Shown here: positions 1 through 64,000 of the stretch, piece by piece | Layout of the letters: every line of letters begins with the position of its first letter | How positions within the stretch are numbered: the stretch's first letter is position 1 | NCBI RefSeq assembly: GCF_965641715.1 | Contig: NZ_OZ282453.1 | DNA: 64,000 nucleotides | Source: Escherichia coli | GTDB lineage: Bacteria > Pseudomonadota > Gammaproteobacteria > Enterobacterales > Enterobacteriaceae | Direction: 5' to 3' (one strand) | Translations under genes and position numbers: made by a program | Notes under the pieces: generated by a model | Told to the model about the DNA's origin: nothing | What the model saw: the letters and a program-made list of their open reading frames with translations, nothing else | Database searches by the model: none

Positions 1-546
1 ACACGCACGCGCGCTTCCGGGAGATGCACACGCAAGAACGCCGACTGCGTGATTACCCGCAGTAACGATAAAAGTATTACCTCCGTCAGAAAAAGAGGGG
101 GTAACCAAACCGTCAGAGTTGACTCTTATTATGGTATCAGTATTCAGGTTTCCACTCGTTTGACTTAGCAAACCAATTGAGTAATCCCCCGTTGTGACAA
201 TCGTATTATTACCCCGCAAAGTGACAGCACCGCCATATTCACTTACGACTGCGCTAGCTGTATATGCTTTGCTTAGAGGACTATTGTCAGAAGGATATAA
301 ACCGCCCGTTGTTACAATGACGCCATTGTTAATGGCTAAATTGCTACCCTCTCCTGCAACAGATACACCGTAACTTCCATTACCCGTTGTTATAACTAGC
401 GCATTATCAATATCTTTTACTTCTCCATCTTTTATTTCCACAGCATGTTTATACTCATCGTGATGAATAAACTGATCAGCATATGCATTACCCACCGCCA
501 GAGCAATAAGTCCTAAACTAAACCCGGGGAGTTTTTTCAGTTTCAT
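1..546 (-). CDS. ycgH: Autotransporter/adhesin-like protein, N-terminal part; gene runs off the window start
   Basis: Minus-strand ATG at 544-546; translation MKLKKLPGFSLGLIALAVGNAYA is a signal peptide followed by Gly/Thr/Asn-rich passenger-like repeats; position next to ymgF fits the ycgG-ymgF-ycgH order. Confidence 0.5.
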   Translation of the reverse strand, partial: MKLKKLPGFSLGLIALAVGNAYADQFIHHDEYKHAVEIKDGEVKDIDNALVITTGNGSYGVSVAGEGSNLAINNGVIVTTGGLYPSDNSPLSKAYTASAVVSEYGGAVTLRGNNTIVTTGDYSIGLLSQTSGNLNTDTIIRVNSDGLVTPSFSDGGNTFIVTAGNHAVGVLACASPGSARAC

Positions 547-945
547 AGATTAACCATCCATTCATTGGATTAACAAACATTCCTGGTCAAATAACCTATG
601 AGTTCAGATTACCAAAACGGAGGGTAAAGACAAAAACAAAAGCACAAGAAATTTAAATAGATAAACAGCGACAATATATAAATGATAAATAAGTCGGCAT
701 TATCATTTTTCACCTTATTTTCATGACATTGATCACTTTGAGGTGACGATTTTGTTTAACAAATAACTCTTCGACATCACAATCATTGATAGTTGCCATA
801 GAAATTATTTAAATGATATATAAAAACAACTGTGATAACACCAGGGTTGACAACTATTTGCGCAATAATTCCTTTCCTTCAATGATCCAGGCGTTCACTG
901 TCAGCACCCCATTCAGCCGCATACTGACAGTGAGAAACTGAAAGA

Positions 946-1164
946 TTATTGCTGATCCCTGTGGCTGACGAGTCTTTCCCTTAATCGATTAACCAGATTG
1001 ATCGCCAGCCAAACAAGGGCATTAAGCAAATTTATCGTCACAAGCACTTCTCCCAGCCCGGTACTGGGTTTTGCAATAAGGATGACCAGGAGAGTGATCA
1101 GCATAAATGCAATGGAAAAGATGATATAGAGAGTGAAATAATCCAGATTATTACTATTGTTCAT
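946..1164 (-). CDS. ymgF: Small inner-membrane protein YmgF
   Basis: ORF 946-1200; likely start at MNNSNNLDYFTLYIIFSIAFML; two hydrophobic helices; synteny. Confidence 0.6.
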   Translation of the reverse strand: MNNSNNLDYFTLYIIFSIAFMLITLLVILIAKPSTGLGEVLVTINLLNALVWLAINLVNRLRERLVSHRDQQ

Positions 1165-1295
1165 GCTACTAATGGCAATCCTGTCAAAACTTTCAAACAA
1201 TTATAGCAAACAAAATAATGAACAATAGTAACAAGAGGCAACGAGCTAATTAGCTGTCTATAATTACACCGCACCATGGCCTTATTGATCAATTT

Positions 1296-2819
1296 TCACT
1301 CAACCACAACCTTCACCTTCGGTTTAGAAAGGATAATTTTGACCAGGTTTATGTATGTAACAGGTTTATAGAAATAATAACCCTGCTGAAATGTAATATT
1401 ATTTTGATTCAGATAGTCAAGTTGTTCTTTCGTTTCGACACCTTCAGCGACGATACTGATCGAAAGTTTACGCGCCAGATCCAATACACAATCCAGAATT
1501 CGGGTTGATTCTGGGTCTGCGTTGACGCGGCCAACGAAACTGTGATCAATTTTGATATAATCAATATGCAGGTCATGCAGATAAGAAAGCCCTGAGTAGC
1601 CAGTACCGAAATCATCCAGCGCGATGACAAAACCATTTTCATGCAGAATGTTCAACCGCTGAACCAGACTTTCATCAACATTTAATGGCTCACGCTCGGT
1701 AACTTCCAGAACGAGGTTTAAATCGCGGCGGGTAAAACTGTCACGGTAATTTAAGCACTCGTCGACAAACGTCGGCGAAATAATATGCGAGGCGCTAAAA
1801 TTAATTCCAATATGAAAACCTTCCGGCAATTTACTCGCGATAGCGTTCATCTGTCTGGCAACCTGATTCATCAGGCTTTGCGTAAGCGGAACGATTAATC
1901 CGGATTTTTCAGCAAGTGGAATAAATGCCGCGGGTGAAATATATCCACCGTGAGGTTGTTTCCAGCGGGCTAACACCTCAACTCCCCGCAATGTCCCTTC
2001 CCGACCATTCACCACTGGTTGGTAAAAAGGGACGATCTCCCCATTATTTATAGCCCGCCGCAGGATCTCTTCAGGCGTTGCGCTTTTATTGAAATACCTA
2101 TCTAGCAGGAAGGCAGCGGCGCAGGCGATTAACAGAATAAAGATCAAAATCCCAAAGCCTTTATCGATAAGTCTGTAGAAGCTAAAGAGTGGCGGCGAGT
2201 TAAAGATAATAGTGAAATGATATTTTGTGGAGTGAACCTTCTCGGTATAGGGATAATGTCCATTAAGCGTCATCACATCACCCGTAGGTCCAATAATGTC
2301 ATCTGCCACGCGTAATACATACCTTACCCCTTTCAAGGGTACATTAAGCGCCCCGCGAATATGCTGATCACTTATCGTAACCAAAATGCGCGTATCTGCA
2401 AATTGGCTCTGATAGAGCAGGATAGGTAATCTATTAACGGTGTCGATTGCCGGAGCCAACAGTAAATTACTGTCCGGGAAAACAGGAATACGAGACAACA
2501 GGACCCGATTCCCAGGCAGGGATGTACACCAGACTATTCCCTGTTTGAGAATGATGATTGTGCGCAGGTGAGGTTTCAGAGCTGCTTCAGTGCCAAGCTG
2601 ATATTGCTCCTCGAGGTCGCATTCCTTCCCGGCAATGTTAACCGCTGTTTGAGTCGCCTGTGACGCTTCTTCAAGTATATGATTGATATTGTTGGCGGCA
2701 TATCTTGCTCCCGCCAGGTACTCTGCTTTTGCGGAATACCAGAGCTGGATGTTCAAAATAGCGACACCGGTAATAAACAAGCATATCGCAACGAGGATGG
2801 GTATGAGTGTATTGCGCAT
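1296..2819 (-). CDS. pdeG: c-di-GMP phosphodiesterase, CSS-EAL type
   Basis: 521-aa ORF (1296-2861); N-terminal TM helix, periplasmic region, C-terminal EAL domain (EVLARW...QPVV, DDFGTGYSGLSYL); likely start MRNTLIPILV. Confidence 0.8.
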   Translation of the reverse strand: MRNTLIPILVAICLFITGVAILNIQLWYSAKAEYLAGARYAANNINHILEEASQATQTAVNIAGKECDLEEQYQLGTEAALKPHLRTIIILKQGIVWCTSLPGNRVLLSRIPVFPDSNLLLAPAIDTVNRLPILLYQSQFADTRILVTISDQHIRGALNVPLKGVRYVLRVADDIIGPTGDVMTLNGHYPYTEKVHSTKYHFTIIFNSPPLFSFYRLIDKGFGILIFILLIACAAAFLLDRYFNKSATPEEILRRAINNGEIVPFYQPVVNGREGTLRGVEVLARWKQPHGGYISPAAFIPLAEKSGLIVPLTQSLMNQVARQMNAIASKLPEGFHIGINFSASHIISPTFVDECLNYRDSFTRRDLNLVLEVTEREPLNVDESLVQRLNILHENGFVIALDDFGTGYSGLSYLHDLHIDYIKIDHSFVGRVNADPESTRILDCVLDLARKLSISIVAEGVETKEQLDYLNQNNITFQQGYYFYKPVTYINLVKIILSKPKVKVVVE

Positions 2820-3150
2820 TTGCTTGTCCCGGCCAAAGGGTTTAATACATGAAAATGCCATTCATTCGCTCGCGCTGGCATCTACAGAGAGCATGGTAGA
2901 TAGCATAAGAAATATCCACGCCGAAGATAAAATTTTCTCCATCTTGATCTAACCCATTAATTATTGAGCATAATGTAGGCAGTATAAAATAAATTAGGCG
3001 GGATATCAGGCGTCAAGAATGGAGAGCGAGAACTCTCCATTCTTGACACCTGATATTGCGGACATATTAAGAAAGCATAACGCCTGAAATGCTCACTTTG
3101 CATCAGCATGGTGATACAGCTGATGTTTATTCTAAAACCTTACTCAAGTT

Positions 3151-3399
3151 CTAAGAGAGCACGGATTCCCTGTCATTAATAATGATATCCGTTAGTGTAG
3201 TCTTATGCATTTCAATGTACTGCAATATTTGCAGATAGAGATCAGAAAGAATCACACTGGTTTCATCTTTTAAACGCAAGCGTAAAGCCTGATCAATAAT
3301 ATGACTATCAACATACCCATGCGTCATGAACACCTCCCTCTCGAGATTTTTAAACAAAGCACATTGAAAAATAAATCTCTCTGGGATTGAATTGTTCAT
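3151..3399 (-). CDS. ymgC: YmgC-like small protein
   Basis: ORF 3151-3462; internal start MNNSIPERFIFQ; synteny with ariR-ymgA-ycgZ. Confidence 0.55.
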   Translation of the reverse strand: MNNSIPERFIFQCALFKNLEREVFMTHGYVDSHIIDQALRLRLKDETSVILSDLYLQILQYIEMHKTTLTDIIINDRESVLS

Positions 3400-3510
3400 G
3401 TCAGCCTCGTAGAAATATAACCCAATAAAATTATGCTGTGTATAGTCTAAAGCGACAGACAAAAATAAGATGAATGAGTTTTCTATAAACTTATACTTAA
3501 TAATTAGAAG

Positions 3511-3777
3511 TTACATATCATCAGCTGTGTATCGCAACACGATTTCCAGTGTTTTTCTAATCACATCAGCTTTGAGAATATCACTTGTTGTTTCCAGGGA
3601 GTGTATCAGACTTAAGATAATATTTTTATTATTAACATTATCGCCTGAAAGCATTAAATTGGTGACAGCCTGCCCTAACACAGCTGACTCTTCTTCTAAC
3701 AAATTACCCGAACTGCGAAAGTAACTTGCTAACGCTTTATCAGTTATTGCATTATGAATTGTAGTATCTTCAAGCAT
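3511..3777 (-). CDS. ariR: Biofilm/acid-resistance regulator AriR (YmgB)
   Basis: 88-aa ORF; position and size in the ycgZ-ymgA-ymgB cluster. Confidence 0.65.
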
Positions 3778-3805
3778 GGTAACCTCTCATCTTACTTATG
3801 AAATT

Positions 3806-4078
3806 TTAATGTATTCTGTTTATTTTCTTACCATTGAACATACTTTTATTGTCAGCTGTCGCTGTTCTTCGGTTTGGCCCTCCTGAATCACTATTGCTAA
3901 AATCACGAATTATGCTGTCAATTAAATCTCGTCGGAAAGCATTTTCCTCAGCCGATTTCATTACGAGTAATTGCTTAATAAGAGTCTGCACCGAAAAATT
4001 TATCTTCATGCGCAGTATCTGGAGCACCGCCTGGCCAGTAATTTCATATTTTATACTTTCATTATCAGATGTCTTCAT
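3806..4078 (-). CDS. ymgA: YmgA, Rcs-connector small protein
   Basis: 90-aa ORF; synteny. Confidence 0.6.
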   Translation of the reverse strand: MKTSDNESIKYEITGQAVLQILRMKINFSVQTLIKQLLVMKSAEENAFRRDLIDSIIRDFSNSDSGGPNRRTATADNKSMFNGKKINRIH

Positions 4079-4120
4079 AACGACTTCATAGCTAACCTGT
4101 TAAATAATCAGGCTGTTGCA

Positions 4121-4357
4121 TTATTCAAAAAGCAACCCAATTAGTGCATTATAATGTTTCTGTTCCTCTTCCCCTGTCGCTTGTTCCAGTCGGCAAAGAA
4201 GTTTGGCACAAAGCGACTTTCGACTCAGATTACGTCCATCTTTCAAAATCTCAGTCACAATTTCCCCGAGAGTTTCCTGCTGAGTAGGCAAGTTAGCTTT
4301 TGCAAAGTAACGAGTGATTGCTCCCGCAGAATCTGAAGTCACTGAATTTTGATGCAT
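4121..4357 (-). CDS. ycgZ: YcgZ small protein
   Basis: 78-aa ORF transcribed divergently from bluF; synteny. Confidence 0.6.
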   Translation of the reverse strand: MHQNSVTSDSAGAITRYFAKANLPTQQETLGEIVTEILKDGRNLSRKSLCAKLLCRLEQATGEEEQKHYNALIGLLFE

Positions 4358-4670
4358 GCTACGCCTCTGTTAAAAATGTTAATCAATGTTAAGTGAGGTA
4401 ACAATAGCAAACTTGTACGAAATATGTGTACAGAATGATAAATTAATTTTTTGCAATTAGTGCTAATGCATACAAAACAATACGTTATGATAAAACATAT
4501 TGCATCATTTAACTGACAACCTATACAAGATTTATCGCCAACTCGTGTTCAACTTTTTCCATTTTTTATCAATGTAAAGAAACAGTTATGTTTTGGTATT
4601 AAAAGAAAGACACCGGAAGATATGTCTGTTACCGTCTTACTCTCGCCTCTCCCATTACCCTGGACAGTTA

Positions 4671-5882
4671 ATGCTTACCACCCTTATTTATCGTAGCCAT
4701 ATACGTGACGACGAACCTGTCAAAAAAATCGAAGAAATGGTTTCGATAGCAAATCGCAGGAACATGCAGTCTGACGTAACAGGGATCTTACTGTTTAATG
4801 GTTCTCATTTTTTCCAGCTTCTGGAAGGTCCGGAAGAACAGGTTAAAATGATATATCGGGCTATATGCCAGGATCCACGGCACTATAATATTGTTGAGCT
4901 GCTGTGCGATTACGCGCCTGCTCGCCGTTTTGGCAAAGCGGGAATGGAATTATTTGATTTACGCCTGCACGAGCGAGATGACGTTTTACAGGCCGTATTC
5001 GACAAAGGCACATCAAAATTTCAGCTAACTTATGATGACAGAGCGCTACAATTTTTTCGTACTTTTGTCCTTGCAACCGAACAATCAACCTATTTCGAGA
5101 TTCCTGCTGAAGACTCCTGGCTTTTTATCGCTGACGGATCTGATAAAGAACTTGATTCCTGTACCCTTTCACCAAATATAAACGACCACTTTGCCTTTCA
5201 TCCTATTGTTGATCCCTTATCGCGGCGGATAATCGCTTTTGAAGCCATTGTGCAAAAAAATGAAGACAGCCCGTCAGCTATAGCGGTTGGGCAGCGTAAA
5301 GACGGGGAAATCTACACAGCGGATCTCAAAAGTAAGGCGCTTGTATTCGCGATGGCACACACACTTGAGCTCGGTGATAAAATGATATCTATCAATCTAT
5401 TACCTATGACCCTGGTTAACGAGCCTGACGCAGTCTCTTTTTTACTTGATGAAATAAAGGCCAATGGTCTGGTGCCTGAACAAATCATCGTTGAATTTAC
5501 TGAAAGTGAAGTCATATCTCGGTTTGATGAGTTTGCCGAAGCGGTTAAATCGCTAAAGGCTGCCGGTATCAGTGTAGCAATTGATCATTTTGGCGCAGGT
5601 TTTGCTGGTTTGTTACTCCTGTCACGCTTCCAGCCTGACAGAATTAAAATCAGTCAGGAATTGATTACCAATGTTCATAAAAGCGGACCACGGCAGGCAA
5701 TTATTCAGGCGATCATAAAATGCTGTACATCACTTGAAATTCAAGTCTCTGCTATGGGCGTGGCAACACCAGAAGAGTGGATGTGGCTTGAATCCGCAGG
5801 AATTGAGATGTTTCAGGGGGATCTGTTTGCTAAAGCTAAATTGAATGGTATCCCTTCAGTTGCGTGGCCAGAAAAAAAATAA
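4671..5882 (+). CDS. bluF: Blue-light sensor BLUF-EAL protein
   Basis: ORF 4593-5882; BLUF domain (YRSHIRDD...GILLFNGSHFFQLLEGPEE) plus degenerate EAL domain; likely start MLTTLIYRS. Confidence 0.85.
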   Translation: MLTTLIYRSHIRDDEPVKKIEEMVSIANRRNMQSDVTGILLFNGSHFFQLLEGPEEQVKMIYRAICQDPRHYNIVELLCDYAPARRFGKAGMELFDLRLHERDDVLQAVFDKGTSKFQLTYDDRALQFFRTFVLATEQSTYFEIPAEDSWLFIADGSDKELDSCTLSPNINDHFAFHPIVDPLSRRIIAFEAIVQKNEDSPSAIAVGQRKDGEIYTADLKSKALVFAMAHTLELGDKMISINLLPMTLVNEPDAVSFLLDEIKANGLVPEQIIVEFTESEVISRFDEFAEAVKSLKAAGISVAIDHFGAGFAGLLLLSRFQPDRIKISQELITNVHKSGPRQAIIQAIIKCCTSLEIQVSAMGVATPEEWMWLESAGIEMFQGDLFAKAKLNGIPSVAWPEKK

Positions 5883-5990
5883 TTTTCAGCACATGATTTC
5901 AGTAAATCATCGTGAAAATGAATACGTTATGTTTTAATTTAATCCACATTAAAAATAATGTTTCATCCAATTTAGCTGAAATCTTATTTA

Positions 5991-6026
5991 TACTTTGTAC
6001 AATTTTAGCGTATATTGTACAAAGTA
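5991..6026. promoter_or_regulatory. Perfect 13-bp inverted repeat TACTTTGTACAAT-N10-ATTGTACAAAGTA upstream of bluR; candidate MerR-type operator
   Basis: Read directly: 5991-6003 and 6014-6026 are exact reverse complements separated by 10 bp, about 50 bp upstream of the bluR start. Confidence 0.4.
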
Positions 6027-6076
6027 TTATTGGGTCGTGTACAGGCGACGGAGATTTGTGACCGCAAGGAGGAATT

Positions 6077-6808
6077 GTGGCTTATTACAGCATTGGTGAT
6101 GTTGCTGAACGTTGCGGGATTAATCCTGTCACTCTCCGGGCCTGGCAACGCCGCTACGGTTTGTTAAAACCACAGCGCAGTGAAGGCGGACACCGACTCT
6201 TTGATGAAGAAGACATACAACGTATCGAAGAGATCAAGCGTTGGATAAGTAATGGCGTCCCTGTAGGCAAAGTTAAAGCATTACTGGAAACCACCAGCCA
6301 GGATACGGAAGATGACTGGAGCCGCTTGCAAGAAGAGATGATGTCAATTCTTCGTATGGCTAATCCTGCCAAACTACGCGCGAGAATTATTTCACTGGGT
6401 CGAGAGTACCCAGTAGATCAATTGATTAATCATGTTTACCTTCCTGTTCGCCAGCGTCTCGTGCTTGATCACAACACCTCCCGCATTATGAGCAGTATGT
6501 TTGACGGCGCACTAATTGAATACGCAGCAGCCTCGCTTTTCGAAATGCGCCGTAAGCCCGGTAAAGAAGCCATTCTGATGGCATGGAATGTTGAAGAGAG
6601 AGCACGATTGTGGCTGGAAGCATGGCGTTTATCATTGTCAGGATGGCACATTTCTGTTCTTGCTGATCCCATTGAATCGCCGCGCCCGGAACTGTTCCCG
6701 ACGCAAACATTGATTGTCTGGACAGGCATGGCACCAACGAGAAGGCAAAACGAACTTTTACAACACTGGGGTGAGCAAGGTTATAAAGTCATCTTTCATG
6801 CCCCCTAA
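6077..6808 (+). CDS. bluR: MerR-family repressor BluR (YcgE)
   Basis: 243 aa; N-terminal MerR HTH ([29 protein letters not shown]); synteny next to bluF. Confidence 0.85.
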
Positions 6809-7028
6809 TTTCACCTTTATCCCGCCCCTTAGACAGAATGTTATAATCTGAACCCACAACAGCATTTGTACCGGAGCTGGTCCGTTGCAAAATGCTCACC
6901 GGGAGAATTCAGGTAATCCCTCTATCACACTCTGTACATATCACAGCCAAAGGACAGACCAGATTGAAGTGGTAAAACCGATCGTGCACACTACGCAGTC
7001 TCACAACTAACAAGAGGTTATTATCCTG

Positions 7029-7433
7029 ATGGATCAGGTCGTTGTTTTTCAAAAGATGTTTGAGCAAGTGAGAAAAGAGCAAAACTTCTCCTGGTTTTAT
7101 TCAGAATTAAAACATCACCGTATTGCACATTACATTTATTATCTGGCTACGGATAACATCAGAATTATTACTCACGATGACACGGTTTTGTTATTAAGAG
7201 GAACCAGGAACCTGTTAAAAGTTAGTACGACCAAGAACCCTGCTAAAATAAAAGAGGCCGCATTGCTTCATATTTGCGGAAAATCTACATTTCGGGAATA
7301 CTGTTCAACACTGGCAGGCGCGGGCGTTTTCCGTTGGGTTACTGATGTTAATCATAACAAACGCAGTTACTACGCCATTGATAATACTCTTTTATATATT
7401 GAAGATGTAGAAAATAATAAACCATTAATCTAG
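7029..7433 (+). CDS. ycgX: YcgX (DUF1398-like) protein
   Basis: 134-aa ORF; synteny. Confidence 0.65.
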   Translation: MDQVVVFQKMFEQVRKEQNFSWFYSELKHHRIAHYIYYLATDNIRIITHDDTVLLLRGTRNLLKVSTTKNPAKIKEAALLHICGKSTFREYCSTLAGAGVFRWVTDVNHNKRSYYAIDNTLLYIEDVENNKPLI

Positions 7434-7644
7434 CTAAAGTTGGATGCTTAAGAAGTGCTTCATAATTCAGTAAGGCATTAGCATAATGGGAATAAAAGTA
7501 CAGAGACTATCCCTATGGATGATAAATACTGTCCTTTTATTGCTACCCATAAATAATCACCAGGCCAATACTATCAAATTGATATTTGAAATGTGATCAC
7601 TTGACTTTCTATACGTTATTTTATAACGGTTAACATATTTATAA

Positions 7645-7694
7645 AACCAACGGGCGTGCCATACGCCCGTTTTAATACTTAACGCACATGTGTT
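7645..7694. repeat. About 50-bp imperfect direct copy of the sequence immediately 3' of icd (hairpin AACGGGCGTG..ATACGCCCGTT)
   Basis: 7645-7694 aligns with 8505-8554 with a few mismatches; the two copies flank iraM. Confidence 0.5.
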
Positions 7695-8128
7695 TTGGTT
7701 TAGTCATCATCCAGTTATATGTATTTTAGCCAGGAACAGGTTAAACCTTTCCTATATAACTCAAAAATTGAAACCTTATTCTCATGTCATGCTTATATTC
7801 ATTATTATCGTTATATAAAAAGGCAACCATAATGTTTAGCAAATTGGCACAAAGTAGCATAAAGGCGATGTTTTAATTACAGGATGTTCAGTCATTTGAA
7901 TGTATAACATTATAGCTAAACAAATCTAAAACGAAGTGAATAATTTATTGTTTTCACTAAATCTCATTTTGTTTAACATCCATTGAGATTCCTTGCTTTA
8001 AATTTTGTTTTATATAAGCAATCGTTTTAATTAATTTATTTTTTGAAGGGGTAATATACTCATATGCAAAATAAAGAAATGAACATCCAAATGAACTATA
8101 TTAAATACCGTGGGATAAGACATAACAA

Positions 8129-8452
8129 ATGAAGTGGGTAGTAATTGACACGGTCATTCAACCTACATGCGGCATATCTTTTTCAGCCATATGGGGTGAT
8201 ATAAAAATGATCATCTGGTATCAATCTACTATATTTCTTCCTCCTGGAAGTATATTTACACCGGTTAAGCCAGGTATTATCCTTAAGGATAAAGAATATC
8301 CTATTACTATTTATAACATTGCACCATTCAACAAGAATTTATGGAGTTTACTTAAAAGCAGTCAAGAGTGTCCTCCAGGAGAAAGCGAAATAACAAATAA
8401 ATGTTTGCATAAGAGTTGTATTATAAAAATATGCCCGTATGGGCTCAAGTAA
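8129..8452 (+). CDS. iraM: Anti-adaptor protein IraM (RssB inhibitor)
   Basis: 107-aa [26 protein letters not shown]...; very AT-rich flanks. Confidence 0.75.
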
Positions 8453-8504
8453 TGGGTTTTATATAAATATGCTCGATATGCTATTAATAATATCCACATA
8501 AATA

Positions 8505-8554
8505 AAACAACGGGCGTGTTATACGCCCGTTTCAATATTTAACACATGTAGTGA
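8505..8554 (-). terminator. icd rho-independent terminator hairpin
   Basis: GC hairpin AACGGGCGTataacaCGCCCGTT followed by T-run on the minus strand, directly after the icd stop. Confidence 0.5.
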
Positions 8555-9805
8555 TTACATATTCTTGATGATCGCATCACCAAACTCTGAACATTTCAGC
8601 AGTTTAGCGCCTTCCATCAGACGTTCGAAGTCATAGGTTACGGTCTTCGCATTGATTGCGCCTTCCATACCTTTAACAATCAGGTCAGCCGCTTCAGTCC
8701 AACCCATATGGCGTAACATCATCTCAGCAGAGAGAATAATAGAGCCTGGGTTAACTTTGTCCTGACCGGCATATTTCGGCGCAGTACCGTGGGTAGCTTC
8801 AAACAGGGCGCATTCGTCACCGATGTTTGCGCCAGGGGCGATACCGATACCGCCAACCTGCGCTGCCAGGGCGTCAGAAATGTAGTCACCGTTCAGGTTC
8901 ATACAGGCGATAACATCATATTCAGCCGGACGCAGCAGGATCTGTTGCAGGAATGCATCAGCAATCACGTCTTTAATGACGATCTCTTTGCCGGTGTTCG
9001 GATTTTTAACTTTCAGCCACGGGCCGCCGTCGATCAGTTCACCGCCAAACTCTTCACGCGCCAGCTGGTAGCCCCAGTCTTTAAACGCGCCTTCGGTGAA
9101 CTTCATGATGTTGCCTTTGTGCACCAGAGTCACAGAGTCACGATCGTTAGCAATTGCGTATTCGATCGCTGCACGAACCAGACGTTTGGTGCCTTCTTCC
9201 GAACACGGCTTAATACCGATACCACAATGTTCCGGGAAGCGAATTTTCTTCACACCCATCTCTTCACGCAGGAATTTAATCACTTTCTCGGCGTCGGCAG
9301 AGTCTGCTTTCCATTCGATACCCGCATAAATGTCTTCCGAGTTTTCACGGAAGATAACCATATCGGTCAGTTCAGGGTGTTTAACCGGGCTTGGAGTGCC
9401 CTGATAGTAACGTACCGGACGCAGGCAGATGTAGAGATCCAGTTCCTGGCGCAGGGCAACGTTCAGAGAGCGAATACCGCCACCAACAGGAGTGGTCAGC
9501 GGACCTTTAATGGCAACGCGATATTCACGAATCAGATCAAGGGTTTCAGCAGGCAGCCAGACGTCCTGACCATAAACCTGTGTGGATTTTTCACCGGTGT
9601 AAATTTCCATCCAGGAGATTTTACGCTCGCCTTTATAGGCTTTCTCGACTGCAGCGTCGACCACTTTCAGCATGGCTGGGGTTACATCTACACCGATTCC
9701 ATCACCTTCAATGTAAGGGATAATCGGATTTTCAGGAACGTTGAGTTTGCCGTTTTGCAGGGTGATCTTCTTGCCTTGTGCCGGAACAACTACTTTACTT
9801 TCCAT
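8555..9805 (-). CDS. icd: Isocitrate dehydrogenase (NADP)
   Basis: 416 aa [38 protein letters not shown]...; intact, no e14 prophage attached. Confidence 0.95.
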
Positions 9806-9976
9806 TCACCTCTCCTTCGAGCGCTACTGGTTTGCTCGTCTGCCACCACGTTGCATATGCGTTTGCGTCCTGCGATACGGATGCTTTAGAGCAATTTTTT
9901 GTTAATGATTTGTAATTGGCTTGTCAATACTACCCTATTGTTTGCCGTCATGAAAGATGCGCGTTATTAGGCTATA

Positions 9977-10630
9977 ATGCGGCAATTCATAATCTCTGAA
10001 AATACCATGCAAAAAACTTCTTTTAGAAATCACCAGGTTAAGCGATTCAGCTCGCAACGTTCTACCAGGCGTAAACCTGAAAACCAGCCCACGCGTGTGA
10101 TCCTGTTCAATAAACCCTACGATGTTCTTCCGCAGTTCACCGATGAAGCCGGACGCAAAACATTAAAAGAATTCATCCCGGTTCAGGGCGTTTATGCGGC
10201 AGGTCGTCTTGACCGCGATAGCGAAGGGTTACTGGTGCTGACCAATAACGGTGCGTTGCAGGCGCGTTTAACTCAGCCGGGTAAACGCACCGGGAAAATC
10301 TATTATGTGCAGGTGGAAGGTATTCCCACACAAGACGCCCTTGAAGCCTTGCGCAATGGCGTAACCTTAAATGATGGCCCTACCCTGCCCGCCGGCGCGG
10401 AGCTGGTTGACGAACCTGCGTGGTTATGGCCGCGGAATCCACCAATTCGTGAACGCAAAAGTATTCCCACCAGCTGGCTGAAGATCACCTTATATGAAGG
10501 ACGTAATCGCCAGGTGCGCCGCATGACCGCCCATGTTGGTTTCCCCACGCTGCGACTGATTCGCTATGCGATGGGTGATTACTCTTTGGATAATCTTGCT
10601 AATGGCGAATGGCGAGAAGTGACAGATTAA
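9977..10630 (+). CDS. rluE: 23S rRNA pseudouridine synthase RluE
   Basis: 217 aa; pseudouridine-synthase motif [17 protein letters not shown]. Confidence 0.85.
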
Positions 10631-10639
10631 GGATGCAAA

Positions 10640-12261
<1,622 letters not shown>

Positions 12262-12296
12262 TTATTATCTTTACTTAAAACAAGGAAGCAGTGAAC

Positions 12297-12938
12297 GTGG
12301 CAAAGAATTACTATGACATCACCCTCGCCCTGGCCGGTATTTGTCAGTCGGCACGCCTGGTGCAACAACTCGCTCACCAGGGGCATTGTGATGCCGATGC
12401 GCTACACGTCTCACTCAACAGTATTATTGATATGAACCCCAGCTCGACGCTGGCGGTTTTTGGCGGTAGCGAAGCCAACCTGCGCGTCGGGCTGGAAACC
12501 CTGCTCGGCGTGCTCAATGCCAGCAGTCGCCAGGGCTTAAACGCCGAATTAACCCGCTACACACTCAGTCTGATGGTGCTTGAGCGCAAACTCTCCTCAG
12601 CGAAAGGTGCGCTCGACACTCTGGGCAACCGGATCAACGGCCTGCAACGCCAGCTCGAACACTTCGATTTACAGTCCGAAACGCTGATGAGCGCGATGGC
12701 TGCTATCTATGTTGATGTGATTAGCCCGCTTGGCCCGCGCATTCAGGTCACCGGTTCCCCTGCTGTACTGCAAAGCCCACAAGTGCAGGCGAAAGTTCGC
12801 GCAACCCTGCTGGCAGGCATTCGCGCCGCCGTGCTCTGGCACCAGGTCGGCGGCGGACGTCTGCAACTGATGTTTTCTCGTAATCGCCTGACCACTCAGG
12901 CAAAACAAATTCTTGCTCATTTAACCCCGGAGTTGTGA
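12297..12938 (+). CDS. hflD: Lysogenization regulator HflD
   Basis: ORF 12291-12938; [26 protein letters not shown]. Confidence 0.85.
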
Positions 12939-14312
<1,374 letters not shown>

Positions 14313-14479
14313 ACTCGTATCAGTGCCGGATGGCGATGCTGTCCGGCCTGCTTATTAAGATTATCCGCTTTTTATTTTTTCACTTTACCTCCCCTCCCCG
14401 CTGGTTTATTTAATGTTTACCCCCATAACCACATAATCGCGTTACACTATTTTAATAATTAAGACAGGGAGAAATAAAA

Positions 14480-15151
14480 ATGCGCGTACTGGTTGTTGAA
14501 GACAATGCGTTGTTACGTCACCACCTTAAAGTTCAGATTCAGGATGCTGGTCATCAGGTCGATGATGCAGAAGATGCCAAAGAAGCCGATTATTATCTCA
14601 ATGAACATTTACCGGATATTGCGATTGTCGATCTCGGATTGCCAGACGAGGACGGTCTGTCACTGATTCGCCGCTGGCGTAGCAATGATGTTTCACTGCC
14701 GATTCTGGTATTAACCGCCCGTGAAAGCTGGCAGGACAAAGTCGAAGTATTAAGTGCCGGTGCTGATGATTACGTGACTAAACCATTTCATATTGAAGAG
14801 GTGATGGCGCGAATGCAGGCATTAATGCGGCGTAATAGCGGCCTGGCTTCACAGGTCATTTCGCTCCCCCCGTTTCAGGTTGATCTCTCTCGCCGTGAAT
14901 TATCTATTAATGACGAAGTGATCAAACTGACCGCGTTCGAATACACCATTATGGAAACGTTGATACGCAATAATGGCAAAGTGGTCAGCAAAGATTCGTT
15001 AATGCTACAACTCTATCCGGATGCGGAGCTGCGGGAAAGCCATACCATTGATGTACTGATGGGACGTCTGCGCAAAAAAATTCAGGCACAATATCCGCAA
15101 GAAGTGATTACTACCGTTCGCGGCCAGGGCTATTTGTTCGAATTGCGCTGA
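14480..15151 (+). CDS. phoP: Response regulator PhoP
   Basis: 223 aa [19 protein letters not shown]...; receiver plus winged-helix domains. Confidence 0.95.
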
Positions 15152-16611
15152 TGAAAAAATTACTGCGTCTTTTTTTCCCGCTCTCGCTGCGGGTACGTTT
15201 TCTGTTAGCAACGGCAGCAGTAGTATTAGTGCTTTCGCTTGCCTACGGAATGGTCGCGCTGATCGGTTATAGCGTCAGTTTCGATAAAACTACGTTTCGG
15301 CTGTTACGTGGCGAGAGCAATCTGTTCTATACCCTTGCGAAGTGGGAAAACAATAAGCTGCATGTCGAGTTACCCGAAAATATCGACAAGCAAAGCCCCA
15401 CCATGACGCTAATTTATGATGAGAACGGGCAGCTTTTATGGACGCAACGTGACGTGCCCTGGCTGATGAAGATGATCCAGCCTGACTGGCTGAAATCGAA
15501 TGGTTTTCATGAAATTGAAGCGGATGTTAACGATACCAGCCTCTTGCTGAGTGGAGATCATTCGATACAGCAACAGTTGCAGGAAGTGCGGGAAGATGAT
15601 GACGACGCGGAGATGACCCACTCGGTGGCGGTAAACGTCTACCCGGCAACATCGCGGATGCCAAAGTTAACCATTGTGGTGGTGGATACCATTCCGGTGG
15701 AGCTAAAAAGTTCCTATATGGTCTGGAGCTGGTTTATCTATGTGCTCTCAGCCAATCTGCTGTTAGTGATCCCGCTGCTGTGGGTCGCCGCCTGGTGGAG
15801 TTTACGCCCCATCGAAGCCCTGGCAAAAGAAGTCCGCGAACTGGAAGAACATAACCGCGAATTGCTCAATCCAGCCACAACGCGAGAACTGACCAGTCTG
15901 GTACGAAACCTGAACCGATTGTTAAAAAGTGAACGCGAACGTTACGACAAATACCGTACGACGCTCACCGACCTGACCCATAGTCTGAAAACGCCACTGG
16001 CGGTGCTGCAAAGTACGCTGCGTTCTCTGCGTAGTGAAAAGATGAGCGTCAGTGATGCTGAACCGGTAATGCTGGAGCAAATCAGCCGCATTTCACAGCA
16101 AATTGGCTACTACCTGCATCGTGCCAGTATGCGCGGCGGGACATTGCTTAGCCGCGAGCTGCATCCGGTCGCCCCACTGCTGGACAATCTCACCTCGGCG
16201 CTGAACAAAGTGTATCAACGCAAAGGGGTCAATATCTCTCTCGATATTTCGCCAGAGATCAGCTTTGTCGGTGAGCAGAACGATTTTGTCGAGGTGATGG
16301 GCAATGTGCTGGATAATGCCTGTAAATATTGCCTCGAGTTTGTCGAAATTTCTGCAAGGCAAACCGACGAGCATCTCTATATTGTGGTCGAGGATGATGG
16401 ACCCGGTATTCCATTAAGCAAGCGAGAGGTCATTTTCGACCGTGGTCAACGGGTTGATACTTTACGCCCTGGGCAAGGTGTAGGGCTGGCGGTAGCCCGC
16501 GAAATCACCGAGCAATATGAGGGTAAAATCGTCGCCGGAGAGAGCATGCTGGGCGGTGCGCGGATGGAGGTGATTTTTGGTCGCCAGCATTCTGCGCCGA
16601 AAGATGAATAA
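15151..16611 (+). CDS. phoQ: Sensor histidine kinase PhoQ
   Basis: 486 aa; TM helices, H-box [11 protein letters not shown], ATPase domain; start overlaps the phoP stop. Confidence 0.95.
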
Positions 16612-16686
16612 ATATGTCCATACTTCACGCATTACGTTAAGCATCCGTTATAATCGGTTGCAGATACCAGCCTGTGGATGCTTAAC

Positions 16687-17808
16687 ATGGAATACCAACT
16701 CACTCTTAACTGGCCCGATTTTCTTGAACGTCACTGGCAGAAACGCCCGGTGGTGTTAAAACGCGGCTTTAATAATTTTATTGACCCGATCTCTCCAGAC
16801 GAGTTGGCGGGTCTGGCGATGGAAAGCGAAGTCGACAGTCGACTGGTCAGTCACCAGGATGGCAAATGGCAGGTCAGCCACGGTCCGTTCGAAAGCTACG
16901 ATCATCTCGGTGAAACTAACTGGTCATTGTTAGTGCAAGCAGTGAATCACTGGCATGAGCCGACCGCCGCGCTGATGCGACCGTTCCGTGAACTACCGGA
17001 CTGGCGTATTGATGATCTGATGATCTCTTTTTCTGTACCTGGCGGCGGCGTCGGCCCGCATCTCGATCAGTACGACGTGTTTATCATTCAGGGTACCGGT
17101 CGTCGTCGCTGGCGAGTGGGCGAAAAGCTGCAAATGAAACAGCACTGTCCGCACCCGGATCTGTTACAGGTCGATCCGTTCGAAGCCATCATCGATGAAG
17201 AGCTGGAGCCTGGCGATATTCTTTATATTCCGCCAGGATTCCCGCATGAAGGCTACGCGCTGGAAAATGCGATGAACTATTCCGTGGGTTTTCGCGCGCC
17301 AAATACGCGGGAATTAATTAGCGGATTTGCCGATTATGTGCTGCAACGTGAACTGGGCGGCAACTACTACAGCGATCCGGATGTTCCACCTCGCGCTCAT
17401 CCTGCGGATGTTCTGCCGCAAGAGATGGATAAACTGCGTGAGATGATGCTCGAATTGATCAACCAGCCGGAACACTTTAAGCAATGGTTTGGCGAGTTTA
17501 TATCCCAGTCACGTCATGAACTGGATATCGCGCCGCCAGAGCCGCCTTATCAGCCGGATGAAATCTACGATGCGCTGAAACAAGGTGATGTGCTGGTGCG
17601 CCTGGGTGGTCTGCGCGTATTGCGCATTGGCGACGACGTGTATGCCAATGGTGAGAAGATCGATTCCCCGCACCGTCCGGCACTGGATGCACTCGCCAGC
17701 AACATTGCGCTGACTGCGGAGAATTTTGGCGATGCGCTGGAAGATCCGTCATTCCTCGCGATGCTCGCGGCGCTGGTCAATAGCGGGTATTGGTTCTTCG
17801 AAGGGTAA
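16687..17808 (+). CDS. roxA: Ribosomal oxygenase RoxA (YcfD), JmjC/cupin
   Basis: ORF 16678-17808; MEYQLTLNWPDFLERHWQKRPVVLKRGF. Confidence 0.8.
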   Translation: MEYQLTLNWPDFLERHWQKRPVVLKRGFNNFIDPISPDELAGLAMESEVDSRLVSHQDGKWQVSHGPFESYDHLGETNWSLLVQAVNHWHEPTAALMRPFRELPDWRIDDLMISFSVPGGGVGPHLDQYDVFIIQGTGRRRWRVGEKLQMKQHCPHPDLLQVDPFEAIIDEELEPGDILYIPPGFPHEGYALENAMNYSVGFRAPNTRELISGFADYVLQRELGGNYYSDPDVPPRAHPADVLPQEMDKLREMMLELINQPEHFKQWFGEFISQSRHELDIAPPEPPYQPDEIYDALKQGDVLVRLGGLRVLRIGDDVYANGEKIDSPHRPALDALASNIALTAENFGDALEDPSFLAMLAALVNSGYWFFEG

Positions 17809-17856
17809 GTTTGGATTTAAGCCGGATGCGGCATCACATGCCGCATCCCTTTTCGC

Positions 17857-19083
17857 TTACTTCCGTTGCGCCGTTAACTCGGCAATACGGACGATCACCT
17901 GCACCGCTTTTTCCATACCTTCCAGAGTCACAAACTCATGCTTACCATGATAGTTGTAACCGCCAGTGAACAGGTTCGGGCACGGTAATCCCATAAACGA
18001 CAACTGCGCGCCGTCGGTACCACCGCGGATCGGTTTCAGTTCCGGTTCAATATCGCAGTCACGCATCGCCTGCTGGGCGATATCGAGAATATGCGGATGC
18101 TCAACCACTTTCTCGCGCATATTGTAGTAACTGTCTTCAATCACCAATTCAATGTAGCAATCAGGATGTAACCCTTTGCCCACTTTTTTGGCGATCTCCA
18201 TCATTTTACGTTTACGCGCTTCAAACTGTTTACGGTCGAAATCACGGATGATGTAGTGCATATCGGCCCGTTCAACGGTGCCTTTCATGCTCGCCAGGTG
18301 ATAGAAACCTTCATAGCCTTCTGTCATTTCCGGGCTTTCATCCGCCGGAACTTCCGCATGAATACGTGCCGCCAGCGACAGCGCATTTACCATCACTCCT
18401 TTCGCCGTGCCCGGATGAACATTGTTACCGACAATTTTGATATTGACCGATGCGGCGTTGAAGTTTTCAAACTCCAGTTCGCCTACGCCACCACCATCAA
18501 CAGTGTAAGCCCAGCGGGCATCGAAGGCATCAACATCAAAATGTTTCGCCCCTTTGCCCACTTCTTCATCCGGGGTAAAGGCGACGCGAATATCACCATG
18601 CGGAATGTTTTTCTGTTGCAATACCGCCAGCGCGGTCATGATTTCTGCAATACCTGCTTTGTCATCGGCACCTAACAAGGTTTTACCATCGGTGGTAATC
18701 AGCGTCTGACCCAGTAGCTGATGCAGCACCGGGAACATAACCGGTGATAAAACTTCATCGCCGATACCCAGCGCAATATCGCCACCGCGATAGTTTTCAA
18801 CAATTTGCGGATTAACATTTTTGCCGCTGCAATCCGGTGAGGTATCCACATGAGAAATAAAGCCAATCGCCGGGATATCGCCAGGGACGTTAGCCGGTAA
18901 CGTCGCCATCAAAGTGCCCTTCTCACTTAAGGTCACATTGATAAGCCCCATCTCTTCGAGCTGCTCTTTCAGCAGATGCAATAACTTCCATTGGCCTTCC
19001 GTGCTGGGAACCTGTCTCACCCCTGCTTTTGATTGGGTATCCAGAGACACGTAGTTCAAAAATCGCTCAAGTAGTTTATCCAT
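17857..19083 (-). CDS. pepT: Peptidase T (tripeptide aminopeptidase)
   Basis: ORF 17857-19125; M20 peptidase motifs; likely start [16 protein letters not shown]. Confidence 0.9.
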
Positions 19084-19332
19084 GTAGTCACCCTCACTTT
19101 TTGTGACAACATTATTAAGAAGCAAGAAAAGACAAATATTGCGTCAGGTCACTTTTACCCCTGCAAGCGGGAATATTTATCAGCATTACCTTAATGAATA
19201 TAAAGCTAAGCCAGTAATTCACAACAAAGATTGGCGATTCAAGCGGTTTGCCGTAGAATTACCGCCCTCATTAAGAGTCACCAAGGTGGTTAACCACAAA
19301 CCCCGCATCGGTAAGCCATCCGTTGCGTTTAC

Positions 19333-20469
19333 ATGGGACAGAGTAAAAAATTGAATAAACAACCGAGTTCGCTTTCACCGCTGGTGCAATTGGCGGGAAT
19401 TCGCAAATGCTTTGATGGTAAAGAGGTCATTCCCCAGCTGGATCTGACTATCAACAATGGCGAGTTCCTCACGCTGCTTGGCCCTTCTGGCTGCGGTAAA
19501 ACAACCGTTCTTCGCCTGATTGCAGGTCTGGAAACTGTTGATTCCGGACGCATCATGCTGGATAACGAGGACATCACCCACGTTCCGGCGGAAAACCGCT
19601 ATGTGAACACTGTTTTCCAAAGCTACGCACTTTTCCCCCACATGACCGTGTTCGAAAATGTGGCCTTTGGGTTGCGCATGCAAAAAACCCCCGCTGCTGA
19701 AATTACGCCCCGCGTGATGGAAGCCCTGCGGATGGTGCAGCTGGAAACCTTCGCTCAACGCAAACCGCATCAGCTCTCTGGTGGTCAACAGCAACGCGTC
19801 GCCATTGCTCGCGCGGTGGTTAACAAGCCTCGTCTGTTGTTGCTGGATGAGTCGCTCTCAGCGCTGGATTACAAACTGCGTAAGCAAATGCAGAACGAGC
19901 TGAAAGCGTTACAGCGTAAGCTTGGCATTACATTCGTCTTCGTGACTCACGATCAGGAAGAAGCACTCACCATGTCAGACAGGATTGTGGTGATGCGCGA
20001 TGGTCGCATTGAGCAAGACGGCACGCCGCGTGAAATCTACGAAGAGCCGAAAAACCTGTTTGTTGCCGGCTTCATTGGCGAAATCAATATGTTTAACGCC
20101 ACTGTCATCGAACGTCTCGACGAGCAGCGCGTACGCGCCAACGTTGAAGGCCGCGAATGTAATATCTACGTTAACTTCGCCGTTGAACCGGGGCAAAAAC
20201 TGCATGTTCTGCTGCGCCCGGAAGACTTACGTGTTGAAGAGATTAACGACGACAACCACGCTGAAGGGCTGATTGGTTACGTTCGCGAGCGTAACTACAA
20301 AGGCATGACGCTGGAGTCGGTTGTTGAACTGGAAAATGGCAAGATGGTGATGGTCAGCGAATTCTTCAATGAAGACGATCCTGACTTTGACCACTCTCTC
20401 GACCAAAAAATGGCCATTAATTGGGTAGAAAGCTGGGAGGTCGTACTGGCTGATGAAGAACACAAGTAA
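19333..20469 (+). CDS. potA: Spermidine/putrescine ABC transporter ATPase
   Basis: 378 aa; Walker [13 protein letters not shown] signature [14 protein letters not shown]. Confidence 0.95.
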
Positions 20470-21316
20470 GTTCCAGAATGTAGTGATTGTCACTATTGTC
20501 GGTTGGCTTGTGTTGTTTGTCTTTCTGCCCAACCTGATGATCATTGGCACCAGCTTTTTGACCCGCGACGACGCCAGTTTCGTCAAAATGGTCTTTACGC
20601 TGGATAACTACACGCGTCTGCTCGATCCGCTCTATTTTGAAGTGCTATTGCACTCGCTGAATATGGCGCTGATCGCCACCCTCGCCTGCCTGGTGCTGGG
20701 CTACCCGTTTGCCTGGTTTCTGGCGAAGCTGCCACACAAGGTGCGTCCGCTGCTGCTGTTTCTGCTGATTGTTCCCTTCTGGACCAACTCACTGATTCGC
20801 ATCTACGGGCTGAAAATTTTCCTCAGCACCAAAGGCTACCTCAACGAGTTTTTGCTCTGGCTGGGCGTTATCGACACACCAATTCGTATCATGTTCACGC
20901 CCAGTGCGGTGATTATCGGTCTGGTTTACATTCTGCTGCCGTTTATGGTGATGCCACTGTACTCCAGTATCGAAAAACTGGATAAGCCGTTGCTTGAGGC
21001 GGCGCGCGATCTCGGTGCCAGCAAGTTACAGACTTTTATCCGCATCATTATTCCACTGACGATGCCGGGGATTATTGCCGGATGTCTGCTGGTGATGCTG
21101 CCAGCGATGGGCCTGTTCTATGTGTCCGACCTGATGGGCGGTGCGAAAAACCTGCTGATCGGTAACGTCATCAAGGTCCAGTTCCTTAATATTCGTGACT
21201 GGCCGTTTGGTGCAGCTACCAGCATTACGCTGACTATCGTAATGGGCCTGATGTTGCTGGTTTACTGGCGCGCTTCTCGTTTGCTGAATAAGAAGGTGAG
21301 CGAATTAGATGATTAA
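20453..21316 (+). CDS. potB: Spermidine/putrescine ABC transporter permease
   Basis: 287-aa ORF with multiple TM helices; overlaps potA end; prophage DNA begins within about 430 bp downstream. Confidence 0.9.
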
Positions 21317-21749
21317 TCCTTTATATTCAATGCATTAAGTTTGTTTTTGAGTGGTTTTGCCGTTTAAGGTAACGACGTTATAGATCCTATCAAAATCAAT
21401 CAATTCCATTCTGGTTTTGGAGAAAGATTTTTCGAGAGCTTCGGTCTTTAACTAAAACTGATTGCGTATAATCCCAATACCCCTCCCCGACTATCTGAAT
21501 GGTCGGGGAGGCACTTCAAGCACAAAATATCATCCCTGCGCCGTTGATTACTCTGCAGGTGAAGTCGGCCACTCAATATCAGGTGCAGTTGATGTATCAA
21601 CACGGTTCAGCAACACCCGATACTTTTTCCAGGTTGTTACCAGACTCACATTCGTTCATTAATATGTCCTGTGATTTGCGTGCGGTGAGGTAGCCTTTTC
21701 CCAACCTCACCATCATCCGGCAATTTGTATTTATCACAAACGGCCTGTA

Positions 21750-24152
21750 TCAGTTGTCTGTTGCACCAACCATACCCGCAAATTTGAGCCATTGTCCTGA
21801 TGGACTTCTGTTACCGCGGTAGTGATAAACAAGGATTGCATTTGTTACTCCACCATAGTCAGCTTTATGTGATGTGGTTAAGCGAATTGTATAATCACCA
21901 TCGGGCAGGTTAAAAACTTCAATTACAGTCCCTGCTAATTCAACCGCTCCAAACCCCGTTATATTGTTGATGCTGCCCGCATTGAATCCCATCATATCGC
22001 CAAAACCAATCCAGTACTTTTTGCTGAACGCACCATTTGACCTCAGGTGGTTAATAAATGTGGACATACTCATGCCCATTTCGCCGCCAGTTATGGCTGA
22101 TGTACGTACCGAAATACTTGGCAGAGCACTACTCTTCACATAAGAGCTCAGAAGATTTATGACTTCTGTTTTCGTATAAGCATTAACGTTAGCCGCAGTC
22201 AACGTTATATCCGCAGTGCCATCAAACTTCACACCAGCAATTTCCCTTGCAGTCTGCAATTTCGTGGCACTGGCTGCGTTACCCGTTGTATCCTGATTGC
22301 CTGCCGCATTCACCCCCGGGATCAAATCTTTTACTGTATAAATCTGCGCCCAGTCCGACTCAAACCCATACTCATCCCGTGAGGAACGATAAAACAGCCC
22401 ACCATTTTTATAATTGGCCCTGATTTGCAACGTCCGGCAACTTCCACCCCCTGTATAGAAGTTTGCAACAATATAGCTGCTGCCTGTCCGGGTGACATTG
22501 TATGCACCAGATTTGGCATTCCACGGAACGCCTCCCTCTGACTCTGCGTGCACACCGGACGATCCAAGAGCAAAAGCAGAGACATCTGCAGCGGACAGCC
22601 TGATGTCTGATTTCAATGCCTTACCATTCACCTTACGACCAGATGGAACCCGGTCATTTGCATTATCATTCACCGCTTTCACCGCCATTGGTGTTGCCGC
22701 CAGCGATTCACTGTCACTGTCCGTGGCACTGCTGAGCTGTACCACCCCCTTTCTCGTCGTGCTCGCATCCTCTAGCGCCACGGCAGATGCAATATCCTCT
22801 GCCCGTTTTGCTGCTGTCTCGGCACGCGTTGCTGCAGATTCCGACGTACTTTTGCTCTGAGCTGCCGCTGTCGCACTACCAGCTGCCTCTGTCGCCTTCG
22901 TGGATGCCGTCGTGGCACTGACCTTCGCCTCTGACGCCTGTCTTACCGCCTCATCTTTTGAAGCAGACGCCGATGATGCTGATGACGCCGCCGAACTGGC
23001 GGACGATGCGGCTGCCGTTTCTGAGGCTCCTGCGCGGGTTTCCGACGCTTTCGCATTCGTCTCAGATGTCTTCGCTGCGGAAGCAGAACTCGCAGCTGCA
23101 GTGGCCTGTTCAGTGGCTTCGCCAGCCTTCGTTGTGGCTGTTGAAGCGGACGATGCAGCGCTTTCTGCCGATTTTCCGGCGGCAGCGGCACTGGCTACAG
23201 CCTCCCCTGCCTTCACTGATGCCTCACGGGCCGATGATGCAGCCGCGGTTTCTGAGCCTGCCGCAGCTGAGGCACTCTGTCCCGCTGCCGTTTCAGAAGA
23301 CCTGGCGTTCGTCTCGGACGTTTTTGCCGCTTTCGCGGAATTGCCTGCCGCTGTTGCCGAGGAAGCTGCGCTACTGGCGCTCGAGGATGCGTTCGTTTCT
23401 GATGATTTTGCCGCCTCTTTTGAAGCCGCCGCATCCCGGGCTGAGGTGGCAGCTTCTGACGCTTTCGTAGTCGCGGTGGATGCAGAAGTGGCTGCTGATT
23501 GTTGTGACGCTGCCGCATTCGTTTCTGACGTTTTCGCGGCACTGGCACTGGTAGCTGCCGCGCTTTTTGAGGACTCTGCAGCGGCAGCACTTTTTGATGC
23601 TTCAGTGGCCTTTGTTGATGCCGTTCCTGCGCTGGAAGTCGCTGACTGAGCCGACGACGCGGCCTGTCCGGCTGACGTGCTGGCTGCGCGTGCTGAGTCC
23701 GCAGCATCAGTCGCATGGGTTGCCGCCTCACGGGCTGATGTGCTGGCATCACTGGCTGACTTCTTCGCGGCTGCCGTGTTCTGTGCCACCACGGACGCGT
23801 TACGCGCCACCTCTTCCACCATCAGCTCAAAACGGCGCAGTGCCTCCGGACGGGCATCATCCTCCGTCATGGCACCGAGAAAATCATTCAGCGTACCGGG
23901 TCGGGAATCTTCATACACGGTGATGGTCCCGGCATGTGACGGCGGGAATCCTTCCACCAACAGAATAACGCTGTACTGACCGTACTCAACGTCCATGCTG
24001 TAACGCCCGGCTTCATCCGGATTTTCTGAGGCCAGCGTGTTCACCACCACCGTGGTACTGTTACGTTTTGCTTTCAGCTGGATTGTGCAGTTCTGTACCG
24101 GTTTTCCTGTGCCGTCTTTCAGTACACCTGAAATCTTTACTGCCATATTCAC
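21750..24152 (-). CDS. Phage tail fibre protein with Ala/Ser-rich repetitive shaft
   Basis: 800 aa; N-terminus MNMAVKISGVLKDGTGKPVQNCTIQLKA; long low-complexity repeat region; follows lom as the lambda side tail fibre does. Confidence 0.8.
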   Translation of the reverse strand: MNMAVKISGVLKDGTGKPVQNCTIQLKAKRNSTTVVVNTLASENPDEAGRYSMDVEYGQYSVILLVEGFPPSHAGTITVYEDSRPGTLNDFLGAMTEDDARPEALRRFELMVEEVARNASVVAQNTAAAKKSASDASTSAREAATHATDAADSARAASTSAGQAASSAQSATSSAGTASTKATEASKSAAAAESSKSAAATSASAAKTSETNAAASQQSAATSASTATTKASEAATSARDAAASKEAAKSSETNASSSASSAASSATAAGNSAKAAKTSETNARSSETAAGQSASAAAGSETAAASSAREASVKAGEAVASAAAAGKSAESAASSASTATTKAGEATEQATAAASSASAAKTSETNAKASETRAGASETAAASSASSAASSASSASASKDEAVRQASEAKVSATTASTKATEAAGSATAAAQSKSTSESAATRAETAAKRAEDIASAVALEDASTTRKGVVQLSSATDSDSESLAATPMAVKAVNDNANDRVPSGRKVNGKALKSDIRLSAADVSAFALGSSGVHAESEGGVPWNAKSGAYNVTRTGSSYIVANFYTGGGSCRTLQIRANYKNGGLFYRSSRDEYGFESDWAQIYTVKDLIPGVNAAGNQDTTGNAASATKLQTAREIAGVKFDGTADITLTAANVNAYTKTEVINLLSSYVKSSALPSISVRTSAITGGEMGMSMSTFINHLRSNGAFSKKYWIGFGDMMGFNAGSINNITGFGAVELAGTVIEVFNLPDGDYTIRLTTSHKADYGGVTNAILVYHYRGNRSPSGQWLKFAGMVGATDN
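22895..23825 (-). repeat. Imperfect tandem coding repeats inside the tail fibre gene (peptide units containing KTSETNA / SSASSA)
   Basis: KTSETNA and KSSETNA units recur at least four times in the translation; many long antisense ORFs in this interval are a by-product. Confidence 0.6.
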
Positions 24153-24210
24153 CCCACAAAAAAGCCCGCCTGAACCGGCGGGCTGTCATAACACTGTGTT
24201 ACCTGGCTAA

Positions 24211-24810
24211 TCAGAATTTATAACCGACACCCACGATGAAACCGTCAGTGCGCCAGTCACCACTGCCGGAGCCTTCATAAGCGACATCAATGGCCACGGA
24301 TTCGGTCGGGTTAAACTGCACGCCAGCCCCCCACGCCAGAGACGTGTTGCTGTGGCGACCGTCATCACTTCCGGTCAGCACGTCGTGCGTTTTCCCCTTG
24401 TTATCAGTTACGCGGAGATAATCCCCGGAAAAAGTCGACACACGGCTGTAAGCCACACCCGCCATCGCATACGCGCTGAACCATTCATTCACGCGCACAG
24501 ACGGCCCCGCCATCACGCTGAACCAGCGGTTACGCACGGAATCTTCATGCCAGCGGGTATCGCTGTAACGGGTCAGCTGGCGATTCTTGTCTCCTGCATA
24601 GCTGAACGACGTCACCATCCCCAGTGTGTCCGTAAACTCATAACGGTATTTCACGTTAATCCCGTTCAGATCATCGCTGCCGGGGACGTTCGTCGAGGCA
24701 TGAAGATAGCCCGCGCTCAGCGTGGACTGATGTTCAGACGCCCATGCAGGCGCACAGGATGCGGCCAGACAAATGGCTGCGGACAAAATGGCGGCATAAA
24801 GTTTACGCAT
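24211..24810 (-). CDS. lom: Lom-like outer-membrane beta-barrel protein
   Basis: 199 aa; signal peptide MRKLYAAILSAAICLAASCAPAWA; C-terminal aromatic residue; position between J and tail fibre. Confidence 0.85.
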   Translation of the reverse strand: MRKLYAAILSAAICLAASCAPAWASEHQSTLSAGYLHASTNVPGSDDLNGINVKYRYEFTDTLGMVTSFSYAGDKNRQLTRYSDTRWHEDSVRNRWFSVMAGPSVRVNEWFSAYAMAGVAYSRVSTFSGDYLRVTDNKGKTHDVLTGSDDGRHSNTSLAWGAGVQFNPTESVAIDVAYEGSGSGDWRTDGFIVGVGYKF

Positions 24811-24879
24811 AATTACCTCTCGCTTTTCTGCAATAAAAAAGGCACCATTTCTGGTGCCCTTATCTGGGTTATAAATATT

Positions 24880-35830: not shown

Positions 35831-36276
35831 TTGCTTAAGACCTCATCAATAGCCTGATTCATTCGCTGTATGGCAACCTGCGCCGCCAGTTCTTCTGTCG
35901 TATCAAACGCCGGACGAATGAACGGGTGAGCAGGCATGTTTACCGTTCCCAGTTCGACAAAGCGCCAGTAAAACGCATTTCGGGGATCGCTGGCTTTCAT
36001 GCTGTTATCACTGTTTCCGGTTCGCAGATTTCGTCCACGAATGTGGACACCCGAGATAATTTCCCCCCGACGTTTTGATCGCTGAGTGAGAACAACCACA
36101 TTTTTCTTCAGTTTTCCGGTTCGCTCCGGCGCTCGCTCAACAACCGCATCCCGCATAGCTTCAGCACCGGCACGGGTGGCATCGCGCAGTACCTTATTGT
36201 TTTCTGCCCTGCTGAGCGTCTCCAGATCCCGTGCAATATCCGCCAGACCTGAAAAATCAAGACTGAAATCCATCAC
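35827..36276 (-). CDS. Head-tail joining protein (HK97 gp10-like / gpZ-like)
   Basis: 149 aa; order in the head-tail module. Confidence 0.55.
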   Translation of the reverse strand: MMDFSLDFSGLADIARDLETLSRAENNKVLRDATRAGAEAMRDAVVERAPERTGKLKKNVVVLTQRSKRRGEIISGVHIRGRNLRTGNSDNSMKASDPRNAFYWRFVELGTVNMPAHPFIRPAFDTTEELAAQVAIQRMNQAIDEVLSK

Positions 36277-36611
36277 ACATTCCCCTTCTGAGAACAGAGT
36301 ATCTCAAGCCGGGTAGCACGAGCATCCGGTATCGGCGGACCGTCTATACTCAGAATCGCGCCTTTGAATGCACCAGTCAGCACTTTCAGACATGAAGTTG
36401 CTGTCACATCTCGCCGGAATCTCATCCAGACCCTCACTGTAGCCTGAGCAGTTTCTGCACCTCCGGATATTCTCTCCCTGCCACTGATCCCCTTAACTTC
36501 TGCCCATATGGTTGCCCCCTCCGTCATTGTTTCCACAGGGTGCCCTGACGGAGACCGAACGGTGGTGGCATTCAGAATAACCACACGATCACGTAATCTT
36601 CCTGCCTGCAT
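36273..36611 (-). CDS. Head closure / head-tail adaptor protein
   Basis: 112 aa; order. Confidence 0.55.
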   Translation of the reverse strand: MQAGRLRDRVVILNATTVRSPSGHPVETMTEGATIWAEVKGISGRERISGGAETAQATVRVWMRFRRDVTATSCLKVLTGAFKGAILSIDGPPIPDARATRLEILCSQKGNV

Positions 36612-36619
36612 GAATCCCC

Positions 36620-36925
36620 CTATGTTCCGGGATGAAACCGATACATCCGCAGTCCGGTGTAGAAAAAATCAGGCACTGCATCCTGCATTTCCCTGTTCTC
36701 GTACCAGTAGCCAACCAGTTGCATAAGACGCAGCTTTATCAGCGGTGTTATTACAAGCCCGGTCGTATCCTGCTCAGAAACAGTTTCATCGTAAAGCGTC
36801 CGGTTTAAAAACTTTTCAGCCTCTTCCCTGGCAGCAGCCAGATACATCATAAGAAGAGCATTCTCCTGTTCATTGTCATCATCAATCCGGCACTGAACAC
36901 GAAGCTCTTCCAGAGTGGGCATCAT
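36620..36925 (-). CDS. gp6-like head-tail connector protein
   Basis: 101 aa MMPTLEELRVQCRIDDDNEQENALLMMYLAAAREEAEKF...; related to the satellite protein at 44445-44744. Confidence 0.6.
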   Translation of the reverse strand: MMPTLEELRVQCRIDDDNEQENALLMMYLAAAREEAEKFLNRTLYDETVSEQDTTGLVITPLIKLRLMQLVGYWYENREMQDAVPDFFYTGLRMYRFHPGT

Positions 36926-36936
36926 TTGGGCAACCT

Positions 36937-37125
36937 CTATGAATGCTGTTTTTTAGACTTATCAGCCCCCCGCGCAACAGGTGTTCTCTTATCAGAGACA
37001 ATCCCAGCTGCAGTGGCAATTTCGCGTACCCGTTCGGGTAATTCTTTATCTTCATACTCACCGGCCCGAATAACCTCAACACGCATACCGTCCGGTGACC
37101 ATTTCAGATCTTGTTTCAGGATCAT
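36937..37125 (-). CDS. Small hypothetical protein between capsid and connector genes
   Basis: 62-aa ORF only. Confidence 0.3.
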   Translation of the reverse strand: MILKQDLKWSPDGMRVEVIRAGEYEDKELPERVREIATAAGIVSDKRTPVARGADKSKKQHS

Positions 37126-37175
37126 GATTCTTTCACCTGTCAGAACAGGGGCGCACTTCTGCGCCCCCTGAATGA

Positions 37176-38381
37176 TTACGCCGCTGCAATCTTCAGCAGT
37201 TTAATGGCCTGCGAATCGACCAGCATGCCGCCGGTGCGCTTGGTGGTATAAAAACCGACAAACGGTTTATTGGTGTACGGGTCACGCAGAATGCGGGTGC
37301 CGATACGGTCAACGATGGTGTAACCCCGTTTGAAGTTACCAAATGCAATGGCTTTCGCATCAGCGGCGATATCCGGCATCTGTTCGTTTTCAGCGATACC
37401 GTAACCCGCCAGAGAGGACGGCTGCCCCAGCTCCAGCCCCGGACGCCACAGATAGTTACCCTCGCTGTCTTTCAGCAGACGGATGGCAAACAGGCTGTTG
37501 TTGTTCATCATGAACTTCGCGCCAGTGCGGTGTGCCTTACGCAGCGTGTAAATCAGTTTGATAATGGCGTCTGCGGTCACCGTCGTCGCTTCGCCGGATA
37601 CAATATGCTGAAGTTTGCCGAACGCCCGGACCTTATCGGTTTCATCGGTGGATTCATACGCCAGGAACCCTTTTGGCTTCTTGGTACCATCGCCGGAGGT
37701 AAAGGCAATTTCTTCCTGTTCGGCAAATTCGGTTGCCAGCTCGCTGTTGATCCAGGCCTCCACGTTGAAGAAAGCATCATCCAGCATTTTCTGGGTGGCC
37801 TGCGGGTTACCGTAGATTTCCCCCATGAAAGGTTCAATCAGTCCCAGTTTTGAGGTGGCAGTCTGGGAGCGCGCGTCAGTCTCGCCCACCCACCCGGAAG
37901 CCGTGCCGCCCAGATTCACCAGTTTTTTGTAGTCGGAACCGCCAACGGTGATCACCGTGGCTTCCTGGCGCATCACCACTTCATCTTTCAGCAGGGTGAG
38001 AATGTTGCGATCCAGTGCTTCCGGCACGGCATAGCCGCCGTCTTCATCGGTGCCCACCTGTAATGCCTTGCGCTCCAGATCGCGCAGACCATCTTCACGG
38101 CCTTTACGCAGGAAGCCCACAAACGCTTCTTTATGCTCGGTGGCCAGTTTATTTTGCGCACCACCTGCCGGACGTTTCAGCTCAAGCAGCTCTTTTTCAA
38201 GATCGCTTTTGAGATTTTCCAGCTCGCTGAGTTTCCCGTTCAGGGTTTCCACCTGCCCGGCAAGTTTGCCTTTTTCCTGCTCAATCGCATCCACGCGCTT
38301 GTCGTTCTTTGCTTTGAAGTCGTCAAACTTCTGCTGCAGCTCCTGCGCGACCTGTTCGACATCTTTAATATCTACCGCCAT
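37176..38381 (-). CDS. Major capsid protein, HK97 family (prophage copy)
   Basis: 401 aa; N-terminal coiled-coil delta domain; conserved GDGTKKPKGF motif. Confidence 0.9.
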   Translation of the reverse strand: MAVDIKDVEQVAQELQQKFDDFKAKNDKRVDAIEQEKGKLAGQVETLNGKLSELENLKSDLEKELLELKRPAGGAQNKLATEHKEAFVGFLRKGREDGLRDLERKALQVGTDEDGGYAVPEALDRNILTLLKDEVVMRQEATVITVGGSDYKKLVNLGGTASGWVGETDARSQTATSKLGLIEPFMGEIYGNPQATQKMLDDAFFNVEAWINSELATEFAEQEEIAFTSGDGTKKPKGFLAYESTDETDKVRAFGKLQHIVSGEATTVTADAIIKLIYTLRKAHRTGAKFMMNNNSLFAIRLLKDSEGNYLWRPGLELGQPSSLAGYGIAENEQMPDIAADAKAIAFGNFKRGYTIVDRIGTRILRDPYTNKPFVGFYTTKRTGGMLVDSQAIKLLKIAAA

Positions 38382-38395
38382 CGTATTTCTCCTGA

Positions 38396-39082
38396 TTAGA
38401 AGTTCAGATTTTTCAGTGCATTCAGTGCAGAGCCCACATCCTCAGCGTCGCGCAGGGACAGTGCGCCATAGCCCCCGGCCATGAATGCTTTGGCCTGGGT
38501 ACGGGAGAGTCCGACATCACGCAGGACTCTTTCGATTTTTTTCTGTTCGGGGATTTCCCCGCGGGCCAGCGCGTTCTTGACGTCGCTGATCCGCGCCTCG
38601 TCGTTAGACGGAAACGTCACCAGACTGACTTCCCAGAGGTCGATTTCTTTCAGCAGAAAGGCTTCTTTCGTCCGGTCGTATTCCCAGTCCTTCAGGACGT
38701 ACCCAATAGAAAGGCCGGTTAACGAACCGGCCTTCATGTGTGCATGTGCGCGTTTTGCCAGGGGATCATCATCAATGAGCAACCGCCCCCTGACGTAAAG
38801 CCCGACATCGTCTTCCTTCATTTCGGTGTAAACACCGATGGGCTCATCCATGCGGTGCTGCCAGAGCAGCGCAGGCAACGCTTTTCTGTCACTCCACGCC
38901 CGCAGGGAAGCAGCAAATGCCCCGGACATCACCACATCATCGTGACTGTCCTTTACACCAAAGACGGAGCCATATCCTTCAAACTCACCGGAGTCACTGA
39001 CAGATTTCAGACTCAGCGGTACATCAAGACGTTGTTTCGTCTGCATTGGCGTTATCCTTCTGCTTACCGGCTTTACTGCCAT
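38396..39082 (-). CDS. Prohead protease, HK97 family
   Basis: 228 aa; GEFEGYGSVFGVKD...MSGAF motif region. Confidence 0.85.
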   Translation of the reverse strand: MAVKPVSRRITPMQTKQRLDVPLSLKSVSDSGEFEGYGSVFGVKDSHDDVVMSGAFAASLRAWSDRKALPALLWQHRMDEPIGVYTEMKEDDVGLYVRGRLLIDDDPLAKRAHAHMKAGSLTGLSIGYVLKDWEYDRTKEAFLLKEIDLWEVSLVTFPSNDEARISDVKNALARGEIPEQKKIERVLRDVGLSRTQAKAFMAGGYGALSLRDAEDVGSALNALKNLNF

Positions 39083-40265
39083 CGGAGGGTTTCGTGGTCA
39101 TGTTCATCGGTGTGAGATAGACATCACCACCGGGACGCGGATTCATATCTTCCAGGTCACGGCAGTCATTGGGAGAGTAAATTCCCCAGTTAATCCCGGT
39201 GGCGTAGGCTTCAAAACGGGACTTCATATCCCCGCGCAGTAACGCCCCGGCGTTAAATTTGGCGTAATAAACGCCCTGCTTACTTTTTCGTACCAGTCCG
39301 GTGTTGATCCGCTGTTCGATGCGGGTCAGATACGGCACCAGTGAATAGTTGATAAATCCGAGCCCCAGTTCTTCGATATTGTTGAAGGTGGCGCGATCGG
39401 TGTTCTGTACCATGTGCAACGGCACCCGGAACAAACGACAGATTTCTTCAAGCTGAAACTTGCGGGTTTCCAGGAACTGGCTGTCCTCGGCGTTCAGCGC
39501 CATCGACTTCCAGTCCAGCCCCATCTCAAGGATCATCGGGCGGTGAGCATTGCCAAGCCCGGTGTGGCGCTCCTCAAAATCTTTCTTCAGGCGCTCATAA
39601 GCCTGATCCGACAGCGTCTGCTCTGTACGCAATACACCCGACGTCACCGCGCCATTGCTGAACAGTCTGGCCCCGTGCTCTTCGGTCGCTGCCGCCAGCG
39701 ATATTGCCTCGCGGGCATAGGCGATGGGATTCAGTCCCACCAGGCCGTCCAGCGTCAGCGTGCGCACATGCCAGATATCCTCCTGGGTCAGCACATCCGT
39801 GGAGCCGTCCGGGAATGTGACCTGATAGACCGGCTCCCAGCTACTGTTAAGCTTCGGTACCACACAGCCAGGATCGACGGGCAGCAGTTCAGCCACTTCG
39901 CCAAATGCTTTCACTTTGTAGGCGTAAAAGTTCCCCCTCAGGCACAGACAGGTGACCACCAGCTCCCAGAACTCCTGCGGCGTCATATATCCATTGGGAT
40001 GCGTGGAGATCAGCTTATGCAGACGTTCGCCGGTGGCTCTCTGTTTCAGGCTGCCGTTCAGGTGATACAGATTGCAGGGCAACATCCCGACCGACTCTGC
40101 CAGCACCCTGACGCAGGAAAAAACCGCCGTCAGTCGCATGGCCCGCTGGCTGCTGATCTGCTTTCCGGTATAGGTGTCGTATGACAGCCCGATAGCATCT
40201 GCCAGCTCTGCTGGCGTGGTCACCGGCGCGTCACTTTTTCGTTGAAATAATCCCGAAAAGAACAC
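39024..40265 (-). CDS. Portal protein, HK97 family
   Basis: 413 aa; LEEICRLFRVPLHMV motif region. Confidence 0.85.
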   Translation of the reverse strand: MFFSGLFQRKSDAPVTTPAELADAIGLSYDTYTGKQISSQRAMRLTAVFSCVRVLAESVGMLPCNLYHLNGSLKQRATGERLHKLISTHPNGYMTPQEFWELVVTCLCLRGNFYAYKVKAFGEVAELLPVDPGCVVPKLNSSWEPVYQVTFPDGSTDVLTQEDIWHVRTLTLDGLVGLNPIAYAREAISLAAATEEHGARLFSNGAVTSGVLRTEQTLSDQAYERLKKDFEERHTGLGNAHRPMILEMGLDWKSMALNAEDSQFLETRKFQLEEICRLFRVPLHMVQNTDRATFNNIEELGLGFINYSLVPYLTRIEQRINTGLVRKSKQGVYYAKFNAGALLRGDMKSRFEAYATGINWGIYSPNDCRDLEDMNPRPGGDVYLTPMNMTTKPSDGSKAGKQKDNANADETTS

Positions 40266-40447
40266 TATTTACCTCCGCCGACAGACGGCTGTGTACGGTC
40301 GAGATATCGCGCCACCAGCCACGACCAGAACAGGCACAGCCCCCCGGCAACAACAAAACCCGCCGGGGGATAAATCAGCCAGGCACCATACGCCAGCAAA
40401 AGCGCACCCAGCACGCCCACCAGTGGTGCGAGAATTATCAGAAACAT
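40265..40447 (-). CDS. Small two-helix membrane protein between terL and portal
   Basis: 60 aa [49 protein letters not shown]; two hydrophobic helices. Confidence 0.35.
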
Positions 40448-40458
40448 AATGACCTCGG

Positions 40459-41195
40459 TTAAAGCGAGCGGATGCCCACGCTGACCAGATGTTCAGACAG
40501 ATCCGGCTCCGGTTCACCACCATTGACCAGCATCCGGCTCATTGCTGTAAACATCGCAACAGGGCCGTCGATTTTGGCTTCCAGCGTGGATTTATTCGGG
40601 AAGATATTGTCGTTTTTGTCCGGTTTTACCGTAACGTTAGACATCATCCAGTTCATGACCGGATGATTGCTGTGATGGAAACGCCCGGCATAGACCAGTG
40701 ATTCCGTTTCCTTCATGGCCTCTGACAGATTGCGAACCGTCTGCGGAACCTCCACCAGCGGTATCCCTTCTTCAGCCAGTGCCAGGCTGAACTGCATCGC
40801 GCTCCACGGGTCAAATCCCAGCTCCCTGAGGTTTTCACCACCAATCCATTCCAGTAAGTCACTTTTTATCTGAGCATGATCGATAACATCACCATCCGTC
40901 AGAATCAGCTTATCCATCTCCGCCCACTTCCGGTAAAGTTCTGCCTGCTGCCGCGAGCATCGTTCCAGCCGTCCTTCCGGAAGCCAGAATTTAAAATCGG
41001 CATGAACATGCCCGTTATCCGTTCGCCAGAGTTTTGCCGCCGCACAGATATCAATCTTATGAGCAAGGTCAACGCCGACCCACATGGGATACGTTTTCAG
41101 CTCATGTCGTGGGGCAATGTATTCGCACTTCTCCCACTTAATCATGTCCATCCAGGCAGACTCTGCTGTTACCCACACATTCATGTGTTTTGTGA
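40459..41195 (-). pseudogene. Prophage terminase large subunit, C-terminal fragment, separated from its N-terminal part by the satellite insertion
   Basis: 241-aa ORF MNVWVTAESAWMDMIKWEKC... aligns residue-for-residue with the middle of the satellite TerL (NIWCQGATPWMGNGAWAEC...). Confidence 0.8.
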
Positions 41196-41270
41196 GAATA
41201 TTTCAAGTTTTTTAAAATCACCTGTATATCAATCATTTAAAATGAAAAAACAGTCTTTATAAATCATCGA

Positions 41271-41292
41271 GCAATACACAGCGCAATACACG
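41271..41292. repeat. Tandem GCAATACACAG / CGCAATACACG motif near the satellite left end; candidate integrase arm site
   Basis: Same motif occurs as a tandem pair at 56094-56116 beside the int start. Confidence 0.45.
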
Positions 41293-41479
41293 TATCTGTA
41301 TTGTTTTAATGCTGATACACACCGTTTTTTGATACAGTGATTCGACCTACCATCGCGAAGCATTTTTTATTTCTTGTGTGTAACAATCTGACGAGGTGAG
41401 CACTCAAAGAGATAAGAGGCAGTAGAAATTTCGATCCCCCCCCTGAATGCAATTTTTCGTATATATATATACAAAACAG

Positions 41480-41636
41480 TGCGGGTTATGCGGGTTAGCG
41501 GGTTATCTTCGCGTGCTAAGTATTTTTTACTCTTTAATATCAATACGTTAAAAAACAACGTATCTAAATATCAGCCAGAATGTAACCCGCAAGACATTCA
41601 AAATAACCCGCAAACACCACTCAAATAACCCGCAAA
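41480..41636. repeat. Iteron cluster B: three direct TGCGGGTTAT-like copies and three inverted ATAACCCGCAA copies around an AT-rich spacer
   Basis: Direct copies at 41480-41508; inverted at 41582-41591, 41603-41613, 41626-41636; same consensus as cluster A. Confidence 0.6.
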
Positions 41637-41714
41637 AACATCCCTGAAAGTGGGTGCCGATAATACTGAAAATTTATTCCATTAAATGAGCATTGTCCTC
41701 TCTCATCCATTCCG

Positions 41715-43376
41715 TTACACACCATCAAACGTCGCAAGCCGCTCTTTGTGGCTGTCGCTCATATCGAATGCAAATTCCTCATGCTCTGCCTGGAATGTGC
41801 CAAACGCCATCAGCGCCGCAACGCTCGGGTCTATCTTGTTGGATGATTTTTTCTTGTTCGGCTTGATATTGGCGTTCGCGTCACTCTGCATCACAACATT
41901 ACTCATTGACCAGGCCAGCACCGGATCACCACGATGCACAATCACCTTCCGGTTAACAAAAACTTCGAACGATTTCGCCGCCGGACTGAAACGAAGGTAC
42001 GTTTGCGGGAACGGCTCCACCTCAAATCCCGCCCCCTGTAGCTGTGTTCTCAGGTGAGTGGCGTTCCATGTATCGAAGCCCACCAGCCTGATACTGAAAT
42101 TCTCTGCATCCACCATGATGTCATCACGGATACGGTCATAATCAATGCAGTCACCCGGTGTTGTGCGTATCCAGCCCGCCTTTACCCACTGGCGATAAAT
42201 GGCGCGGTTTTTATTGGCGGGGTTCTGTAACTGAAATTCCGGCAGATAGTGACGGGAAACCAGCATAATCTTTTTACCGACCGGAAAGGCATAGCACACG
42301 CTGGAAATATCGCTGGTTGATGATAAGTCCAGCCCCACGTAGCACTCCTGCCCGTATAAATCCGCCTCCGCGAACGTTCCGGCGCACTCCGCCCATGCAC
42401 CGTTACCCATCCACGGCGTAGCCCCCTGACACCAGATATTGAATCGCTTGGTGAGCATTTCCACCCACTGCGACGGAATACCCCGCGCTTTCTGGATGGT
42501 TGAGGCCAGTTTTTCACGATCGACGGAAACATCGATATTGGGATTCGCCTTTATCCACATCGCCGGATCGTCAACCTCGCTTTCATCATCCAGCTCGTAA
42601 ATCAGTACGAACATGGATTCGTTCACCTCTTCACCATCCAGTATCTGGCAGCAATAGTCGTAGTGTTGTTTACAGGCTGAAACAACGTTGCTCCCCGATG
42701 TGGTGATGGCAAATAATAACCCCTCCGGACGCGCCCCCATTCCCAGTTCAAGCGCGGAATAAACCCCGTTGTCAGGGTGCAGGTGATATTCATCTACAAT
42801 GGCAAGACTCGGGTTTGTACCTTCAATGGTTGCCGCTTTTGCTGCCAGTGGCTTTAACAGGCTGTTGGTTTTCGGGTGTATCACCTTGTGTGCCTGAATA
42901 TTTACCCGCTTTCGTAACGGTCGGGATAAAAGGCACATCTGACGCGCATCATCAAACACGATCCGCGCCTGATCACGACTCACGGCGGCGGTGTAAATAT
43001 CCTGCTGCCCGTTTTCCATAACCAGAAACCAGTTAGCCAGGATAGCGGCGACCGTGGATTTGGCATTTTTTCGCGGTACTTCAATGAATGCGCTGGTGTA
43101 TTTGCGCCGTCCGGTGGCCTTAACCTTAAAGCCCAGGATGCACGCAAAGGCGAACTGCTGCCACGGCTCCAGCTCAATGGGGCTACCGCGCATTGCGCCT
43201 TTTACGTGCGGACACACCCTGGAAAAGGCAATAAACTGCTCCACGACCTCCGGATCGAACGTGTAAAGGGGGTTTTCAAGGTCAGAAAAATACCGTTTAA
43301 CGGCCTGTTTCAGTCGTTTACAGGCCGTAATTTTGCCGTTTTTTACGCCTTCTGCGTACTCATGCCAGGCGGTCAA
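41715..43376 (-). CDS. Terminase large subunit (satellite copy, intact)
   Basis: 553 aa; ATPase and nuclease regions; homologous to but diverged from the interrupted prophage TerL. Confidence 0.9.
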   Translation of the reverse strand: MTAWHEYAEGVKNGKITACKRLKQAVKRYFSDLENPLYTFDPEVVEQFIAFSRVCPHVKGAMRGSPIELEPWQQFAFACILGFKVKATGRRKYTSAFIEVPRKNAKSTVAAILANWFLVMENGQQDIYTAAVSRDQARIVFDDARQMCLLSRPLRKRVNIQAHKVIHPKTNSLLKPLAAKAATIEGTNPSLAIVDEYHLHPDNGVYSALELGMGARPEGLLFAITTSGSNVVSACKQHYDYCCQILDGEEVNESMFVLIYELDDESEVDDPAMWIKANPNIDVSVDREKLASTIQKARGIPSQWVEMLTKRFNIWCQGATPWMGNGAWAECAGTFAEADLYGQECYVGLDLSSTSDISSVCYAFPVGKKIMLVSRHYLPEFQLQNPANKNRAIYRQWVKAGWIRTTPGDCIDYDRIRDDIMVDAENFSIRLVGFDTWNATHLRTQLQGAGFEVEPFPQTYLRFSPAAKSFEVFVNRKVIVHRGDPVLAWSMSNVVMQSDANANIKPNKKKSSNKIDPSVAALMAFGTFQAEHEEFAFDMSDSHKERLATFDGV

Positions 43377-43716
43377 GCTCGTCCTCTTCCTCTGTTTCCG
43401 GTGGATTTCTGCGGCGACTTACCGGGTCAAAACCCAGCAAAGAAGCCATTTTGATCATTATTCTTTCAGCGTCAGCCTTTGCGCTCAGGGCGGGGTTTCT
43501 GCTCTCGCTGCCCTGACTGTTAACAATGCTGAACCCGCGCGTGGCAAGGTCTTCGACGGCTTTGCGGTATATGGAGTAGTTAACGCAATACAGCTCCAGA
43601 TTGCTCCAGTCGGCGGGGGTAAGGTCTTCCCGTCCGGAAAGCTGGCGCGATTTTTCCTTCCACTGCCTGACCGCGATTTCATCCAGGTAAGCGGGGGCTT
43701 TTGGTGGTCTTGCCAT
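43360..43716 (-). CDS. Terminase small subunit, P27-like (satellite copy)
   Basis: ORF 43360-43857; likely start MARPPKAPAYLDEIAVRQWKEK; homologous to prophage TerS at 57273-57755. Confidence 0.75.
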   Translation of the reverse strand: MARPPKAPAYLDEIAVRQWKEKSRQLSGREDLTPADWSNLELYCVNYSIYRKAVEDLATRGFSIVNSQGSESRNPALSAKADAERIMIKMASLLGFDPVSRRRNPPETEEEDELDRLA

Positions 43717-43814
43717 GTTCTTTTTTCGCCCAATTATTTTCAAAAAAATTCCCGTGCACAAAAATTTGAGGAGGCGGTCGGTGTCCGGCAGGGACGGTTT
43801 TGTCCTGAAAACCT

Positions 43815-43825
43815 CCCCCCCCCCC
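43815..43825. repeat. Homopolymeric C11 tract between satellite HNH and terS
   Basis: Counted directly: 11 consecutive C on the plus strand, about 100 bp upstream of the terS start. Confidence 0.6.
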
Positions 43826-43835
43826 TCTGACGGCC

Positions 43836-44021
43836 TCACCAGCGATTGCGAAAACATTCCATGACCTCGCGGTCACGGTCGGTTAATCGCTTCGCTGTGG
43901 TGCGTTCTGTGCGCCCTGTCCTGTTGGCTTTGTGCCCTGTCTCCTGTGTCTTCCATAAGTCACGCTGCCTTATCAGTCCACGTATCAGCCTGTTTTGCTC
44001 CTGTTCAGTCATCATCGCCAT
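43836..44021 (-). CDS. Small hypothetical ORF between HNH and terS
   Basis: About 61 aa MAMMTEQEQNRLIRGLIRQRDLW...; basic protein; may not be expressed. Confidence 0.25.
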   Translation of the reverse strand: MAMMTEQEQNRLIRGLIRQRDLWKTQETGHKANRTGRTERTTAKRLTDRDREVMECFRNRW

Positions 44022-44445
44022 ACATCCAGTCGTTACGGTGTGCCGCCCGTTCTTCCTGCTCGCGATACATACCCGCCTTACGGTTCGCTTTCGTGGCTGG
44101 ATCTTCCCGTGTTGTCTTACGGTTATGGCACGTCTGGCACAATGCCTGGTGGTTCCACTCAGGCCAGAAGAGAACATCACCGCCGCCATTGATGGGAATG
44201 ATGTGATCCACCACAAGAGCTGGCGTATAAATCCCCTTAGCCAGACAACGCACGCATAACGGATTTTTGCTCAGGTACAGGGCGCGGTATTTGTCCCACT
44301 GTCGGGAATACCCGCGCGCGCGGCGGTGTCCCCGTCTGGCATCCTCTGCACGCCATGCAGCCCGCCTGTGATCTTCGCACTTGCCGGACTTCACGCGCTT
44401 ATTACAGCCCGGCTCAGTGCATCGCCTTAATGGTTGCCACGGCAT
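44005..44445 (-). CDS. HNH endonuclease (packaging-associated, satellite copy)
   Basis: 146 aa; Cys-rich HNH core VDHIIPINGGGD...CQTCHNRKT; sits next to terS. Confidence 0.85.
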   Translation of the reverse strand: MPWQPLRRCTEPGCNKRVKSGKCEDHRRAAWRAEDARRGHRRARGYSRQWDKYRALYLSKNPLCVRCLAKGIYTPALVVDHIIPINGGGDVLFWPEWNHQALCQTCHNRKTTREDPATKANRKAGMYREQEERAAHRNDWMYGDDD

Positions 44446-44744
44446 CAGTACACCCCTACATCACGATAAACCGACCAGAGCGCAGAAATAGCCATAGGCA
44501 GTTCAGACTGCTCCACAGGTGAAACCGCTTCCCTGTTCTCGTACAGGAAAGCGATGTACATCAGGCAACCAACACGTATTGCCGGGGTAAATTCCAGCCC
44601 GTCTTCAAAACGTTTCCCGATATGCTTCTGGCAGGCTTCCAGCGCCGCATCGGTATACATTTTCAGAAGTTCGCCCTCACCTGAGAAGTCATCAAGGCGA
44701 AGATGTGCCCTGACTTCATCAGGTGTAATTTTTTCTTCACTCAT
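44445..44744 (-). CDS. gp6-like head-tail connector protein (satellite copy)
   Basis: ORF 44445-44825; likely start MSEEKITPDEVRAHLRLDDFSGEGELLKMYTDAALEA. Confidence 0.6.
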   Translation of the reverse strand: MSEEKITPDEVRAHLRLDDFSGEGELLKMYTDAALEACQKHIGKRFEDGLEFTPAIRVGCLMYIAFLYENREAVSPVEQSELPMAISALWSVYRDVGVY

Positions 44745-46041
44745 CTTTTTCACCTTTAATTTCCACCGTCTGCTTCCATGCCTGGCTGAACTCGTCACCA
44801 CCTTCACGCGGCGGCATCCCCTCACGTTCGCGGGCTTCGTTCGGATTCATGATCCCGTTCTTAATCCCTTTCTCATACGTGGCGTAACGCTCGGTTGGAG
44901 TAGCGCGCAGTAAATCGGCTGAATCAAACTCAACCAGATAACGGGTACCAGGTATGGGAGAAGCCACCAGCAAAGCGGCCTTAATTTGCTGTTCGAAGTT
45001 CGCCAGCCATGGGCGCATTGTCATGGTCAGAAACGCGCGGCTTGCCTCACTGAAATTGCTGTAGGTGCTGTTGCTGTATTCCTGAAGAAAAATCGGCGAC
45101 ACGTTGAACATCCGGGCGATGTCTTCAATGGAGAAGCGACGGGAGGCCAGCCATTCTGCATCCTGGTTACTCATCCCCAGTTGCTTGTAATCCATACCCC
45201 CTTCAAGGATTGGCGTTTTTCCGGCATTTTTCGCCCCCTTGTAGCGTTCCAGGGCGTCTAATGCCTGTTTACCTTTCACGCCGTCCAGCCATTCGCCTGA
45301 CGTGATAATCCCTGCCGCCATCATGCCATCTTTCATAATGCTGGCTCCGTGACGCTGTTGAGCAAGGCCAAGCCCCAGCGCCTCACGGCAAATCGTGACA
45401 GGGGAGCGCCCCAGAAAGCCATCATCCGAGGCATAGCGGAGATGCAGAACTTCTTCCTGCAAATACGTGCGCACCGTTCCTGTATAGGGTTCGGTGATGG
45501 TATAGCGGTATTTGTGTGCGCCAGTGCGTTCCGGTACAACACACCCCGGCGCATAAGGATGAAGTGATTTTGGCTGACCGTCCCGCCCCCACTCAATAAC
45601 CGCATAGGCGTTACCGTTCAGCAGGCAGTGACGCATCATTGTGCGTTTAAACTGGTAAGGTGTCTGGCACGAATTAGGCTGCTCATTCAGCAGAATATCG
45701 ACCGGGTGACTGTCCAGCCATTCCCGCGCCTCCCTGCCCTTGTCATTGCGTACCAGATACAGATAACACGGCATCGTGGCCACCGCCTCAGCGATGACAG
45801 AAACCGCGTTCATCACAGCAGGCAATGATTCAGCCGTCCCGGCAGAAACATATTCTCCGGATCCGGTATTCGGTACGCCGGACAGCGCCAGAAAATCATC
45901 AATGGACAGGTTACGCAGATCGCTTTTTTTACGACTAAAAGGCCACCACATATCACAACCCCGCCAGTTCAGCCCAGCGATGACGATTATTTCCTGTCGG
46001 GCGTAATTCAGGGTGCTGTGCAAACAACGAACGGTGGGCAA
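44737..46041 (-). CDS. Portal protein, HK97 family (satellite copy)
   Basis: 434-aa ORF; FSIEDIARMFNVSPIFL region; true start may be MWWPF near 45951. Confidence 0.85.
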   Translation of the reverse strand: MPTVRCLHSTLNYARQEIIVIAGLNWRGCDMWWPFSRKKSDLRNLSIDDFLALSGVPNTGSGEYVSAGTAESLPAVMNAVSVIAEAVATMPCYLYLVRNDKGREAREWLDSHPVDILLNEQPNSCQTPYQFKRTMMRHCLLNGNAYAVIEWGRDGQPKSLHPYAPGCVVPERTGAHKYRYTITEPYTGTVRTYLQEEVLHLRYASDDGFLGRSPVTICREALGLGLAQQRHGASIMKDGMMAAGIITSGEWLDGVKGKQALDALERYKGAKNAGKTPILEGGMDYKQLGMSNQDAEWLASRRFSIEDIARMFNVSPIFLQEYSNSTYSNFSEASRAFLTMTMRPWLANFEQQIKAALLVASPIPGTRYLVEFDSADLLRATPTERYATYEKGIKNGIMNPNEAREREGMPPREGGDEFSQAWKQTVEIKGEKDE

Positions 46042-46513
46042 TCTCCACGCCGGATTCGGGATAAGCAGGCATCGACGTTATCGTGATTTCACGGAGTTCT
46101 GCGGCGGTAACAGTGCGCAGATACGGTTTTTGCGCGATATTCCACTCTTCGCATAATGCGCGAAAGCCAAAGCTCATTCCTGTAATGTCGCCACGCTCCA
46201 CCAGCGTAAGCACATCTTTTCCAAGCTGGGTATCAGGCGGTGTCAGTTCAAAACGTAGCCCGGTGTTGTCCTCAGTCAGTACCAGTGTTCCGGATTTGGT
46301 GCGCCCCAGCAGTCGGGTATAGTCATGCTCATACAGGCAGCGCACATCATTACCCGCCGCCAGATAGTCAGCAAAAGCCCCCGGCGTGAACTGTTCGCGG
46401 AATTCGTCCCAGATAATTTCTGAAAGGCTGTTCCAGCGAACGGCATACCCCACCAGCTTTTTATTGCTGGCGGTCAGTTCAGATGTGCGGATTTCAAAAT
46501 CGGTGTTTTTCAT
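45953..46513 (-). CDS. Prohead protease, HK97 family (satellite copy)
   Basis: 186 aa; VGYAVRWNSLSE...FTPGAF motif region. Confidence 0.85.
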   Translation of the reverse strand: MKNTDFEIRTSELTASNKKLVGYAVRWNSLSEIIWDEFREQFTPGAFADYLAAGNDVRCLYEHDYTRLLGRTKSGTLVLTEDNTGLRFELTPPDTQLGKDVLTLVERGDITGMSFGFRALCEEWNIAQKPYLRTVTAAELREITITSMPAYPESGVEIAHRSLFAQHPELRPTGNNRHRWAELAGL

Positions 46514-46567
46514 CGGTGTACTCCATAAAGCTGAAAAAGGAGGCCGCAGCCTCCTCCTTACTCATGA

Positions 46568-47737
46568 CTAGCCAGCTTTCATTTCCAGAATTTTGATGGC
46601 GTTTGAATCCACCACACCACCGCCCAGATATTTATCCGTGTGGACCTTGTAGAATCCGGGCTCAGTAATGTTGTCCGGTCGGGTGCGAATCCCTGTTACA
46701 TGATCAACGATGAAATAACCACGACTGAAATCGCCAACCGCTAGCGGTGCTTTTCCTGCGCCGATGTCCGGCATGGACTCCAGGCAGAAAACAGGACGAC
46801 CAAGCAACATATCCGGCGCACCTTCTTTAAGGCTGTCGCGCCAGATATAATCGCCATTCTCATTTTTCAGCTTCTGTAGTGTCCCTGCCGTGCCCGAGTT
46901 CATCACCCAGACGGCATTTTTGCGGTATTTCGCTTTCAGCTTGTAGAGAATGTCGATCAGTTCGTCCGCTGTAATGGCGGTTCCACTTGCCGCTACCACT
47001 TTTTCAATGGTGCCAAAAGCGCGGGTTTTGTCACTGGTCGCCGCACGGGTGTAAGCCATGAAGCCTTTCGGCTTGCCGTTACCGTCGCCATTAACAAAAT
47101 CATCCTCTTCGGTGCTGGCGAACGTGTCGGCAATTTCGGAGGATAACCAGCCCAGAATATCCACCTCTGAAAAATCCAGGATTTCCTGCGTGGTTTTCGG
47201 GTAGGCGTAGATCGGATTCAGCTTGATGGTTACACGTTCAATTTTCGGGGTGTTGGTTTCACTACGTGCGCAGCCTTCTGTGCCTCGTCCTACAGTTGCG
47301 CCGCCAGTGGAAACCAGTTTCTGAAACTCATTTGATTTTGCGGTCTTCACGGTCGCGATCACGCGCATAACACTGTCATCCTGTAGCTGGCGCATGACTT
47401 CGCGATCAAGCTCAGGAATTACGGTATATCCGCCATCCCTGCCGCTGTCAGTGCTGGTGGACAGTGATCGCACATCTCCGGTTACGATGTAGTTACGCAA
47501 TTCATCAGATGATAATTTCTGGATGCCCGTTCCTGGCTTGCTGCGTTCTTCATCAGCCACAGACTCGAGGCGGTAAATTTCTGTGTCGAGGGAATCGGCT
47601 TTTGCACGCAGTTCATCAAACTGTTTGCCCTCGTCATCGTTCAGGCTGCGGTTTTCACTGTCGGCTTTTTCCAGCAGGGATCGCATCTGGTTTTTCAGGG
47701 CGGTTTTTTGCTGGCGGAGTTCGATTAATTTCTTCAT
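46568..47737 (-). CDS. Major capsid protein, HK97 family (satellite copy)
   Basis: 389 aa; coiled-coil delta domain; GDGNGKPKGF motif; diverged from prophage copy. Confidence 0.9.
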   Translation of the reverse strand: MKKLIELRQQKTALKNQMRSLLEKADSENRSLNDDEGKQFDELRAKADSLDTEIYRLESVADEERSKPGTGIQKLSSDELRNYIVTGDVRSLSTSTDSGRDGGYTVIPELDREVMRQLQDDSVMRVIATVKTAKSNEFQKLVSTGGATVGRGTEGCARSETNTPKIERVTIKLNPIYAYPKTTQEILDFSEVDILGWLSSEIADTFASTEEDDFVNGDGNGKPKGFMAYTRAATSDKTRAFGTIEKVVAASGTAITADELIDILYKLKAKYRKNAVWVMNSGTAGTLQKLKNENGDYIWRDSLKEGAPDMLLGRPVFCLESMPDIGAGKAPLAVGDFSRGYFIVDHVTGIRTRPDNITEPGFYKVHTDKYLGGGVVDSNAIKILEMKAG

Positions 47738-47973
47738 GAAGGTTTTCTCGTATTGGTTAAGATTCAGGACGTGAAACCAACACGGAGGGAGCGCCGCCCG
47801 ACACTCTCGGCATCTCGCAGATCAACCCGGCATCGCGCAGGGGGTCAGGCGGCATTGTGGCGGCTCACGTCTGAGTGCCACACGCCAACATATACATAAA
47901 AATCAGTATGTAAACATCAGCCAGAATCACCGAACAACCTGGAACAACCACGAACAAATAATTTACAAAACCT

Positions 47974-48000
47974 GAAAAAAAGACCTGGAGAAAATCCAGG
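47974..48000 (-). terminator. Rho-independent terminator separating the satellite replication block from its capsid operon
   Basis: Hairpin CCTGGA-gaaaa-TCCAGG followed on the minus strand by TCTTTTTTT; lies between the 82-aa ORF and the capsid gene. Confidence 0.5.
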
Positions 48001-48011
48001 CCTTTATCGCT

Positions 48012-48260
48012 TTATTGTTTCACTGGATCCCGCATTCTGCGTCTTATTTTCCACAGATATTCGATCATCGCTTCCACCTGCTCACGATTGGTTGCGAAAA
48101 TTTCCCCGGTCAGTGAGCTGCGCAGAAAATCATGATGATCCACAACAAACAACGCATCGGAAGAAAGCAGACGGCGATATTTTTTTGCTGTCGTGGTTTC
48201 CAGATCATCAAAACCATGAAACTTTTTATGTTGCTGGACTTCTTCAAATGTCACTGGCAT
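48012..48260 (-). CDS. Hypothetical small protein
   Basis: 82-aa ORF MPVTFEEVQQHKKFHGFDDLETT... Confidence 0.4.
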   Translation of the reverse strand: MPVTFEEVQQHKKFHGFDDLETTTAKKYRRLLSSDALFVVDHHDFLRSSLTGEIFATNREQVEAMIEYLWKIRRRMRDPVKQ

Positions 48261-48793
48261 GTATCCCCCTTTGCCGCCCGGCGCTGGCGCTTGTGCTTCT
48301 CATTCAGCGCCATCAGCCGCGTTTCTGCCTCCTGCTGTTCCTGTGGTGTCACTTCCCCACATGGCTGGCCTTTCAGGTCGTATCGTACCCCACCAGCAAC
48401 CAGGGCGCGGTAATAGCGCGGAGACTGCGCATAAGATGCCAGCGTCGCACGTAATGCCCCCGGCCCGAATGCCAGCCCCCTGACGGCGAGATCCTGCATC
48501 AGGTCGTCGAATATCCCCACCTTAAGCGGCTTCGGTGCTTCCCTGTTGAATAAGTCAGGCCACATCTCAGTGAGGCGGTTAACGCGCCTGCGGTTTTTGC
48601 GCTGGCGTTTGGTCATATGCCGCCACGGTGTCACCCCTGTGGGCTGCCCTTTGCGGCTCTGCTGTGCGTTCTGATTGCCGGGTATCACTTTATGCGCCGA
48701 TGTGGTTTTATCCCGCTCTTGCGCCGCCTGCGTCGTTTTCTGCGGCGTGCCGTAAATGCCTTTCGGTTTTCGGTTAATGGTCAGCTTTGTCAT
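48251..48793 (-). CDS. FinO/ProQ-domain RNA-binding protein (putative)
   Basis: 180 aa; PLKVGIFDDLMQDL...RATLASYAQSPRYYRALVAGGVRYDLKGQPCGEVT matches the ProQ/FinO N-domain pattern from memory. Confidence 0.55.
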   Translation of the reverse strand: MTKLTINRKPKGIYGTPQKTTQAAQERDKTTSAHKVIPGNQNAQQSRKGQPTGVTPWRHMTKRQRKNRRRVNRLTEMWPDLFNREAPKPLKVGIFDDLMQDLAVRGLAFGPGALRATLASYAQSPRYYRALVAGGVRYDLKGQPCGEVTPQEQQEAETRLMALNEKHKRQRRAAKGDTCQ

Positions 48794-48957
48794 GCCTTCC
48801 CCTGTAATTACTCTGTTCGCTGTTGTGAATTAAAACGGTATGTTATCCCCGTACAGGTCATCGTGCTGGCCTGTCTGTTGTTTTGCCCTGTTCAGTGCGT
48901 CAGTGGCCTGCCCCTGTTGGCCTTTTTTGCCGCCCGGTCGCGCCGTTCTCGCACTGA

Positions 48958-49254
48958 TTACGCTGTCTGCGATGACCTGCCAGCCCTGCCGCGTTTCGCC
49001 GTTCTGCCCTGTCCACTGCTTACCTGCATGTTACCCGCCACGCTCACCAGTTCGCCTTTGCGGTGTTTTGCCAGTGCGTCGGCCTGTCTGCCAAACGCCA
49101 GGACGGATAACCACATCGTCGCCGTTCCGTCATCTGCCTGGCTGCATGGCAGGGGAACCGCCATACTCGCCATCGCCATTTGTGTTCCCTTGCTGGTGGT
49201 CTTTAACTGCGGGTCAGCCACCAGCCGCCCGTAAGCCGCTATCTGTGCTGTCAT
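48958..49254 (-). CDS. SSB-like OB-fold protein (short)
   Basis: 98 aa; GRLVADPQLKTTSKGTQMAMASMAV...WLSVLAFGRQADALAKHRKGELVSVAGNMQ follows the SSB OB-fold pattern. Confidence 0.4.
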   Translation of the reverse strand: MTAQIAAYGRLVADPQLKTTSKGTQMAMASMAVPLPCSQADDGTATMWLSVLAFGRQADALAKHRKGELVSVAGNMQVSSGQGRTAKRGRAGRSSQTA

Positions 49255-49317
49255 GCTGTCTGCTCTCCGGTTTTAACGTTGATGGTTACGCTTGTTTACA
49301 CCCTTACGGTGAAATTC

Positions 49318-49442
49318 TGCGGGTTATAATCGCACTTTTGCGGGTTATAACTGCCGTTTTGCGGGTTACGTGCGGGTTATTGATTTCCTTTTTATTCATA
49401 CAGTTAATGCACTTATATACATGATAACCCGCATAACCCGCA
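49318..49442. repeat. Iteron cluster A (candidate satellite replication origin): four direct TGCGGGTTAT-like copies, an AT-rich spacer, two inverted copies
   Basis: Direct copies at 49318, 49339, 49359, 49371; inverted ATAACCCGCATAACCCGCAA at 49423-49442; immediately 3' of the primase gene. Confidence 0.65.
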
Positions 49443-49464
49443 ACTTTTCACCTCACACAGGGGG

Positions 49465-51588
49465 TTAATCTTCTGCCTCAGGCTGGAACATCAGCACGTA
49501 AAAAACATGCTGCTTCCCCCCAATTTTGCCGAGCGCCTTTTTCTTGTAACGGCGATCGTTACCCGCTTCCAGCATTCCGGCAGCACTCAACGCGCGGGCA
49601 AAGTGAGACGGATTAAATCCCTGTGCTATCTCACCCTCAAATACATGCGGGAACGTGTAAAAACGGAACTCGTCATCTTCGTTTCTGATACTCCCCTTTC
49701 TGTATCCGGCAAGTTCTTTAATCGATAAATCACGCTCGTCGGTATTGGGCCACGGAAGGTATCTGCTGAATCCGAACGACGCTAAAAAAGCTTCTGCCTG
49801 TTCAACCATCTGTTTAAATTCCCTGTTACCCGTGCCGAACTCCTTCACCCAGGCATTAAAATTATGCTGTATGGCATCGCGGCATTCCTGCTCATCCCAG
49901 CCAGTAACATGACCTGAAAGCACAAGCGCGGCCTCCAGTATGGCAAATCGCTCCCCCACACGGTGAACCTGTTCGCCGTAGCTCTCCGGTATCAGGTTGC
50001 GCCACCGCTCACGGCATGTCCTTACCGTGTCCTTTGCCTCCTGCTGGTGTTCTGCCAGCCATTTAACCCACTCACGACCCGCCGCCCCGTGATTTTCTGT
50101 CCAGGCATCCTTTAACGCGTCTGCGTGCGCCTTTCCGGTGCTGTATTCGTGAAATTGCGTGGCTTTTTCCATCGGAACGTTAAGCAGGCGGACAAGCTGC
50201 CCCGCTTTGACTTTTATCCCCTCCGTTTTGAGGAATGTCTCAACGTCCATTTCTCCGGTGCTGATTGCCACCGTGCGCCAGTGTTTGATCTCCCTGTTGC
50301 CGCCGTCCTTCGCCCCCTGTAATTTCCCCGAACCGTTAAACAGCGTATAGGCTGACGTGGACACCTCCCGCGCGTTTCCGGCCTGGCCTATTTCATCCAG
50401 GGGTAAAAGCCCGTCATTGTGTGCCTCTGCTTCGTTGGCGATACCTAACGCTGTGCCGTACCAGGTCAGCCGCTGCGCGTCCGGCTCTCCCCATAAACTT
50501 GATGCGATGTTCTGTGTGGTGGTTTTCCCTGCCGATGACTGTTCGAAAAGATGTACCCCGAAGCCGTCAGCGCCCACCAGCCCGATTAATGGTGCGGATA
50601 ACGATACCGCCACACCCAGCATCATGGACGGATTACCACCAGCCAGCCGCGCAACGGTATCGCGCCAGCCCTCCGCCGTTCCTGCCACGGAATAGCCATT
50701 AACAGCAGCCGTTTTTCCGGTAAACAGGACTGGCTTTTCGCAATCACCAATGACCGAACCGTCCGGCATGATGTACGCGCCAAAATGCCAGCCCGTTGTT
50801 GTGCTTAACTGCCATTCCTCATGGCTTCCGCTTAACTGCATCCAGTCAGCCAGGATAGCCCTGTATTTACCGTTGGTTGTTACGTTCAGTCCGTGGTCTT
50901 TCAGCAACCGCCAGCCGTCACGGTCGCCAATGCCACCGCACGGAACCGCCATTGTGATGACTTCATGGTTTGCTAATTTTTTCCAGCGCATCACGCGGTA
51001 ATGCTCTTTACCGATTGTCCCCGTTCCCAGTAGTTCAAGCGGGGAACATAACCACGTCTCAGGCCGGATAATTTCGCCTGACTGCTTATCCACTTTTGGC
51101 GTTACCCAGAAAACACCATCGGCGCGACTTTCAACGCGGGGCTTTAATTCATCATCGCCCTGGATTTCTGTGATTTTTTTCTTTAAGGGCAACACCAGAC
51201 TTTCCCCGCGCTCGTATTCGTCTTTGAGGCGAGGCAACTGGTCGGATAAATCCGCCGGGCTGATGTCAGTTATCCCCGCGTATTCGTATACGGTCTTCAC
51301 GCCAGCCACAGCCAGCAACGTGACGATCTGTGTAAGGCTACGTTCAGTGATGTGCCCTGCGCGGTAAACACGCACACACTGACGGCTATCATCAATAATT
51401 TGATAACCGGTAATATCTTTCAGGTGTTCATCTGACAGAACGACAGGCGGCACATTGTCGGCGGCAATATGCTTACCTGCCCATTCCTGCCACTCTTTCG
51501 CATGGCTCCACGCATCACTACCCGCAAAGATGATAACCTCCGTCATTTTGTCGGCTGGCTGGTGCTTTAAGTTTGGTGCGCGCTTCAT
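49465..51588 (-). CDS. Replication primase/helicase with P-loop NTPase
   Basis: 707 aa; Walker A-like SSAGKTT; largest non-structural gene; adjacent to iterons. Confidence 0.75.
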   Translation of the reverse strand: MKRAPNLKHQPADKMTEVIIFAGSDAWSHAKEWQEWAGKHIAADNVPPVVLSDEHLKDITGYQIIDDSRQCVRVYRAGHITERSLTQIVTLLAVAGVKTVYEYAGITDISPADLSDQLPRLKDEYERGESLVLPLKKKITEIQGDDELKPRVESRADGVFWVTPKVDKQSGEIIRPETWLCSPLELLGTGTIGKEHYRVMRWKKLANHEVITMAVPCGGIGDRDGWRLLKDHGLNVTTNGKYRAILADWMQLSGSHEEWQLSTTTGWHFGAYIMPDGSVIGDCEKPVLFTGKTAAVNGYSVAGTAEGWRDTVARLAGGNPSMMLGVAVSLSAPLIGLVGADGFGVHLFEQSSAGKTTTQNIASSLWGEPDAQRLTWYGTALGIANEAEAHNDGLLPLDEIGQAGNAREVSTSAYTLFNGSGKLQGAKDGGNREIKHWRTVAISTGEMDVETFLKTEGIKVKAGQLVRLLNVPMEKATQFHEYSTGKAHADALKDAWTENHGAAGREWVKWLAEHQQEAKDTVRTCRERWRNLIPESYGEQVHRVGERFAILEAALVLSGHVTGWDEQECRDAIQHNFNAWVKEFGTGNREFKQMVEQAEAFLASFGFSRYLPWPNTDERDLSIKELAGYRKGSIRNEDDEFRFYTFPHVFEGEIAQGFNPSHFARALSAAGMLEAGNDRRYKKKALGKIGGKQHVFYVLMFQPEAED

Positions 51589-51899
51589 TTTGCCTTTCCC
51601 CGTTCACGAATAATTTCACGTACTGCCTTAATGCGTTCCATTCCTGTAACGCGCATGATTCTGTCGATGTCGCTTAATTCTGCTGGTGGTGCTTTACTTA
51701 CCAAGGTGAACTCCCTGTCAAAGCGCATATGTGACGACACGCAGGGATGCGCATAACCTTCGCGGATATAGGTCACACGAAAATCATCGACGGTTTTGAT
51801 CGTTATCGTGCTGCCGTATTTATCCTGGAAAATATCGCCGGGGCGGATTTCAGGCCGAGCGGGGCCGCTGGCAGTAAAGCCAGAATTTTTCTTTTTCAT
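51585..51899 (-). CDS. Hypothetical protein
   Basis: 104-aa ORF directly upstream of and overlapping the primase start. Confidence 0.45.
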   Translation of the reverse strand: MKKKNSGFTASGPARPEIRPGDIFQDKYGSTITIKTVDDFRVTYIREGYAHPCVSSHMRFDREFTLVSKAPPAELSDIDRIMRVTGMERIKAVREIIRERGKAK

Positions 51900-51904
51900 G
51901 TTTT

Positions 51905-52153
51905 TTACTCCAGAGGCAGCTTTTTAGCGGCGAGCTCAATATCAGATGTCAGAGAAACCTGTGTATTTGCCAGGTCTAACAACAAAGAAATAAGAATTTC
52001 TTCTCTGCTATCGGATTTATCGGTGCTAAGGCTGTTCATCCACATATTGACGACTTCCCTGATTTTTTTCGCAGAGTGCAGGGCTTCAAATGCCAGGTCT
52101 TCAATATCATGTTTATTTCGCATAATCGCCCCCGCCATTTTCACAATCAGCAA
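51905..52153 (-). CDS. Hypothetical small protein
   Basis: 82-aa ORF. Confidence 0.35.
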   Translation of the reverse strand: MLIVKMAGAIMRNKHDIEDLAFEALHSAKKIREVVNMWMNSLSTDKSDSREEILISLLLDLANTQVSLTSDIELAAKKLPLE

Positions 52154-52358
52154 TCAGGATGGCTTTTGCCTCATTCAGCGCCATATCAGCACTAAATTGC
52201 ATAACAGCCAGTGAGTGAGGAACGAAAGCCCCGGCATATTCTGTTTCGCTGGTGGCGTGCTTATGCGCCTTGTCTGCGATAACAGAAATATCAATCAGCG
52301 CGTGCATCAGCGTTTTGATGGCTTCGGCGGCTGCGTCCGGACGGGTGTTATTGCACAT
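52113..52358 (-). CDS. Hypothetical small protein
   Basis: 81-aa ORF. Confidence 0.35.
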   Translation of the reverse strand: MCNNTRPDAAAEAIKTLMHALIDISVIADKAHKHATSETEYAGAFVPHSLAVMQFSADMALNEAKAILIADCENGGGDYAK

Positions 52359-52554
52359 GGCGCACCTCCTGACGAATACGGGCAGCGAATACCATCACGC
52401 AGCCAGCCGGGGATTGCTGGCGTGCTTCCTGTTCGCTAGTGGCCTCAATGGTAATCACACGCGGTTGTGCCGTGCTCAGGGCGATAAAACGCCAGATGTA
52501 TTTATTCAGGTTGTGCGAGTCCCGCCCTTGCGGGTGTGTGGTATGATTTAACAT
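52348..52554 (-). CDS. Small Icd-like protein (putative host cell division inhibitor family)
   Basis: ATG at 52554 with GAGGT ribosome-binding site 7 nt upstream; 68 aa ending ...SEQEARQQ...FAARIRQEVRHVQ; family assignment is from memory. Confidence 0.45.
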   Translation of the reverse strand: MLNHTTHPQGRDSHNLNKYIWRFIALSTAQPRVITIEATSEQEARQQSPAGCVMVFAARIRQEVRHVQ

Positions 52555-52750
52555 AGCTACCTCGATAATCTTGCTATCGTTGGTGGTTAGAAGCCCGGTT
52601 AGTGTTAGCGCACTGCCGGGTTTCGTCGTTTGTATTTCAATAAAACCATTGGTGTGTTTCATGTTATTTTGGAGTGAAACACACGTCAAGCCTTTTTTGT
52701 ATTTCTTTTTTGTGTATACTGAAACACACCAAATTTGAGGAGTTTCAGTT

Positions 52751-53056
52751 ATGGCGACTACCAACAAAAACGCTAAATCACAATTGACCACCGTCAGAGT
52801 CCCCCACGATGTTATGGAGGGCATGGAATCCGTAAAACTGGACGGCGAAAGCAACGCCGGATTCATAGTAACCGCCATGCGCGGTGAGATCGCCCGCCGC
52901 CAGGCAGAAGGAAGCGGAGAAAATCCCCTGGTTTCTTCGCTCGATGCACTGGCGCAGGTGGAAAAAATTGGAGTCAAGGCTGCCGAGGAGATCGGGCAAC
53001 TCGTCACCGTCGCGCGTGAAGAACTCCAGCGACGCAAGGTCAAAGAGCAGGAATAG
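52751..53056 (+). CDS. Putative transcriptional regulator, divergently transcribed
   Basis: ATG at 52751 with GAGGA ribosome-binding site 9 nt upstream; 101 aa; only confident plus-strand gene in the satellite. Confidence 0.55.
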   Translation: MATTNKNAKSQLTTVRVPHDVMEGMESVKLDGESNAGFIVTAMRGEIARRQAEGSGENPLVSSLDALAQVEKIGVKAAEEIGQLVTVAREELQRRKVKEQE

Positions 53057-53113
53057 CCACTATCAGCGCCATAGTTTGAGGAACGCAGGCGCATTGCTTT
53101 ACAGGACAGCACC

Positions 53114-53293
53114 ATGAGCGACACAGAATCAACCAAAACACCATCACCAACTCGTAAGAGACGACGCAAAAATATAGCGCATGAACATGAATCAGAAAGA
53201 TTCGCACCTTGTTCGTTTGCTCTTGAGAAATTCCTTAAAGAGCACAGGAAAAAGCTCTCGTTGCAAACCTTGGAACGAACCAAATCTGACTGA
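53114..53293 (+). CDS. Small basic protein (possible)
   Basis: 59-aa ORF MSDTESTKTPSPTRKRRRKN... below the ORF-track cutoff; followed by terminators. Confidence 0.3.
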   Translation: MSDTESTKTPSPTRKRRRKNIAHEHESERFAPCSFALEKFLKEHRKKLSLQTLERTKSD

Positions 53294-53358
53294 TCACATT
53301 GCCCACCAGCCGCAAATGTGGCATTGTTGGTGATGCTTTTGTTTTCCCTTGTTCCCAC

Positions 53359-53388
53359 TGGCGACCCTTTTGCGGTCGCCTTTGTTTT
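53359..53388 (+). terminator. Rho-independent terminator of the plus-strand cassette
   Basis: Hairpin GGCGACC-cttttgc-GGTCGCC followed by TTTGTTTTG; a second hairpin plus T-run at about 53484-53515. Confidence 0.45.
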
Positions 53389-53673
53389 GCCTGTTATCCG
53401 GCAATAGTGGCGCTTCGTCACCTGTCTGATATAATTCCACAGCTTATATTCATTTTTTGCGCAGTAGGTTAATTGTTCGCAAGGGCGCTCCGGCAACGGG
53501 GCGCTTTTTGTTTTTACCCACCAGCACAATAAAAATCTTCATTTTCCATTTTTGTAAAATTTCATGCTTTCCGGACGACTGGTCATATGTCATTTTTTAG
53601 CAGAAGATTTTGCCTTGCTGGTGGGTAGCTTCCCGGTCAACACGATGTACCGTATAATCAACACCGCGTGTGG

Positions 53674-54252
53674 TTACTGAATACGCTCACCAAAGTAAAA
53701 CTCAGGCTGGTATTCACGTATCAGCCTTTTTTCTTCTTCCTCCAGCTCACGCTTTTTGCGCTTACATGCCTGTAGCTCCCTCCCCTTCTCACTGGCACTT
53801 ATCTGGTATTGCTCTTTGCGGCGGGAAAAATCCTGTAATGCGCCCCACGGGATACCATAAGCCCCCGTTTTTCTGATACCCGGTATCACATTTCTGAATA
53901 CCCAGTTACTGAAACGATGAGCAAATGTGCCAGGCGTCGTTGCTTTGCGGCTGCGGGCTATTAGTTTGTAGAAACCTGACTCGGAGATAATGCTCATATT
54001 CTGATTTCCTCCGGGGGTGTAAGTTAAATTTACTCCCTTTTCGTCATCATCAAGCATCTGCAACGCCGTACGCGAATTGGTCAATTCCAGCGCAGCACAA
54101 ACATCCTTTGCAACAAACCACGGATCGCCGTTTAGATACACCACACGAACATCCACGCCATCAAAGCGCAGAACGACCAGATCACGAATATCACAGAATT
54201 TTTTCACATGACGTGCGTCACCCTTGCCCGTCACGGCAATATTTTTATTCAT
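53674..54252 (-). CDS. Bro-N domain protein (antirepressor-like)
   Basis: 192 aa; Bro-N pattern RVVYLNGDPWFVAKDVCAALEL...ISESGFYKLIARSRK; C-terminal charged coiled coil. Confidence 0.65.
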   Translation of the reverse strand: MNKNIAVTGKGDARHVKKFCDIRDLVVLRFDGVDVRVVYLNGDPWFVAKDVCAALELTNSRTALQMLDDDEKGVNLTYTPGGNQNMSIISESGFYKLIARSRKATTPGTFAHRFSNWVFRNVIPGIRKTGAYGIPWGALQDFSRRKEQYQISASEKGRELQACKRKKRELEEEEKRLIREYQPEFYFGERIQ

Positions 54253-54309
54253 TGCTTTTTACCTCACATACAAAAAACCCCGCATTGCGTGGTGCGGGGT
54301 TGTCGGTAA

Positions 54310-54588
54310 TTACTTATTGGCGTTTTTGTATGGGCTGTTTACTTCCTTTACTCCTGGCGGATGCATAACCCACCAGAGCACATCAGAGAGCAACCAGGAA
54401 ACAGACACTTTCCCTAAATGAGCACGAGCAGGAAATGCTCCCTCCTGTTCAAGTACCCAACGTCTGCTTCTTGAAAGCCCGGTACGATTGGCACACTCAT
54501 GTTCGCGTATACGGCGATCATACGGTTCGCCATGATCTTTCAGAATCTGAATGCGTTCTTCGGGTGTAGGATAAATAAATTTTTGCAT
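54310..54588 (-). CDS. AlpA-like HTH regulator (second copy)
   Basis: ORF 54310-54618; HTH region ECANRTGLSRSRRWVLEQEGAFPARAHLG. Confidence 0.5.
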   Translation of the reverse strand: MQKFIYPTPEERIQILKDHGEPYDRRIREHECANRTGLSRSRRWVLEQEGAFPARAHLGKVSVSWLLSDVLWWVMHPPGVKEVNSPYKNANK

Positions 54589-54651
54589 AAAAATATCACC
54601 TATAAAAAAACCCGCCAAAAGACGGGTTGATTATATCTCATTTAATTTAGC

Positions 54652-54822
54652 TCAGGGTTTCCATTCACCTTTTACCCATTCCAGCACCTCAGATAAGCGC
54701 CAGACTTTTGTTTGTGGGCCAATACATATTTTTCGTGGAAATTTTCCTTCCTTTTCAAGTAACGATCTGTGTCTCCTGCCAAGAGCGGTTAACCATGCAC
54801 ATTCATCCTCCTTAATCATCCT
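54652..54822 (-). CDS. alpA: AlpA-family excisionase/regulator
   Basis: ORF 54652-54885; HTH WLTALGRRHRSLLEKEGKFPRKICIGPQTKVW; directly downstream of int. Confidence 0.65.
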   Translation of the reverse strand, partial: RMIKEDECAWLTALGRRHRSLLEKEGKFPRKICIGPQTKVWRLSEVLEWVKGEWKP

Positions 54823-54850
54823 GTCGATTGTTTCATCATTTTCAAGTTCT

Positions 54851-56074
54851 TCACGCGTAACTATTTGAATCATTACTGTCACCACTAATTTGCTTATTCA
54901 GATAGTCGTACCACCAGTTCATAGCTTCTTTTTTTCTGTCCATATACTGGCTTCTGTTATAAACCCCGGCAACACCGCCTAATGTGTGCCCAAGCAACTG
55001 TTCAACCACATTATGTTCAAAACCATGATCACTTAGTTTTGTGGCAAACACTCTTCGCATATCATGCGCCGTCCATTTCTCCGAGTGTTTCATCCTTTTC
55101 CATGTCTTACCGATAGTTACGCTTGCCGTACACTGACGCATATCAAACCCAATCACATTTTCTTTGTTACCTGTTATTTTTTTTAACGTAACTAACCAGT
55201 TAAACATGCCATCAGGAATCGGTCTGATTATTTCCCTGCCATTTTTGCTATGATCAGCGGGAACGCGCCATAATTTCTTATCAAAATCCCACTCTACCCA
55301 GGACGACAGTAATACTTCTGACAGTCGACAACCAAAAACTACCAGGAAACGTAAAATAATTCGGTTTTCATATGATAATTCGTGATTGTCATAATCAGTA
55401 TTAATACTTCGCCATAAATCTCTGATTTCATCATCTGTTAAAACCCTGCTTCTTCGCGCAGACTTTTTTCCCACATCACAGACCTCAAGATCATCAATTT
55501 CATGACTAATCGCGTATTTTCTTACCCTACAAAATTTAAGCGCCTGTTTTGATATACGCAACAAAGCTCCGGCCTGTACAGGTGCTACTTTTTTTATTTT
55601 GTCAAAACACTTAATCCACATAGATATAGAGCAATCACTAAGTGGTACATGACCAATCACCGGATAAATATGTTTACCAAAGCACTGCCTGATATGTTCT
55701 GCTCCCCTACGCTTATCCATTGCATAATTATCAAGCCAGTATTCAAGTGCCTCACGAACGGTAACAGGTTGCAAGGTGGCTTCCCGTTCAATTTTTATCT
55801 GAATCCGTGGATCTCTGCCCTCCGCAAGCCAGGTTCGACACTGATCGCGCATCTCTCTCGCTGATTTGAGACTCAGATCAGGATATTTTCCAAGTGTCAG
55901 CCAGATGGGCGCGGTTCCCCTTCCCGCCAGTCTGTAAAAGAAAACAAAACTAACACATCCGTATTTACTGACCCGTACCGAAAGCCCGTTACCATCAGCG
56001 ATGGTTTCCTGCCTCTCACTCCTGCGCCCAAGCAGGGAACGAAGTTTTTTATCGCTCAGTTTGTTTAGCGCCAT
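54851..56074 (-). CDS. int: Tyrosine integrase, P4 type
   Basis: ORF 54851-56110; likely start MALNKLSDKKL; arm-binding N-domain; catalytic C-domain with HxxR and terminal Tyr region. Confidence 0.9.
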   Translation of the reverse strand: MALNKLSDKKLRSLLGRRSERQETIADGNGLSVRVSKYGCVSFVFFYRLAGRGTAPIWLTLGKYPDLSLKSAREMRDQCRTWLAEGRDPRIQIKIEREATLQPVTVREALEYWLDNYAMDKRRGAEHIRQCFGKHIYPVIGHVPLSDCSISMWIKCFDKIKKVAPVQAGALLRISKQALKFCRVRKYAISHEIDDLEVCDVGKKSARRSRVLTDDEIRDLWRSINTDYDNHELSYENRIILRFLVVFGCRLSEVLLSSWVEWDFDKKLWRVPADHSKNGREIIRPIPDGMFNWLVTLKKITGNKENVIGFDMRQCTASVTIGKTWKRMKHSEKWTAHDMRRVFATKLSDHGFEHNVVEQLLGHTLGGVAGVYNRSQYMDRKKEAMNWWYDYLNKQISGDSNDSNSYA

Positions 56075-56093
56075 GTGATTTATAACCCGTTTT

Positions 56094-56116
56094 TGCAATA
56101 CACAGTGCAATACACA
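56094..56116. repeat. Tandem TGCAATACACAG x2 near the satellite right end; candidate integrase arm site
   Basis: Same motif as 41271-41292; 20-40 bp upstream of the int start. Confidence 0.45.
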
Positions 56117-56245
56117 AATGATGAAAACAGCCAGAACCTTCCAGAAAAAACAAAAACGACGAACAAGAAAAAATCTTTTTCTTTCATTTGGTTACTAAAA
56201 AAATCAGGACAGGTCGCACTGTTGTTACGGCGTGATGTTACTTTC

Positions 56246-57273
56246 TTTGTGAAAAAATTCACCCGCGCCGAGACCTGCTCCTTCGCCTTTTTCGCCAGAC
56301 GACGCAGATCATCCCAGCGTTTACAGATGCCCAGGCCGGGATTCGCTTTCTGCCAGACCGTTTCATCAAACGGATCATCTCCCTCATCGAGCGTGTAAAT
56401 GATCGCAAAGTAAGAGTCGTCTTTTACCGCGCCCTCCACGTCACTGTTATAGCCACGCAATACCTTAATGGCGTAATCACGCTGCTCGTAACAAATCCCT
56501 TCCTTGTTAAACCCTGCCGTGGTGATACCAAATAAAAGGGACTGCAGACGGGCACCGGTTGCCGTTTCCAGAACGTCCCACACGTCACGGGTTTTATGTG
56601 CATGCAGCTCATCAATAATGGCGCAGTGGATGTTCAGACCGTCCAGGTTGTTTGCATCCGAGGAAAGCGGTTCAAATTTTGATGCGCTCTGCTCCTGGTA
56701 GATCGCCAGCTTGTTGAAATCAAATAACCGCCCGAGTGTCGACCGGGCTTTTCTGACCATATTTTTGGCGTCTTCAAACACGATTCTGGCCTGGTCACGC
56801 GTGGTTGCGGCTGAATACACCTCAGCTCCACCTTCACCATCTGCCCCCGTCATATACAGGCCGATACCCGATGACAGAGTTGATTTTGCGTTTTTACGGG
56901 CGACTTCGTTGTACGCCGTCCGGAACCGGCGCACCATCACCGGACGTCCGCTGCCATCGCTGCGCATGACAACTTCCCCGGTCTCTTCATTCACCAGCGG
57001 AATGACAAAACCAAAAATATTAATGAGGATAAATACATGCCAGTCCATCAACTCAATGGGCTGGCCTGCCAGCGCCCCTTTTACATGAGGCACAAATTTG
57101 TAGAAATTCAGGATGTGCTGCGCACGGGGTTCACTGAAATAAATCCCCCGCTCTTCGCCGTACTTCAGATCATCAAGAAAACGCTGGCAGGCCAGACGGA
57201 CAAATTCCCCAGCAACAATTTCTCCTGCAACAACACGTTCGGCGTAGCGGATCCCGTCAGCCACTTTTGCCAT
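56246..57273 (-). pseudogene. Prophage terminase large subunit, N-terminal fragment (about 343 codons), interrupted by the satellite
   Basis: ORF 56080-57273; terminase ATPase region through ...ARVNFFTKK, then non-terminase read-through into satellite DNA. Confidence 0.8.
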
Positions 57274-57755
57274 CAGTCTCTCGCTTTTAAAAGCTCTGCC
57301 AGCGGATCAACATCATCCGGTCCGGCGATATTTACTTTCGCCCGGCTTGCCGGTGACATACCAAACTCTGCAAGCATTGCCCGGATCCGCTTCCAGGCAT
57401 CCGCTTTCATTGCCGCCGCGGGGTGCGCCTTAATCAGTACATCACCGCTCTGCGTTTCCGTGCGGTAGGTATACCCCTCAACATCGAGTGTTTCGCAGTG
57501 ATGCCGATATTCGGTGTAGGCTTCCACCAGCAACTCGAGCGCACGCGCATCAAGCTGAGAAATGATCCCTTCCGCATTCAGCTCTTCCGCCATTCGCCTG
57601 AACCAGTACTTCCCCTGAGCCCCTAAATGCTGCGGAATTTTAGGAAGACCTTTTTCATCCTTTTTAGCGGTTTTTTTGGGGTCTTTAACGGGGCGCTTTG
57701 AGGGATTGCCTCGTATCAAATGCAGGCGTGGCGGGGTTTTCGGAGGTCCTGACAT
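57273..57755 (-). CDS. Terminase small subunit, P27-like (prophage copy)
   Basis: 160 aa; overlaps terL start by 1 nt. Confidence 0.8.
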   Translation of the reverse strand: MSGPPKTPPRLHLIRGNPSKRPVKDPKKTAKKDEKGLPKIPQHLGAQGKYWFRRMAEELNAEGIISQLDARALELLVEAYTEYRHHCETLDVEGYTYRTETQSGDVLIKAHPAAAMKADAWKRIRAMLAEFGMSPASRAKVNIAGPDDVDPLAELLKARD

Positions 57756-57903
57756 AATCGGTTTTACCTATCAATCATTTAATCACATTCCCAAAAAAAA
57801 GTTTTCGAACCTGCGGCGATGCGAGGAAAGGTCAGGCGGCGGTACTGAGCAGCCAGGGCTGCAGAGATTTGACCCGCCCCTCCCCTACAGATGGGAACTG
57901 TTA

Positions 57904-58254
57904 TCAATTGATGCGTTCGCGTGCTGTTTTTGCTTTATGACAGGGGCAGCACAGACTCTGCAGGTTACTGTCTGCATCCGTGCCACCATGAGCTTTCGGA
58001 ATGATGTGGTCCACAGTTCTGGCTTCAACGGCTCTCCCATTGCGCATGCAGTTCTGACACAGATGATTATCACGCTTCAGTATGCGCGCACGTATGGCAT
58101 CCCATTTCGAGCCATAGCCACGCTGGTGGCGGCTCAGTCCGCGCTGATGCTGTACCCATCCTTCGCCACGATGTTTATCGCAGTAACCAGAACTGTCTGT
58201 GGTTGTACCTGCACATCCACGCTTACGGCAGGCGCGGGGGATTTGTGATGGCAT
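57904..58254 (-). CDS. HNH endonuclease (prophage copy)
   Basis: ORF 57904-58290; VDHIIPKAHGGTDADSNLQSLCCPCH. Confidence 0.8.
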   Translation of the reverse strand: MPSQIPRACRKRGCAGTTTDSSGYCDKHRGEGWVQHQRGLSRHQRGYGSKWDAIRARILKRDNHLCQNCMRNGRAVEARTVDHIIPKAHGGTDADSNLQSLCCPCHKAKTARERIN

Positions 58255-58296
58255 AGAATTTCGCTCCGCTAAAAAATATTCTGCTCTCACCGTCGG

Positions 58297-58479
58297 TCAG
58301 TTCTGCAGACACTGCCGGACACTATCAACAATTTCGCAGACCTGAGAAGCTGTATCGAAAAGCTGACGCGCCTTATCCAGGCTGACGCATCCCGCCAAGA
58401 AAAAAGGCACCAGTATCGCTACCAGTGCCCATTTCGCCGCCACTCGTGGCATTCTGTGTGTCCAGTGTTTTCTGCTCAT
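58297..58479 (-). CDS. Spanin-like lipoprotein (Rz1-like)
   Basis: About 60 aa with signal peptide and LAGC lipobox; directly after the endolysin. Confidence 0.45.
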   Translation of the reverse strand: MSRKHWTHRMPRVAAKWALVAILVPFFLAGCVSLDKARQLFDTASQVCEIVDSVRQCLQN

Positions 58480-58493
58480 AACACACCTGGTTA

Positions 58494-58877
58494 TCAGCGT
58501 TTCAACTGAAAGTGAGGCCCGTCTTTCAGTGTTTTCCAGTCCCCGCCCCATTCGATGGCAGTTCCCAGCTCTGCGGCAGCCTGCTTAAATGCCTGCGCGA
58601 TTTTCTCGTACAGAGCCCAGTCCCATGACACCTGGCTGCCAACGTAAGCCACAACATCCACCGCATCACCGGTCAGGTGACGACTGTTCATGGTCTGGCT
58701 CTTGCCTTCTGCAACCAGCTGTTTCTGGCGTTCTTTCGTGCGCAGGCCTTCCGTAATACCGAAATCAACCTCCGTCAGCTCCAGCGCACGGCGAACCACG
58801 GCAACCAGCTGTGGTTTGACGCCCTCCAGATTCTTTTCGCTGCGACGACTAAATCTGAATTTACCCGACATATTCAC
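58494..58877 (-). CDS. Endolysin, peptidase M15 family
   Basis: 127 aa; HLTGDAVD and GGDW motifs. Confidence 0.75.
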   Translation of the reverse strand: MNMSGKFRFSRRSEKNLEGVKPQLVAVVRRALELTEVDFGITEGLRTKERQKQLVAEGKSQTMNSRHLTGDAVDVVAYVGSQVSWDWALYEKIAQAFKQAAAELGTAIEWGGDWKTLKDGPHFQLKR

Positions 58878-59149
58878 CTCAACAATGGAAAGATTTTTGT
58901 GACGTTCCCGCGTGCGCGTATTACCAGTACGCAGAACAACAGATTAAAAAACACGACCAGCCAGTTACCGGGAAGAATGGTGCCACAGAGAAAGGCAAGT
59001 GGCGGAAGCGCATATACCGTCATCAACAACCAGGCCAGCCATGACATCAGCGGTTTGTGTCTGGAGTCACGACGGCGATAAAAAAAGAGCGTCGGCACGA
59101 TAAACGAGCACAACGCCACATTCAGCAATCCGGGAAGGTTATTTAACAT
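58874..59149 (-). CDS. Small multi-pass membrane protein (holin or antiholin candidate)
   Basis: About 92 aa with three hydrophobic helices; between holin candidate and endolysin. Confidence 0.45.
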   Translation of the reverse strand: MLNNLPGLLNVALCSFIVPTLFFYRRRDSRHKPLMSWLAWLLMTVYALPPLAFLCGTILPGNWLVVFFNLLFCVLVIRARGNVTKIFPLLR

Positions 59150-59531
59150 TGCCGCCTCCTCCGCCCCGCAGGCGGGAGAACAGGCCGGACACCAGTGATG
59201 CAATATCCTGCTGGTGGATGAACGACAGAATCTTTACCGACACCACTGACACCAGTACTGCACACAATGCGTCAACAGGTGCACCGTCAAACCCTGTATG
59301 CTTTACCAGCCAGGACGCCAGAACCTCTGCGCCCAGCACGCCGATAATGAACGACACAAGAAAATGCGCCACCACACGCCAGGCTGAAAGCGCCTGCGGC
59401 ATCGTTGCCACAAATAACGCCCCGGCGAACGCACCAAACACAATCCCGAAATCCGTTCCGGTAAACAGCCCGAAGACCGTCGCTCCACCGAGCGCCGCAG
59501 CCGTGCCGGAACCGGATAAGGGTTCAGACAT
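59139..59531 (-). CDS. Holin-like membrane protein
   Basis: ORF 59139-59654; likely start MSEPLSGSG; Gly/Ala-rich TM helices; first gene of the lysis cassette. Confidence 0.5.
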   Translation of the reverse strand: MSEPLSGSGTAAALGGATVFGLFTGTDFGIVFGAFAGALFVATMPQALSAWRVVAHFLVSFIIGVLGAEVLASWLVKHTGFDGAPVDALCAVLVSVVSVKILSFIHQQDIASLVSGLFSRLRGGGGGNVK

Positions 59532-59896
59532 ACTTTTTCTCCTGTAAATAAAAAAGGGCCACCAGCGGCCCGTAAAAAACACCCCGTCAAAAGCACCGGC
59601 ATCCGCAGATGCCCTTTGTGTGGCGTTATTTGATGCGCACCAGATGTGGCGCAAAGAAATGAAATAAGACTTACCGAAAATTAAGGTTAATTTGAGGATT
59701 TAAACCACTTCTGAAGCTTAGTAGTATGAACATGTCCCCGGAAGGGGGCCAATACTTATTATTCTTCATGGACTTTGTCCCGCGGTCTTAATCCGACGAC
59801 CGCGCTACTTTTTACCCTCTCGCAAATTGCTATCTAAAGGACGTTGTCCCACGAGTATTCCTGGATGCTCGTGTCTTTTTTTGTCCTGAGAAAGGA

Positions 59897-59923
59897 ATAA
59901 AAAAAACCGCCAGATATGGCGGT
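59897..59923 (-). terminator. Rho-independent terminator between the tRNAs and the lysis cassette
   Basis: Hairpin ACCGCCA-gata-TGGCGGT followed by a T8 run on the minus strand. Confidence 0.45.
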
Positions 59924-60858
59924 TGGTCAATGCAAGGGATGAATTTTTTAATTGTTATTAAACCGAGGCGCCGGGTGCCTCCCGAAGTATTCCGTGCTGT
60001 ATGGATACTGTGGTTTCCCGCTAAACCGACTCTATAAACCACCCTCGCGCTGAGGAACGCCCCAATTCATGTTTTTCAACACAGAGAAGCGCATCACTGG
60101 TTACTCAACGCTAAATCCGGCTTCCTGTCGTGGGCAATGCGCCATTTCTGTGTCATAAAAAAATACAGCACTGAATCCGTAACCGATCTCCATTACAGAA
60201 TGAGGCCCAACAAAGGAATTAACGAGATCTGTTCCTCACAAAAAACGCCAGTGCTGTAAAAACTCATCAAAGAACAATGAAGGTACGGAGAACAGGAATC
60301 GAACCAGTATCACTAACCTAAAAGGCTGAAGTAATAGCCACTGTACGATACCTGTATATAGAGCGGGCCTCCGTAACCACAGTAATGATACTATAACAAT
60401 ATGATTAAACGGATGCCAGCAATGACCCGCGAGGCAGCTGGTCATGCGCCAGTGAACACAGACTCGCTGCCTTTTGGGTCGGGAGTAATATTACCGATAA
60501 ATCATATGACATCAAAAAATAATTGGTTTTAAGATTTTAATATGTGTATAAATATGTATCAGATAAATACAAATTATTTTATTTCATCCAGAATTCTGAT
60601 TTTACGCAAGAGATTGCTAAAAAATAACACAAACATGATCAGTTTGGGAACAAACCAATTCCGTTGTCGCAATAAATAACAGGAAATACTCCGGGAACAA
60701 CGGAGCGCAAGAATTACATCAGCAGTGGTTTTTGTAACGTTTAACGTTAATTGTATCGTTGATAGAAAAGCTTTGACGCAATATAGTGAACTAACAGGGC
60801 CTGACGAATAGCCCTATTACGCCGAGCTAATAGCGCTGCCAGCTAAACTTGCATGGAA

Positions 60859-60935
60859 TGGTCCGCCACCGAGGACTCGAACCTCGCACCATCAACTTAG
60901 AAGGTTGATGCTCTATCCCGATGAGCTAGTGGCGG
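60859..60935 (-). tRNA. tRNA-Arg (anticodon UCU)
   Basis: Folded by hand: acceptor CCGCCAC/GTGGCGG, anticodon loop CT-TCT-AA, T-loop TTCGAGT, 3' ACCA. Confidence 0.85.
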
Positions 60936-60936
60936 T

Positions 60937-61012
60937 TGGTGGCCCTTGCTGGATTTGAACCAGCGACCTGGCGATTATGAGTCGCTCGCTCTCACCACTG
61001 AGCTAAAGGGCC
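60937..61012 (-). tRNA. tRNA-Ile2 / Met-like (anticodon CAU), ileX/ileZ-like
   Basis: Reverse complement GGCCCTTTAGCTCAGTGG...GACTCATAATCGC...GGTTCAAATCC...GGGCCACCA; near-identical in layout to E. coli ileX. Confidence 0.85.
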
Positions 61013-61221
61013 GGGCGCAGGATAATAACGTTACAAAATCAATGTTGCAAGCATTCAAAAATCACCTGGTTAAAAATCCCCCTTACTTCCTCCACCAGCG
61101 CATTCACCATGTCTATCCGAGATAAGTGGCACAAAAAACCCGCATTTCGGCGGGTTTTGTTTGCTTTTGCCATCACGTACAAAATCGGCAAAATATCAGA
61201 TTTGCGTGAAATATATGCCTT

Positions 61222-61917
61222 TCAATCTACTTTTGCAACACTTTGCTTTGAAAATGCCGCCTTTTGTTTTGAACGCGTTCTCATTACAAACAATAAAGCC
61301 CCACTATCCAGTCGGTAAAAAATGTGTTTCATTGCAACCCAGTGACGAGTAAATGTTTTGGACCAGTTTTTAGTTGTCACTCCCGCCAGTAATGCCAGCT
61401 CCTGGTATTCATAACCTTCCCCACCAAAAAGTTCTGCTTTTACTGCCTGCGCCGCCAGCCAGATTAATTTTTTCAGGCGTTCCTGCGTTTTCCCTGCAAT
61501 TTTTCTGGTACCGGATTGAGTATTAAATTCATTCCACGCCCACTGTGTTATCGCGATCTGATATTCCCAACAAATACTCCCGCTGTAACACCACAACAAC
61601 CAGGCTTTATGATGTTCTTCAAGAGACAGAACAGCCCGCCGCCACGATGATGTCGAAAACTCAACCGGACTGACCAGAGGAATTGACGTCCCCTTCGCCA
61701 GCGATTGCTTTCCCGGAATTGGTGGATTATCCCGCGTTATCATTTTTCCAGTCACTTCATCGCGGTACCGGATTTTTTTTCGCCTGTAACGCCCTGTATC
61801 GAACATGGCATTCTCTTGCCAGGCTTCAAGCTGACCTTTTGTTGCCCCACTCAAATCAGCGGTGGCGATAATGAGCTGCTCACGCACAAACTGTAAATAC
61901 TGGTTATTCATGCGCAC
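61222..61917 (-). CDS. Late-gene antiterminator Q-like protein (putative)
   Basis: 231-aa ORF directly upstream of the tRNAs and lysis cassette and downstream of rusA. Confidence 0.5.
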   Translation of the reverse strand: MRMNNQYLQFVREQLIIATADLSGATKGQLEAWQENAMFDTGRYRRKKIRYRDEVTGKMITRDNPPIPGKQSLAKGTSIPLVSPVEFSTSSWRRAVLSLEEHHKAWLLWCYSGSICWEYQIAITQWAWNEFNTQSGTRKIAGKTQERLKKLIWLAAQAVKAELFGGEGYEYQELALLAGVTTKNWSKTFTRHWVAMKHIFYRLDSGALLFVMRTRSKQKAAFSKQSVAKVD

Positions 61918-62273
61918 TCCAGTTCTGTGATTTTTATCCCCAGCCGCCCACCAGGAACGAGCTGACCGCGCACAATATTGATTTCATCAAACTGCTCGTC
62001 GTCTATAAGTAGTCCGGCATGCGTCAGCGCATCCAGTGGTGCCTTCAGGATATTGTCCAGGTCGCGGCGGCGCTTATCCGGTGGCTCTGCAATAATCTTT
62101 ATCGCCAGCCTTCCGGACAGGCTTAATTTCAGCCGCTGCTGGCGAACAATTAGCGCCACATCACGGCGATAACGCTTTCCGGCTTCCGAGATGAAATACG
62201 TATTGCCATGACGTCGCCAGTAGGTATTCACCGTCGGCGGGTAAGGCAAAACAAATTCTATGCGTTCAGTCAT
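61908..62273 (-). CDS. rusA: Holliday-junction resolvase RusA
   Basis: 121 aa; RusA motifs PPTVNTYWRRHG and DKRRRDLDNILKAPLDAL. Confidence 0.8.
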   Translation of the reverse strand: MTERIEFVLPYPPTVNTYWRRHGNTYFISEAGKRYRRDVALIVRQQRLKLSLSGRLAIKIIAEPPDKRRRDLDNILKAPLDALTHAGLLIDDEQFDEINIVRGQLVPGGRLGIKITELECA

Positions 62274-63329
62274 TCATGCTTTCCACTTCAGGACACCCGA
62301 ATTTCTCGCGTGCATTAAAAAACGAATCAGCAACAACAGCTGGCTGCCGTGTTTTTCTTCAAAATCTTTTACCCCGGCGTGCAGTTCGTTATGACATTTA
62401 CGGCACAGCGGAATAACAAACAAATCATCAGCCTTTGTTCCCATCCCTCCCAGTCCATGACCAATGATGTGATGCGGATCATCTGCCTGATTACCGCACG
62501 TCATGCATTTCTGCGTTTTTACCCAACGCGTGTATACAGGCATCTCTTCCCGTTGTGGTTTCTGGCGCTGGAGATACTGAGCCGGTGACTCCGGATCAAC
62601 GGCAATGCTGACCACCGTCTTTTCCTGTGGCGGGTTTTGCTGGTGGGCGTGAGGCAGCGGCGCAAGATTTTTTGTGCACTGCTTCAGTATGCTGGTGGCG
62701 GTCTGCTCTCCCGGTACGATGTCGCTTTCACGGTACATTGGGCGGATTTTTTCCGCACGCAACCCCAGCGAACGACGTAATACCGCTTCCGGTAGCGCGT
62801 CCGCCACCTGATTGCGGACCGCCCACCAGGATAATTCAGCCAGCGATAATTCCCGCTCCTGTGTGCCATTCATTGCGTGACGGATGACGTCAATCATCCA
62901 TGCTGACAGGTTTTGTTGAGCAAGTTGCCCGAGTGACTCTGATGTCTGGTCGCGCAGCTGGTTGTCACAGTGCCAGCACAATACCATCGCGCCAGTACCG
63001 TAACGATGTATGACGGTTTCACTGTGATGGTAGTCACCATGAGGCCACTGGCAGGATTTAATATGACGCAGGAGCCAGTCAGACAATGCGCCTGCGCCGC
63101 CAGCAGCACGAATCACCCGTTCGTCGCTGAAAAATGGCAGTAATGATTTATCTTCCATCAGTGGCTGGCGAACGGCAGGAACAATCCCGGATGGCAGACC
63201 GCGCATGCTTTTCGGTTCCGGCTCCACCAGCACTCGAGGGTTATGAAATACCTGCATGGATTCACGGCCCGGCTTTAGCACCACCAGCCCAAGTTCCGGT
63301 ACCGGAACAGGTCGAAGTAATACCCGCAC
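62274..63329 (-). CDS. DUF968 / YdfU-like phage protein with Cys-His zinc-finger-like motif
   Basis: 351 aa; CMTCGNQADDPHHIIGHG...CRKCHNELH. Confidence 0.55.
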   Translation of the reverse strand: MRVLLRPVPVPELGLVVLKPGRESMQVFHNPRVLVEPEPKSMRGLPSGIVPAVRQPLMEDKSLLPFFSDERVIRAAGGAGALSDWLLRHIKSCQWPHGDYHHSETVIHRYGTGAMVLCWHCDNQLRDQTSESLGQLAQQNLSAWMIDVIRHAMNGTQERELSLAELSWWAVRNQVADALPEAVLRRSLGLRAEKIRPMYRESDIVPGEQTATSILKQCTKNLAPLPHAHQQNPPQEKTVVSIAVDPESPAQYLQRQKPQREEMPVYTRWVKTQKCMTCGNQADDPHHIIGHGLGGMGTKADDLFVIPLCRKCHNELHAGVKDFEEKHGSQLLLLIRFLMHARNSGVLKWKA

Positions 63330-63330
63330 G

Positions 63331-63738
63331 TTACCTCCAGATCCGTTGCTGGAATGTGCGGGACGGACGCGGTGGGCGTTCGGAGTAAGGAAGCCTGACG
63401 GAGATTATCCAGTGACGATAATCGAGGCTGAGGGCTTTCTTAATCTCGTATCCGTGTCTGCGGTAGCACTGAATTAGCCATTCAGCTTGTTCTTCAGTAC
63501 ATGGGGGATGCTGGTACCAATCAGATTTAAATGCGTGAGAGCGCCGCCCGTGCCTGCTGGCAAAGACGGCTGAATTATCAGAATTGTGTAATTTGGTATC
63601 GTGCGCCATCGGTTGTCTCTGCTGGCGCAGCAGGTGCCAGTTGTTCAGGCTGGCGTGCGAATTGTAAACCAGAATGCCAGGAAAAAACAAAACCCGCCGA
63701 AGCGGGTTAAGTGCGGGTGCGTTGAGGATGCCTGACAC
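63331..63738 (-). CDS. Hypothetical nin-region phage protein
   Basis: 135-aa ORF; start uncertain. Confidence 0.35.
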   Translation of the reverse strand: MSGILNAPALNPLRRVLFFPGILVYNSHASLNNWHLLRQQRQPMAHDTKLHNSDNSAVFASRHGRRSHAFKSDWYQHPPCTEEQAEWLIQCYRRHGYEIKKALSLDYRHWIISVRLPYSERPPRPSRTFQQRIWR

Positions 63739-63776
63739 ATCAGAGGTGGCGAGGGATTTCTCCCCCGCCAGGTCTC

Positions 63777-63932
63777 TTACTCCTCAGGTTCGTAAGCTGT
63801 GAAGACAGCGACCCCCGTCTGGCCGGTTCGGATTCGTACCTCGCAGAGGTCTTTCCTCGTTACCAGTGCCGTCACAATGACGGTTAAACAGATGACGATC
63901 AGGGCGATTAACATCGCCTTTTGCTGCTTCAT
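63777..63932 (-). CDS. hok: Hok/Gef-family type I toxin
   Basis: MKQQKAMLIALIVICLTVIVTALVTRKDLCEVRIRTGQTGVAVFTAYEPEE matches Hok-family sequence; the longer 63777-63989 ORF corresponds to the overlapping mok frame. Confidence 0.8.
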   Translation of the reverse strand: MKQQKAMLIALIVICLTVIVTALVTRKDLCEVRIRTGQTGVAVFTAYEPEE

Positions 63933-64000
63933 AGCCTGCTTCTCCTTGCCTTTCGGCACGTAAGAGGCTAACCTAGATTTGCCGTTCATAGATTGAGCCT

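Follow-up and report, generated by a model that had tools for sequence, protein, structure and literature searches.

Organization of the element

The window considered here, a 64,000-nucleotide stretch of Escherichia coli DNA (assembly GCF_965641715.1, contig NZ_OZ282453.1), harbors a discrete element at 41189-56252, which measures 15,057 bp when one core copy is counted together with the interior. The ends coincide with two identical 7-bp blocks, each reading TCACAAA on the minus strand, such that the ~15.06 kb unit delimited in a preliminary description of this DNA is bounded by these copies. The attL core (56246..56252, minus strand) lies at the junction between the 5' part of a helper prophage terL and the element, and the attR core occupies 41189..41195 (minus strand). 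The flanks of both cores and the TCACAAA core variant itself are the same as those of the catalogued element Eco14930.15.A_Terminase_1_246. A doubled TGTATTGC motif, described as specific to the helper-embedded phage-inducible chromosomal islands (HE-PICIs; PMC10111431), flanks attP on both sides with the spacing published for HE-PICIs. One doubled arm motif, tgTGTATTGCactgTGTATTGCa (56094..56116, minus strand), begins 133 bp downstream of the core center, and the other, cgTGTATTGCgctgTGTATTGCt (41270..41292, minus strand), ends 78 bp upstream of it.

All the main genes are found on the minus strand. The integrase, AlpA, Bro-N, primase, head and packaging genes named in the preliminary description were all recovered in that orientation with Pfam, NCBIfam and PHROG models. 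The first is a tyrosine integrase of 407 aa, read from the ATG at 56074 (54851..56074), with Pfam Arm-DNA-bind_3 and Phage_integrase domains; it is 99.8% identical to the HE-PICI integrase of E. coli 042, 50% to that of 11capE and 42% to that of EcCIEDL933. Two AlpA-like regulators or excisionases follow (54652..54885 and 54310..54618, both minus strand), each matching Pfam Phage_AlpA and phrog_2790 (E = 1.5e-34 for the second). A terminator scan places terminator-like hairpins only after each alpA, at 54628-54609 and 54301-54276. Next comes a Bro-N/anti-repressor gene (53674..54252, minus strand; phrog_2593 anti-repressor, E = 7e-86), whose copies in 042 and EC416 are annotated with a BRO-N domain. 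The sole gene on the opposite strand is of the YlcI/YnfO family (52751..53056, plus strand; NCBIfam NF041551, E = 2e-19). An Icd-like cell-division inhibitor homologue (52348..52560, minus strand; NCBIfam NF033153, E = 3.5e-19) is 46% identical to the icd-like protein of EcCIEDL933. It is followed by three small genes (51585..52358, minus strand; phrog_2512/5146, phrog_2196 and phrog_285). The first two are phage-family ORFs without an assigned function, and the third, a DUF4222-like gene, is 49% identical to an EcCIEDL933 gene annotated as DUF4222 by RefSeq.

Replication is represented by a DUF927 primase/replicase gene, pri-rep (49465..51588, minus strand; Pfam DUF927; phrog_1139 DNA primase, E = 4e-173), the product of which is 83% identical to the DUF927 protein of EcCIEDL933. 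The iterons previously noted with the primase are borne out: the GCGGGTTAT pattern, allowing at most one mismatch, has 46 matches in the window, compared with 13.8 +/- 3.9 in shuffled sequences, and 12 of the 46 sit in two clusters. Cluster A (49319..49441), the presumed origin, lies immediately downstream of pri and has GCGGGTTAY repeats, four on one strand and two on the opposite one, arranged around an AT-rich spacer; it is kept in E. coli 042. Cluster B (41481..41633) carries the same GCGGGTTAY iteron, and its homologue in EcCIEDL933 is the second iteron set, which adjoins pri there. The ssb gene (48923..49254, minus strand; NCBIfam ssb) is frameshifted, tblastn returning two HSPs in different frames; it is intact in EC416 and 042, at 426 bp. 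An accessory slot (48012..48793, minus strand) holds a ProQ/FinO-domain protein (48251-48793; NCBIfam FinO/ProQ, E = 9e-18), annotated as ProQ/FINO family in EC416, together with a phrog_1957 ORF (48012-48260). A remnant ORF is also present in this copy.

The head and packaging genes, again all on the minus strand, begin with an HK97-fold major capsid protein (46568..47737; TIGR01554, E = 4e-101), which is 63% identical to that of EcCIEDL933, compared with 36% to the helper capsid. In its match to PDB 9gyi, the solved EcCIEDL933 capsid protein (E = 1e-154), the residues D257, K290, D295, E319 and R345, whose function has been tested, are retained, as is the 227-248 loop. The capsid is probably of T=4 size, judging only from the 63% identity, the retained loop and the genome length. 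Then come an HK97-family prohead protease (45953..46513; TIGR01543, E = 4e-39; 63% identical to EcCIEDL933), an HK97-family portal (44737..45951; TIGR01537, E = 1e-74; 81%), a gp6-like head-tail connector (44445..44744; TIGR01560, E = 1e-19; 58%) and an HNH endonuclease, a packaging accessory (44005..44445; phrog_144, E = 1e-44; 84%). A small ORF (43836..44024) is homologous to the EcCIEDL933 ORF found between HNH and terS (81% identical over 59 aa); by position, it is probably the "gene 1792" for which a role in transfer is described in the paper on EcCIEDL933. The presumed cos region lies upstream of terS (43717..43835), where an HK97-type layout would place it, and aligns closely with the EcCIEDL933 region but poorly with the helper HNH-terS spacer. 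The series ends with a P27-family TerS (43360..43716; TIGR01558, E = 2e-17; 88% identical to EcCIEDL933) and a TerL (41715..43376; phrog_9, E = 6e-180), whose identity is 93% with the TerL of EcCIEDL933 and 32% with the restored protein of the helper.

The head and packaging set was originally called complete; the genes then listed are indeed present, but the adaptor/head-closure gene of EcCIEDL933 has no counterpart inside the element, beside the connector or elsewhere. Its only homologue in the window is a helper gene (36273..36611, minus strand), whose product shares 50% identity with the head-closure protein of EcCIEDL933. Adaptor and connector together set tail specificity (He et al. 2025), and this element is without the adaptor, so its own heads may not be tail-competent. 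Tail, tape-measure, baseplate and lysis genes are absent from the element, as had been claimed, and the mapped genes leave no gap that could hold any. Also upheld is the existence of a diverged prophage homologue for every structural gene, identities to the helper being 36% for the capsid, 33% for the portal, 33% for the connector, 41% for HNH, 26% for TerS, 32% for TerL and only 22% for the protease (pairwise E = 4e-4).

The interrupted terminase gene of the helper

The surrounding prophage, an HK97-like, lambdoid-tailed phage integrated at potB, has a late region ~97% identical to the isolated phages phi467 and vB_EcoM-606R7, in both of which terL is intact. The nesting of the element within a prophage is correct as first described, although that account overlooked that terL is interrupted. 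The insertion falls in codons 342-344, which encode Phe-Thr-Lys. The ORF of the 5' part of helper terL (56253..57273, minus strand) extends 53 codons into the element, with its stop codon at 56080-56082, and the int ATG follows 5 nt later. The 3' part (40459..41188, minus strand) encodes most of the nuclease domain and is annotated in 042 and EC416 as "terminase TerL endonuclease subunit, missing N-terminus". The element supplies no replacement end to the split gene. It is co-oriented with the Q-dependent late operon of the helper, which runs Q, tRNAs, lysis, HNH, terS, terL', satellite, 'terL, portal and tail genes.

Precise recombination at TCACAAA gives back an intact terL in silico: joining 56246 to 41188 yields a 585-aa TerL with both ATPase and nuclease domains. 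Five complete E. coli genomes contain the restored 400-bp junction uninterrupted and 100% identical, and an uninterrupted site of the same terL type, at ≥80% coverage, is found in about 905 genomes. The ends thus behave as true att sites, in-silico excision giving the natural uninterrupted gene. RM10740 carries the same potB prophage with the terL site empty, and EC416 carries it with the site occupied. Among 5,426 complete genomes, attL is present in 35 and attR in 34. An exact-pattern search of IMG/VR and JGI metagenome contigs returned no excised (attP) form, and all 13 of the 13 IMG/VR contigs with the int-proximal end are visibly integrated forms or long enough to be such.

Identity and proposed life cycle

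The element is very probably a capsid-forming PICI (cf-PICI) with an integrase of the HE-PICI clade, integrated at site A:Terminase_1:246 in the helper terL. What follows on excision, replication, small capsids and helper tails is drawn entirely from homologues. On the published behavior of 11capE and EcCIEDL933, the composite would excise and replicate upon induction. Antiterminated late transcription would then pass from terS-terL' into int and alpA, since the terminator scan finds no terminator between terL' and int and the terL' ORF ends so close to the int ATG. Int and AlpA would excise the satellite as a 15.06-kb circle, thereby repairing helper terL, and the DUF927 primase would replicate this circle from the GCGGGTTAT iterons. 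The satellite capsid, protease, portal and connector are expected to assemble small, probably T=4, capsids, which its own HNH-TerS-TerL set would package from its own cos site. The helper would provide tails and lysis and, as the satellite is without an adaptor gene, probably the head-closure protein too. Packaging of the helper itself would have to wait until the satellite has excised. The particular composite in this window is probably not self-sufficient, given an amber mutation in the helper tape-measure gene (CAG to TAG at codon 597 of 1,075) and the frameshift in the satellite ssb, and it may be a dead end unless another helper is available.

Phage-type head and terminase genes adjoining a prophage might also represent another prophage in decay, or a copy of the head and terminase region of the surrounding one; in either case the region would not live as a satellite. 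The frameshifted ssb and the remnant ORF would fit such decay, and regions of this kind carry only phage-protein annotation in RefSeq. Duplication had been raised at the outset as the outcome that homology searches might reveal; they exclude it, with only 22-41% amino acid identity. Since the packaging proteins are 58-93% identical to those of an experimentally proven cf-PICI, EcCIEDL933, and 22-41% identical to those of the host prophage, the element is not a duplicated segment, nor is it the remains of a prophage. The precise att ends that give back a natural terL, the PICI layout int-alpA-bro-pri-ori with early, lysis and tail genes absent, and the recurrence of the unit, which occupies the same terL codon in 35 genomes and is listed in a published catalogue, all point the same way and make this explanation extremely improbable.

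Two further readings concern what the position of the element means. An ordinary cf-PICI could have landed off target in terL, a position then without regulatory meaning; insertions of this type by these integrases are documented by Tommasini et al. (PMC10111431), and the att core is merely 7 bp. We consider this highly unlikely, as the same terL codon is occupied in 35 of the 5,426 complete genomes, the published attL/attR files give the A:Terminase_1:246 site group 68 times, and the orientation is always that of the late operon. The integrase, moreover, groups with late-gene-targeting integrases (50% to 11capE, 99.8% to 042), and the doubled motif peculiar to HE-PICIs is there, correctly spaced. 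Alternatively, the satellite terminase and head genes might serve as a backup that replaces the split helper terL, the composite spreading as one chimeric phage from which no satellite is excised. Tommasini et al. (PMC10111431) suggested that late genes captured by such an element may take over the function of the gene it interrupts, and the satellite has TerS, TerL and HNH, a full set that belongs broadly to the family of the helper's own. Yet the TerL pair is only 32% and the TerS pair 26% identical, the presumed cos regions are unlike, and the EcCIEDL933/HK106 island rescued no phage terL, capsid or other mutants, packaging being mutually exclusive. A composite of an estimated ~55 kb or more would also exceed the presumptive T=4 head. 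This replacement role is very unlikely, and the cf-PICI resident in terL remains the preferred reading.

Comparison with known satellites

The first account of this DNA termed the element cf-PICI/P4-like. The cf-PICI part holds, on 58-93% identity to EcCIEDL933 and on gene order, whereas for likeness to P4 the support goes no further than the type of integrase and AlpA. In common with P4 are an integrase with an arm-binding N-terminus, a regulator of the AlpA family, a gene like icd, and the need of a helper for tails and lysis. Both also have a primase-type replication protein with repeated iterons to bind at two separate places, which in P4 are ori and crr. P4, however, is without a capsid, portal or terminase of its own; Sid resizes P2 capsids, and the P2 terminase and cos are used. 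Counterparts of Sid, Psu and Delta are absent from the annotated ORFs of the satellite.

EcCIEDL933 is the prototype, experimentally characterized cf-PICI (Alqurainy et al. 2022/23; He et al. 2025; PDB 9gyi). At 15.4 kb, against 15.06 kb here, it shares with the present satellite both the GCGGGTTAT iteron and the order int-alpA-...-pri-ori-ssb-capsid-protease-portal-connector-HNH-terS-terL, in agreement with the order capsid-protease-portal-connector, then hnh-terS-terL, reported for proteobacterial cf-PICIs (10.1101/2022.09.08.507074). EcCIEDL933 resides in the chromosome between roxA and phoQ rather than inside a prophage, possesses the head-closure/adaptor gene that the present satellite does not have, and has its two iteron sets adjoining each other, whereas the second set here follows terL. 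It is also reportedly harmless to its helper, while the present satellite necessarily splits the helper terL. In its embedding in, and co-orientation with, a helper late gene, its four-zone layout and its 50% identical integrase, the element resembles 11capE. That island, however, is 11 kb long, targets the capsid gene E, and has only capsid and decoration as head genes, with no terminase, such that it presumably uses the helper packaging machinery.

Both the kind of element (cf-PICI; Alqurainy et al. 2022/23) and its nested position (Tommasini et al. 2023, PMC10111431) have been known since 2023, and the latter catalogue already includes a near-identical element. The A:Terminase_1:246 group of Tommasini, Mageeney and Williams (2023, PMC10111431) was not described as capsid-forming, and the term "cf-PICI" appears 0 times in the text of that paper. 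The E. coli 042 copy, listed there as Eco33.15.A_Terminase_1_246, is ~97.5% identical in nucleotides to the present satellite over 87% of its length, with the integrase at 99.8%. It differs in having PerC in the accessory slot in place of the ProQ/FinO-domain gene, and, relative to 042, the present copy has the frameshifted ssb and its helper the amber tape-measure gene. With the same terL insertion codon, orientation and doubled TGTATTGC arm motif as the group, the present satellite is essentially a further copy of A:Terminase_1:246.

Integration within the helper terminase gene

The satellite, an int-to-terL unit at 41189-56252, lies inside the large terminase gene (terL) of its helper, the HK97-like, lambdoid-tailed prophage that surrounds it. 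The gene is split at its Phe-Thr-Lys codons 342-344. The ORF directly upstream of the satellite (56080-57273, minus strand) contains the start of the terminase followed by unrelated sequence, and the ORF directly downstream (40459-41184) encodes the C-terminal portion of a terminase nuclease domain; these 5' and 3' parts are referred to as terL' and 'terL, respectively. The core TCACAAA is present at each junction (56252-56246 and 41195-41189). Joining the flanks in silico over one copy yields a 585-amino-acid TerL with TerL_ATPase and TerL_nuclease domains, which is identical to natural alleles, and the attP holds no replacement sequence. Since the core occurs at both junctions and in silico excision restores a natural terL, the ends assigned in the preliminary description are exact. 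Both copies of the core fall within them, and the satellite proper measures 15,057 bp. The insertion within the helper terL had, however, been overlooked.

The same site is found both empty and occupied elsewhere. Five complete E. coli genomes have the 400-bp in silico junction uninterrupted and 100% identical, and at a coverage of at least 80% it occurs in about 905 of 5,426 genomes; the uninterrupted terL junction is also present in isolated phages, such as phi467. In E. coli RM10740, the same potB prophage has an empty terL site, and in EC416 the site is occupied. Composites of helper and satellite are intact in E. coli 042 and OkiPb01701, and the EC416 satellite contains an IS1414. The attL junction is present in 35 and attR in 34 of the complete genomes. 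A pattern for the attP junction of the excised form, with a partly degenerate core, gave no matches in either IMG/VR or the JGI metagenome contigs. The 13 IMG/VR contigs with the int-proximal end appeared to be integrated composites of helper and satellite, or fragments, and the only one of them beginning close to the junction opens within terL' and therefore represents attL.

Gene content of the satellite

The genes of 41189-56252 form a single co-directional train on the minus strand, with int, alpA and pri in the orientation of the prophage terS, terL and portal genes. Profile searches recover every gene named in the preliminary description. These are an integrase (54851-56074) with Arm-DNA-bind_3 and Phage_integrase domains, two Phage_AlpA genes (54652-54885 and 54310-54618), a Bro-N/anti-repressor gene (53674-54252), a DUF927 primase (49465-51588), an HK97-type major capsid protein (46568-47737), a prohead protease (45953-46513), a portal (44737-45951), a gp6-type connector (44445-44744), an HNH protein (44005-44445), a TerS of the P27 family (43360-43716) and a TerL (41715-43376). 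The other ORFs are small genes of the PICI (phage-inducible chromosomal island) type, encoding Icd-like, YlcI/YnfO and DUF4222-like proteins, Ssb and a ProQ/FinO-domain protein. With all ORFs accounted for, genes for tail, tape measure, baseplate, lysis, holin and lysin are absent from this interval; the earlier statement that it has no tail, tape measure, baseplate or lysis genes is borne out, and the gene map has no space for them.

The ProQ/FinO RNA-chaperone-domain protein (180 amino acids; 48251-48793, minus strand) occupies an accessory slot with ssb on one side and the capsid gene on the other, whereas this slot holds a PerC-family regulator in EcCIEDL933, the prototype capsid-forming PICI (cf-PICI), and in the element of E. 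coli 042. The ssb gene (48923-49254, minus strand) is frameshifted, giving two tblastn HSPs in different frames, and is intact (426 bp) in the copies of 042 and EC416. Scanning 40500-57000 with Rfam (E <= 0.1) revealed no C4/isrK RNA of the P4 CI type, relatives of which have been reported in some helper-embedded PICIs (PMC10111431). The sole Rfam match in this range, to the SymR antitoxin RNA (52555-52627, plus strand), scores 33.6 bits (E = 0.004), which is below the gathering score of 61. It runs antisense to the stretch immediately upstream of the Icd-like gene and may reflect either chance or a small antisense regulator.

The iterons that had been noted beside the primase/helicase gene are likewise real, as GCGGGTTAT has 46 matches at no more than one mismatch, compared with 13.8 +/- 3.9 for shuffled sequence. 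Of the 46, twelve fall into two clusters, at 49319-49441 beside the primase and at 41481-41633 past terL and near attR. In each cluster the repeats form an inverted set with an AT-rich spacer in the middle. The two-cluster layout recalls the ori and crr of P4. In EcCIEDL933 the two iteron sets are adjacent after pri, whereas in this satellite and the 042 element the second one is found 7.8 kb off, after terL.

A capsid-forming island related to EcCIEDL933

EcCIEDL933 is found at 1.680-1.695 Mb of the EDL933 chromosome, between roxA and phoQ. The satellite proteins were compared, by amino acid identity, with their counterparts in the surrounding prophage and with those of EcCIEDL933. TerL is 32% identical to the helper protein and 93% identical to that of EcCIEDL933; the corresponding values are 26% and 88% for TerS, 41% and 84% for HNH, 33% and 81% for the portal, 36% and 63% for the capsid, 22% and 63% for the protease, and 33% and 58% for the connector. 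The small ORF between HNH and terS and the DUF927 primase, which are 81% and 83% identical to their EcCIEDL933 equivalents, have no match in the helper prophage. Nucleotide identity to EcCIEDL933 is 87-90% across pri and hnh-terL, and only about 71% across capsid-portal.

Several accounts of such a region have to be weighed against these values. A second set of head genes within a prophage could be a duplicated or degraded segment of that prophage, yet blastp identities of 22-41% to the helper counterparts rule this out and uphold the earlier claim of a second, independent capsid and terminase set. A decayed prophage is excluded as well, because the packaging proteins are 58-93% identical to those of a known cf-PICI, EcCIEDL933. 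A P4-like satellite is not supported either: such satellites use the cos and terminase of the helper, but the element has its own terminase and is without Sid-, Psu- or Delta-type matches, none of the ORFs scanned with NCBIfam and PHROGs belonging to the P4 sid, psu, delta or epsilon families.

The element is instead a cf-PICI, as had been proposed, on the strength of its packaging module, gene order, size and freedom from tail and lysis genes. The order capsid-protease-portal-connector, then hnh-terS-terL, is that published for proteobacterial cf-PICIs (10.1101/2022.09.08.507074). Such islands span 10-18 kb and carry int, an alpA-type regulator and pri-rep; here a span of 15,057 bp contains int, the DUF927 primase and a pair of AlpA genes. 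Upstream of its terS, the satellite has a presumed cos region that is like that of EcCIEDL933 and unlike that of the helper. The satellite capsid matches PDB chain 9gyi_B with E = 1e-154. This chain has D257, K290, D295, E319 and R345 at exactly the positions of the EcCIEDL933 capsid mutations made by He et al. 2025, which identifies 9gyi as that capsid, and the satellite protein retains all five residues together with the 227-248 "connector loop". By this capsid match, the satellite would be expected to form its own small capsids and to need only the tails of its helper.

The head-closure/adaptor gene, which lies between portal and connector in EcCIEDL933, is absent from the satellite and from the 042 and EC416 copies. 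The EcCIEDL933 adaptor has no tblastn match within 41189-56252, where portal, connector and HNH abut without a gap, and its sole homologue in the window is the helper head-closure gene (36273-36611; 50% identity). The satellite thus has ten of the 11 SatelliteFinder core components, which still constitutes cfPICI "Type B" according to de Sousa et al. Adaptor and connector determine tail specificity (He et al.), and so a satellite that lacks an adaptor may borrow that of the helper along with its tail.

A helper-embedded integration module

Helper-embedded PICIs (HE-PICIs) were described by Tommasini, Mageeney and Williams in 2023 (PMC10111431), and the element of E. coli 042 appears in the supplementary tables of that study under the name Eco33.15.A_Terminase_1_246. 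This element is about 97.5% identical to the window over 87% of its length, and terL is split likewise. Another catalogued element, Eco14930.15.A_Terminase_1_246, has a TCACAAA core (PMC10111431); its attL flank is that of the window and its attR flank differs by one base. The att flanks agree with assignment to this site group, A:Terminase_1:246, whose position number refers to the old Pfam Terminase_1 profile, now divided into TerL_ATPase and TerL_nuclease. A doubled tgTGTATTGCantgTGTATTGCa is reported to be unique to the attP of HE-PICIs, with one copy about 81 bp upstream of the attP centre and another about 132 bp downstream (PMC10111431). It is present here at 41292-41270 and 56116-56094, with the nearest edges 78 bp and 133 bp from the core centres. 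The satellite Int shares 50% identity, over its full length, with the Int of 11capE, the founding HE-PICI (E = 3e-144), matches the 042 Int at 406 of 407 residues, and is only 42% identical to the EcCIEDL933 Int; it appears to belong to an 11capE-related clade. With an integrase, att sites and tgTGTATTGCantgTGTATTGCa of the HE-PICI kind, and with pri and packaging genes like those of EcCIEDL933, the satellite reads, in sequence terms, as an HE-PICI integration module joined to a cf-PICI replication and packaging module.

The core varies among members of A:Terminase_1:246, where TTACCAA, TCACAAA and TCACGAA are found (PMC10111431 supplementary files). Within any one element the attL copy always equals the attR copy, and the variants do not alter the Phe-Thr-Lys that terL encodes, so that the satellites seem to track, or adopt, the core of the helper allele. 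The satellite's own terL has, at the att-equivalent position (42340-42360 region; aligned to helper codons 335-352), the sequence CTCACCAAG, a 6/7 match to the TCACAAA core and also to TTACCAA, the core found in other members. The differing bases around it presumably prevent self-integration.

Chromosomal setting and state of the helper

Positions 1-21700 of the window are E. coli chromosome that includes, by the RM10740 annotation, bluF/bluR, icd, purB, phoPQ, roxA, pepT and potAB. The helper prophage adjoins potB, only a few genes away from the roxA/phoQ location of EcCIEDL933 in EDL933. The helper's tape-measure gene, on the minus strand at about 30809-34036, shares 99.9% identity with the RM10740 gene. 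In-frame codon 597 of 1,075 is changed from CAG (Gln) to the amber codon TAG (32164-32166), the sole amino acid difference from the intact RM10740 protein. Barring an amber suppressor or a sequencing error, this genome's helper probably has a tail defect, and the composite would then be without tails of its own and would need another phage.

Late operon layout and proposed mode of action

The helper late operon runs in the order Q, tRNAs, holins and endolysin, HNH, terS, terL', satellite, 'terL, portal, and head and tail genes. The tRNAs, a tRNA-Arg(TCT) and a CAT-anticodon tRNA, are located at 60859-61012 (minus strand), between the Q region and the lysis genes; the latter is called Met by ARAGORN, and the equivalent EC416 gene is Ile in RefSeq. 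tRNAs in this position are seen in many lambdoid phages. Good terminator-like hairpins follow each alpA, and the stretch from terL' to int has none. The terL' frame remains open for 53 codons into the satellite and ends with a TAA 5 nt before the int ATG (56074-56082, minus strand), which suggests that translation of int is coupled to the helper late operon. At this point, mis-annotations as a "terminase/int fusion" are mentioned by RefSeq and in the HE-PICI catalogue (PMC10111431).

A working scheme can be drawn from the 11capE induction experiments and EcCIEDL933 genetics. SOS induction would lead the composite to excise and replicate, and antiterminated late transcription would run into int and alpA. 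The satellite would then excise as a 15-kb circle, with repair of the helper terL, and the DUF927 protein would fire the iteron origin. Its own small heads, probably T=4 and in that case about 47 nm, would be filled by the satellite HNH-TerS-TerL, with lysis and the tails, predicted to be long and non-contractile, supplied by the helper. Packaging of the helper would be delayed until satellite excision, at a cost to the helper.

Relation to known satellites

The cf-PICI and HE-PICI concepts, this site group and near-identical members are all already in the literature. The HE-PICI paper never uses the term "cf-PICI" and mentions a terminase only in a site name (PMC10111431). The text of the cf-PICI paper gives six chromosomal attB sites and describes att sites as "never occupied by prophages" (10.1101/2022.09.08.507074), and the SatelliteFinder paper flags satellites within prophages as an unsolved detection problem. 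The att site described here is inside a prophage gene and not chromosomal, a case that the cf-PICI criterion "never used by prophages" does not foresee. A link between the HE-PICI and cf-PICI papers is not stated in the text of either founding paper. To see the group as a terL-embedded, adaptor-less and hence helper-locked cf-PICI is a modest synthesis and not a discovery; it refines a system described in 2023-2025 and opens no long-standing question. Its value lies chiefly in combining two published ideas, in that the nesting identifies the helper type and would impose a cost on it. The absence of an adaptor also suggests dependence on the helper head-closure protein. An annotation of this region should name it a satellite that interrupts terL; neither a defective prophage nor a pair of "partial terminase" pseudogenes is the right label.

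With more doubt than confidence, the terL-embedded group may be regarded as representing a distinct cf-PICI lifestyle. In exchanging a chromosomal integrase for one that targets a late gene and in losing the adaptor, such a satellite would have become tied to a single phage type as its obligate and physically linked partner. The helper's terminase would be held hostage until excision, and the satellite would package first with its own terminase and borrow head closure and tail. If true, this would be a parasitic rather than a commensal cf-PICI, whose natural helper is legible directly in the genome; for EcCIEDL933, the natural helper in its own strain was reported as unknown. EcCIEDL933 did not lower helper titres (10.1101/2022.09.08.507074), and its helper is reported to be unharmed, whereas the satellite described here interrupts the terL of its helper and would be expected to exact a cost from it.

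Follow-up and report, generated by a model that had tools for sequence, protein, structure and literature searches.

Phage HK97 has HNH, TerS and TerL genes and carries its cos site between the HNH gene and terS; cleavage there is assisted by the HNH protein gp74 and leaves a 10-nt 3′ overhang. HK97 TerS binds positions +15 to +29 (PMC11331095), and in the complex that terminates HK97 packaging the nuclease domains lie against the portal, with ∼25 bp of DNA in TerL and cutting at the TerL-portal interface (PMC10359639). At its right end the HK97 genome has a G9 run at −51 to −43, followed by ATCAAATC, and the terminal 10 nt are CGCCGCCAAA; the left end holds the TerS site, with a T7 tract from +24. 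The G tract is unmentioned in the HK97 packaging papers that we consulted (PMC11331095 and PMC10359639 among them), and our literature searches found no description of a G-rich cos element in HNH phages. Two further phages provide reference ends: a 10-nt cos, CGCCCGCCCC, is annotated in phiP27, and the SfI cos, TGCCCGCCCC, was mapped by sequencing of virion DNA ends (PMC3636060).

Packaging genes of this kind are also found in satellites. Among these, capsid-forming PICIs are induced by a helper phage and packaged in small capsids of their own, which take helper tails. Capsid-forming PICIs (cf-PICIs) of the EcCIEDL933 type carry int, alpA, a primase gene and a capsid-protease-portal-connector block, then hnh-terS-terL (bioRxiv preprints, 2022 and 2025). 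The same two preprints report cohesive ends for cf-PICIs, and the cos sequence is not given in them. Satellites can also reside within prophages (satellite survey, PMC10085698).

Here, we compare these systems with a satellite locus in a 64-kb stretch of Escherichia coli DNA, the whole of which we call the window. The window contains exactly three G or C runs of at least 7 nt, namely C11, G8 and C8, and the original prediction, made from the letters of the window, regarded all three as one packaging-related phenomenon. Our main reading, to which we give a probability of roughly 0.6, is that the C11 run forms the core of a G-rich box in the cos site of a cf-PICI-like satellite, a conserved element (the G-box) that is present in the window as a one-base variant and has a cosQ-like accessory role.

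The satellite and its host prophage

Over this region, whose genes lie on the minus strand, the window matches part of E. coli TUM1881 at 97-99.5% identity. The intact terL gene of phage vB_EcoM-606R7 matches the window in two pieces, nt 1-1028 aligning to 57273-56246 and nt 1015-1758 to 41202-40459, so that a 15,043-bp element interrupts the terL gene of an HK97/mEp235-like prophage (Table 1). The insertion point corresponds to nt 1015-1028 of the 1758 nt of terL, and imperfect 14-bp repeats flank the element. E. coli TUM1881 and 2014C-3075 likewise have the satellite within terL, and on at least eight IMG/VR contigs the two terS genes lie ∼14 kb apart. We came across no mention of terL as a satellite integration target.

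By Pfam, the satellite encodes an integrase, two AlpA-type regulators, a Bro-N protein, a DUF927 primase and a ProQ/FinO-domain protein, followed by capsid, prohead protease, portal, connector, HNH, TerS (Terminase_4) and TerL proteins. No tail genes were found in the satellite, and none are annotated within the homologous element of TUM1881. Judged from sequence alone, the element fits a capsid-forming PICI by its gene set, gene order, size and flanking repeats; it resembles these elements in gene content and order, in the absence of tail genes and in its length of ∼15 kb, and differs from them in being seated inside a prophage terL gene.

Several other features of the region may be recorded here. 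The ProQ/FinO RNA-chaperone-domain protein has 180 amino acids (48251-48793; Pfam E = 9e-25), and the position of its gene is occupied in TUM1881 by ORFs with SSB and PerC-family regulator annotations. The iteron GCGGGTTA and its inverted form TAACCCGC occur in two clusters, 41481-41633 and 49319-49441, one directly downstream of the DUF927 primase gene and the other at the far end of the satellite, by the C8 run and a (TA)6 run. In the prophage, the tape-measure gene appears split in the window into two ORFs (32164-34110 and 30757-32151), where TUM1881 has a single ORF of 1064 amino acids, and the segment 32399-32543 in this region does not align between the window and TUM1881. The short interval that separates tail assembly gene T from the start of the tape-measure gene contains an A9 run at 34001-34009 (A7 in TUM1881), another private difference in homopolymer length.

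Table 1. Coordinates in the window of the runs, cos elements and genes discussed in the text.
Feature	Coordinates	Strand	Description
G8 run (C8 on the coding strand)	35461-35468, within 35449-35468	minus	overlaps a terminator-like hairpin
Capsid-forming-PICI-like satellite	41203-56245	minus	15.0 kb (15,043 bp), inside terL of the HK97/mEp235-like prophage
Imperfect 14-bp flanking repeats	41189-41202 and 56246-56259		TTTGTGAGAATATT and TTTGTGAAAAAATT
C8 run	41436-41443		non-coding satellite end, beside a (TA)6 run and iteron cluster B (41481-41633)
Satellite terL	41715-43376	minus	553 aa
Satellite terS	43360-43716	minus	118 aa, Terminase_4 / P27 family
Predicted TerS-binding site CACGGGAATTTTTTT	43742-43756	minus	T7 tract from +23 of the predicted nick
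Conserved TCAAATTTTT block	43760-43769	minus	just after the predicted nick; common to phiP27
Predicted 10-nt 3′ cohesive end CGACCGCCTC	43771-43780	minus	columns 50-59 of alignment A2, gap-free alignment
Conserved TTTTCAGGAC block	43802-43811	minus	directly past the G-box; columns 19-28 of A2 nearly invariant
Full G-box GGGGGGGGGGGAGG	43812-43825	minus	3′ edge 31 nt upstream of the predicted cohesive end
C11 run	43815-43825	plus (G11 on the coding strand, minus)	very probable core of the satellite cos G-box
61-aa ORF between HNH and cos	43836-44021	minus	annotated in TUM1881; no Pfam match
Satellite HNH endonuclease gene	44005-44445	minus	Pfam HNH
Host prophage T8 tract	57793-57800	minus	
Host prophage predicted cohesive end CGCCGCCTGA	57832-57841	minus	part of a cos site of the same class as the satellite's
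Host prophage G-box GGGGAGGGGCGGG	57873-57885	minus	31 nt upstream of the prophage's predicted cohesive end

Layout of the cos site in the satellite and in HNH phages

The gene order at the satellite cos is HNH, small ORF, spacer, terS and terL (Pfam HNH, Terminase_4, TerL_ATPase and TerL_nuclease). The C11 run had been placed between the satellite HNH gene and terS, where HK97-like cos sites are usually found, and this was borne out by the Pfam matches (HNH, Terminase_4), by the coordinates and by the position of the run within the cos region. The run lies 10 nt past the stop of the 61-aa ORF, which follows the HNH gene, and 99 nt ahead of the terS ATG (43716). That the C11 run belongs to the cos G-box is, in our estimation, very probable.

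An alignment of 25 distinct satellite spacers (alignment A2) outlines the site. The G-box and the TTTTCAGGAC block are followed by ∼20 nt that vary freely, after which conserved blocks resume with ACC, a C-rich stretch of 10 nt and CTCAAATTTTT, then G..ATTTTTTTGAAAAT; the T7 tract is invariant. Within these blocks, CGACCGCCTC aligns gap-free to phiP27 CGCCCGCCCC, SfI TGCCCGCCCC and the HK97 right end CGCCGCCAAA, and is predicted to be the satellite cohesive end, 34 nt from the C11 run. The T7 tract starts at +23 of the predicted nick, compared with +24 in HK97. The satellite cos therefore appears, from these alignments, to share the HK97/phiP27 layout of G-box, ∼31 bp, C-rich 10-nt segment, ∼22 bp and T7 tract.

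A relative of the satellite, vB_KppS-Ant, gives a view of DNA sequenced from an induced lysate (a 16.5-kb record). Its contig finishes at ...GGGGTGGGGGAGGTTTTCAGGAC and resumes 22 nt before terS, lacking, in comparison with IMG/VR relatives, ∼70 nt that span the predicted cut, and its right end retains the G-box and 13 further bases. This gap would be the expected look of a contig truncated at both physical ends. A phage collection yielded three weak relatives of the satellite spacer, none with mapped satellite ends, and a protein homologue search gave close relatives only, all at ≥73% identity among the 120 matches listed, and so did not widen the sample.

The G-box extends well beyond the satellite. 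All 224/224 distinct terS-upstream sequences from four TerS groups contain a 13-nt stretch with 8-12 G, whose distance from terS is constant within each family; protein identities between the families are 27-32% for TerL, 36-41% for HNH and 0-32% for TerS. The spacing from G-box to cohesive end is 30 nt in phiP27, where the annotated cos lies directly ahead of GTCAAATTTTT, 31 nt in SfV, measured to its SfI-type 10-mer, and 32 nt in HK97. Phages phiP27, SfV and SfI (cohesive end NGCCCGCCCC) resemble the satellite in that the cos core and TCAAATTTTT align gap-free and the G-box is 30-31 nt upstream of the cohesive end, which in the satellite is a predicted one. Their G-box is GGGGAGGGGCGGG followed by TCAAATC, whereas that of the satellite is GGGGGTGGGGGAGG followed by TTTTCAGGAC. 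In mEp235-like phages, whose TerS is 63-78% identical to that of the host prophage, the box takes the form GGGGGAGGGCGGG, G8-G10 and similar variants, and is followed by TTCAGG, which is related to TTTTCAGGAC.

Comparison with HK97 itself sets a 15-kb satellite beside a phage. In both, cos is flanked by HNH and terS, a G-rich tract precedes a CCGCC-type 10-nt end by ∼31 bp and a T7 tract lies ∼23-24 bp downstream of the cut (a predicted cut in the satellite), although the TerS proteins are unrelated in sequence and the TerL and HNH proteins are only 27% and 36% identical. A second difference lies in the box, which is an invariant G5-T-G5 in the satellite and a pure run in HK97, varying from G6 to G11 with a mode of G8 among 71 distinct relatives in the HK97 TerS group, at times between identical flanks. 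In HK97-like prophages this pure-run box is found ∼90-100 nt upstream of terS. The G6-G11 spread suggests either frequent slippage or frequent assembly error at the box, and since the HK97 TerS group varies so widely, the exact length and sequence of the box are not critical, which weakens models of precise recognition.

The host prophage has a cos site of its own, with the family order GGGGAGGGGCGGG-TCAAATCT, 30 nt, then ACCGCCGCC, and the window therefore holds two cos sites, in which the G-box side is common and the terS side different. Phage phiP27 is split between them, its HNH and G-box side being like that of the prophage (HNH 91% identical) and its terS side like that of the satellite. 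Given this 91% identity between the phiP27 and prophage HNH proteins, the G-box could owe part of its conservation to being carried along with the HNH module.

The pure C11 run and its two shorter companions

Under a first-order Markov model of the window, 1.3-1.4 G or C runs of at least 8 nt are expected and 3 are observed, a number reached in 13% of simulations, while for runs of at least 11 nt the expectation is 0.02 and the one observed has a counterpart in 1.7% of simulations. Only the C11 run, of the three, exceeds chance. Among complete E. coli genomes with the context of C11, G8 or C8, the exact 90-nt sequence of the window was found in 0/150, 0/888 and 0/32, respectively; all three uninterrupted runs are private to the window.

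Among relatives of the satellite, the tract is interrupted and constant in length. A pattern scan that tolerated tracts of 11-17 nt recovered GGGGGTGGGGG, always 11 nt long, in 81/81 relatives (54/54 IMG/VR viral and 27/27 metagenome contigs). In the 80 IMG/VR relatives defined by satellite TerS, the sequence is GGGGGTGGGGG where TerS is 98-100% identical (and in 49/49 close relatives with TerS ≥98% identical) and GGGGTGGGGG where it is ∼85% identical, and the terS ATG lies at a constant distance of 103-106 nt, apart from a single outlier at 97 nt. The best 19 of the 150 E. coli genomes match the window context at 89/90 positions over the same span, differing by one base; in TUM1881, the genome checked among these 19, the sequence is CCCCCACCCCC, with the interrupting base present. 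The only length variants seen among the 150 are a pure C10 in PEC240 and C5AC6 in 1424KP. Column 10 of the 25-sequence alignment is T in 24/25 and G in the window only, and the other G-box columns are invariant. In our reading, the ancestral form on the coding strand, invariant outside the window, is GGGGGTGGGGG(A/T/C)GG. Because the pure 11-nt run occurs in no relative, that of the window is either a private T-to-G substitution or a base-call error, and either would yield a pure G11 without altering the length of the box.

The base-call error is the strongest of the alternatives, and we give it a substantial chance, short of even. Here, the organism would have CCCCCACCCCC like every relative, the single A between two C5 runs having been mis-called, which is compatible with the G-box reading of the motif. 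The pure 11-mer occurs in no other sequence (0/81 pattern matches and 0/150 E. coli genomes), bearing out the warning in the original prediction that such tracts are a common source of sequencing error; PEC240 and 1424KP show that odd variants arise at this tract in other assemblies, and the private G8 and C8 runs likewise replace interrupted or shorter tracts (GGGTGGG or G7 in the case of G8, CCCCCCTCC or C7 in that of C8). Against this, the assembly does not seem generally error-prone, since 20 kb of core genome compared with a 98.9% identical strain differ by only 4 single-base indels, all intergenic, and no frameshifts were seen either in the satellite genes or in that core-genome comparison. 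The change is also a length-preserving substitution rather than the usual homopolymer indel. Comparison of the window with TUM1881 is dominated by real divergence.

A role through nucleic-acid structure is very unlikely. The box might pair with the C-rich segment downstream of it as a hairpin or cruciform, or act as an RNA element controlling terS, and there is an inverted repeat, GGTTTT...AAAACC, after the box in 87% of cells, as well as a minimum-free-energy fold in which the G run is paired with CCTCC of the cos core. Yet the two candidate helices show no compensatory changes and shuffled sequences do equally well, the folding energy is ordinary (z = −1.04, with 33/200 shuffles folding as well), and an Rfam search of the G-box region matched no family. 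Long-range pairing between the G-box and the C-rich core was considered separately and rejected: the 8-bp inverted match of phiP27, GGGGCGGG/CCCGCCCC, is not kept in the other families, and its variants show no covariation.

Still less probable is an on/off switch by slipped-strand mispairing that acts on satellite packaging, as had been proposed for the run, or on terS expression. A G11 run is intrinsically prone to slippage, the homologous tract of the HK97 TerS group ranges from G6 to G11 between identical flanks, PEC240 has C10, and many gene finders extend terS in frame to 165 aa, across the tract. In the satellite lineage, though, the tract is interrupted and invariant in length, at 11 nt in 81/81 pattern matches and with the 90-nt span kept in the best 19 of 150 E. 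coli genomes. The original prediction had set invariant length, together with a cos site mapped elsewhere, against the switch; the first was found, and for the second a cut elsewhere is predicted by homology. The tract also lies outside any needed reading frame, because other TerS starts align with the N-terminal MxxPPK of the 118-aa form, the one also called by RefSeq, and no minus-strand promoter with the tract in its spacer was found. An on/off pattern is not evident, as the length variants of the HK97 group include complete-looking prophages. The tract is like homopolymeric contingency loci in being a long G/C homopolymer and differs from them in showing neither length polymorphism within the lineage nor coupling to a frame or promoter spacer. 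Two candidates were thereby discarded: a coding role through the 165-aa terS ORF (ATG 43857, 43360-43857, across the whole cos), as the N-termini align at the 118-aa start at 43716, and a promoter-spacer role, as no minus-strand promoter was found.

Equally improbable is the earlier suggestion that the G run is part of a G-rich cohesive end, for although its place is the HNH-terS spacer and phages of this class have G/C-rich cohesive ends, gap-free alignment of the mapped or annotated 10-nt ends of SfI/SfV, phiP27 and HK97 puts the predicted overhang 34 nt away, in a segment that is C-rich, not G-rich, on the coding strand, and the virion-derived Ant contig still has the G-box and 13 bases at its right end; the run is then part of cos, and not of the cohesive end.

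The two shorter runs are unrelated to C11, and their link to packaging is one of proximity only. G8 lies upstream of the prophage major tail gene, exactly where it had been reported, between that gene and the tail-completion gene. A hairpin on the minus strand, CCCGCC-GCT-GGCGGG (35463-35449), has a 5′ arm that begins with the last 3 bases of the run, and 3′ of it come a T-rich CTTTTTTATT tail and then the AGGAG ribosome-binding site of the major tail gene. With a G+C-rich hairpin and a T run it matches the pattern of an intrinsic terminator and may be called terminator-like; the hairpin is kept in relatives, in which the G8 position reads GGGTGGG or G7. C8 was correctly described as lying beside iteron cluster B, 37 nt from three copies of GCGGGTTA with inverted TAACCCGC copies nearby, while its coordinates had been given as 41446-41453, 10 off the real position. 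It sits in a hypervariable spacer, where relatives carry CCCCCCTCC or C7, and (TA)5, and no promoter or terminator is predicted there. The neighboring (TA)6 run also differs in length between strains. A single packaging-related phenomenon does not hold for the three runs, as G8 overlaps a terminator-like hairpin, C8 falls in a hypervariable spacer and neither exceeds chance.

A possible role for the G-box

For the G-box itself, we propose the role of an accessory element of cos, lying on the side of the cut that is packaged last and positioned like cosQ, the upstream termination element of cos in phage lambda. Lambda cosQ is needed for nicking and terminating at the downstream cos and is dispensable for initiation. 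Wieczorek, Didion and Feiss are said to have found in 2002 that lambda cosQ mutations are suppressed by portal mutations. The two elements are alike in being short, in lying on the last-packaged side of the nick and in being separate from the TerS-binding side; they differ in that lambda has 5′ overhangs and no HNH protein, and in that cosQ is not a G tract. At termination, the G-box would be ∼32-54 bp inside the cut and, given that HK97 cuts at the TerL-portal interface, in or just beyond the portal channel, where it could slow translocation or position the nuclease. A cosQ-like role is favored because this portal-channel position resembles that of lambda cosQ, with its suppression by portal mutations. 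We put an accessory role of this kind, in termination or in nuclease positioning, close to an even chance though below it, and any equivalence in function to lambda cosQ is drawn by analogy.

As to what might read the box, the G-box and the CCGCC-type core are kept across TerS families, while the terS-proximal half of cos changes with TerS. Since the box is kept across TerS proteins that are unrelated or less than 33% identical, it is more likely to be read by TerL, HNH or the portal, or through the geometry of the G.C tract, than by TerS. A bolder version is unlikely in our view: the G-box would be an undescribed module of HNH-dependent 3′-cos sites, sensed by the portal or TerL (possibly through an A-like G.C geometry), in which slippage tunes packaging or termination heritably wherever the run is pure. 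If true, such tuning would apply to the pure-run boxes, which are those of the HK97 lineage (G6-G11) and of this window (G11). The role of the box is directly testable, as the standard 784-bp HK97 in vitro cos fragment (−312 to +472) contains it.

The site itself is of the known HK97/phiP27 cos type, and it is the box that is under-described. These comparisons provide a sequence-level cos prediction for an E. coli capsid-forming PICI. They also show that HK97, phiP27/SfV, mEp235-like phages and satellites, despite very different terminases, have in common a G-rich box that precedes the cohesive end by about three helical turns. With the G-box side being of the same type in satellite and phage, the comparison suggests that the exclusivity of packaging between them is encoded in the terS-side half of cos.

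Follow-up and report, generated by a model that had tools for sequence, protein, structure and literature searches.

The late genes of a satellite element in Escherichia coli run on the minus strand from major capsid to large terminase, whereas in HK97-like phages the terminase genes come first. Is this order a rearrangement of one genome, or the layout of a family of elements? In the 64,000-nucleotide stretch of contig NZ_OZ282453.1 (assembly GCF_965641715.1) analysed here, hereafter the window, we place the probability at about 0.9 that these genes are the late operon of a Gammaproteobacterial cf-PICI (a capsid-forming PICI, a kind of phage satellite), that their order was not rearranged locally but is the layout conserved in the family, and that the element is nested in the terL gene of a prophage.

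A satellite within a prophage terL gene

The satellite extends over about 41189-56252 (15.06 kb; 15,057 bp between att cores) and is a precise, co-oriented insertion that splits terL in an HK97-like lambdoid prophage. The boundaries of the satellite were set by rejoining the split terL reading frame. The prophage and attachment features are:

37176-40265, minus strand: prophage portal (39024-40265), protease (38396-39046) and capsid (37176-38381), in canonical phage order
40459-41188, minus strand: C-terminal fragment of prophage terL (phrog_2699, 5.3e-85)
41189-41195, minus strand: attR core TCACAAA, satellite end
41271-41291, minus strand: doubled motif GTGTATTGCgCTGTGTATTGC, upstream attP arm, matching the HE-PICI motif
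56095-56115, minus strand: doubled motif GTGTATTGCaCTGTGTATTGC, downstream attP arm
56246-56252, minus strand: attL core TCACAAA, satellite start
56253-57273, minus strand: N-terminal fragment of prophage terL (same layout annotated in a relative)
57273-58254, minus strand: prophage HNH (57904-58254), G-rich intergenic region and TerS (57273-57755), upstream of the satellite

Joined at TCACAAA, the flanks yield an 800-nt sequence that matches intact terL in four genomes at 100% identity, and the rejoined gene is an ORF of 585 aa; in 905 genomes the joined-flank terL sequence reaches a coverage of at least 80%. Scanning the element ends for long direct repeats returned only the 11-nt arm motif. 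The doubled motif tgTGTATTGCantgTGTATTGCa flanks the attP centre on both sides, its copies standing 212 nt apart once attP is reconstructed, compared with 213 published; Tommasini, Mageeney and Williams 2023 (PMC10111431) place the copies 81 and 132 bp from the attP centre. Over long stretches the flanks are also identical to the attL and attR of A_Terminase_1_246 given in the supplement of that study. In its flanks, att sequences and doubled TGTATTGC, the satellite matches the helper-embedded PICI group A:Terminase_1:246. Like members of this group, it disrupts a prophage terL in the same orientation as the late genes and brings along no sequence to replace what it disrupts; here too the two copies of the doubled TGTATTGC are spaced as published, and the attL and attR flanks match. 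The founding example, 11capE, differs in being 11 kb long, in lacking terS and in its presumed use of helper packaging machinery, whereas the present satellite has a full cf-PICI packaging module. No discussion of late-gene order was found in PMC10111431.

The attR core agrees with the earlier note, which had put an attachment site after TerL. The same note had described a prophage copy of the head genes 4 kb away; it turns out that this is not a separate copy, because the satellite sits within the prophage set, with HNH, TerS and the N-terminal part of TerL upstream and the C-terminal part of TerL, portal, protease and capsid downstream. The location of the attachment site inside the prophage terL was absent from that account. 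An amber codon lies in the tape-measure gene of the resident helper prophage, which therefore may not supply tails.

Outside the late operon, the element holds a PICI core and two iteron clusters:

41481-41633, no strand assigned: second GCGGGTTAY iteron cluster, beside an AT-rich run, between terL and attR
49319-49441, no strand assigned: first iteron cluster (GCGGGTTAY six times), directly past the primase gene
49465-51588, minus strand: DUF927 primase/helicase of the replication module (relative's annotation and profile match)
54652-54885, minus strand: AlpA-family regulator/excisionase (Pfam Phage_AlpA, 2.4e-9)
54851-56074, minus strand: tyrosine integrase (relative's annotation and a general tyrosine-integrase match)

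The core of integrase, AlpA and primase is complete and co-directional, in an element within the cf-PICI size range of about 10-18 kb. Between the att sites, neither the ORFs nor a close relative's annotation revealed tail or lysis genes. GCGGGTTAY occurs 14 times in the window against 0.69 expected, and the first cluster is likely the origin of replication. Satellite P4 has ori plus crr, two separated iteron clusters, and the present satellite likewise has a single iteron grouped into two clusters that lie apart: the first adjoins the primase gene, the second is several kilobases away. P4 differs in iteron sequence and primase family, and the function of the iterons here is putative.

Two readings would deny the element its identity. 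TerS and TerL (41715-43857) occupy the place, just ahead of the portal, protease and capsid genes of the prophage, where phage terminases would be expected, and could be taken as prophage genes, with a satellite reaching only from capsid to HNH and a prophage order left unbroken. Att mapping has already refuted this, since attR lies downstream of the 553-aa TerL; moreover, the prophage has its own TerS and a split terL whose rejoined 585-aa ORF is identical to intact genes, and TerS and TerL come after HNH in all cf-PICI loci, among them the ones at fis and hpt, near which no prophage lies. We give this reading practically no credence. Only slightly less improbable is a prophage, decayed or hybrid, in place of a satellite: complete phage-type head and terminase genes do adjoin prophage genes, and Alqurainy et al. 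initially considered a PICI-phage hybrid for such elements. However, the integrase-AlpA-primase core and precise att sites, a target site that is empty in 905 genomes, and the lack of tail and lysis genes all speak against decay, as do a capsid 58-77% identical to those of small elements and at most 37% identical to that of any phage, and a size and gene content constant over many genera.

The late operon and its family

The late operon runs capsid-protease-portal-connector-HNH-61-aa ORF-TerS-TerL on the minus strand, from 47737 to 41715, and its genes are co-directional and mostly overlapping. PHROG profile matches identified all eight genes as the earlier note had named them and bear out the minus-strand order it gave:

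46568-47737, minus strand: major capsid/major head protein, 389 aa, first late-operon gene (phrog_10, 3.6e-90)
45953-46513, minus strand: prohead (HK97-type)/head maturation protease (phrog_80, 7.6e-60)
44737-45951, minus strand: portal (phrog_12, 1.1e-118), starting 1 nt past the protease stop
44445-44744, minus strand: head-tail connector/adaptor of Ad1 type (phrog_40, 1.1e-28; NCBIfam TIGR01560)
44005-44445, minus strand: HNH endonuclease of the packaging machinery (phrog_144, 1e-44)
43836-44021, minus strand: small conserved ORF, 61 aa (phrog_3173, 2.7e-28), found in many related loci
43360-43716, minus strand: small terminase TerS, P27 family (phrog_83, 1.3e-38; relative's annotation)
41715-43376, minus strand: large terminase TerL, 553 aa (phrog_9, 5.7e-180)

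Thus capsid, protease, portal, TerS, TerL and HNH are all the satellite's own (PHROG matches of 1e-38 to 1e-180). The HK97-like HNH/cos phages (the prophage in the window, ST64B and the helper phage HK106) share the protein family of each head and packaging gene with the satellite, and in phages and satellite alike HNH directly precedes a G-rich non-coding site followed by terS and terL. Satellite and HK97-like prophage proteins are 27-41% identical (36% for the capsids; 32% for the satellite TerL and the reconstructed prophage TerL). The phage order is TerS-TerL-portal-protease-capsid-Ad1-Hc and then tails, whereas the satellite has capsid-protease-portal-(Hc)-Ad1 before HNH and no tails. The arrangement of TerS, TerL, portal, protease and capsid ahead of tail genes is absent from the satellite and present in the prophage once the satellite is removed.

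The satellite order is anything but a product of chance: among related loci it is found in all 59 that hold all seven core genes, in many genera of Enterobacterales, Pasteurellales and Orbales. Two 'phage' records of about 16 kb, Pasteurella 'phage' Pmp8 and vB_KppS-Ant, have the identical order, as have E. coli cf-PICIs integrated at fis or hpt. The satellite capsid is 58-77% identical to capsids of other small elements, compared with at most 37% for any phage; the nearest true phages, such as ST64B and the prophage in the window, have the order TerS-TerL-portal-protease-capsid. Size and gene content are kept across many genera among the related elements. The order is also in print: Alqurainy et al. 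(bioRxiv 10.1101/2022.09.08.507074) report that Proteobacterial cf-PICIs conserve capsid-protease-portal-connectors followed by hnh-terS-terL, He et al. also state the cf-PICI order, and de Sousa et al. call the organisation 'very conserved'. The earlier description of the order as non-canonical therefore holds against HK97-like phages but not for the element family, in which it is standard. The earlier note had itself named a standard family order as what would refute novelty, and comparison with annotated cf-PICIs found exactly that: the gene order is a published family trait, already known and ordinary for cf-PICIs.

The closest known systems are cf-PICIs of the EcCIEDL933 type, which like the satellite are about 15 kb long, have an integrase-alpA-primase core without tail or lysis genes, and carry the same head and packaging set in exactly the published order (the prototype order being taken from the text of the paper). 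Going by an inferred position and the same text, the 61-aa ORF is possibly the counterpart of EcCIEDL933 'gene 1792'. In other retrieved cf-PICI-like records, late-module DNA is about 75% identical to that of the satellite, and a small 'phage' fragment from an O157 host matched cf-PICIs of other strains, not EDL933. Unlike the EcCIEDL933 type, which has a chromosomal site, this satellite lies in a prophage gene. It also differs in having only one of the two head-tail genes expected of a cf-PICI, the Ad1-type connector: a comparison of the portal-to-Ad1 gap across loci found that the head-closure/adaptor gene usually located there is absent, and the portal and Ad1 genes overlap. This absence does not exclude membership, because the definition of Alqurainy et al. 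(bioRxiv 10.1101/2022.09.08.507074) admits 'all, or most' components and de Sousa et al. found elements with 10 of 11 components to be common; by our assignment the satellite would be a 10/11-component 'Type B' cfPICI in the sense of de Sousa et al. Lacking a gene present in most cf-PICIs, it may not be self-sufficient in head completion.

Putative cos site, promoter and leader

Four non-coding features accompany the operon:

43717-43835, minus strand: putative cos, a conserved block of non-coding DNA that holds a G-run and T-runs and separates the small ORF from terS
47735-47884, minus strand: conserved structured 5' leader with hairpins P1, P2 and P3, ending at the capsid ATG
47887-47914, minus strand: sigma-70-like promoter candidate TTTACA-16-TATGTT, the region of the second hexamer being conserved in the alignment
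47975-48005, minus strand: intrinsic terminator (hairpin and U7; -15.9 kcal/mol, z -3.5) between the replication/accessory genes and the late operon

Across genera the first block is 68% conserved, and a sub-block 84%, against 52% for neighbouring coding sequence; the linear record of vB_KppS-Ant ends within the same block. From these sequence data cos likely lies in the gap between the small ORF and terS. The conserved gap and the vB_KppS-Ant break therefore suggest that HNH-cos-TerS-TerL is the usual HNH/cos arrangement, and lend partial support to the earlier proposal that the order reflects the packaging site.

The promoter candidate is a weak match (9 of 12 positions), and shuffled sequence contains more promoter-like sites than this region does. 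Past the end of terL, the search for intrinsic terminators found none. The capsid leader is conserved with covarying base pairs, and is apparently undescribed so far: an Rfam scan of the satellite matched no leader family, its sole match being sub-threshold and symR-like at 52555-52627. Searches with a covariance model placed the leader once in each element, in Enterobacterales lineages only, with none in Pasteurellaceae, Orbaceae or most Xenorhabdus, nor elsewhere in 1.48 Mb, and blastn against phage records matched cf-PICI-like records only. Hairpin P3 buries a weak ribosome-binding site, and the P1 loop and 3' half (GACGUG) can alternatively pair with CACGUC inside P3. It is conceivable, though we hold it only tentatively, that the roughly 150-nt leader is an undescribed cis-regulatory RNA, a switch that gates the capsid operon until a helper or satellite signal arrives. 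A link to the ProQ/FinO-like gene of the satellite (48251-48793) was considered and dropped, as leader-bearing elements at fis and hpt have no such annotated gene.

Proposed life cycle and possible origins of the order

Under the proposed scheme, the late operon would be read from its own weak promoter through the structured leader, and late transcription from the helper, being terminator-resistant and entering through the split terL, could serve the embedded copy as well. The earlier suggestion that the order may reflect how helper late transcription enters the operon is supported in part: the satellite is co-oriented within the helper late operon, and a terminator, a promoter-like site and a structured leader of its own accompany the capsid operon. 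Helper terL would be restored only upon excision of the satellite. EcCIEDL933 builds small capsids of its own, packages no DNA but its own and depends on the helper for tails alone (Alqurainy et al., bioRxiv 10.1101/2022.09.08.507074); by analogy, the satellite would form small capsids, package only itself and borrow helper tails. Homologues are the source of the predictions that the satellite forms capsids, is cleaved at cos, excises and depends on a helper. The packaged DNA would read cos-terS-terL-attP-int-regulation-replication-capsid...HNH-cos, and the integrated order would be this map opened at attP, just after terL.

A rearrangement peculiar to this genome would account for the contrast between the satellite order and that of ST64B-like phages or of the head module of the prophage in the window, but has hardly any probability and is already refuted, for all 59 complete loci, four reference elements and the literature share the order. 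As to why the order exists, an expression gradient is unlikely, although it has more in its favour: with one promoter-like site and the leader upstream of capsid, a terminator before them, and genes from protease to the small ORF tightly abutting or overlapping, the order would track copies per particle (capsid > protease > portal/connector > HNH/terminase). However, the opposite order in phages serves the same stoichiometry, and the 119-nt cos gap breaks coupling ahead of terS. Less probable again is that the order is the trace of a capture, in which a terL-embedded ancestor excised aberrantly with both flanks to give a circle of replication, head, HNH, cos, terS, terL, att and int. The circular satellite does have that macro-order, and Tommasini et al. 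(PMC10111431) propose late-gene capture by embedded PICIs, with example segments abutting at the integration site. Capture, however, predicts portal-protease-capsid-Ad1-Hc in the head block, whereas the observed order is reversed within each sub-block; it predicts a split terL, whereas the satellite terL is intact; satellite and helper proteins are only 27-41% identical; and the same module is found with fis and hpt integrases.

The reading as a conserved cf-PICI layout restates a published trait, so that the gene order in itself carries little weight and its practical value is correct annotation. The two head and terminase sets in the window are no duplication, the satellite being nested in the terL of its probable helper, where it would keep the prophage from packaging DNA until it leaves. 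The cos-like block and the capsid leader provide concrete sites at which to test how cf-PICIs time, and how they restrict, their own packaging.

Late-gene order in the satellite and its family

The late-gene cluster of the satellite consists of eight same-strand genes on the minus strand (47737-41715), and PHROG profiles agree for all eight with the gene names and order previously read from the sequence.

46568-47737, minus: major head protein (PHROG E 3.6e-90)
45953-46513, minus: head maturation protease (PHROG 7.6e-60)
44737-45951, minus: portal (PHROG 1.1e-118)
44445-44744, minus: head-tail adaptor Ad1 (PHROG 1.1e-28; NCBIfam head-tail connector)
44005-44445, minus: HNH endonuclease (PHROG 1e-44)
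43836-44021, minus: 61-aa ORF of a conserved family without known function (PHROG 2.7e-28)
43360-43716, minus: small terminase (PHROG 1.3e-38)
41715-43376, minus: large terminase (PHROG 5.7e-180)

From the protease to the small ORF, neighboring genes adjoin or share 1-17 nt; gaps follow the capsid gene (54 nt) and precede terS (119 nt). The head-closure/adaptor gene that most cf-PICIs have between portal and Ad1 is absent from this junction (44737-44744), and the same pattern is seen in L001, a close relative, and in loci of Pantoea (L015), Erwinia (L016), Serratia (L017) and Yersinia (L052). According to He et al., tail compatibility is set by the adaptor plus the connector, and thus the adaptor-less satellite may borrow Hc1 (36273-36611) of its helper prophage.

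The earlier note called this gene order non-canonical, which holds in comparison with phages: ST64B, and likewise the prophage in the window, has the order TerS-TerL-portal-protease-capsid-Ad1-Hc. However, it does not hold within the satellite's own family. Alqurainy et al. (bioRxiv 10.1101/2022.09.08.507074) reported a conserved Proteobacterial cf-PICI order of capsid-protease-portal-connectors and then hnh-terS-terL, and noted that the packaging modules of phages and PICIs 'have different genetic organisations'; He et al. used the identical order as a search criterion, and de Sousa et al. described the organization of the cfPICI core components as 'very conserved'. The E. coli cf-PICIs at fis and at hpt, the Pasteurella 'phage' Pmp8 and vB_KppS-Ant (a 16.5-kb record) all exhibit the same late-gene order. 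Scanning a single genome for each species yielded 80 loci from Enterobacterales, Pasteurellales and Orbales, with capsid proteins 58-76% identical; all 59 loci that have the seven core genes are co-linear in the satellite order, and nothing in the truncated loci contradicts it. Capsid identity to the closest true phages is 37% or less. The papers and the 59 loci establish this as the standard order of the element family, the outcome that the earlier note had named as its refutation, one lessening the novelty but leaving the annotation intact. This order is already known as the hallmark of cf-PICIs in Gammaproteobacteria; the observation is accurate but ordinary.

Insertion of the satellite in the prophage terL gene

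The prophage copy of these genes is not a separate locus 4 kb away, as had been stated; the satellite lies inside that prophage, with terL halves on both flanks. On the 3' side of the satellite TerL, a 241-aa ORF matches only the nuclease half, at the C-terminus, of a large terminase (PHROG profile); the prophage portal, protease, capsid and connectors come next, and then a lambda-like tail module. Upstream of the satellite integrase, a large terminase is represented by its N-terminal 340-odd residues, preceded by a P27-family TerS, an HNH gene, lysis genes, tRNAs and a gene that by its position would be a Q-like antiterminator. Rejoining the flanks at the shared TCACAAA core gives a single 585-aa ORF. 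Four E. coli genomes have uninterrupted 'terminase large subunit' genes that match the 800-nt rejoined sequence at 100% identity, and this sequence is covered to at least 80% in 905 genomes; in the close relative NZ_AP042598, a split terL is annotated around the same element. The restored ORF, the identical intact genes and the split terL of the relative thus establish that the element is a precise 15,057-bp insertion within the prophage terL, oriented as the prophage late genes.

56252-56246, minus: attL core TCACAAA, shared core joining the terL flanks
41195-41189, minus: attR core TCACAAA, shared core joining the terL flanks
between the att cores: tyrosine integrase
between the att cores: AlpA-family protein (Pfam Phage_AlpA, 2.4e-9)
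between the att cores: second small helix-turn-helix protein
between the att cores: Bro-N protein and Icd-like protein
between the att cores: DUF927 primase/helicase
between the att cores: SSB
48251-48793, minus: RNA-chaperone-like protein of the ProQ/FinO family, immediately upstream of the late genes
49319-49441: iteron cluster, six GCGGGTTAY copies, just after the primase gene
41481-41633: iteron cluster, five GCGGGTTAY copies and an AT-rich run, between terL and attR

This gene content is that of a capsid-forming PICI, and neither the window ORFs nor the annotation of the close relative include tail or lysis genes between the att cores. No ProQ/FinO-like gene is annotated in the cf-PICIs at fis and hpt. 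The iteron GCGGGTTAY occurs 14 times in the window, against 0.69 expected by chance, and its two-cluster layout resembles the ori/crr pair of satellite P4. In the satellite's regulatory region, opposite the Icd-like gene, the plus strand at 52555-52627 resembles the SymR antitoxin RNA family below threshold (33.6 bits, gathering score 61, E 0.0045).

For head and packaging, satellite and prophage use proteins of the same families, but five pairs are only 27-41% identical and the two proteases gave no BLASTP match; recent duplication is therefore ruled out as the source of the two head/terminase sets.

The position within terL belongs to a published class. Tommasini, Mageeney and Williams (PMC10111431) described a doubled motif, GTGTATTGCnCTGTGTATTGC, unique to helper-embedded PICIs, with one copy 81 bp and the other 132 bp from the attP center, on opposite sides. 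The motif occurs once near each end of the satellite (41291-41271 and 56115-56095), and 212 nt separate the two copies in the reconstructed attP. The flanks match the supplementary attL and attR sequences of their group A_Terminase_1_246, which includes E. coli elements of about 15 kb. As these authors describe, the satellite carries no replacement for the disrupted terL sequence, and the helper gene can be restored only by excision.

Putative packaging site and candidate origins of the order

The small ORF and terS are separated by a 119-nt gap that contains a G-run and T-runs. This gap has 68% mean pairwise identity (84% in a sub-block) among 16 elements of several genera, compared with 52% in the adjoining coding sequence. 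The prophage HNH-terS gap is also G-rich, with a comparable but different sequence. The linear vB_KppS-Ant record starts 22 nt before terS and stops just after the small ORF, lacking about 70 nt of the conserved block, which is how cos-ended DNA would tend to assemble. From these sequences we infer that the satellite cos lies within the gap. HNH-cos-TerS-TerL would then be the normal layout of HNH-dependent cos phages, and opening the packaged map at attP, which directly follows terL, would give the integrated order.

The suggestion that the order reflects the position of the packaging site is thus supported in part. Within the head block, capsid-protease-portal and Hc-Ad1 each run opposite to their phage counterparts with the strand unchanged, so no single inversion explains the head-gene order. 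Two candidate explanations of the order, that a terL-embedded ancestor captured both flanks and that the order forms an expression gradient behind a single promoter, each have evidence against them.

Capsid-operon leader and the helper

47975-48005, minus: intrinsic terminator closing the upstream genes (hairpin -15.9 kcal/mol, z -3.5, then U7)
47914-47887, minus: weak promoter-like site downstream of the terminator
47735-47884, minus: structured leader of about 150 nt, from the promoter-like site to the capsid ATG

Between the terminator and the promoter-like site (47925-47960, minus) are three direct TTGTTC(G/C) repeats spaced 10 nt apart, and a TTTTGTAAATTAT block is conserved at this relative position in other elements; the repeats and block together could form an activator-binding region.

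The leader is kept in 26 cf-PICI loci of Enterobacteriaceae, Erwiniaceae, Yersiniaceae, Hafniaceae and Proteus, and folds into three hairpins (single-sequence predictions; z -2.4 and -4.9). Across an alignment of 19 sequences, every cell of P1 (100%) is paired, and both partners have changed in 3 of its 9 pairs and in 4 of the 5 pairs at the base of P2; no shuffle reached these values, and slid controls were 36-48% paired. P3 is almost invariant, and this predicted hairpin covers a weak ribosome-binding sequence. An alternative helix, pairing the P1 loop and 3' strand with part of P3 (100% paired, one covarying pair), would possibly free the buried site. With a covariance model, each element has a single hit, in every case at the capsid gene, and no further copy turned up in 1.48 Mb; Rfam gave no match. 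The leader is apparently the sole undescribed feature. A cf-PICI capsid gene (77% capsid identity) with the leader also ends the 106.5-kb record of Klebsiella phage P12620-1 (PQ569648.1, approximately 102-106.5 kb), perhaps because the assembly is chimeric or a satellite was co-packaged.

The satellite shares the orientation of the helper late operon that surrounds it, so helper late transcription could also read into it, as Tommasini et al. (PMC10111431) proposed for embedded PICIs. The helper tape-measure gene (30757-34110, minus) has an in-frame amber TAG at 32164-32166, where L001 has CAG. This prophage may make no tails, and in that case prophage and satellite would both be stranded.

Follow-up and report, generated by a model that had tools for sequence, protein, structure and literature searches.

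A second, att-proximal iteron unit as a probable partner of the primase-adjacent origin in a capsid-forming PICI embedded in a prophage terL gene

The window, by which we mean the whole 64-kb stretch of DNA analysed here, contains a satellite in a region where most genes lie on the minus strand. With 98.5% identity, an annotated locus of E. coli (L001 in our set of relatives) corresponds to this region and served as the source of the gene content. It encodes an integrase and regulators, a DUF927 protein and SSB, an HK97-type capsid protein, a protease, portal, connector, HNH, a P27-family TerS and TerL, the whole being bordered in L001 by the two pieces of a further terminase gene. The ORFs on either side of the element in the window match positions 169-448 and 449-673 of the terL profile, and when the two flanks are joined (40923-41172 + 56229-56478) they align as a single stretch to intact terL genes of 905 E. 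coli genomes. Gene content, split terL profile matches and joined-flank matches together identify the element as a 15.06-kb capsid-forming PICI (cf-PICI) embedded in a prophage terL gene. It combines an integrase and a primase with a full head and packaging gene set in about 15 kb, without tail or lysis genes, as capsid-forming PICIs do, and the split prophage terL places it among the helper-embedded PICIs. A configuration in which PICIs sit inside a prophage late gene and share its orientation has already been described (PMC10111431). The principal features of the element are as follows.

41173-56228 (about), minus strand: whole satellite, a cf-PICI of 15,056 bp, in prophage terL and co-oriented with it
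About 41163-41172 and 56219-56228: att core CTG[C/T]TGTTAC, 10 bp
41271-41291, plus strand: doubled motif GCAATACAC-AG-CGCAATACAC, about 100 bp inside the left end
56095-56115: second copy of the doubled motif, near the right end and just upstream of int
49465-51588, minus strand: DUF927 primase-helicase of 707 aa, the presumed initiator

The element resembles the EcCIEDL933-family cf-PICIs in that head and packaging genes are present and tail genes absent. A 'doubled DNA motif' has been mentioned as unique to helper-embedded PICIs (PMC10111431), and the two copies of the doubled motif found here are probably arm-type sites of the integrase. The direct repeat that begins with GCAATACAC was also considered as the att site itself and was dropped, the CTG[C/T]TGTTAC core lying about 100 bp further out.

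The only Pfam domain recognised in the primase is DUF927, at residues 168-435. Its sequence matches in the PDB are 8tch, a 'Pathogenicity island protein' (E 3e-15), and 5dgk, an 'Active helicase' (E 0.002); 8tch, which together with the 5dgk helicase is its best solved relative, is a staphylococcal protein. A weak NCBIfam match to the cassette chromosome replicative helicase Cch1 was also obtained.

Directly beyond the end of the primase gene lies the first of two clusters of short repeats, hereafter unit A.

49318-49442: origin unit A, whole, consisting of a spaced set, an AT-rich gap and a tight pair
49318-49380, plus strand: spaced iteron set, four direct copies at a spacing of 21/21/11 bp (TGCGGGTTAT at 49318, 49339 and 49371; TGCGGGTTAC at 49360)
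49381-49423: AT-rich gap of 43 bp between the iteron sets
49424-49442, minus strand: tight pair, inverted copies at 49424 and 49433, 9 bp apart

The tight pair ends about 22-24 bp from the primase stop codon, which agrees with the original prediction that cluster A would be found immediately 3' of the primase gene, the location typical of PICI origins. The same holds for all relatives of the same iteron class that we examined (class T1, to which the window belongs), where the iteron set begins 24-30 bp past the primase stop (11/11 loci). In the report by Fillol-Salom et al. 2018 (PMC6092414), the PICI origin is described as two sets of short iterons that flank an AT-rich region directly 3' of pri/rep, the iterons are specific to the initiator of the element itself, and origin function is demonstrated for EcCICFT073, a Gram-negative PICI, with a plasmid-maintenance assay. 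The PICI-type iteron design is found in both clusters of the window, A having four spaced and two tight copies and B three of each, and comparative evidence, namely that the iteron class follows the replicase, indicates that the iterons are cognate to the satellite's own initiator. Judged by its sequence and position, cluster A is a canonical PICI origin, ordinary in design, in which the AT-rich gap would be the site of strand opening. Since cluster A alone already fits the published design, only cluster B is unusual.

Unit B is located at the other end of the late genes, and its parts are these.

41450-41479: conserved flank of unit B, reading CTGTTTTG(TA)6CGAAAAATTG on the coding strand of the satellite
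41480-41634: origin unit B, whole, consisting of a tight triplet, a 75-bp spacer and a spaced triplet
41480-41506, plus strand: tight iteron triplet, direct copies at 41480, 41489 and 41497 (TGCGGGTTAT, TGCGGGTTAG and AGCGGGTTAT; spacing 9 and 8 bp)
41507-41581: AT-rich spacer of 75 bp with an IHF consensus
41538-41550: the IHF consensus TATCAATACGTTA in this spacer, one of only 6 consensus matches window-wide
41582-41634, minus strand: spaced iteron set, inverted copies at a spacing of 21/22 bp (TGCGGGTTAC at 41582; TGCGGGTTAT at 41603 and 41625)

The cluster lies 308 bp inside the left end of the satellite, between the stop codon of its terL (41715) and the left prophage junction, just where it had been said to be, and the combination of direct and inverted repeat copies with an AT-rich spacer that had been claimed for both clusters matches the sequence at both sites. 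Units A and B are 7.8 kb apart and share the same 10-mer. When B is reverse-complemented it has the order of A (spaced set, AT-rich gap, tight set), so that the two units are mirror images of each other. The (TA)6 flank of B is a candidate unwinding element or promoter -10; a simple promoter scan found no sigma-70 consensus there, and more generally simple promoter and terminator scans gave nothing meaningful at either cluster. A scan of both clusters revealed no DnaA boxes, and an Rfam scan of the satellite returned only a sub-threshold symR match, elsewhere in the element.

The repeat is strongly concentrated in these two places. Exact matches to TGCGGGTTAT number 9 in the 64-kb window against 0.13 expected, a count that none of 100 shuffles reached, and with up to one mismatch there are 18 matches against 3.8 expected. 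Eight of the nine exact copies found in the window scan are inside A and B, which together hold 8 exact and 5 one-mismatch copies; the ninth, at 27623, is solitary, lies outside the satellite and is compatible with chance. The restriction of the motif to two clusters, which the original prediction had proposed to check by such a scan, is thereby confirmed for the window.

To compare the units between elements, we collected 80 related satellites via their TerL; a profile search of genome contigs with the primase alignment yielded a single locus, L086. Iteron type was scored against replicase family among 35 related loci, and the repeat directly after the replicase stop was found to vary between elements and to follow the replicase family. 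In these counts, which ignore shared ancestry and come from hand-picked loci, GCGGGTTA goes with a DUF927 protein of 707-713 aa that is 85-100% identical to that of the window (11/11 T1 loci), an AAGTGGG repeat with replicases of about 470 aa, ACTGTTCA with replicases of 605-621 aa, and CCTCTAC or GGTAGACA with replicases of 583-585 aa.

Within the DUF927 family the correspondence can be followed to one end of the protein. The last ~560 residues of T1 primases are 88-100% identical, and their first 150 residues are mosaic. The primase of L068, whose iteron is GTTGTCCCA, unlike that of T1, is 86-100% identical to the T1 proteins up to about residue 600, after which identity falls to 52, 36 and 20% in the last three 50-column blocks. 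More broadly, the primases of L068, L086, L089 and L090 have cores that are 79-95% identical and C-terminal domains that are only 36-47% identical, and these loci have other iterons; measured against the window primase, identity of the C-terminal domain is 36% in L086, 67% in L087, 37% in L089 and 45% in L090. We infer that the C-terminal ~110 residues constitute the domain that confers iteron specificity. An AlphaFold2 model of this domain (12-sequence alignment) has a pLDDT of 46, too low to identify a fold, and a PDB profile search with the domain returned no similarity. The proposal that both clusters are tied to the satellite's own primase is thus strengthened by sequence comparison, in that the iterons of both units switch with the C-terminal ~110 residues across relatives.

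Units of type B are by no means confined to the window. In six DUF927 iteron classes (T1, T7, T10, T11, T12 and T13), spanning E. coli, E. albertii, Salmonella, Klebsiella, Plesiomonas and one unassigned contig, the iteron of A recurs in a B-type unit.

T1: split in the window; adjacent in L080, L082 and L097
T7: L068 and L090, units adjacent, with GTTGTCCCA in both
T10: L086 (E. albertii), with CTTGTCCCA in A and in an att-proximal B, split by 2.3 kb
T11: L093 (a Plesiomonas cf-PICI), where AGTGGGTTAY makes up both A, behind the primase, and B, immediately past terL, a layout shared with the window
T11: L087 (Salmonella) and L095 (Klebsiella), AGTGGGTTAY iteron, units adjacent
T12: L089, with GTTGCCTCA in adjacent units and an extra distal unit at 5.9 kb
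T13: L094, with GTTGTCTCA in two adjacent units

Units A and B either adjoin each other or have 2.3-7.8 kb of cargo genes between them, and their relative orientation is constant in all arrangements seen. Because they are adjacent in many relatives, the 7.8-kb split of the window represents one variant of a double origin. In the architecture of B-type units, three iterons spaced by 21-22 bp are followed by a spacer that holds an IHF consensus, then by three further iterons spaced by 8-9 bp, and lastly by GTTTT and a TA tract. By reading the sequences, we found the IHF consensus also in the B-unit spacers of L068, L086, L089 and L090, while the GTTTT...TA-tract follows the tight iterons in L068, L086, L087, L089, L090, L093 and L095, in a degraded form in some units, e.g. 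GTTTTGTTTATATACG in L087 and L093. The T1 and T11 spacers are homologous and every iteron differs between them by the same base, from which we conclude that B is an old partner that has co-evolved with A and no fresh copy of it.

Unit B behaves as a discrete module of about 300 bp, present in 137 of 5426 complete E. coli genomes, and a distal B was found in 18/18 loci with a T1 primase and enough downstream sequence. T1 loci number 262 in E. coli. An alignment of 18 distinct T1 B modules shows no variation in 45 of the 48 columns that make up the 8-nt iteron cores; divergence amounts to 0.5% in these cores, 8.5% in the spacer and 14-24% in the flanks. The iteron shared in six classes and the near-invariant cores of B argue that B is a cognate part of the replicon. 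A reading of B as a set of integrase arm sites was rejected, the same unit being found by the origin, far from att, in L068, L080, L082, L090 and L097, and T1 B units accompanying integrases that are only 24-42% identical.

In our view, B is probably the cognate cis element of a two-unit origin that belongs to the DUF927-type PICI replicon. After induction and excision, the primase-helicase would bind the iterons of both A and B through its C-terminal domain. At A, the bound primase would open the AT-rich gap, load itself as a helicase and prime synthesis, while B, bent by IHF, would exert its effect from afar on the circle that both share, reaching A through a loop in the manner of a crr-like enhancer; alternatively, B would be another place of loading, with opening at the (TA)n tract. 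Within the two-unit-origin reading, a requirement for B in cis is put forward more tentatively, with roughly one third of our belief.

It is also possible, if somewhat doubtful, that B is a complete and independent second origin, each unit firing alone, so that the circle would have two initiation sites roughly opposite each other. B does have the full PICI origin design together with an IHF site and an easily melted (TA)6 tract, L089 carries three units, and on the excised circle A and B would be about 7.8 and 7.2 kb apart. The fixed mirror orientation, however, suggests that A and B work as a pair (or it merely records the insertion of cargo between them), and the B units that occur beside unrelated replicases, described below, would have to be inert second origins.

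A role of B mainly in control appears unlikely to us. In such a role the unit would titrate or handcuff the primase (copy control, incompatibility), or the primase would repress a promoter at the (TA)n tract; this promoter would serve the next gene where the units are adjacent, and int, across attP, on the circle. In the adjacent layouts of L068, L080, L089 and L090, the tight iterons and the (TA)n tract are indeed 10-25 bp upstream of the RBS and ATG of the next gene, and in the window B points to att and hence, on the circle, to int, which starts at 56110, inside the doubled motif and some 110 bp away from the att core. T1 units stranded in other satellites could also serve as decoys. Against this stands the simple sigma-70 scan, in which no promoter consensus was found at B; control is moreover compatible with an origin role and not opposed to it.

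The stranded units themselves form a distinct group. T1-type B units were found at the distal end of satellites that have an unrelated replicase and unrelated proximal iterons (L003, L005, L013, L022, L034, L036, L046, L049, L051, L083 and L084), of which L083 is the classical PICI of strain F11 and L084 a cf-PICI with a RepA helicase. In 16 non-T1 elements for which 1 kb or more of sequence is available downstream, there is no B unit, and outside the DUF927 family no second cluster was found for any other iteron type (T2, T3, T5, T6 and T8 have one cluster each). The orphan units indicate that B can persist without its cognate primase and that the replication modules of other families need no B, though they do not bear on any need of the T1 primase for it; module exchange between satellites explains them most simply. 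This raises the idea of cross-talk among co-resident satellites. More speculatively, and with little confidence, we can imagine unit B as a portable, distance-independent origin module, the orphan copies allowing a co-resident DUF927 primase to replicate, or interfere with, their carrier in trans; free recombination with the late, att-proximal PICI end would then have placed T1-type B units in satellites with unrelated replicases. If true, one satellite would exploit the replication machinery of another, and the intact cos-type sequence by B in PICIs without terminase genes (L083, L086 and L094) would in a similar way allow these PICIs to draw on the packaging machinery of capsid-forming PICIs or of their helpers.

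Orphan units beside unrelated replicases could also be taken to mean that B is a leftover without function, half an origin that was duplicated or displaced and hitch-hikes with the late genes or with the cos-like sequence next to it. It would fit this view that two of the three observed changes in iteron cores sit in orphan copies, and that the cos-like sequence adjoining B in the window is decayed, with 4 of 22 positions mismatched. We nevertheless find it quite improbable: compared with the module around them, the iteron cores have diverged about 17-50 times less; in six classes a change of iteron accompanies the change of the primase C-terminal domain, with the architecture preserved; and every T1 replicon examined has a B unit.

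The neighbourhood of B also bears on packaging, which the original prediction had offered as an alternative in the form of a TerS site, and two sequences of the window are relevant here.

41378-41443, minus strand: degenerate cos-like sequence beside unit B, a G-run followed by TCACCTCGTCAGATTGTTACAC
43756-43777, minus strand: perfect cos-type motif CCGCCTCCTCAAATTTTTGTGC, upstream of the satellite terS

The decayed cos-like copy at 41378-41399 has 4 mismatches to the 22-nt cos-type motif, and the perfect copy at 43756-43777 is likely to mark the true cos region of the satellite. On their right side, distal B units have a flank homologous to the DNA upstream of the satellite terS, with a G-run followed by CCGCCTCSTCAAATTTTTRYRC. 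Intact second cos-type copies lie beside the distal B in L008, L014, L029, L034, L047, L051, L083, L084 and L086, and in some PICIs without terminase genes the B-adjacent copy is their only one. The related satellite vB_KppS-Ant has a linear virion genome record that starts 22 bp ahead of terS and stops within the homologous G-run region. The end of the satellite was also considered as a copy of the prophage's own cos and this was rejected, only a 13-bp IHF-like match being shared. The packaging alternative therefore stands insofar as a decayed cos-like sequence adjoins B, and fails for the iterons, which vary with the primase C-terminal domain.

That the repeats of B are themselves packaging signals, i.e. 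TerS sites that flank an IHF site in the style of lambda cosB, is very improbable: repeats, IHF site and inverted repeats in B do resemble the R3-I1-R2 arrangement of lambda cosB (PMC9026076), and B is beside a cos-like sequence just downstream of terL, but the same repeats also form the primase-adjacent origin, the TerS proteins of L080 and L068 are both 88% identical to that of the window and yet their iterons are of T1 and T7, B-type units occur in PICIs without TerS, TerL and HNH genes (L082, L086, L087, L089 and L090), such repeats are missing at the cos-type motif upstream of terS, and in L086 the same cos-like flank goes together with other iterons.

If B is indeed a cognate part of the origin, several consequences would follow. 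PICI origins have so far been treated as a single site after the replication gene, and a second cognate unit kilobases away would redefine the minimal PICI replicon, e.g. for synthetic PICI vectors. Unit B would also account for some of the conserved non-coding att-proximal DNA in many enterobacterial PICIs, and the at least six natural pairs of iteron and C-terminal domain would form a data set for mapping the DNA specificity of DUF927 helicase-primases. The A/B pair would, in addition, be a second and independently evolved example of the P4 ori/crr logic.

Comparison with known systems starts with the PICIs themselves. In the searchable publications on them, a single origin region follows the replication gene, whereas the window adds unit B with its IHF site and (TA)n tract; in the text of those publications we found no description of a second cognate PICI origin unit, whether adjacent or displaced to the att-proximal end. 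The O157:H7 cf-PICI L097 has its two origin units adjacent, unlike the window.

The comparison extends to the plasmids R6K (with its alpha, beta and gamma origins) and pSC101, in which the initiator binds iterons at sites apart from each other, the origin region includes an IHF site, and an AT-rich element for unwinding adjoins the iterons. Their initiators are small Rep proteins that recruit the host DnaB. The presumed initiator of the window, in contrast to these Rep proteins, is itself a helicase-primase, and neither cluster has a DnaA box.

The satellite P4 comes closer in layout. P4 replication needs both ori and crr in cis. The annotated P4 record places type-1 repeats at two sites: crr, which adjoins attP and directly follows the alpha gene on its 3' side, and ori, at a distance of 4.7 kb. 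As in the window, where A and B are separated by 7.8 kb and share their iteron, the same short repeat is thus present in both orientations at two cis regions, one of them directly 3' of the primase gene. The likeness to ori/crr that was originally noted accordingly holds for two separated sites sharing a repeat and does not extend to the components. The window primase is unrelated to P4 alpha (BLASTP E 0.5; probability of 0.05% in a profile comparison of the C-terminal parts; DUF927 the only Pfam domain), and its repeat is TGCGGGTTAT, in contrast to TGTTCACC of P4, whose type-1 repeat reads TGTTCAC(C/A). In position, cluster A is the counterpart of crr and not of ori. P4 crr furthermore is built from a pair of 120-bp direct repeats, and unit B is one mirror-image unit. 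An alpha homologue with 51% identity does occur in the same satellite family, in vB_KppS-Ant, along with TGTTCACC repeats in a single cluster. P4 alpha unites primase and helicase in one protein and owes its DNA specificity to the C-terminal part (PMC2777425), a property that covariation suggests for the window primase as well. On these grounds P4 ori/crr is, by analogy of layout, a functional analogue of the A/B arrangement and no relative of it.

'Orphan' B units of the T1 type, that is, copies of the mirror-image iteron cluster carrying the iteron class of the window's DUF927 primase, occur with their iterons intact in satellites that have a replicase and a proximal origin of other, unrelated types. 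In the capsid-forming satellite vB_KppS-Ant (locus L085), the primase is 51% identical to P4 alpha over the helicase and C-terminal part, and the origin is built on the P4 type-1 repeat TGTTCACC; hence, inside one satellite family, a replication module of the P4 type can take the place of a DUF927-type one and vice versa.

Features of the window and of related loci (L-numbers)
L003, L005, L013, L022, L034, L036, L046, L049, L051: orphan T1-type B units
L083 10056-10201; L084 10138-10283: orphan T1-type B units
L085 9938-11689 and 11720-11935: primase and origin region of vB_KppS-Ant
Window 43756-43777 and 41378-41399: cos-type motif
L083 ~9955-9976; L086 14655-14676; L094 17573-17594: cos-type motif
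Window 41271-41291 and 56095-56115: doubled motif at the satellite ends
L097 ~1150-1560; L057 ~11800-12200: palindromic unit array
Window 40459-41184 and 56080-57273: flanking fragments of the prophage terL

A G-run followed by the 22-nt cos-type motif CCGCCTCSTCAAATTTTTRYRC is found upstream of terS in capsid-forming PICIs (cf-PICIs) and again beside the distal B units. In PICIs without terminase genes, the motif copy beside the distal B unit is the sole one, which suggests that the terminases packaging these elements come from cf-PICIs or from helpers of a similar kind.

About 100 bp inside both satellite ends lies the doubled motif GCAATACAC-AG-[C/T]GCAATACAC. At the right end the start of int (56110) falls within it, and at the left end an IHF consensus (41227-41239) separates it from the att core. 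The doubled motifs are probably arm-type sites of the integrase. In cf-PICIs without a distal B unit, palindromic units (e.g. CCTCCTCAAATTGAGGAGG ... GTTACCGCGCC ... TATCAAC) are repeated in an array at the att-proximal end.

Directly downstream of origin unit A, the iteron cluster 3' of the primase gene, an SSB-like ORF (48958-49254) encodes 98 aa, as compared with 141 aa in the 98.5%-identical L001, and may represent either a truncation or another allele. The satellite also encodes a ProQ/FinO-family RNA chaperone-like protein (48251-48793; NCBIfam E 9e-18 and 8e-16), and the related PICIs L089, L090 and L094 again have ProQ and PerC genes following the origin. In the satellite regulatory region, the Rfam family of the SymR antitoxin RNA is matched weakly (52555-52627, + strand; E 0.004), at 33.6 bits, below the gathering score of 61.

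Outside the satellite, the prophage holds a single exact copy of TGCGGGTTAT (27623-27632), which is compatible with a chance occurrence. The tRNA-Arg(TCT) and tRNA-Met(CAT) genes, side by side at 60859-61012 (- strand), are probably prophage-borne.

The satellite (41173-56228) interrupts the prophage gene for the terminase large subunit (terL) in the same orientation, splitting it exactly at profile position 448/449, and the uninterrupted target terL is present in 905 E. coli genomes. A 333-aa gpA-type terminase ORF (PF05876 GpA_ATPase; 5534-6535 in L087/L088) is followed by a co-oriented Salmonella PICI with a DUF927 primase, which appears to be another candidate helper-embedded satellite. 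The arrangement of the window satellite within the prophage terL is the same as that published for a helper-embedded PICI (PMC10111431).

Follow-up and report, generated by a model that had tools for sequence, protein, structure and literature searches.

A probable two-layer immunity switch in the Bro zone of an Escherichia coli PICI: a candidate ribbon-helix-helix repressor with putative operators and a SymR-like antisense RNA

The immunity region immI of phage P22 joins two ribbon-helix-helix (RHH) repressors, Mnt and Arc, to the divergent promoters Pant and Pmnt, the sar antisense RNA and the ant anti-repressor. In Gram-negative PICIs, published work has placed helper sensing at the expression of alpA (PMC6092414). 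A capsid-forming PICI (cf-PICI) in the terL gene of a prophage is a configuration already known (10.1101/2022.09.08.507074 and PMC10111431, in the accessible parts of these texts). The repressor system of Gram-negative PICIs has previously been reported as unclear, and here we describe, by computational analysis, a zone which is probably a two-layer immunity switch, with an RHH repressor and its boxes plus a SymR-like RNA acting over the leftward replication operon. Together, the RHH repressor and the antisense RNA may be the Gram-negative PICI repressor system and may fill this gap.

The window, a stretch of 64,000 nucleotides of Escherichia coli DNA, contains at about 41.7-56.1 kb on the minus strand a cf-PICI inside a prophage terL gene, and the truncated prophage terL adjoins the element. 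The gene order is int, two alpA genes, Bro-N, a divergent cassette, the genes from Icd-like to primase, SSB, capsid, protease, portal and TerL, and the annotation of E. coli NZ_OZ501612 has the same layout. The whole element fits the descriptions of both helper-embedded PICIs (HE-PICIs) and cf-PICIs (Tommasini et al. 2023; Alqurainy et al. 2022/2023). Int and alpA, the Bro zone, the replication zone and the late zone follow in turn; capsid, protease, portal, HNH, TerS and TerL are encoded by the element itself, which is inserted in a prophage terminase gene and co-oriented with it. A sequence-only reading had taken positions 51585-54252 for the regulatory and cargo block of a satellite. The satellite part is borne out by the gene order and the terL-embedded PICI context. 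The regulatory part also stands: in the layout that the accessible text of PMC10111431 gives for Gram-negative PICIs, 51585-54252 corresponds to the Bro zone, which separates the integration zone from the replication zone, and we read it as the zone of immunity and regulation. The prototype EcCICFT073 has the same module, and the searchable text of the HE-PICI and cf-PICI papers contains no description of the divergent YlcI/YnfO gene, its operators or the SymR-like RNA. A minus-strand intrinsic terminator lies between alpA-2 and Bro-N (54276-54301), and a second one between the two alpA genes (54609-54628).

Regarding the leftward operon, the four small minus-strand ORFs listed before are all present (51585-51899, 51905-52153, 52113-52358 and 52348-52554). 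One of them had been called Icd-like, and indeed the first cistron (52348-52554) encodes a 68-aa Icd-like protein that scores 69.8 bits against NF033153 (cutoff 25), is near-identical to its EcCICFT073 counterpart and has GAGGT 5 nt upstream of its ATG. The 81-aa ORF (52113-52358) matches phrog_2512 and phrog_5146 (E ~1e-33), both function-unknown families, with no significant match in Pfam and none in the PDB. The next ORF had been listed as 51905-52153, which corresponds to 82 aa from a TTG at 52153; the ORF is there, but its better length is 72 aa from the ATG at 52123 (51905-52123). PGAP chose this start as well in an E. coli locus that is near-identical (L001), and it gives an 11-nt overlap with the upstream gene, identical to the neighbour's overlap. 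The PHROG matches of the 72-aa ORF are weak, all of them to families without known function, and it has no match in Pfam or the PDB. The last small gene ahead of the primase (51585-51899) encodes a 104-aa DUF4222 protein (PF13973, E 4.7e-18) for which no PDB relative was found; its stop overlaps the primase start (ATGA), and in other PICIs a DUF4222 gene directly precedes primase/helicase genes of three different types. Here the operon has as its distal gene a DUF927-type primase/helicase on the minus strand (49465-51588; phrog_1139 DNA primase, E 4e-173; DUF927 by PGAP in L001). Because the minus-strand genes overlap (52358/52348, 52123/52113 and 51588/51585), we regard them as one tightly coupled operon that includes the primase. 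The predicted leftward promoter P_left (52661-52689, minus strand) consists of a -35 TTGACG (52689-52684), a 17-nt spacer and a -10 TAACAT (52666-52661). It is the sole sigma-70-like site detected in 51400-54950, and its GTCAA core has the same position in most of 24 loci.

The same genes have been read as cargo. According to this explanation the block is mainly accessory or anti-phage, and interference with the helper or with phage competitors would be the task of Bro-N and the small ORFs. PICI defence hotspots are the 5' end, the 3' end and the region downstream of pri, so that defence genes do occur at the PICI 5' end (PMC11364771). EcCICFT073 interferes with lambda. The Bro-N gene, correctly recognised before, encodes a 192-aa Bro-N domain protein of anti-repressor type (53674-54252, minus strand; Pfam Bro-N E 1.4e-19; phrog_2593 anti-repressor, E 7e-86; no PDB sequence relative), and Bro-N proteins carry anti-repressor annotation. 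Furthermore, variable genes lie between alpA and the cassette in other loci; this makes the general statement on the position reasonable, but here the slot contains Bro-N only. However, PADLOC found no known defence system among the seven proteins of the block, and the minus-strand small ORFs are conserved in order, overlapping and coupled to the primase across primase types, which is the pattern of core genes. They belong to the replication operon, in which they are conserved and translationally coupled, and we consider cargo here very unlikely.

Absent from the earlier inventory, which had all the ORFs, are a predicted RNA gene and a set of putative operator repeats, both of which lie in the divergent intergenic region of 196 bp (52555-52750). 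The unannotated RNA of about 85 nt (52555-52640, plus strand) is predicted to form two hairpins with a U-rich tail, and it is complementary to the 5' UTR, the Shine-Dalgarno sequence and the start-codon region of the Icd-like mRNA. In its alignment 98.1% of the paired cells pair, compensatory changes are found in 9 of 18 pairs, and none of 500 shuffles equalled this conservation of structure. As for the strand, 37 G·U cells are valid on the plus strand only and none on the minus strand only, and the MFE is -35.4 kcal/mol for the RNA strand (z -5.1), compared with -20.4 for the opposite one. The local score against Rfam SymR is 33.6 bits (E 7.9e-5), which is below the gathering score of 61; reciprocally, the PICI RNA model (covariance model R1) matches the real symR at 24.6 bits (E 3.5e-4), and it also recovers held-out copies. 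Of 5426 complete E. coli genomes, 1333 contain the segment of Icd-like gene plus RNA, and a single genome has as many as 6 copies. A putative -10 of the RNA promoter (TGgTATGAT; 52542-52547, plus strand), inferred from its sequence, lies inside the first codons of the Icd-like gene and ends 7 nt upstream of the predicted RNA 5' end. In the loci inspected the pattern T-A-n-n-n-T keeps this offset (TATGAT, TATGCT, TATAAT, TAGACT), a conservation that is ambiguous between coding and promoter constraint because the site overlaps conserved codons.

SymR of the SymR/SymE pair of E. coli K-12 (RF01809) is likewise a two-hairpin RNA, of about 80 nt, that ends in a terminator-like hairpin and starts a few nt from the start codon of its target on the opposite strand. 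Unlike SymR, the PICI RNA would be directed to an Icd-like or Ash protein heading a replication operon, not to SymE, and it lies inside a mobile satellite beside an RHH switch. As SymR is a known type I antitoxin and the RNA resembles it in sequence, in structure and in where it lies with respect to the start codon, the essential unit might be a type I toxin-antitoxin system, with the Icd-like protein as a toxin that inhibits cell division and the SymR-like RNA as its antitoxin. Such a unit would make the island stable or lead to abortive arrest, the RHH protein being a minor local regulator and AlpA the main switch. The RNA target does belong to the Icd-like family, whose namesake, P1 Icd, inhibits cell division, and AlpA is the experimentally required inducer. 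Nevertheless, we find this explanation unlikely: it leaves the diversification of RHH/box specificity unexplained, and the first cistron differs among loci (Icd-like of 66-68 aa, a 121-aa protein or Phage_ASH of 209-257 aa), whereas the RNA and the operon down to the primase are retained. Therefore, the RNA appears to gate the operon and not one toxin.

On the plus strand, a gene with a good ribosome-binding site, as had been noted (GAGGAG, 8 nt upstream of the ATG), encodes a 101-aa YlcI/YnfO-family protein (52751-53056; NF041551, 69.3 bits, cutoff 30). Modelling indicates that its fold is most likely an Arc/Mnt-type RHH, with a predicted N-terminal RHH domain at about aa 10-55 and a predicted, conserved C-terminal helical domain at about aa 57-100. 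The AF2 model of a single-chain linked N-domain dimer, a construct designed with the RHH hypothesis in mind, showed beta10-18/H19-28/H35-55 twice (pTM 0.71, core pLDDT ~90). With this dimer model the best PDB matches in Foldseek were ~110-aa F-relaxosome chains (prob 1.0, but E only 0.02), which we take to be TraY, a natural tandem RHH protein; fold searches with the monomer model returned nothing significant. By hhalign the protein is in register with both Arc and Mnt (P 0.004-0.05), LTTVRVPHDV being aligned with QFNLRWPREV of Arc (P = 0.004). There is a G-E-S-N motif at the start of helix B, and some sources name the homologs Arc-like or CopG. Pfam places the protein in no RHH family, the best match being PSK_trans_fac (E 0.062). 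The former opinion that none of the small proteins could be given a function still holds for those of 59, 72 and 81 aa, but not for the 101-aa protein, an apparent RHH protein with recognisable cognate sites and a candidate PICI repressor.

These sites are three to four copies of one box motif, alternating in orientation and placed at constant distances from the ATG (about -98, -76, -53 and -31). The putative operator O1 (TTGGTGTGTTTCA, 52649-52661) overlaps the P_left -10 and start and was recognised from the inverted repeats I4 and I10; O2 (TGAAACACAC, 52675-52684) lies in the P_left spacer and abuts the -35; O3 (TTTGTATTTC, 52696-52705) is a degenerate copy; and O4 (TGAAACACACCAA, 52720-52732), directly downstream of the rightward -10 (TATACT, 52715-52720), is likely an autoregulation site. 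The rightward promoter has no good -35. O1 and O2 bracket the -35/-10 of the leftward promoter, that is, the promoter of Icd-like, the two small ORFs, DUF4222 and primase. Across 24 loci from about 10 genera, the predicted DNA-reading beta-strand of the 101-aa protein co-varies with the four boxes. The box sequence is specific to each distinct beta-strand sequence, and within one locus all boxes change together over a constant promoter scaffold (GTCAA, TATAnT). O1 is fixed in position and co-varies with the protein type, O3 also shifts with it (GTGATTC, GTAAGAC and others), and one beta-strand/box type is common to E. coli, Xenorhabdus and Photorhabdus. When 22 non-redundant loci were scored, the O4 core differed from the O1-O2 region by a mean of 1.05 mismatches within its own locus, by 0.31 if the region came from another locus of that type and by 2.39 if the types were different. 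The co-variation counts are not fully independent, because same-type loci partly share their descent. As had been suggested, the divergent cassette has the look of a switch.

The second gene of the cassette (53114-53293, plus strand), which has the expected ribosome-binding site (an AGGA-type Shine-Dalgarno sequence), encodes a 59-aa basic protein (phrog_21027) with the conserved core E..F..P..FALE.F.K and no Pfam match. Its family comprises 29 clusters, every one named hypothetical, and homologs are at the same position in EcCICFT073, L001, L002, L003 and L006. Both terminators attributed to the cassette were found as intrinsic plus-strand terminators, at 53360-53380 (kept in EcCICFT073 and L006) and at 53481-53508. 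The latter, whose stem co-varies among loci, belongs to a conserved plus-strand 3' element (53427-53517) together with an extended -10 TGATATAAT (53427-53435) and an invariant GCGCAGTAGGTTAATTGTTC (53459-53478). From its sequence this element is possibly a second small RNA; its fold z-score is only -1.7, and a target search found none. The claim that the 101-aa and 59-aa genes are the only plus-strand genes of the element is right for this window, but a related E. coli copy has an extra plus-strand CDS near the capsid gene. This cassette might also be a type II toxin-antitoxin-like addiction module, with an RHH antitoxin and the 59-aa basic protein as toxin; the boxes would serve for autoregulation only and the effect on the leftward operon would be incidental. 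This is quite improbable, since the 59-aa family is confined to Escherichia, and most loci of Xenorhabdus, Photorhabdus, Serratia, Erwinia and Pantoea have no 59-aa gene, although RHH gene, boxes and RNA are all retained there. Furthermore, neither Pfam, NCBIfam, PHROGs nor PADLOC gave a toxin-family match for the protein, two boxes out of four are on the leftward promoter and not on the RHH gene's own, and in EcCICFT073 the second gene is found together with short RHH forms that have no C-terminal domain.

In the two-layer switch that we prefer, the core would be a back-to-back promoter pair at 52640-52750. Rightward transcription would give the 101-aa Arc/Mnt-like RHH protein and then its 59-aa partner. 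The RHH protein would bind the four boxes, which follow each other at even intervals of about 22-23 bp (TGAAACACAC type here): O1 on the -10/start and O2 on the spacer by the -35 would keep off the leftward operon, the replication module of the PICI, from Icd-like through the 81-aa, 72-aa and DUF4222 genes to the primase, and O3 and O4 at the RHH gene's own promoter would provide autoregulation. As a second lock, the constitutive SymR-like RNA of about 85 nt, with its promoter within the first Icd-like codons and fully complementary to the Icd-like mRNA 5' UTR and ribosome-binding site, would block translation of the first cistron, and it would lower the expression of the downstream genes too because these overlap. 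The diverse beta-strand/box specificity types may represent immunity groups among co-resident PICIs. Unlocking would most likely come from strong leftward read-through from the helper late operon and alpA, which would run antisense across the repressor cassette and bypass P_left; alternatively or additionally, Bro-N or a helper protein may act on the conserved C-terminal domain of the repressor. It counts against a repressor switch that by published genetics the essential inducer is AlpA, an activator, and that no constitutive-replication phenotype pointing to a repressor has been reported (PMC6092414).

Compared with Stl-Str of SaPIs and Gram-positive PICIs, the locus shares a divergent regulatory gene pair between int and the replication module, a repressor gene, here a candidate, that faces away from the pri operon and many specificity variants. 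However, the Stl proteins are larger HTH repressors, not RHH, and their derepression by helper proteins is demonstrated, whereas here AlpA is additionally required (PMC6092414). In P4 (kil/eta-CI RNA-eps-alpha) and P1 (c4 RNA-icd-ant) a small RNA also controls an Icd-like/Ash-family first gene, and in P4 the operon headed by it likewise leads to a primase (alpha). Such a small-RNA-controlled operon of P4/P1 type is the Bro zone logic described for Gram-negative PICIs in the accessible text of PMC10111431. Nevertheless, in place of a processed sense-strand RNA that acts on seqA/seqC there is a cis-antisense RNA here, a protein repressor is lacking in P4, and neither C4 nor isrK RNA has a match in this element at E up to 1. 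The best reading, by analogy, is that the switch resembles the two-layer immI of P22. In this textbook comparison both would have an RHH repressor that, like Mnt, is extended at its C-terminus by a helix of the oligomerisation type, divergent from an operon headed by a Bro/Ant-network gene, operators over back-to-back promoters, and a short cis-antisense RNA that covers the ribosome-binding site of the controlled gene. Sequence homology to immI is not detectable past the RHH register (hhalign P 0.004-0.05); here the boxes are four, with a spacing of 22-23 bp, and the operon ends in a primase, so that the switch would govern replication and not an anti-repressor alone.

The block at 51585-54252 belongs to a minus-strand element that spans ~41.7-56.1 kb and is ordered as integrase, two AlpA genes, Bro-N, the plus-strand cassette, the genes from Icd-like through DUF4222, a DUF927-type primase and an SSB-like protein, followed by a FinO/ProQ-domain protein, capsid, protease, portal and further genes up to TerL. 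Its int, alpA and pri genes are co-oriented, it has its own capsid, protease, portal, HNH, TerS and TerL genes and it has no tail genes, as is found in Gram-negative, capsid-forming PICIs. The same element is present in another E. coli chromosome (98% identity over 88% of the block), where exactly these genes are annotated. Because of this near-identical annotated copy we assign the element to the EcCIEDL933 type of capsid-forming PICIs, which passages of 10.1101/2022.09.08.507074 describe.

Furthermore, the integrase abuts the N-terminal part of a cut prophage terL (56080-57273, minus strand) and the C-terminal part (40459-41184, minus strand) is at the opposite end, past the complete TerL that the PICI itself encodes (41715-43376, minus strand). 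The two halves therefore flank the element, all on the minus strand, and the element is also a helper-embedded PICI (HE-PICI; Tommasini et al., PMC10111431). A terL pseudogene adjoins int in the near-identical E. coli element of NZ_OZ501612 as well. The gene is split around the peptide ...ARVNF(F/L)TK(K/H)..., where the sole exact repeat found was 11 nt long. In the four-zone scheme set out in passages of Tommasini et al. (PMC10111431), the block corresponds to the 'Bro zone', which separates the integration zone from the replication zone; neither the element nor its position is new. Two more E. coli PICIs with the same RHH module (L004 and L005, about 4660-7300) show another helper-embedded insertion; they lie beside a lambda-type major capsid gene that is truncated (Phage_cap_E, 91 aa) and beside genes for head decoration and an S49 protease, a place that corresponds to the capsid-gene insertion site described in the same passages (PMC10111431).

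Regarding the genes of the block, every ORF listed by the sequence-only reading (51585-51899, 51905-52153, 52113-52358, 52348-52554, 52751-53056 and 53114-53293) was found in the ORF listing. The predicted Bro-N protein was confirmed (192 aa, 53674-54252, minus strand; Pfam Bro-N E 1.4e-19, PHROG anti-repressor E 7e-86), and so was the plus-strand cassette, whose 101-aa (52751-53056) and 59-aa (53114-53293) genes both have a Shine-Dalgarno sequence and are followed by intrinsic terminators at 53360-53380 and 53481-53508 (plus strand). The four proposed minus-strand ORFs all exist and one is Icd-like, but the ORF taken as 82 aa is better called 72 aa, starting at ATG 52123, which is also the PGAP call in the near-identical locus. 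The other members of the set are the DUF4222 protein, an 81-aa ORF and the 68-aa Icd-like protein (52348-52554), which scores 69.8 bits against the curated cutoff of 25 of its family (NF033153). Since the four genes overlap each other and the start of the primase, they form one coupled operon with the primase last.

In the compared loci and in EcCICFT073, the prototype PICI of CFT073, the DUF4222 gene keeps a constant place just upstream of the primase, whichever primase type is present, and this constancy suggests an accessory role in replication. The 72-aa and 81-aa proteins matched solely PHROG families of unknown function. Pfam gave no match for the 59-aa or the 72/82-aa protein and only noise for the 81-aa protein, and PDB sequence searches returned no relative for the Icd-like, DUF4222, 81-aa, 72-aa and Bro-N proteins. 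The idea that this position holds anti-phage cargo was abandoned, as none of the seven proteins of the block matched a defence model in PADLOC-DB v2, where only weak alpA-related matches appeared. A megablast search of the block against a phage collection gave no match. Relatives of the 59-aa protein form a small family confined to Escherichia and share the conserved core E..F..P..FALE.F.K, and wherever the gene occurs, EcCICFT073 included, the RHH gene precedes it. A type II toxin-antitoxin system would consist of a conserved pair with a recognisable toxin; here the second gene is absent in most non-Escherichia loci, and the family, PHROG and Pfam searches gave no toxin family for the 59-aa protein.

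The 101-aa protein carries the YlcI/YnfO N-terminal domain (NF041551, residues 9-50, 69.3 bits against a cutoff of 30) and has 235 relatives across Enterobacterales, named Arc-like or CopG in some sources. The AF2 model of the monomer has two helices and a long C-terminal helix with no strand, and fold searches with it gave nothing significant. The sheet of ribbon-helix-helix (RHH) proteins forms only in the dimer, and for this reason two N-terminal domains were modelled together with AF2, joined by a 15-residue linker and with a paired alignment. This linked dimer shows strand (10-18), helix (19-28) and helix (35-55) twice, with a core pLDDT of about 90 and a pTM of 0.71. Its best PDB matches were chains of about 110 residues of the F-plasmid relaxosome (probability 1.0 and TM about 0.6, but E 0.02), unnamed in the output, which we take to be TraY, a natural tandem RHH protein. 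Furthermore, hhalign places LTTVRVPHDV in register with QFNLRWPREV of Arc and HFNFRMPMEV of Mnt. In Pfam the RHH families were not significant for the 101-aa protein, with only a weak RHH-antitoxin match. Taken with the modelled dimer, the RHH fold is likely rather than proven.

Across 30 aligned homologs conservation is high in the C-terminal half, and the variation at residues 11-15 and in parts of the first helix falls into discrete types. Residues 57-101, which AF2 draws as one long helix, are far more conserved than the DNA-reading half; short RHH forms (59-62 aa) that do without this half occur in EcCICFT073, Serratia, Xenorhabdus and Samsonia. The C-terminal part may serve oligomerisation, sensing or a second DNA contact. 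Its marginal helix-hairpin-helix match to Hef in the PDB sequence search (E 0.018) was not relied on.

The 196-bp divergent intergenic region (52555-52750) contains the motif TGAAACACAC three times and a degenerate fourth copy, and we call these candidate operator boxes O1 to O4. We compared loci with different beta-strand variants, 18 loci from a one-genome-per-species scan and EcCICFT073, and boxes were displayed in all 24 loci. Where spacing was measured, successive boxes alternate in orientation and lie at about -98, -76, -53 and -31 relative to the start codon. Between them runs a conserved scaffold, namely GTCAA, which is the leftward -35 TTGAC, and TATAnT, the rightward -10. O1 and O2 bracket P_left (52661-52689), the sole sigma-70-like promoter found in a 3.5-kb region, which aims at the operon from the Icd-like gene to the primase, and O4 is directly 3' of the rightward -10.

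In the 24 loci a separate box sequence, always at the fixed positions, accompanies each distinct beta-strand type, as operators of an RHH family should. The strand SQLTTVRVP goes with GAAACACAC, SQMTTVRIP with GAAATACAC, SQSLTARIP with CTTACAC, SKQISIRIP with AATCACAC, SQ(L/V)KN(I/V)RIP with AAATACACAC, SQIKNVRVP with AATGCACAC, SQQIVSRVP with ATGCCAC, SAKKNIRFP with TGTGCGCACA, and SQALKARVP of EcCICFT073 with GTGGCCCAC. Within one locus the boxes all switch sequence jointly, and E. coli, Xenorhabdus and Photorhabdus have a type in common, although the proteins are only about 75% identical overall. When the O4 core was compared with O1-O2 regions, the mean number of mismatches was 1.05 for the own locus, 0.31 for other loci of the same type and 2.39 for loci of other types. 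The divergent promoter region thus has four boxes that are specific to the protein type. The arginine R16 and the CAC of the boxes are both invariant, which fits the usual RHH reading with one conserved contact and several specificity contacts.

The same intergenic region encodes a predicted structured plus-strand RNA (52555-52640), whose sequence is complementary to the first leftward cistron at its leader and ribosome-binding site. The only Rfam match in 47000-57000 was SymR at 52555-52627 (plus strand), beginning right after the complement of the Icd-like start codon; the C4 and isrK immunity RNAs gave no match there at E up to 1. The architecture of the stretch is kept in all loci. In a 21-locus alignment of the two-hairpin structure 98.1% of the cells are paired, with changes on both sides in 9 of the 18 pairs; none of 500 shuffles was as good, and sliding the partners by 1-3 columns lowered pairing to about 40%. 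Regarding the strand, 37 G·U cells are valid only if the plus strand is the RNA, against 0 of the reverse kind, and the fold energy is -35.4 kcal/mol (z -5.1) for the plus strand against -20.4 kcal/mol (z -2.7) for the minus strand. A U-rich tract is directly 3' of hairpin 2, and the -10-like hexamer TGgTATGAT ends 7 nt upstream of the RNA. In the loci inspected a T-A-n-n-n-T pattern keeps a constant offset, and a natural TATAAT variant replaces His by Tyr in the codon that it overlaps.

From the alignment a covariance model was built, which recovers held-out copies in EcCICFT073 (72 bits) and Serratia oryzae (70 bits), and its single significant match in 18 kb of E. coli K-12 is the annotated symR (24.6 bits, E 3.5e-4). 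In CFT073 (NC_004431) the corresponding site lies around 1380765-1380853. Since the two models match each other's RNA, we consider the RNA a distant relative of SymR, recognised reciprocally, that occupies the same place relative to the target start codon. Like annotated symR/symE, it is cis-antisense next to the start codon of its target and has two hairpins, the second terminator-like. Filing it as SymR was rejected, because 33.6 bits is under the Rfam gathering score of 61 and the target is the Icd-like protein instead of SymE.

A further conserved element follows the 59-aa gene (53427-53517, plus strand). It comprises an extended -10 (TGATATAAT), a 20-mer without variation (GCGCAGTAGGTTAATTGTTC) and a terminator with a stem that shows co-variation among the loci. 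Every E. coli locus with the 59-aa family has this element, including EcCICFT073, and it may be a second small RNA. The candidate transcript (53441-53517) has a fold z-score of only -1.7, no Rfam match and no target in a simple complementarity search. Stand-alone prophage relatives of block genes were seen in CFT073 lambdoid prophages (L028 3100-3333 and L026 5192-5431). In lambdoid prophages ynfO, of the YlcI/YnfO family, is divergent from the terminase small-subunit gene near cos, and the DUF4222 gene adjoins the excisionase; a search with the PICI RNA model beside the prophage ynfO found no copy. These prophage genes may be satellite remnants or, conversely, the origin of the satellite genes.

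The element also encodes a 180-aa FinO/ProQ RNA-chaperone domain protein (48251-48793, minus strand; FinO model E 8.9e-18, ProQ model E 8.1e-16, both scores under the ortholog cutoffs), and in a related E. coli PICI copy a PerC gene lies in this area instead. FinO-domain proteins bind structured antisense RNAs having terminator hairpins, so this protein could act on the SymR-like RNA.

From this arrangement we infer that the RHH protein would repress P_left and autoregulate, and that the RNA would block translation of the first cistron, after which coupling or polarity would lower expression of the operon. Up to six related copies are present per E. coli genome, and the specificity types may serve as immunity groups. 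The RHH type and the leader type appear to recombine independently; for instance, the loci L002 and L003 have the same RHH type and boxes with a different hairpin 1 and Icd N-terminus.

As for the opening of the lock, the geometry suggests that transcription from the helper late operon and alpA reads through leftward. It would cross the repressor cassette in antisense, circumvent the repressed promoter and titrate the RNA. On its way it would meet a strong minus-strand intrinsic terminator behind each alpA gene (54276-54301 and 54609-54628) and would need to get past both, so that expression of Bro-N and of all that follows it would depend on read-through or antitermination. A Pseudomonas AlpA is described as a processive antiterminator in passages of PMC7969949; a PICI AlpA of this kind would explain the terminators, which we offer as a lead only. 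Alternatively, the lock could be opened by Bro-N, or by a helper protein that targets the conserved C-terminal domain of the RHH protein.

Taken together, we tentatively propose, as a possible rather than a probable reading, that Gram-negative PICIs have a master repressor in the form of a P22 immI-like two-layer immunity. It would consist of a hyper-diversified Arc/Mnt-like YlcI/YnfO RHH protein, each type matched to its own four operators, and a SymR-like cis-antisense RNA. It would keep the replication operon silent and set heteroimmunity groups among PICIs sharing one cell, and read-through driven by AlpA or from the helper late operon would override it in cis. The K-12 orphan genes ylcI and ynfO, and the symR RNA, would then be domesticated or stranded relatives, and the PICI FinO/ProQ protein may chaperone the RNA.

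PICIs are among the commonest enterobacterial mobile elements and carry virulence and defence genes from strain to strain; about one in four complete E. coli genomes contains the segment studied here. With a candidate repressor whose operators are defined, a specificity pattern that can be read from sequence and an antisense RNA that had escaped annotation, the PICI repressor question would become simple to address by experiment, and EcCICFT073 has the same module. If the proposal is true, the uncharacterised YlcI/YnfO family would gain a function, SymR would be placed in a wider satellite RNA family, and PICIs could be sorted into immunity groups by specificity type, with a forecast of which of them can coexist.

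No account of the YlcI/YnfO gene, of its operators or of a SymR-like RNA in PICIs was found in the literature searched, an incomplete set that leaves prior work possible. The element is ordinary and very common; the apparent novelty lies in how its switch is read, and this reading depends entirely on experimental confirmation. With the Stl/Str region of SaPIs it has the divergent layout in common, but the repressor fold is different. P1 immI (c4-icd-ant) and P4 immunity are similar in their Icd/Ash-first operon and RNA control; however, their C4/isrK RNAs were not found in this element. The closest functional analogue is P22 immI, which joins a Mnt/Arc RHH repressor, divergent promoters, the sar antisense RNA and a Bro/Ant-type gene.

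Follow-up and report, generated by a model that had tools for sequence, protein, structure and literature searches.

The closest described relatives of the element considered here are the helper-embedded PICIs (HE-PICIs) described by Tommasini, Mageeney & Williams (2023, NAR Genom Bioinform 5:lqad036; PMC10111431). In the section of that work devoted to attachment sites, each attP is reported to carry two co-oriented copies of a doubled motif, tgTGTATTGCa x2, placed 81+/-2 bp from the attP centre on one side and 132+/-2 bp on the other. [quoted passage not shown] In the supplement of the same study, the site A_Terminase_1_246 is represented by E. coli elements of 15 kb, with the att identity 'tcacaaa' or 'ttaccaa'.

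A comparable arrangement is annotated in satellite P4. The GenBank record NC_001609 contains 'attP arm sequence repeat' 12-mers at 3942-3965, two in tandem 15 nt upstream of the int ATG, followed by the core (4078-4097) and by a second co-oriented tandem pair (4151-4174). According to the mention of Piazzolla (2006) in PMC2951348, P4 Int autoregulates by direct DNA binding near its start site. Similarly, in the KplE1 (CPS-53) prophage, which encodes IntS and TorI, arm sites are located between the core and the int start, and IntS represses its own gene (Panis et al. 2010; PMC2951348).

The window, i.e., the whole 64-kb stretch of E. coli DNA that was analysed, contains a 15-kb HE-PICI that interrupts terL of a lambdoid prophage, the head of which is of the HK97 type. 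When the two flanks are joined via one copy of the core, the resulting 600 bp match intact terL of five E. coli genomes at 100% identity; the reconstructed TerL has 586 aa and is interrupted at about codon 340. Approximately 905 E. coli genomes present the empty terL site, against some 35 in which it is occupied. Both int and terL are encoded on the minus strand, and the insertion lies inside a late gene without a replacement gene end in attP. The initial annotation had referred to a 7-bp core; TTTGTGA is present at both junctions, and the joined flanks bear this out. With junctions and core verified, the tandem pairs fall 76-98 bp (left) and 129-151 bp (right) inward of the junctions, matching the distances originally given. 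Both pairs share one orientation (the + strand), as claimed, and they would flank the core in the excised circle, where the reconstructed order is pair, core, pair. The coordinates of all these features are collected in Table 1.

Table 1. Features of the attachment region and of the candidate binding proteins, with their positions in the window
Feature	Position	Strand	Remarks
Core TTTGTGA, left junction (int-distal)	41189..41195		flank joining and sequence
Core TTTGTGA, right junction (int-proximal)	56246..56252		flank joining and sequence; supplement att identity 'tcacaaa'
Interrupted helper terL, 5′ part	56253..57273	-	co-oriented with int
Interrupted helper terL, 3′ part	40459..41188	-	sequence comparison
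Int-proximal doubled motif (P-arm)	56095..56117	+	start 20 nt from int ATG; end 132 bp from core centre
Int-distal doubled motif (P′-arm)	41271..41293	+	start 79 bp from core centre; also in left arms of L001, L002, L003 and L095
Possible weak third site AAAACAGCCAG	56124..56134	+	partial conservation only
Abutting inverted partial copy, CAATACAGAT on minus strand	41294..41303	-	particular to this subgroup
IHF-consensus match TATCAATCATTTA	41227..41239	+	between core and left pair
Tyrosine integrase (Int), 407 aa	54851..56074	-	Pfam PF13356 (1e-17) and PF00589 (1.4e-18)
Int arm-binding N-domain, ~aa 6-92	55799-56059	-	Pfam Arm-DNA-bind_3 (PF13356), P4-type
AlpA-family gene 1, 77 aa	54652..54885	-	Pfam PF05930 (1.9e-9); directly downstream of int; candidate excisionase, rival binder
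AlpA-family gene 2, 102 aa	54310..54618	-	57% identical to fis-PICI HTH protein
Single ATAACCCG	56083..56090	+	isolated copy of satellite iteron core; no support as att component

The gene content of the element is that of an HE-PICI, with int and AlpA, a Bro-N zone, a replication zone containing primase and SSB, a late zone and no tail genes; Pfam matches were obtained for Int, for two AlpA proteins and for Bro-N. A near-identical element in E. coli KFu019 (NZ_CP091700) encodes an integrase, two HTH genes, BRO-N, a DUF927 primase, SSB and PerC, together with its own major capsid protein, protease, portal, connector, HNH, TerS and TerL, and is bounded on both sides by terL pseudogene halves. 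The correspondence with the published family extends to the attachment site. The motif given in PMC10111431, tgTGTATTGCantgTGTATTGCa, is the reverse complement of that of the window, and the distances measured here, 79 bp (41192-41271) and 132 bp (56117-56249), fit the published geometry of the doubled TGTATTGC. Likewise, 'tcacaaa' is the reverse complement of TTTGTGA, and the TTGGTAA variant ('ttaccaa') is seen among the retrieved relatives. The HE-PICI doubled motif and the feature of the window are thus one and the same, with no difference in the motif itself, and since motif, distances and site group all match, the element, its insertion site and its motif were already catalogued. The doubled motif, its spacing and the hypothesis that it is contacted by the Int arm domain have been known since 2023, so that little is added here as a discovery. 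Regarding the core, it is polymorphic among genomes at two positions, TT[T/C/G]GT[G/A]A (relatives L001, L004-L021 and L224-L226). In the window the two junctions share one core variant; among the relatives, pooled across genomes, the variants found at left junctions are also those found at right junctions.

The left pair reads GCAATACACAG C GCAATACACGT and the right pair GCAATACACAG T GCAATACACAA, both with a 12-bp period; the latter had been placed at 56094-56116 in the initial annotation, which found the pair correctly and missed its true span by one base. The general form of the pair, GCAATACACAG-y-GCAATACAC, occurs exactly twice in the window (the 23-bp pair may also be written GCAATACACAGTGCAATACAC, with GCAATACA as the half-site). 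Accordingly, a scan of both strands with the pattern GCAATACACNNNGCAATACAC returned 2 exact matches in 64 kb and a match in none of 100 dinucleotide-preserving shuffles (expectation 0.00), and a tolerance of up to 3 mismatches gave the same two matches and nothing further. By contrast, the single 11-mer with up to 2 mismatches is not enriched in the window (24 matches vs 18.6 expected), which locates the signal in the exact tandem pair. A repeat search over the whole element, in which the arm pair fell outside the top 20 families, was uninformative.

Other components of the arms can be recognized around the pairs. The strict IHF consensus, WATCAANNNNTTR, has only 6 matches in the window, one of which falls between the core and the left pair (Table 1), and substitutions inside this IHF-like site in a left-arm alignment of close relatives are confined to the N positions of the consensus. 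This alignment, with a 94% mean column identity, is too similar to test the motif, and the core polymorphism is visible in it. On the opposite side, the spacer between the core and the int-proximal pair is A-tract-rich, and the possible third site corresponds to better copies in L022, L002 and L095 (GCAACAGCCAG, GCAACACACAG and GCAACGCCGAA, respectively), where they lie 17 bp after the second repeat.

The initial annotation had named recurrence of the motif at the ends of related satellites as a check, and the motif does recur in both arms of diverged relatives. Elements whose Int is 44-66% identical to that of the window are inserted in other prophage late genes, namely a lambda-type capsid gene (L002, L003 and L136), a ClpP-type protease site (L095, L120 and L097), Terminase_1:132 (L122 and L098) and a position just after gpW (L022). 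Every one of them retains the doubled motif, in both arms where both ends are available, and the rest of the arm diverges. For the integrases of the capsid, protease and Terminase_1:132 elements, the identity of 44-66% over Int corresponds to 56-76% over the N-domain; these values are compatible with the single HE-PICI clade of integrases, although they are pairwise identities and not a phylogeny. In an alignment of seven right arms anchored on the pair, nothing but the block GCAATACA...TGCAATAC is invariant, and the cores share one column. Furthermore, a search of IMG/VR with an N-domain alignment identified 80 loci with 65-100% N-domain identity, and in all 79 loci of this Int clade for which upstream sequence exists the doubled motif lies within 120 bp of int (79/79). 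Reduced to distinct arms, these loci form 8 groups, in which information content is maximal only on the two 8-mers and the doubled motif is the only fully conserved block of the arm across the diverged groups.

Several observations were made in the course of this comparison. A scan of IMG/VR with GCAATACNNNNNGCAATAC was discarded as a test of specificity, as its 14 specified bases are too short (8 of the 120 matches listed adjoin a related integrase); the same scan yielded new subclades. In L127 (~7272-7347), an extra single GCAATACACAC is found between the int ATG and the doubled motif, and the pair is ~63 nt from the ATG, compared to 13-25 nt. The element in L022 (9644-9860; IMGVR_UViG_2718218031_000006), the Int of which is 66% identical, is inserted ~60 codons into the ORF after gpW of a lambda-like prophage. 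This ORF is presumably the portal gene, although its 71-aa fragment has no Pfam match, and the site may be the 'B:Phage_portal_2:21' that is mapped only putatively in PMC10111431. Finally, five integrase loci of the HE clade (L158-L161 and L223) come from one source genome, IMGVR_UViG_2836755666, two of them on the same 74-kb contig, which fits the multi-HE-PICI genomes reported in PMC10111431.

Beyond the HE-PICIs, an equivalent architecture was found in two other classes of PICIs. In the cf-PICI inserted at fis (L146), GTGTTTATACAA ATGTTTATACAG lies 17 nt upstream of int and two copies of ATGTTTATACAG are present in the far arm; the doubled 12-mer, rTGTTTATACAr x2, occupies positions 3009-3032 and 18900-18923, with the motif TGTTTATACA as opposed to GCAATACAC here. 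In elements of the EcCIEDL933 type, located at the phoQ site (L023 and L024), TTAACTACACCA TTAACTACACCG lies 23 nt upstream of int and TTGACTACACCA TTAACTACACCG is found in the far arm, the doubled 12-mer being TTrACTACACCr x2 (2045-2068 and 17398-17421 in L023; 6325-6348 and 17302-17325 in L024). Both the fis and the phoQ pairs are present in the two arms and co-oriented, and one strict IHF match is likewise found in these classes between a pair and the core. The distance from pair to pair in the reconstructed attP is 210 bp in the window, 212 bp in L002, 209 bp in L023 and 209 bp in L146. Given that the fis and phoQ elements have doubled 12-mers of their own at the same spacing, the classes have the architecture in common and differ in the 12-mer only, so the arrangement is not unique to HE-PICIs. 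The extension of the doubled-12-mer, ~210-bp architecture to fis and phoQ PICIs is the new point of this analysis, a modest addition that qualifies the published uniqueness, and it strengthens the assignment of the pairs to the integrase arms.

Taking these classes together, we are inclined to think that the layout represents a design of attP general to the integrases of PICIs and, more loosely, of P4, consisting of two co-oriented tandem 12-bp pairs ~210 bp apart, one of them 15-25 nt from the int ATG, with a 12-mer particular to each integrase subclade that would be read by the beta-sheet of the arm domain. If such a design were general, arm recognition would be the module that stays fixed and core recognition the one free to evolve, explaining how one clade has repeatedly re-targeted new prophage late genes; it would also provide a sequence rule for satellite ends and predict cross-reactivity between satellites. 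The modular attP design suggested by the fis and phoQ elements could be of use in mapping satellite boundaries and in engineering integrase specificity.

The integrase of the window carries an arm domain of the P4 type. Its N-terminus matches PDB 3JU0 and 3JTZ by sequence (phmmer), and an AlphaFold2 model of Int (pLDDT 83.7) predicts strands at residues 23-28, 31-35, 41-47 and 57-64, followed by helices. The model superposes on 3JU0, 3JTZ and 3RMP with a TM of 0.76-0.88 and an rmsd of 1.3-1.6 A. The last of these structures is entitled 'Structural basis for the recognition of attP substrates by P4-like integrases'. The arm domains of the Yersinia HPI and Erwinia HAI7 integrases (3JTZ, 3RMP and 3JU0) therefore share the modelled N-domain fold (TM 0.76-0.88; 32-33% identity); they belong to other elements, pathogenicity islands in tRNA genes, and the likeness here is that of the arm-domain fold. 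P4 shares with the window the Pfam arm domain in Int and two co-oriented tandem 12-bp pairs straddling the core. It differs in its repeat (wATGCCCCCAAt), in an Int that is 25% identical, in the separation of the pairs (185 bp vs about 210 bp), in a 20-bp identity block within a tRNA gene and in an extra inverted repeat copy over the int start. As for lambda, its attP (P1, P2, P'1-P'3) also combines a hetero-bivalent integrase with arm sites that are distinct from the core and located in both arms, and its size of ~250 bp with IHF-type bending between arm and core resembles the layout described here (PMC2951348). However, the arm domain of the lambda integrase belongs to a family other than the PF13356 found here, the sites in the window are strictly two and two, and lambda int lies on the other side of attP under a different regulation. 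KplE1 shares with the window the location of arm-type sites between the core and the int start codon, but its mapped intS promoter overlaps the sites, whereas no promoter-like sequence was found here and the element lies in a helper late operon. Since the P4 record displays the same layout, the parallel with P4 and lambda arm sites drawn in the initial annotation is an apt one.

From this evidence, the GCAATACAC tandem pairs are most probably the arm-type sites of the satellite's P4-family tyrosine integrase, a predicted binding to which we assign a probability of roughly 75%. Their conservation, the PF13356 arm domain of Int and the P4 layout all support this assignment, which is the one made originally from the sequence. 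The repeated sequence is unlike the core, is present in both attP arms and keeps fixed distances. Its identity also co-varies with the Int N-domain: across the few classes available, elements that retain the arm domain also retain the sequence, and other 12-mers are found in fis, phoQ and P4 together with more distant N-domains. Within the clade, the N-domain is 57-76% identical to that of the window vs 40-55% for the remainder of the protein (L022 excepted), the pattern expected if arm sites stay fixed while core specificity changes. The N-domains of the fis and phoQ integrases are 50-52% identical to the window, below all members bearing the same motif (56-76%); this separation, at least 56% within the class vs at most 52% outside it, is drawn from about a dozen sequences and three motif classes. 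Residues of Int that are class-specific cluster in the modelled strands, where, for example, SFVFF is replaced by SWVFT (fis) or TWYFT (phoQ), and P-I/V-W-L-T by HR--LT (fis) or PERIK (phoQ).

The most serious competitor is that the small AlpA-family protein encoded immediately downstream of int binds the doubled motif, shaping both arms for excision as an excisionase or regulating int as a transcription factor, and that Int contacts the core only. AlpA is named as an alternative in PMC10111431. Winged-helix proteins of the Xis type recognize direct repeats in tandem, and a 12-bp repeat of this kind is typical of such directionality factors. In the window, as in each of the HE-PICI relatives checked, int is directly followed by an AlpA-family gene, so that Int and AlpA cannot be told apart by co-occurrence alone. 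The two candidates can be compared by their relationship to motif class. AlpA identities overlap, with 39-60% among elements of the same motif, i.e., the GCAATACAC class, vs 41-48% for the different motifs of fis and phoQ, so that AlpA identity does not track class, an unfavourable result for AlpA and not a decisive one; the second AlpA of the window is even 57% identical to the fis-PICI HTH protein despite their different motifs. In addition, sites for an RDF (Xis/AlpA) are classically one-arm tandem repeats, placed between core and Int arm sites, that co-vary with the RDF and are not symmetric in both arms, but the pairs are present in both arms. The same two-pair geometry is annotated as attP arm repeats in P4, and an Int with an intact arm domain would be left with no arm sites if AlpA occupied them. 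Although the classes compared are few, this comparative evidence favours Int over AlpA as the predicted binder, and we regard binding by AlpA as unlikely. As a side observation, the AlpA genes are tandem downstream of int, the first resembling the single AlpA of other HE-PICIs, and an excisionase/activator role may be split between the two.

Less likely still is that the pairs are bound by some other protein, such as Bro-N or another satellite regulator, or a host factor, acting for instance as a roadblock or operator on late-operon read-through into int. The right pair does lie between the interrupted late gene and int, both of which are co-oriented, an int promoter was not detected in a scan of both arms, and an unknown binding protein was allowed for in PMC10111431. 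Nevertheless, such a role leaves unexplained the second co-oriented pair beyond the core, at a fixed 209-212 bp in three motif classes. Bro-N and other cargo genes differ among the relatives that retain the motif, and the doubled motif does not match the IHF consensus, a separate IHF-like site being present. That the similarity of the two arms reflects chance or a functionless relic duplication might be suggested by the lack of enrichment of the loose 11-mer in the window; it is refuted by the expectation of 0.00 for the exact pair, by its presence in 79/79 loci and by its being the sole fully conserved block across 8 arm groups, and its probability is close to nil.

Binding of Int to the pairs would assemble the attachment site as follows. 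The attP of the excised circle would comprise ~256 bp, running from the int ATG through 20 nt, the pair 56095-56117 and a 128 bp A-tract-rich spacer to the core TTTGTGA, and beyond it through 31 bp, the IHF-like site and another 31 bp to the pair 41271-41293. An Int tetramer would place its catalytic and core-binding domains on the 7-bp core and its four N-terminal arm domains on the four 12-bp half-sites, and bending of the DNA between arms and core would fold the arms back to form the intasome. This predicted complex would integrate the satellite into the helper terL and, with an AlpA-type directionality factor, would excise it and restore terL. This feature delimits the complete attP of a satellite by which the terminase gene of the helper is silenced until excision, and is therefore central to the timing of satellite and helper development.

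With 20 nt between the int-proximal pair and the int start, Int bound there may also lower the expression of its own gene, as reported for P4 and KplE1. When both arms were scanned for sigma-70 promoters, none was found between the core and the int ATG, and a single weak match on the + strand (41190-41218) does not exceed those in shuffled sequence. In the light of this result, autoregulation is a weak proposal here, made by analogy with P4 and KplE1, and int could be transcribed equally well by read-through from the helper late operon. The alternative of the right pair as an operator over an int promoter was likewise left without support by promoter prediction.

The initial annotation had also pointed to an iteron-like ATAACCCG beside the int start. 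The sequence is present and the label is apt, since CGGGTTA occurs 22 times in the window, compared to an expectation of 6.0+/-2.6, and 12 of these copies fall in two clusters. Each cluster consists of six copies of GCGGGTTAY in mixed orientation, one at 41482-41632, between the stop of the satellite terL and the left att arm, and the other at 49320-49440, just 3′ of the DUF927 primase gene. This enrichment and clustering identify the unit as the replication iteron of the satellite, and the cluster at 49320-49440 is likely the ori. A role for the copy at 56083-56090 as a component of the att site was rejected: it is single, lies away from both clusters, and the relatives L002, L003 and L022 have no ATAACCCG upstream of int. 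For these reasons it is best read as a chance event, and it is probably a chance copy of the iteron.

The two-cluster arrangement recalls the P4 ori and crr, the latter of which adjoins attP. Near the left end of the satellite, a poly-C run (41436-41443) and a (TA)n run (41460-41472) differ in length among otherwise near-identical elements. A tandem tRNA-Arg(TCT) and tRNA-Met are encoded on the minus strand at 60859-61012, in the helper prophage region. Within the satellite, a 22-bp direct repeat, GTATsTAAAyATCAGCCAGAAT, is 91% identical between its copies at 41560-41581 and 47906-47927 and may be a shared regulatory site.
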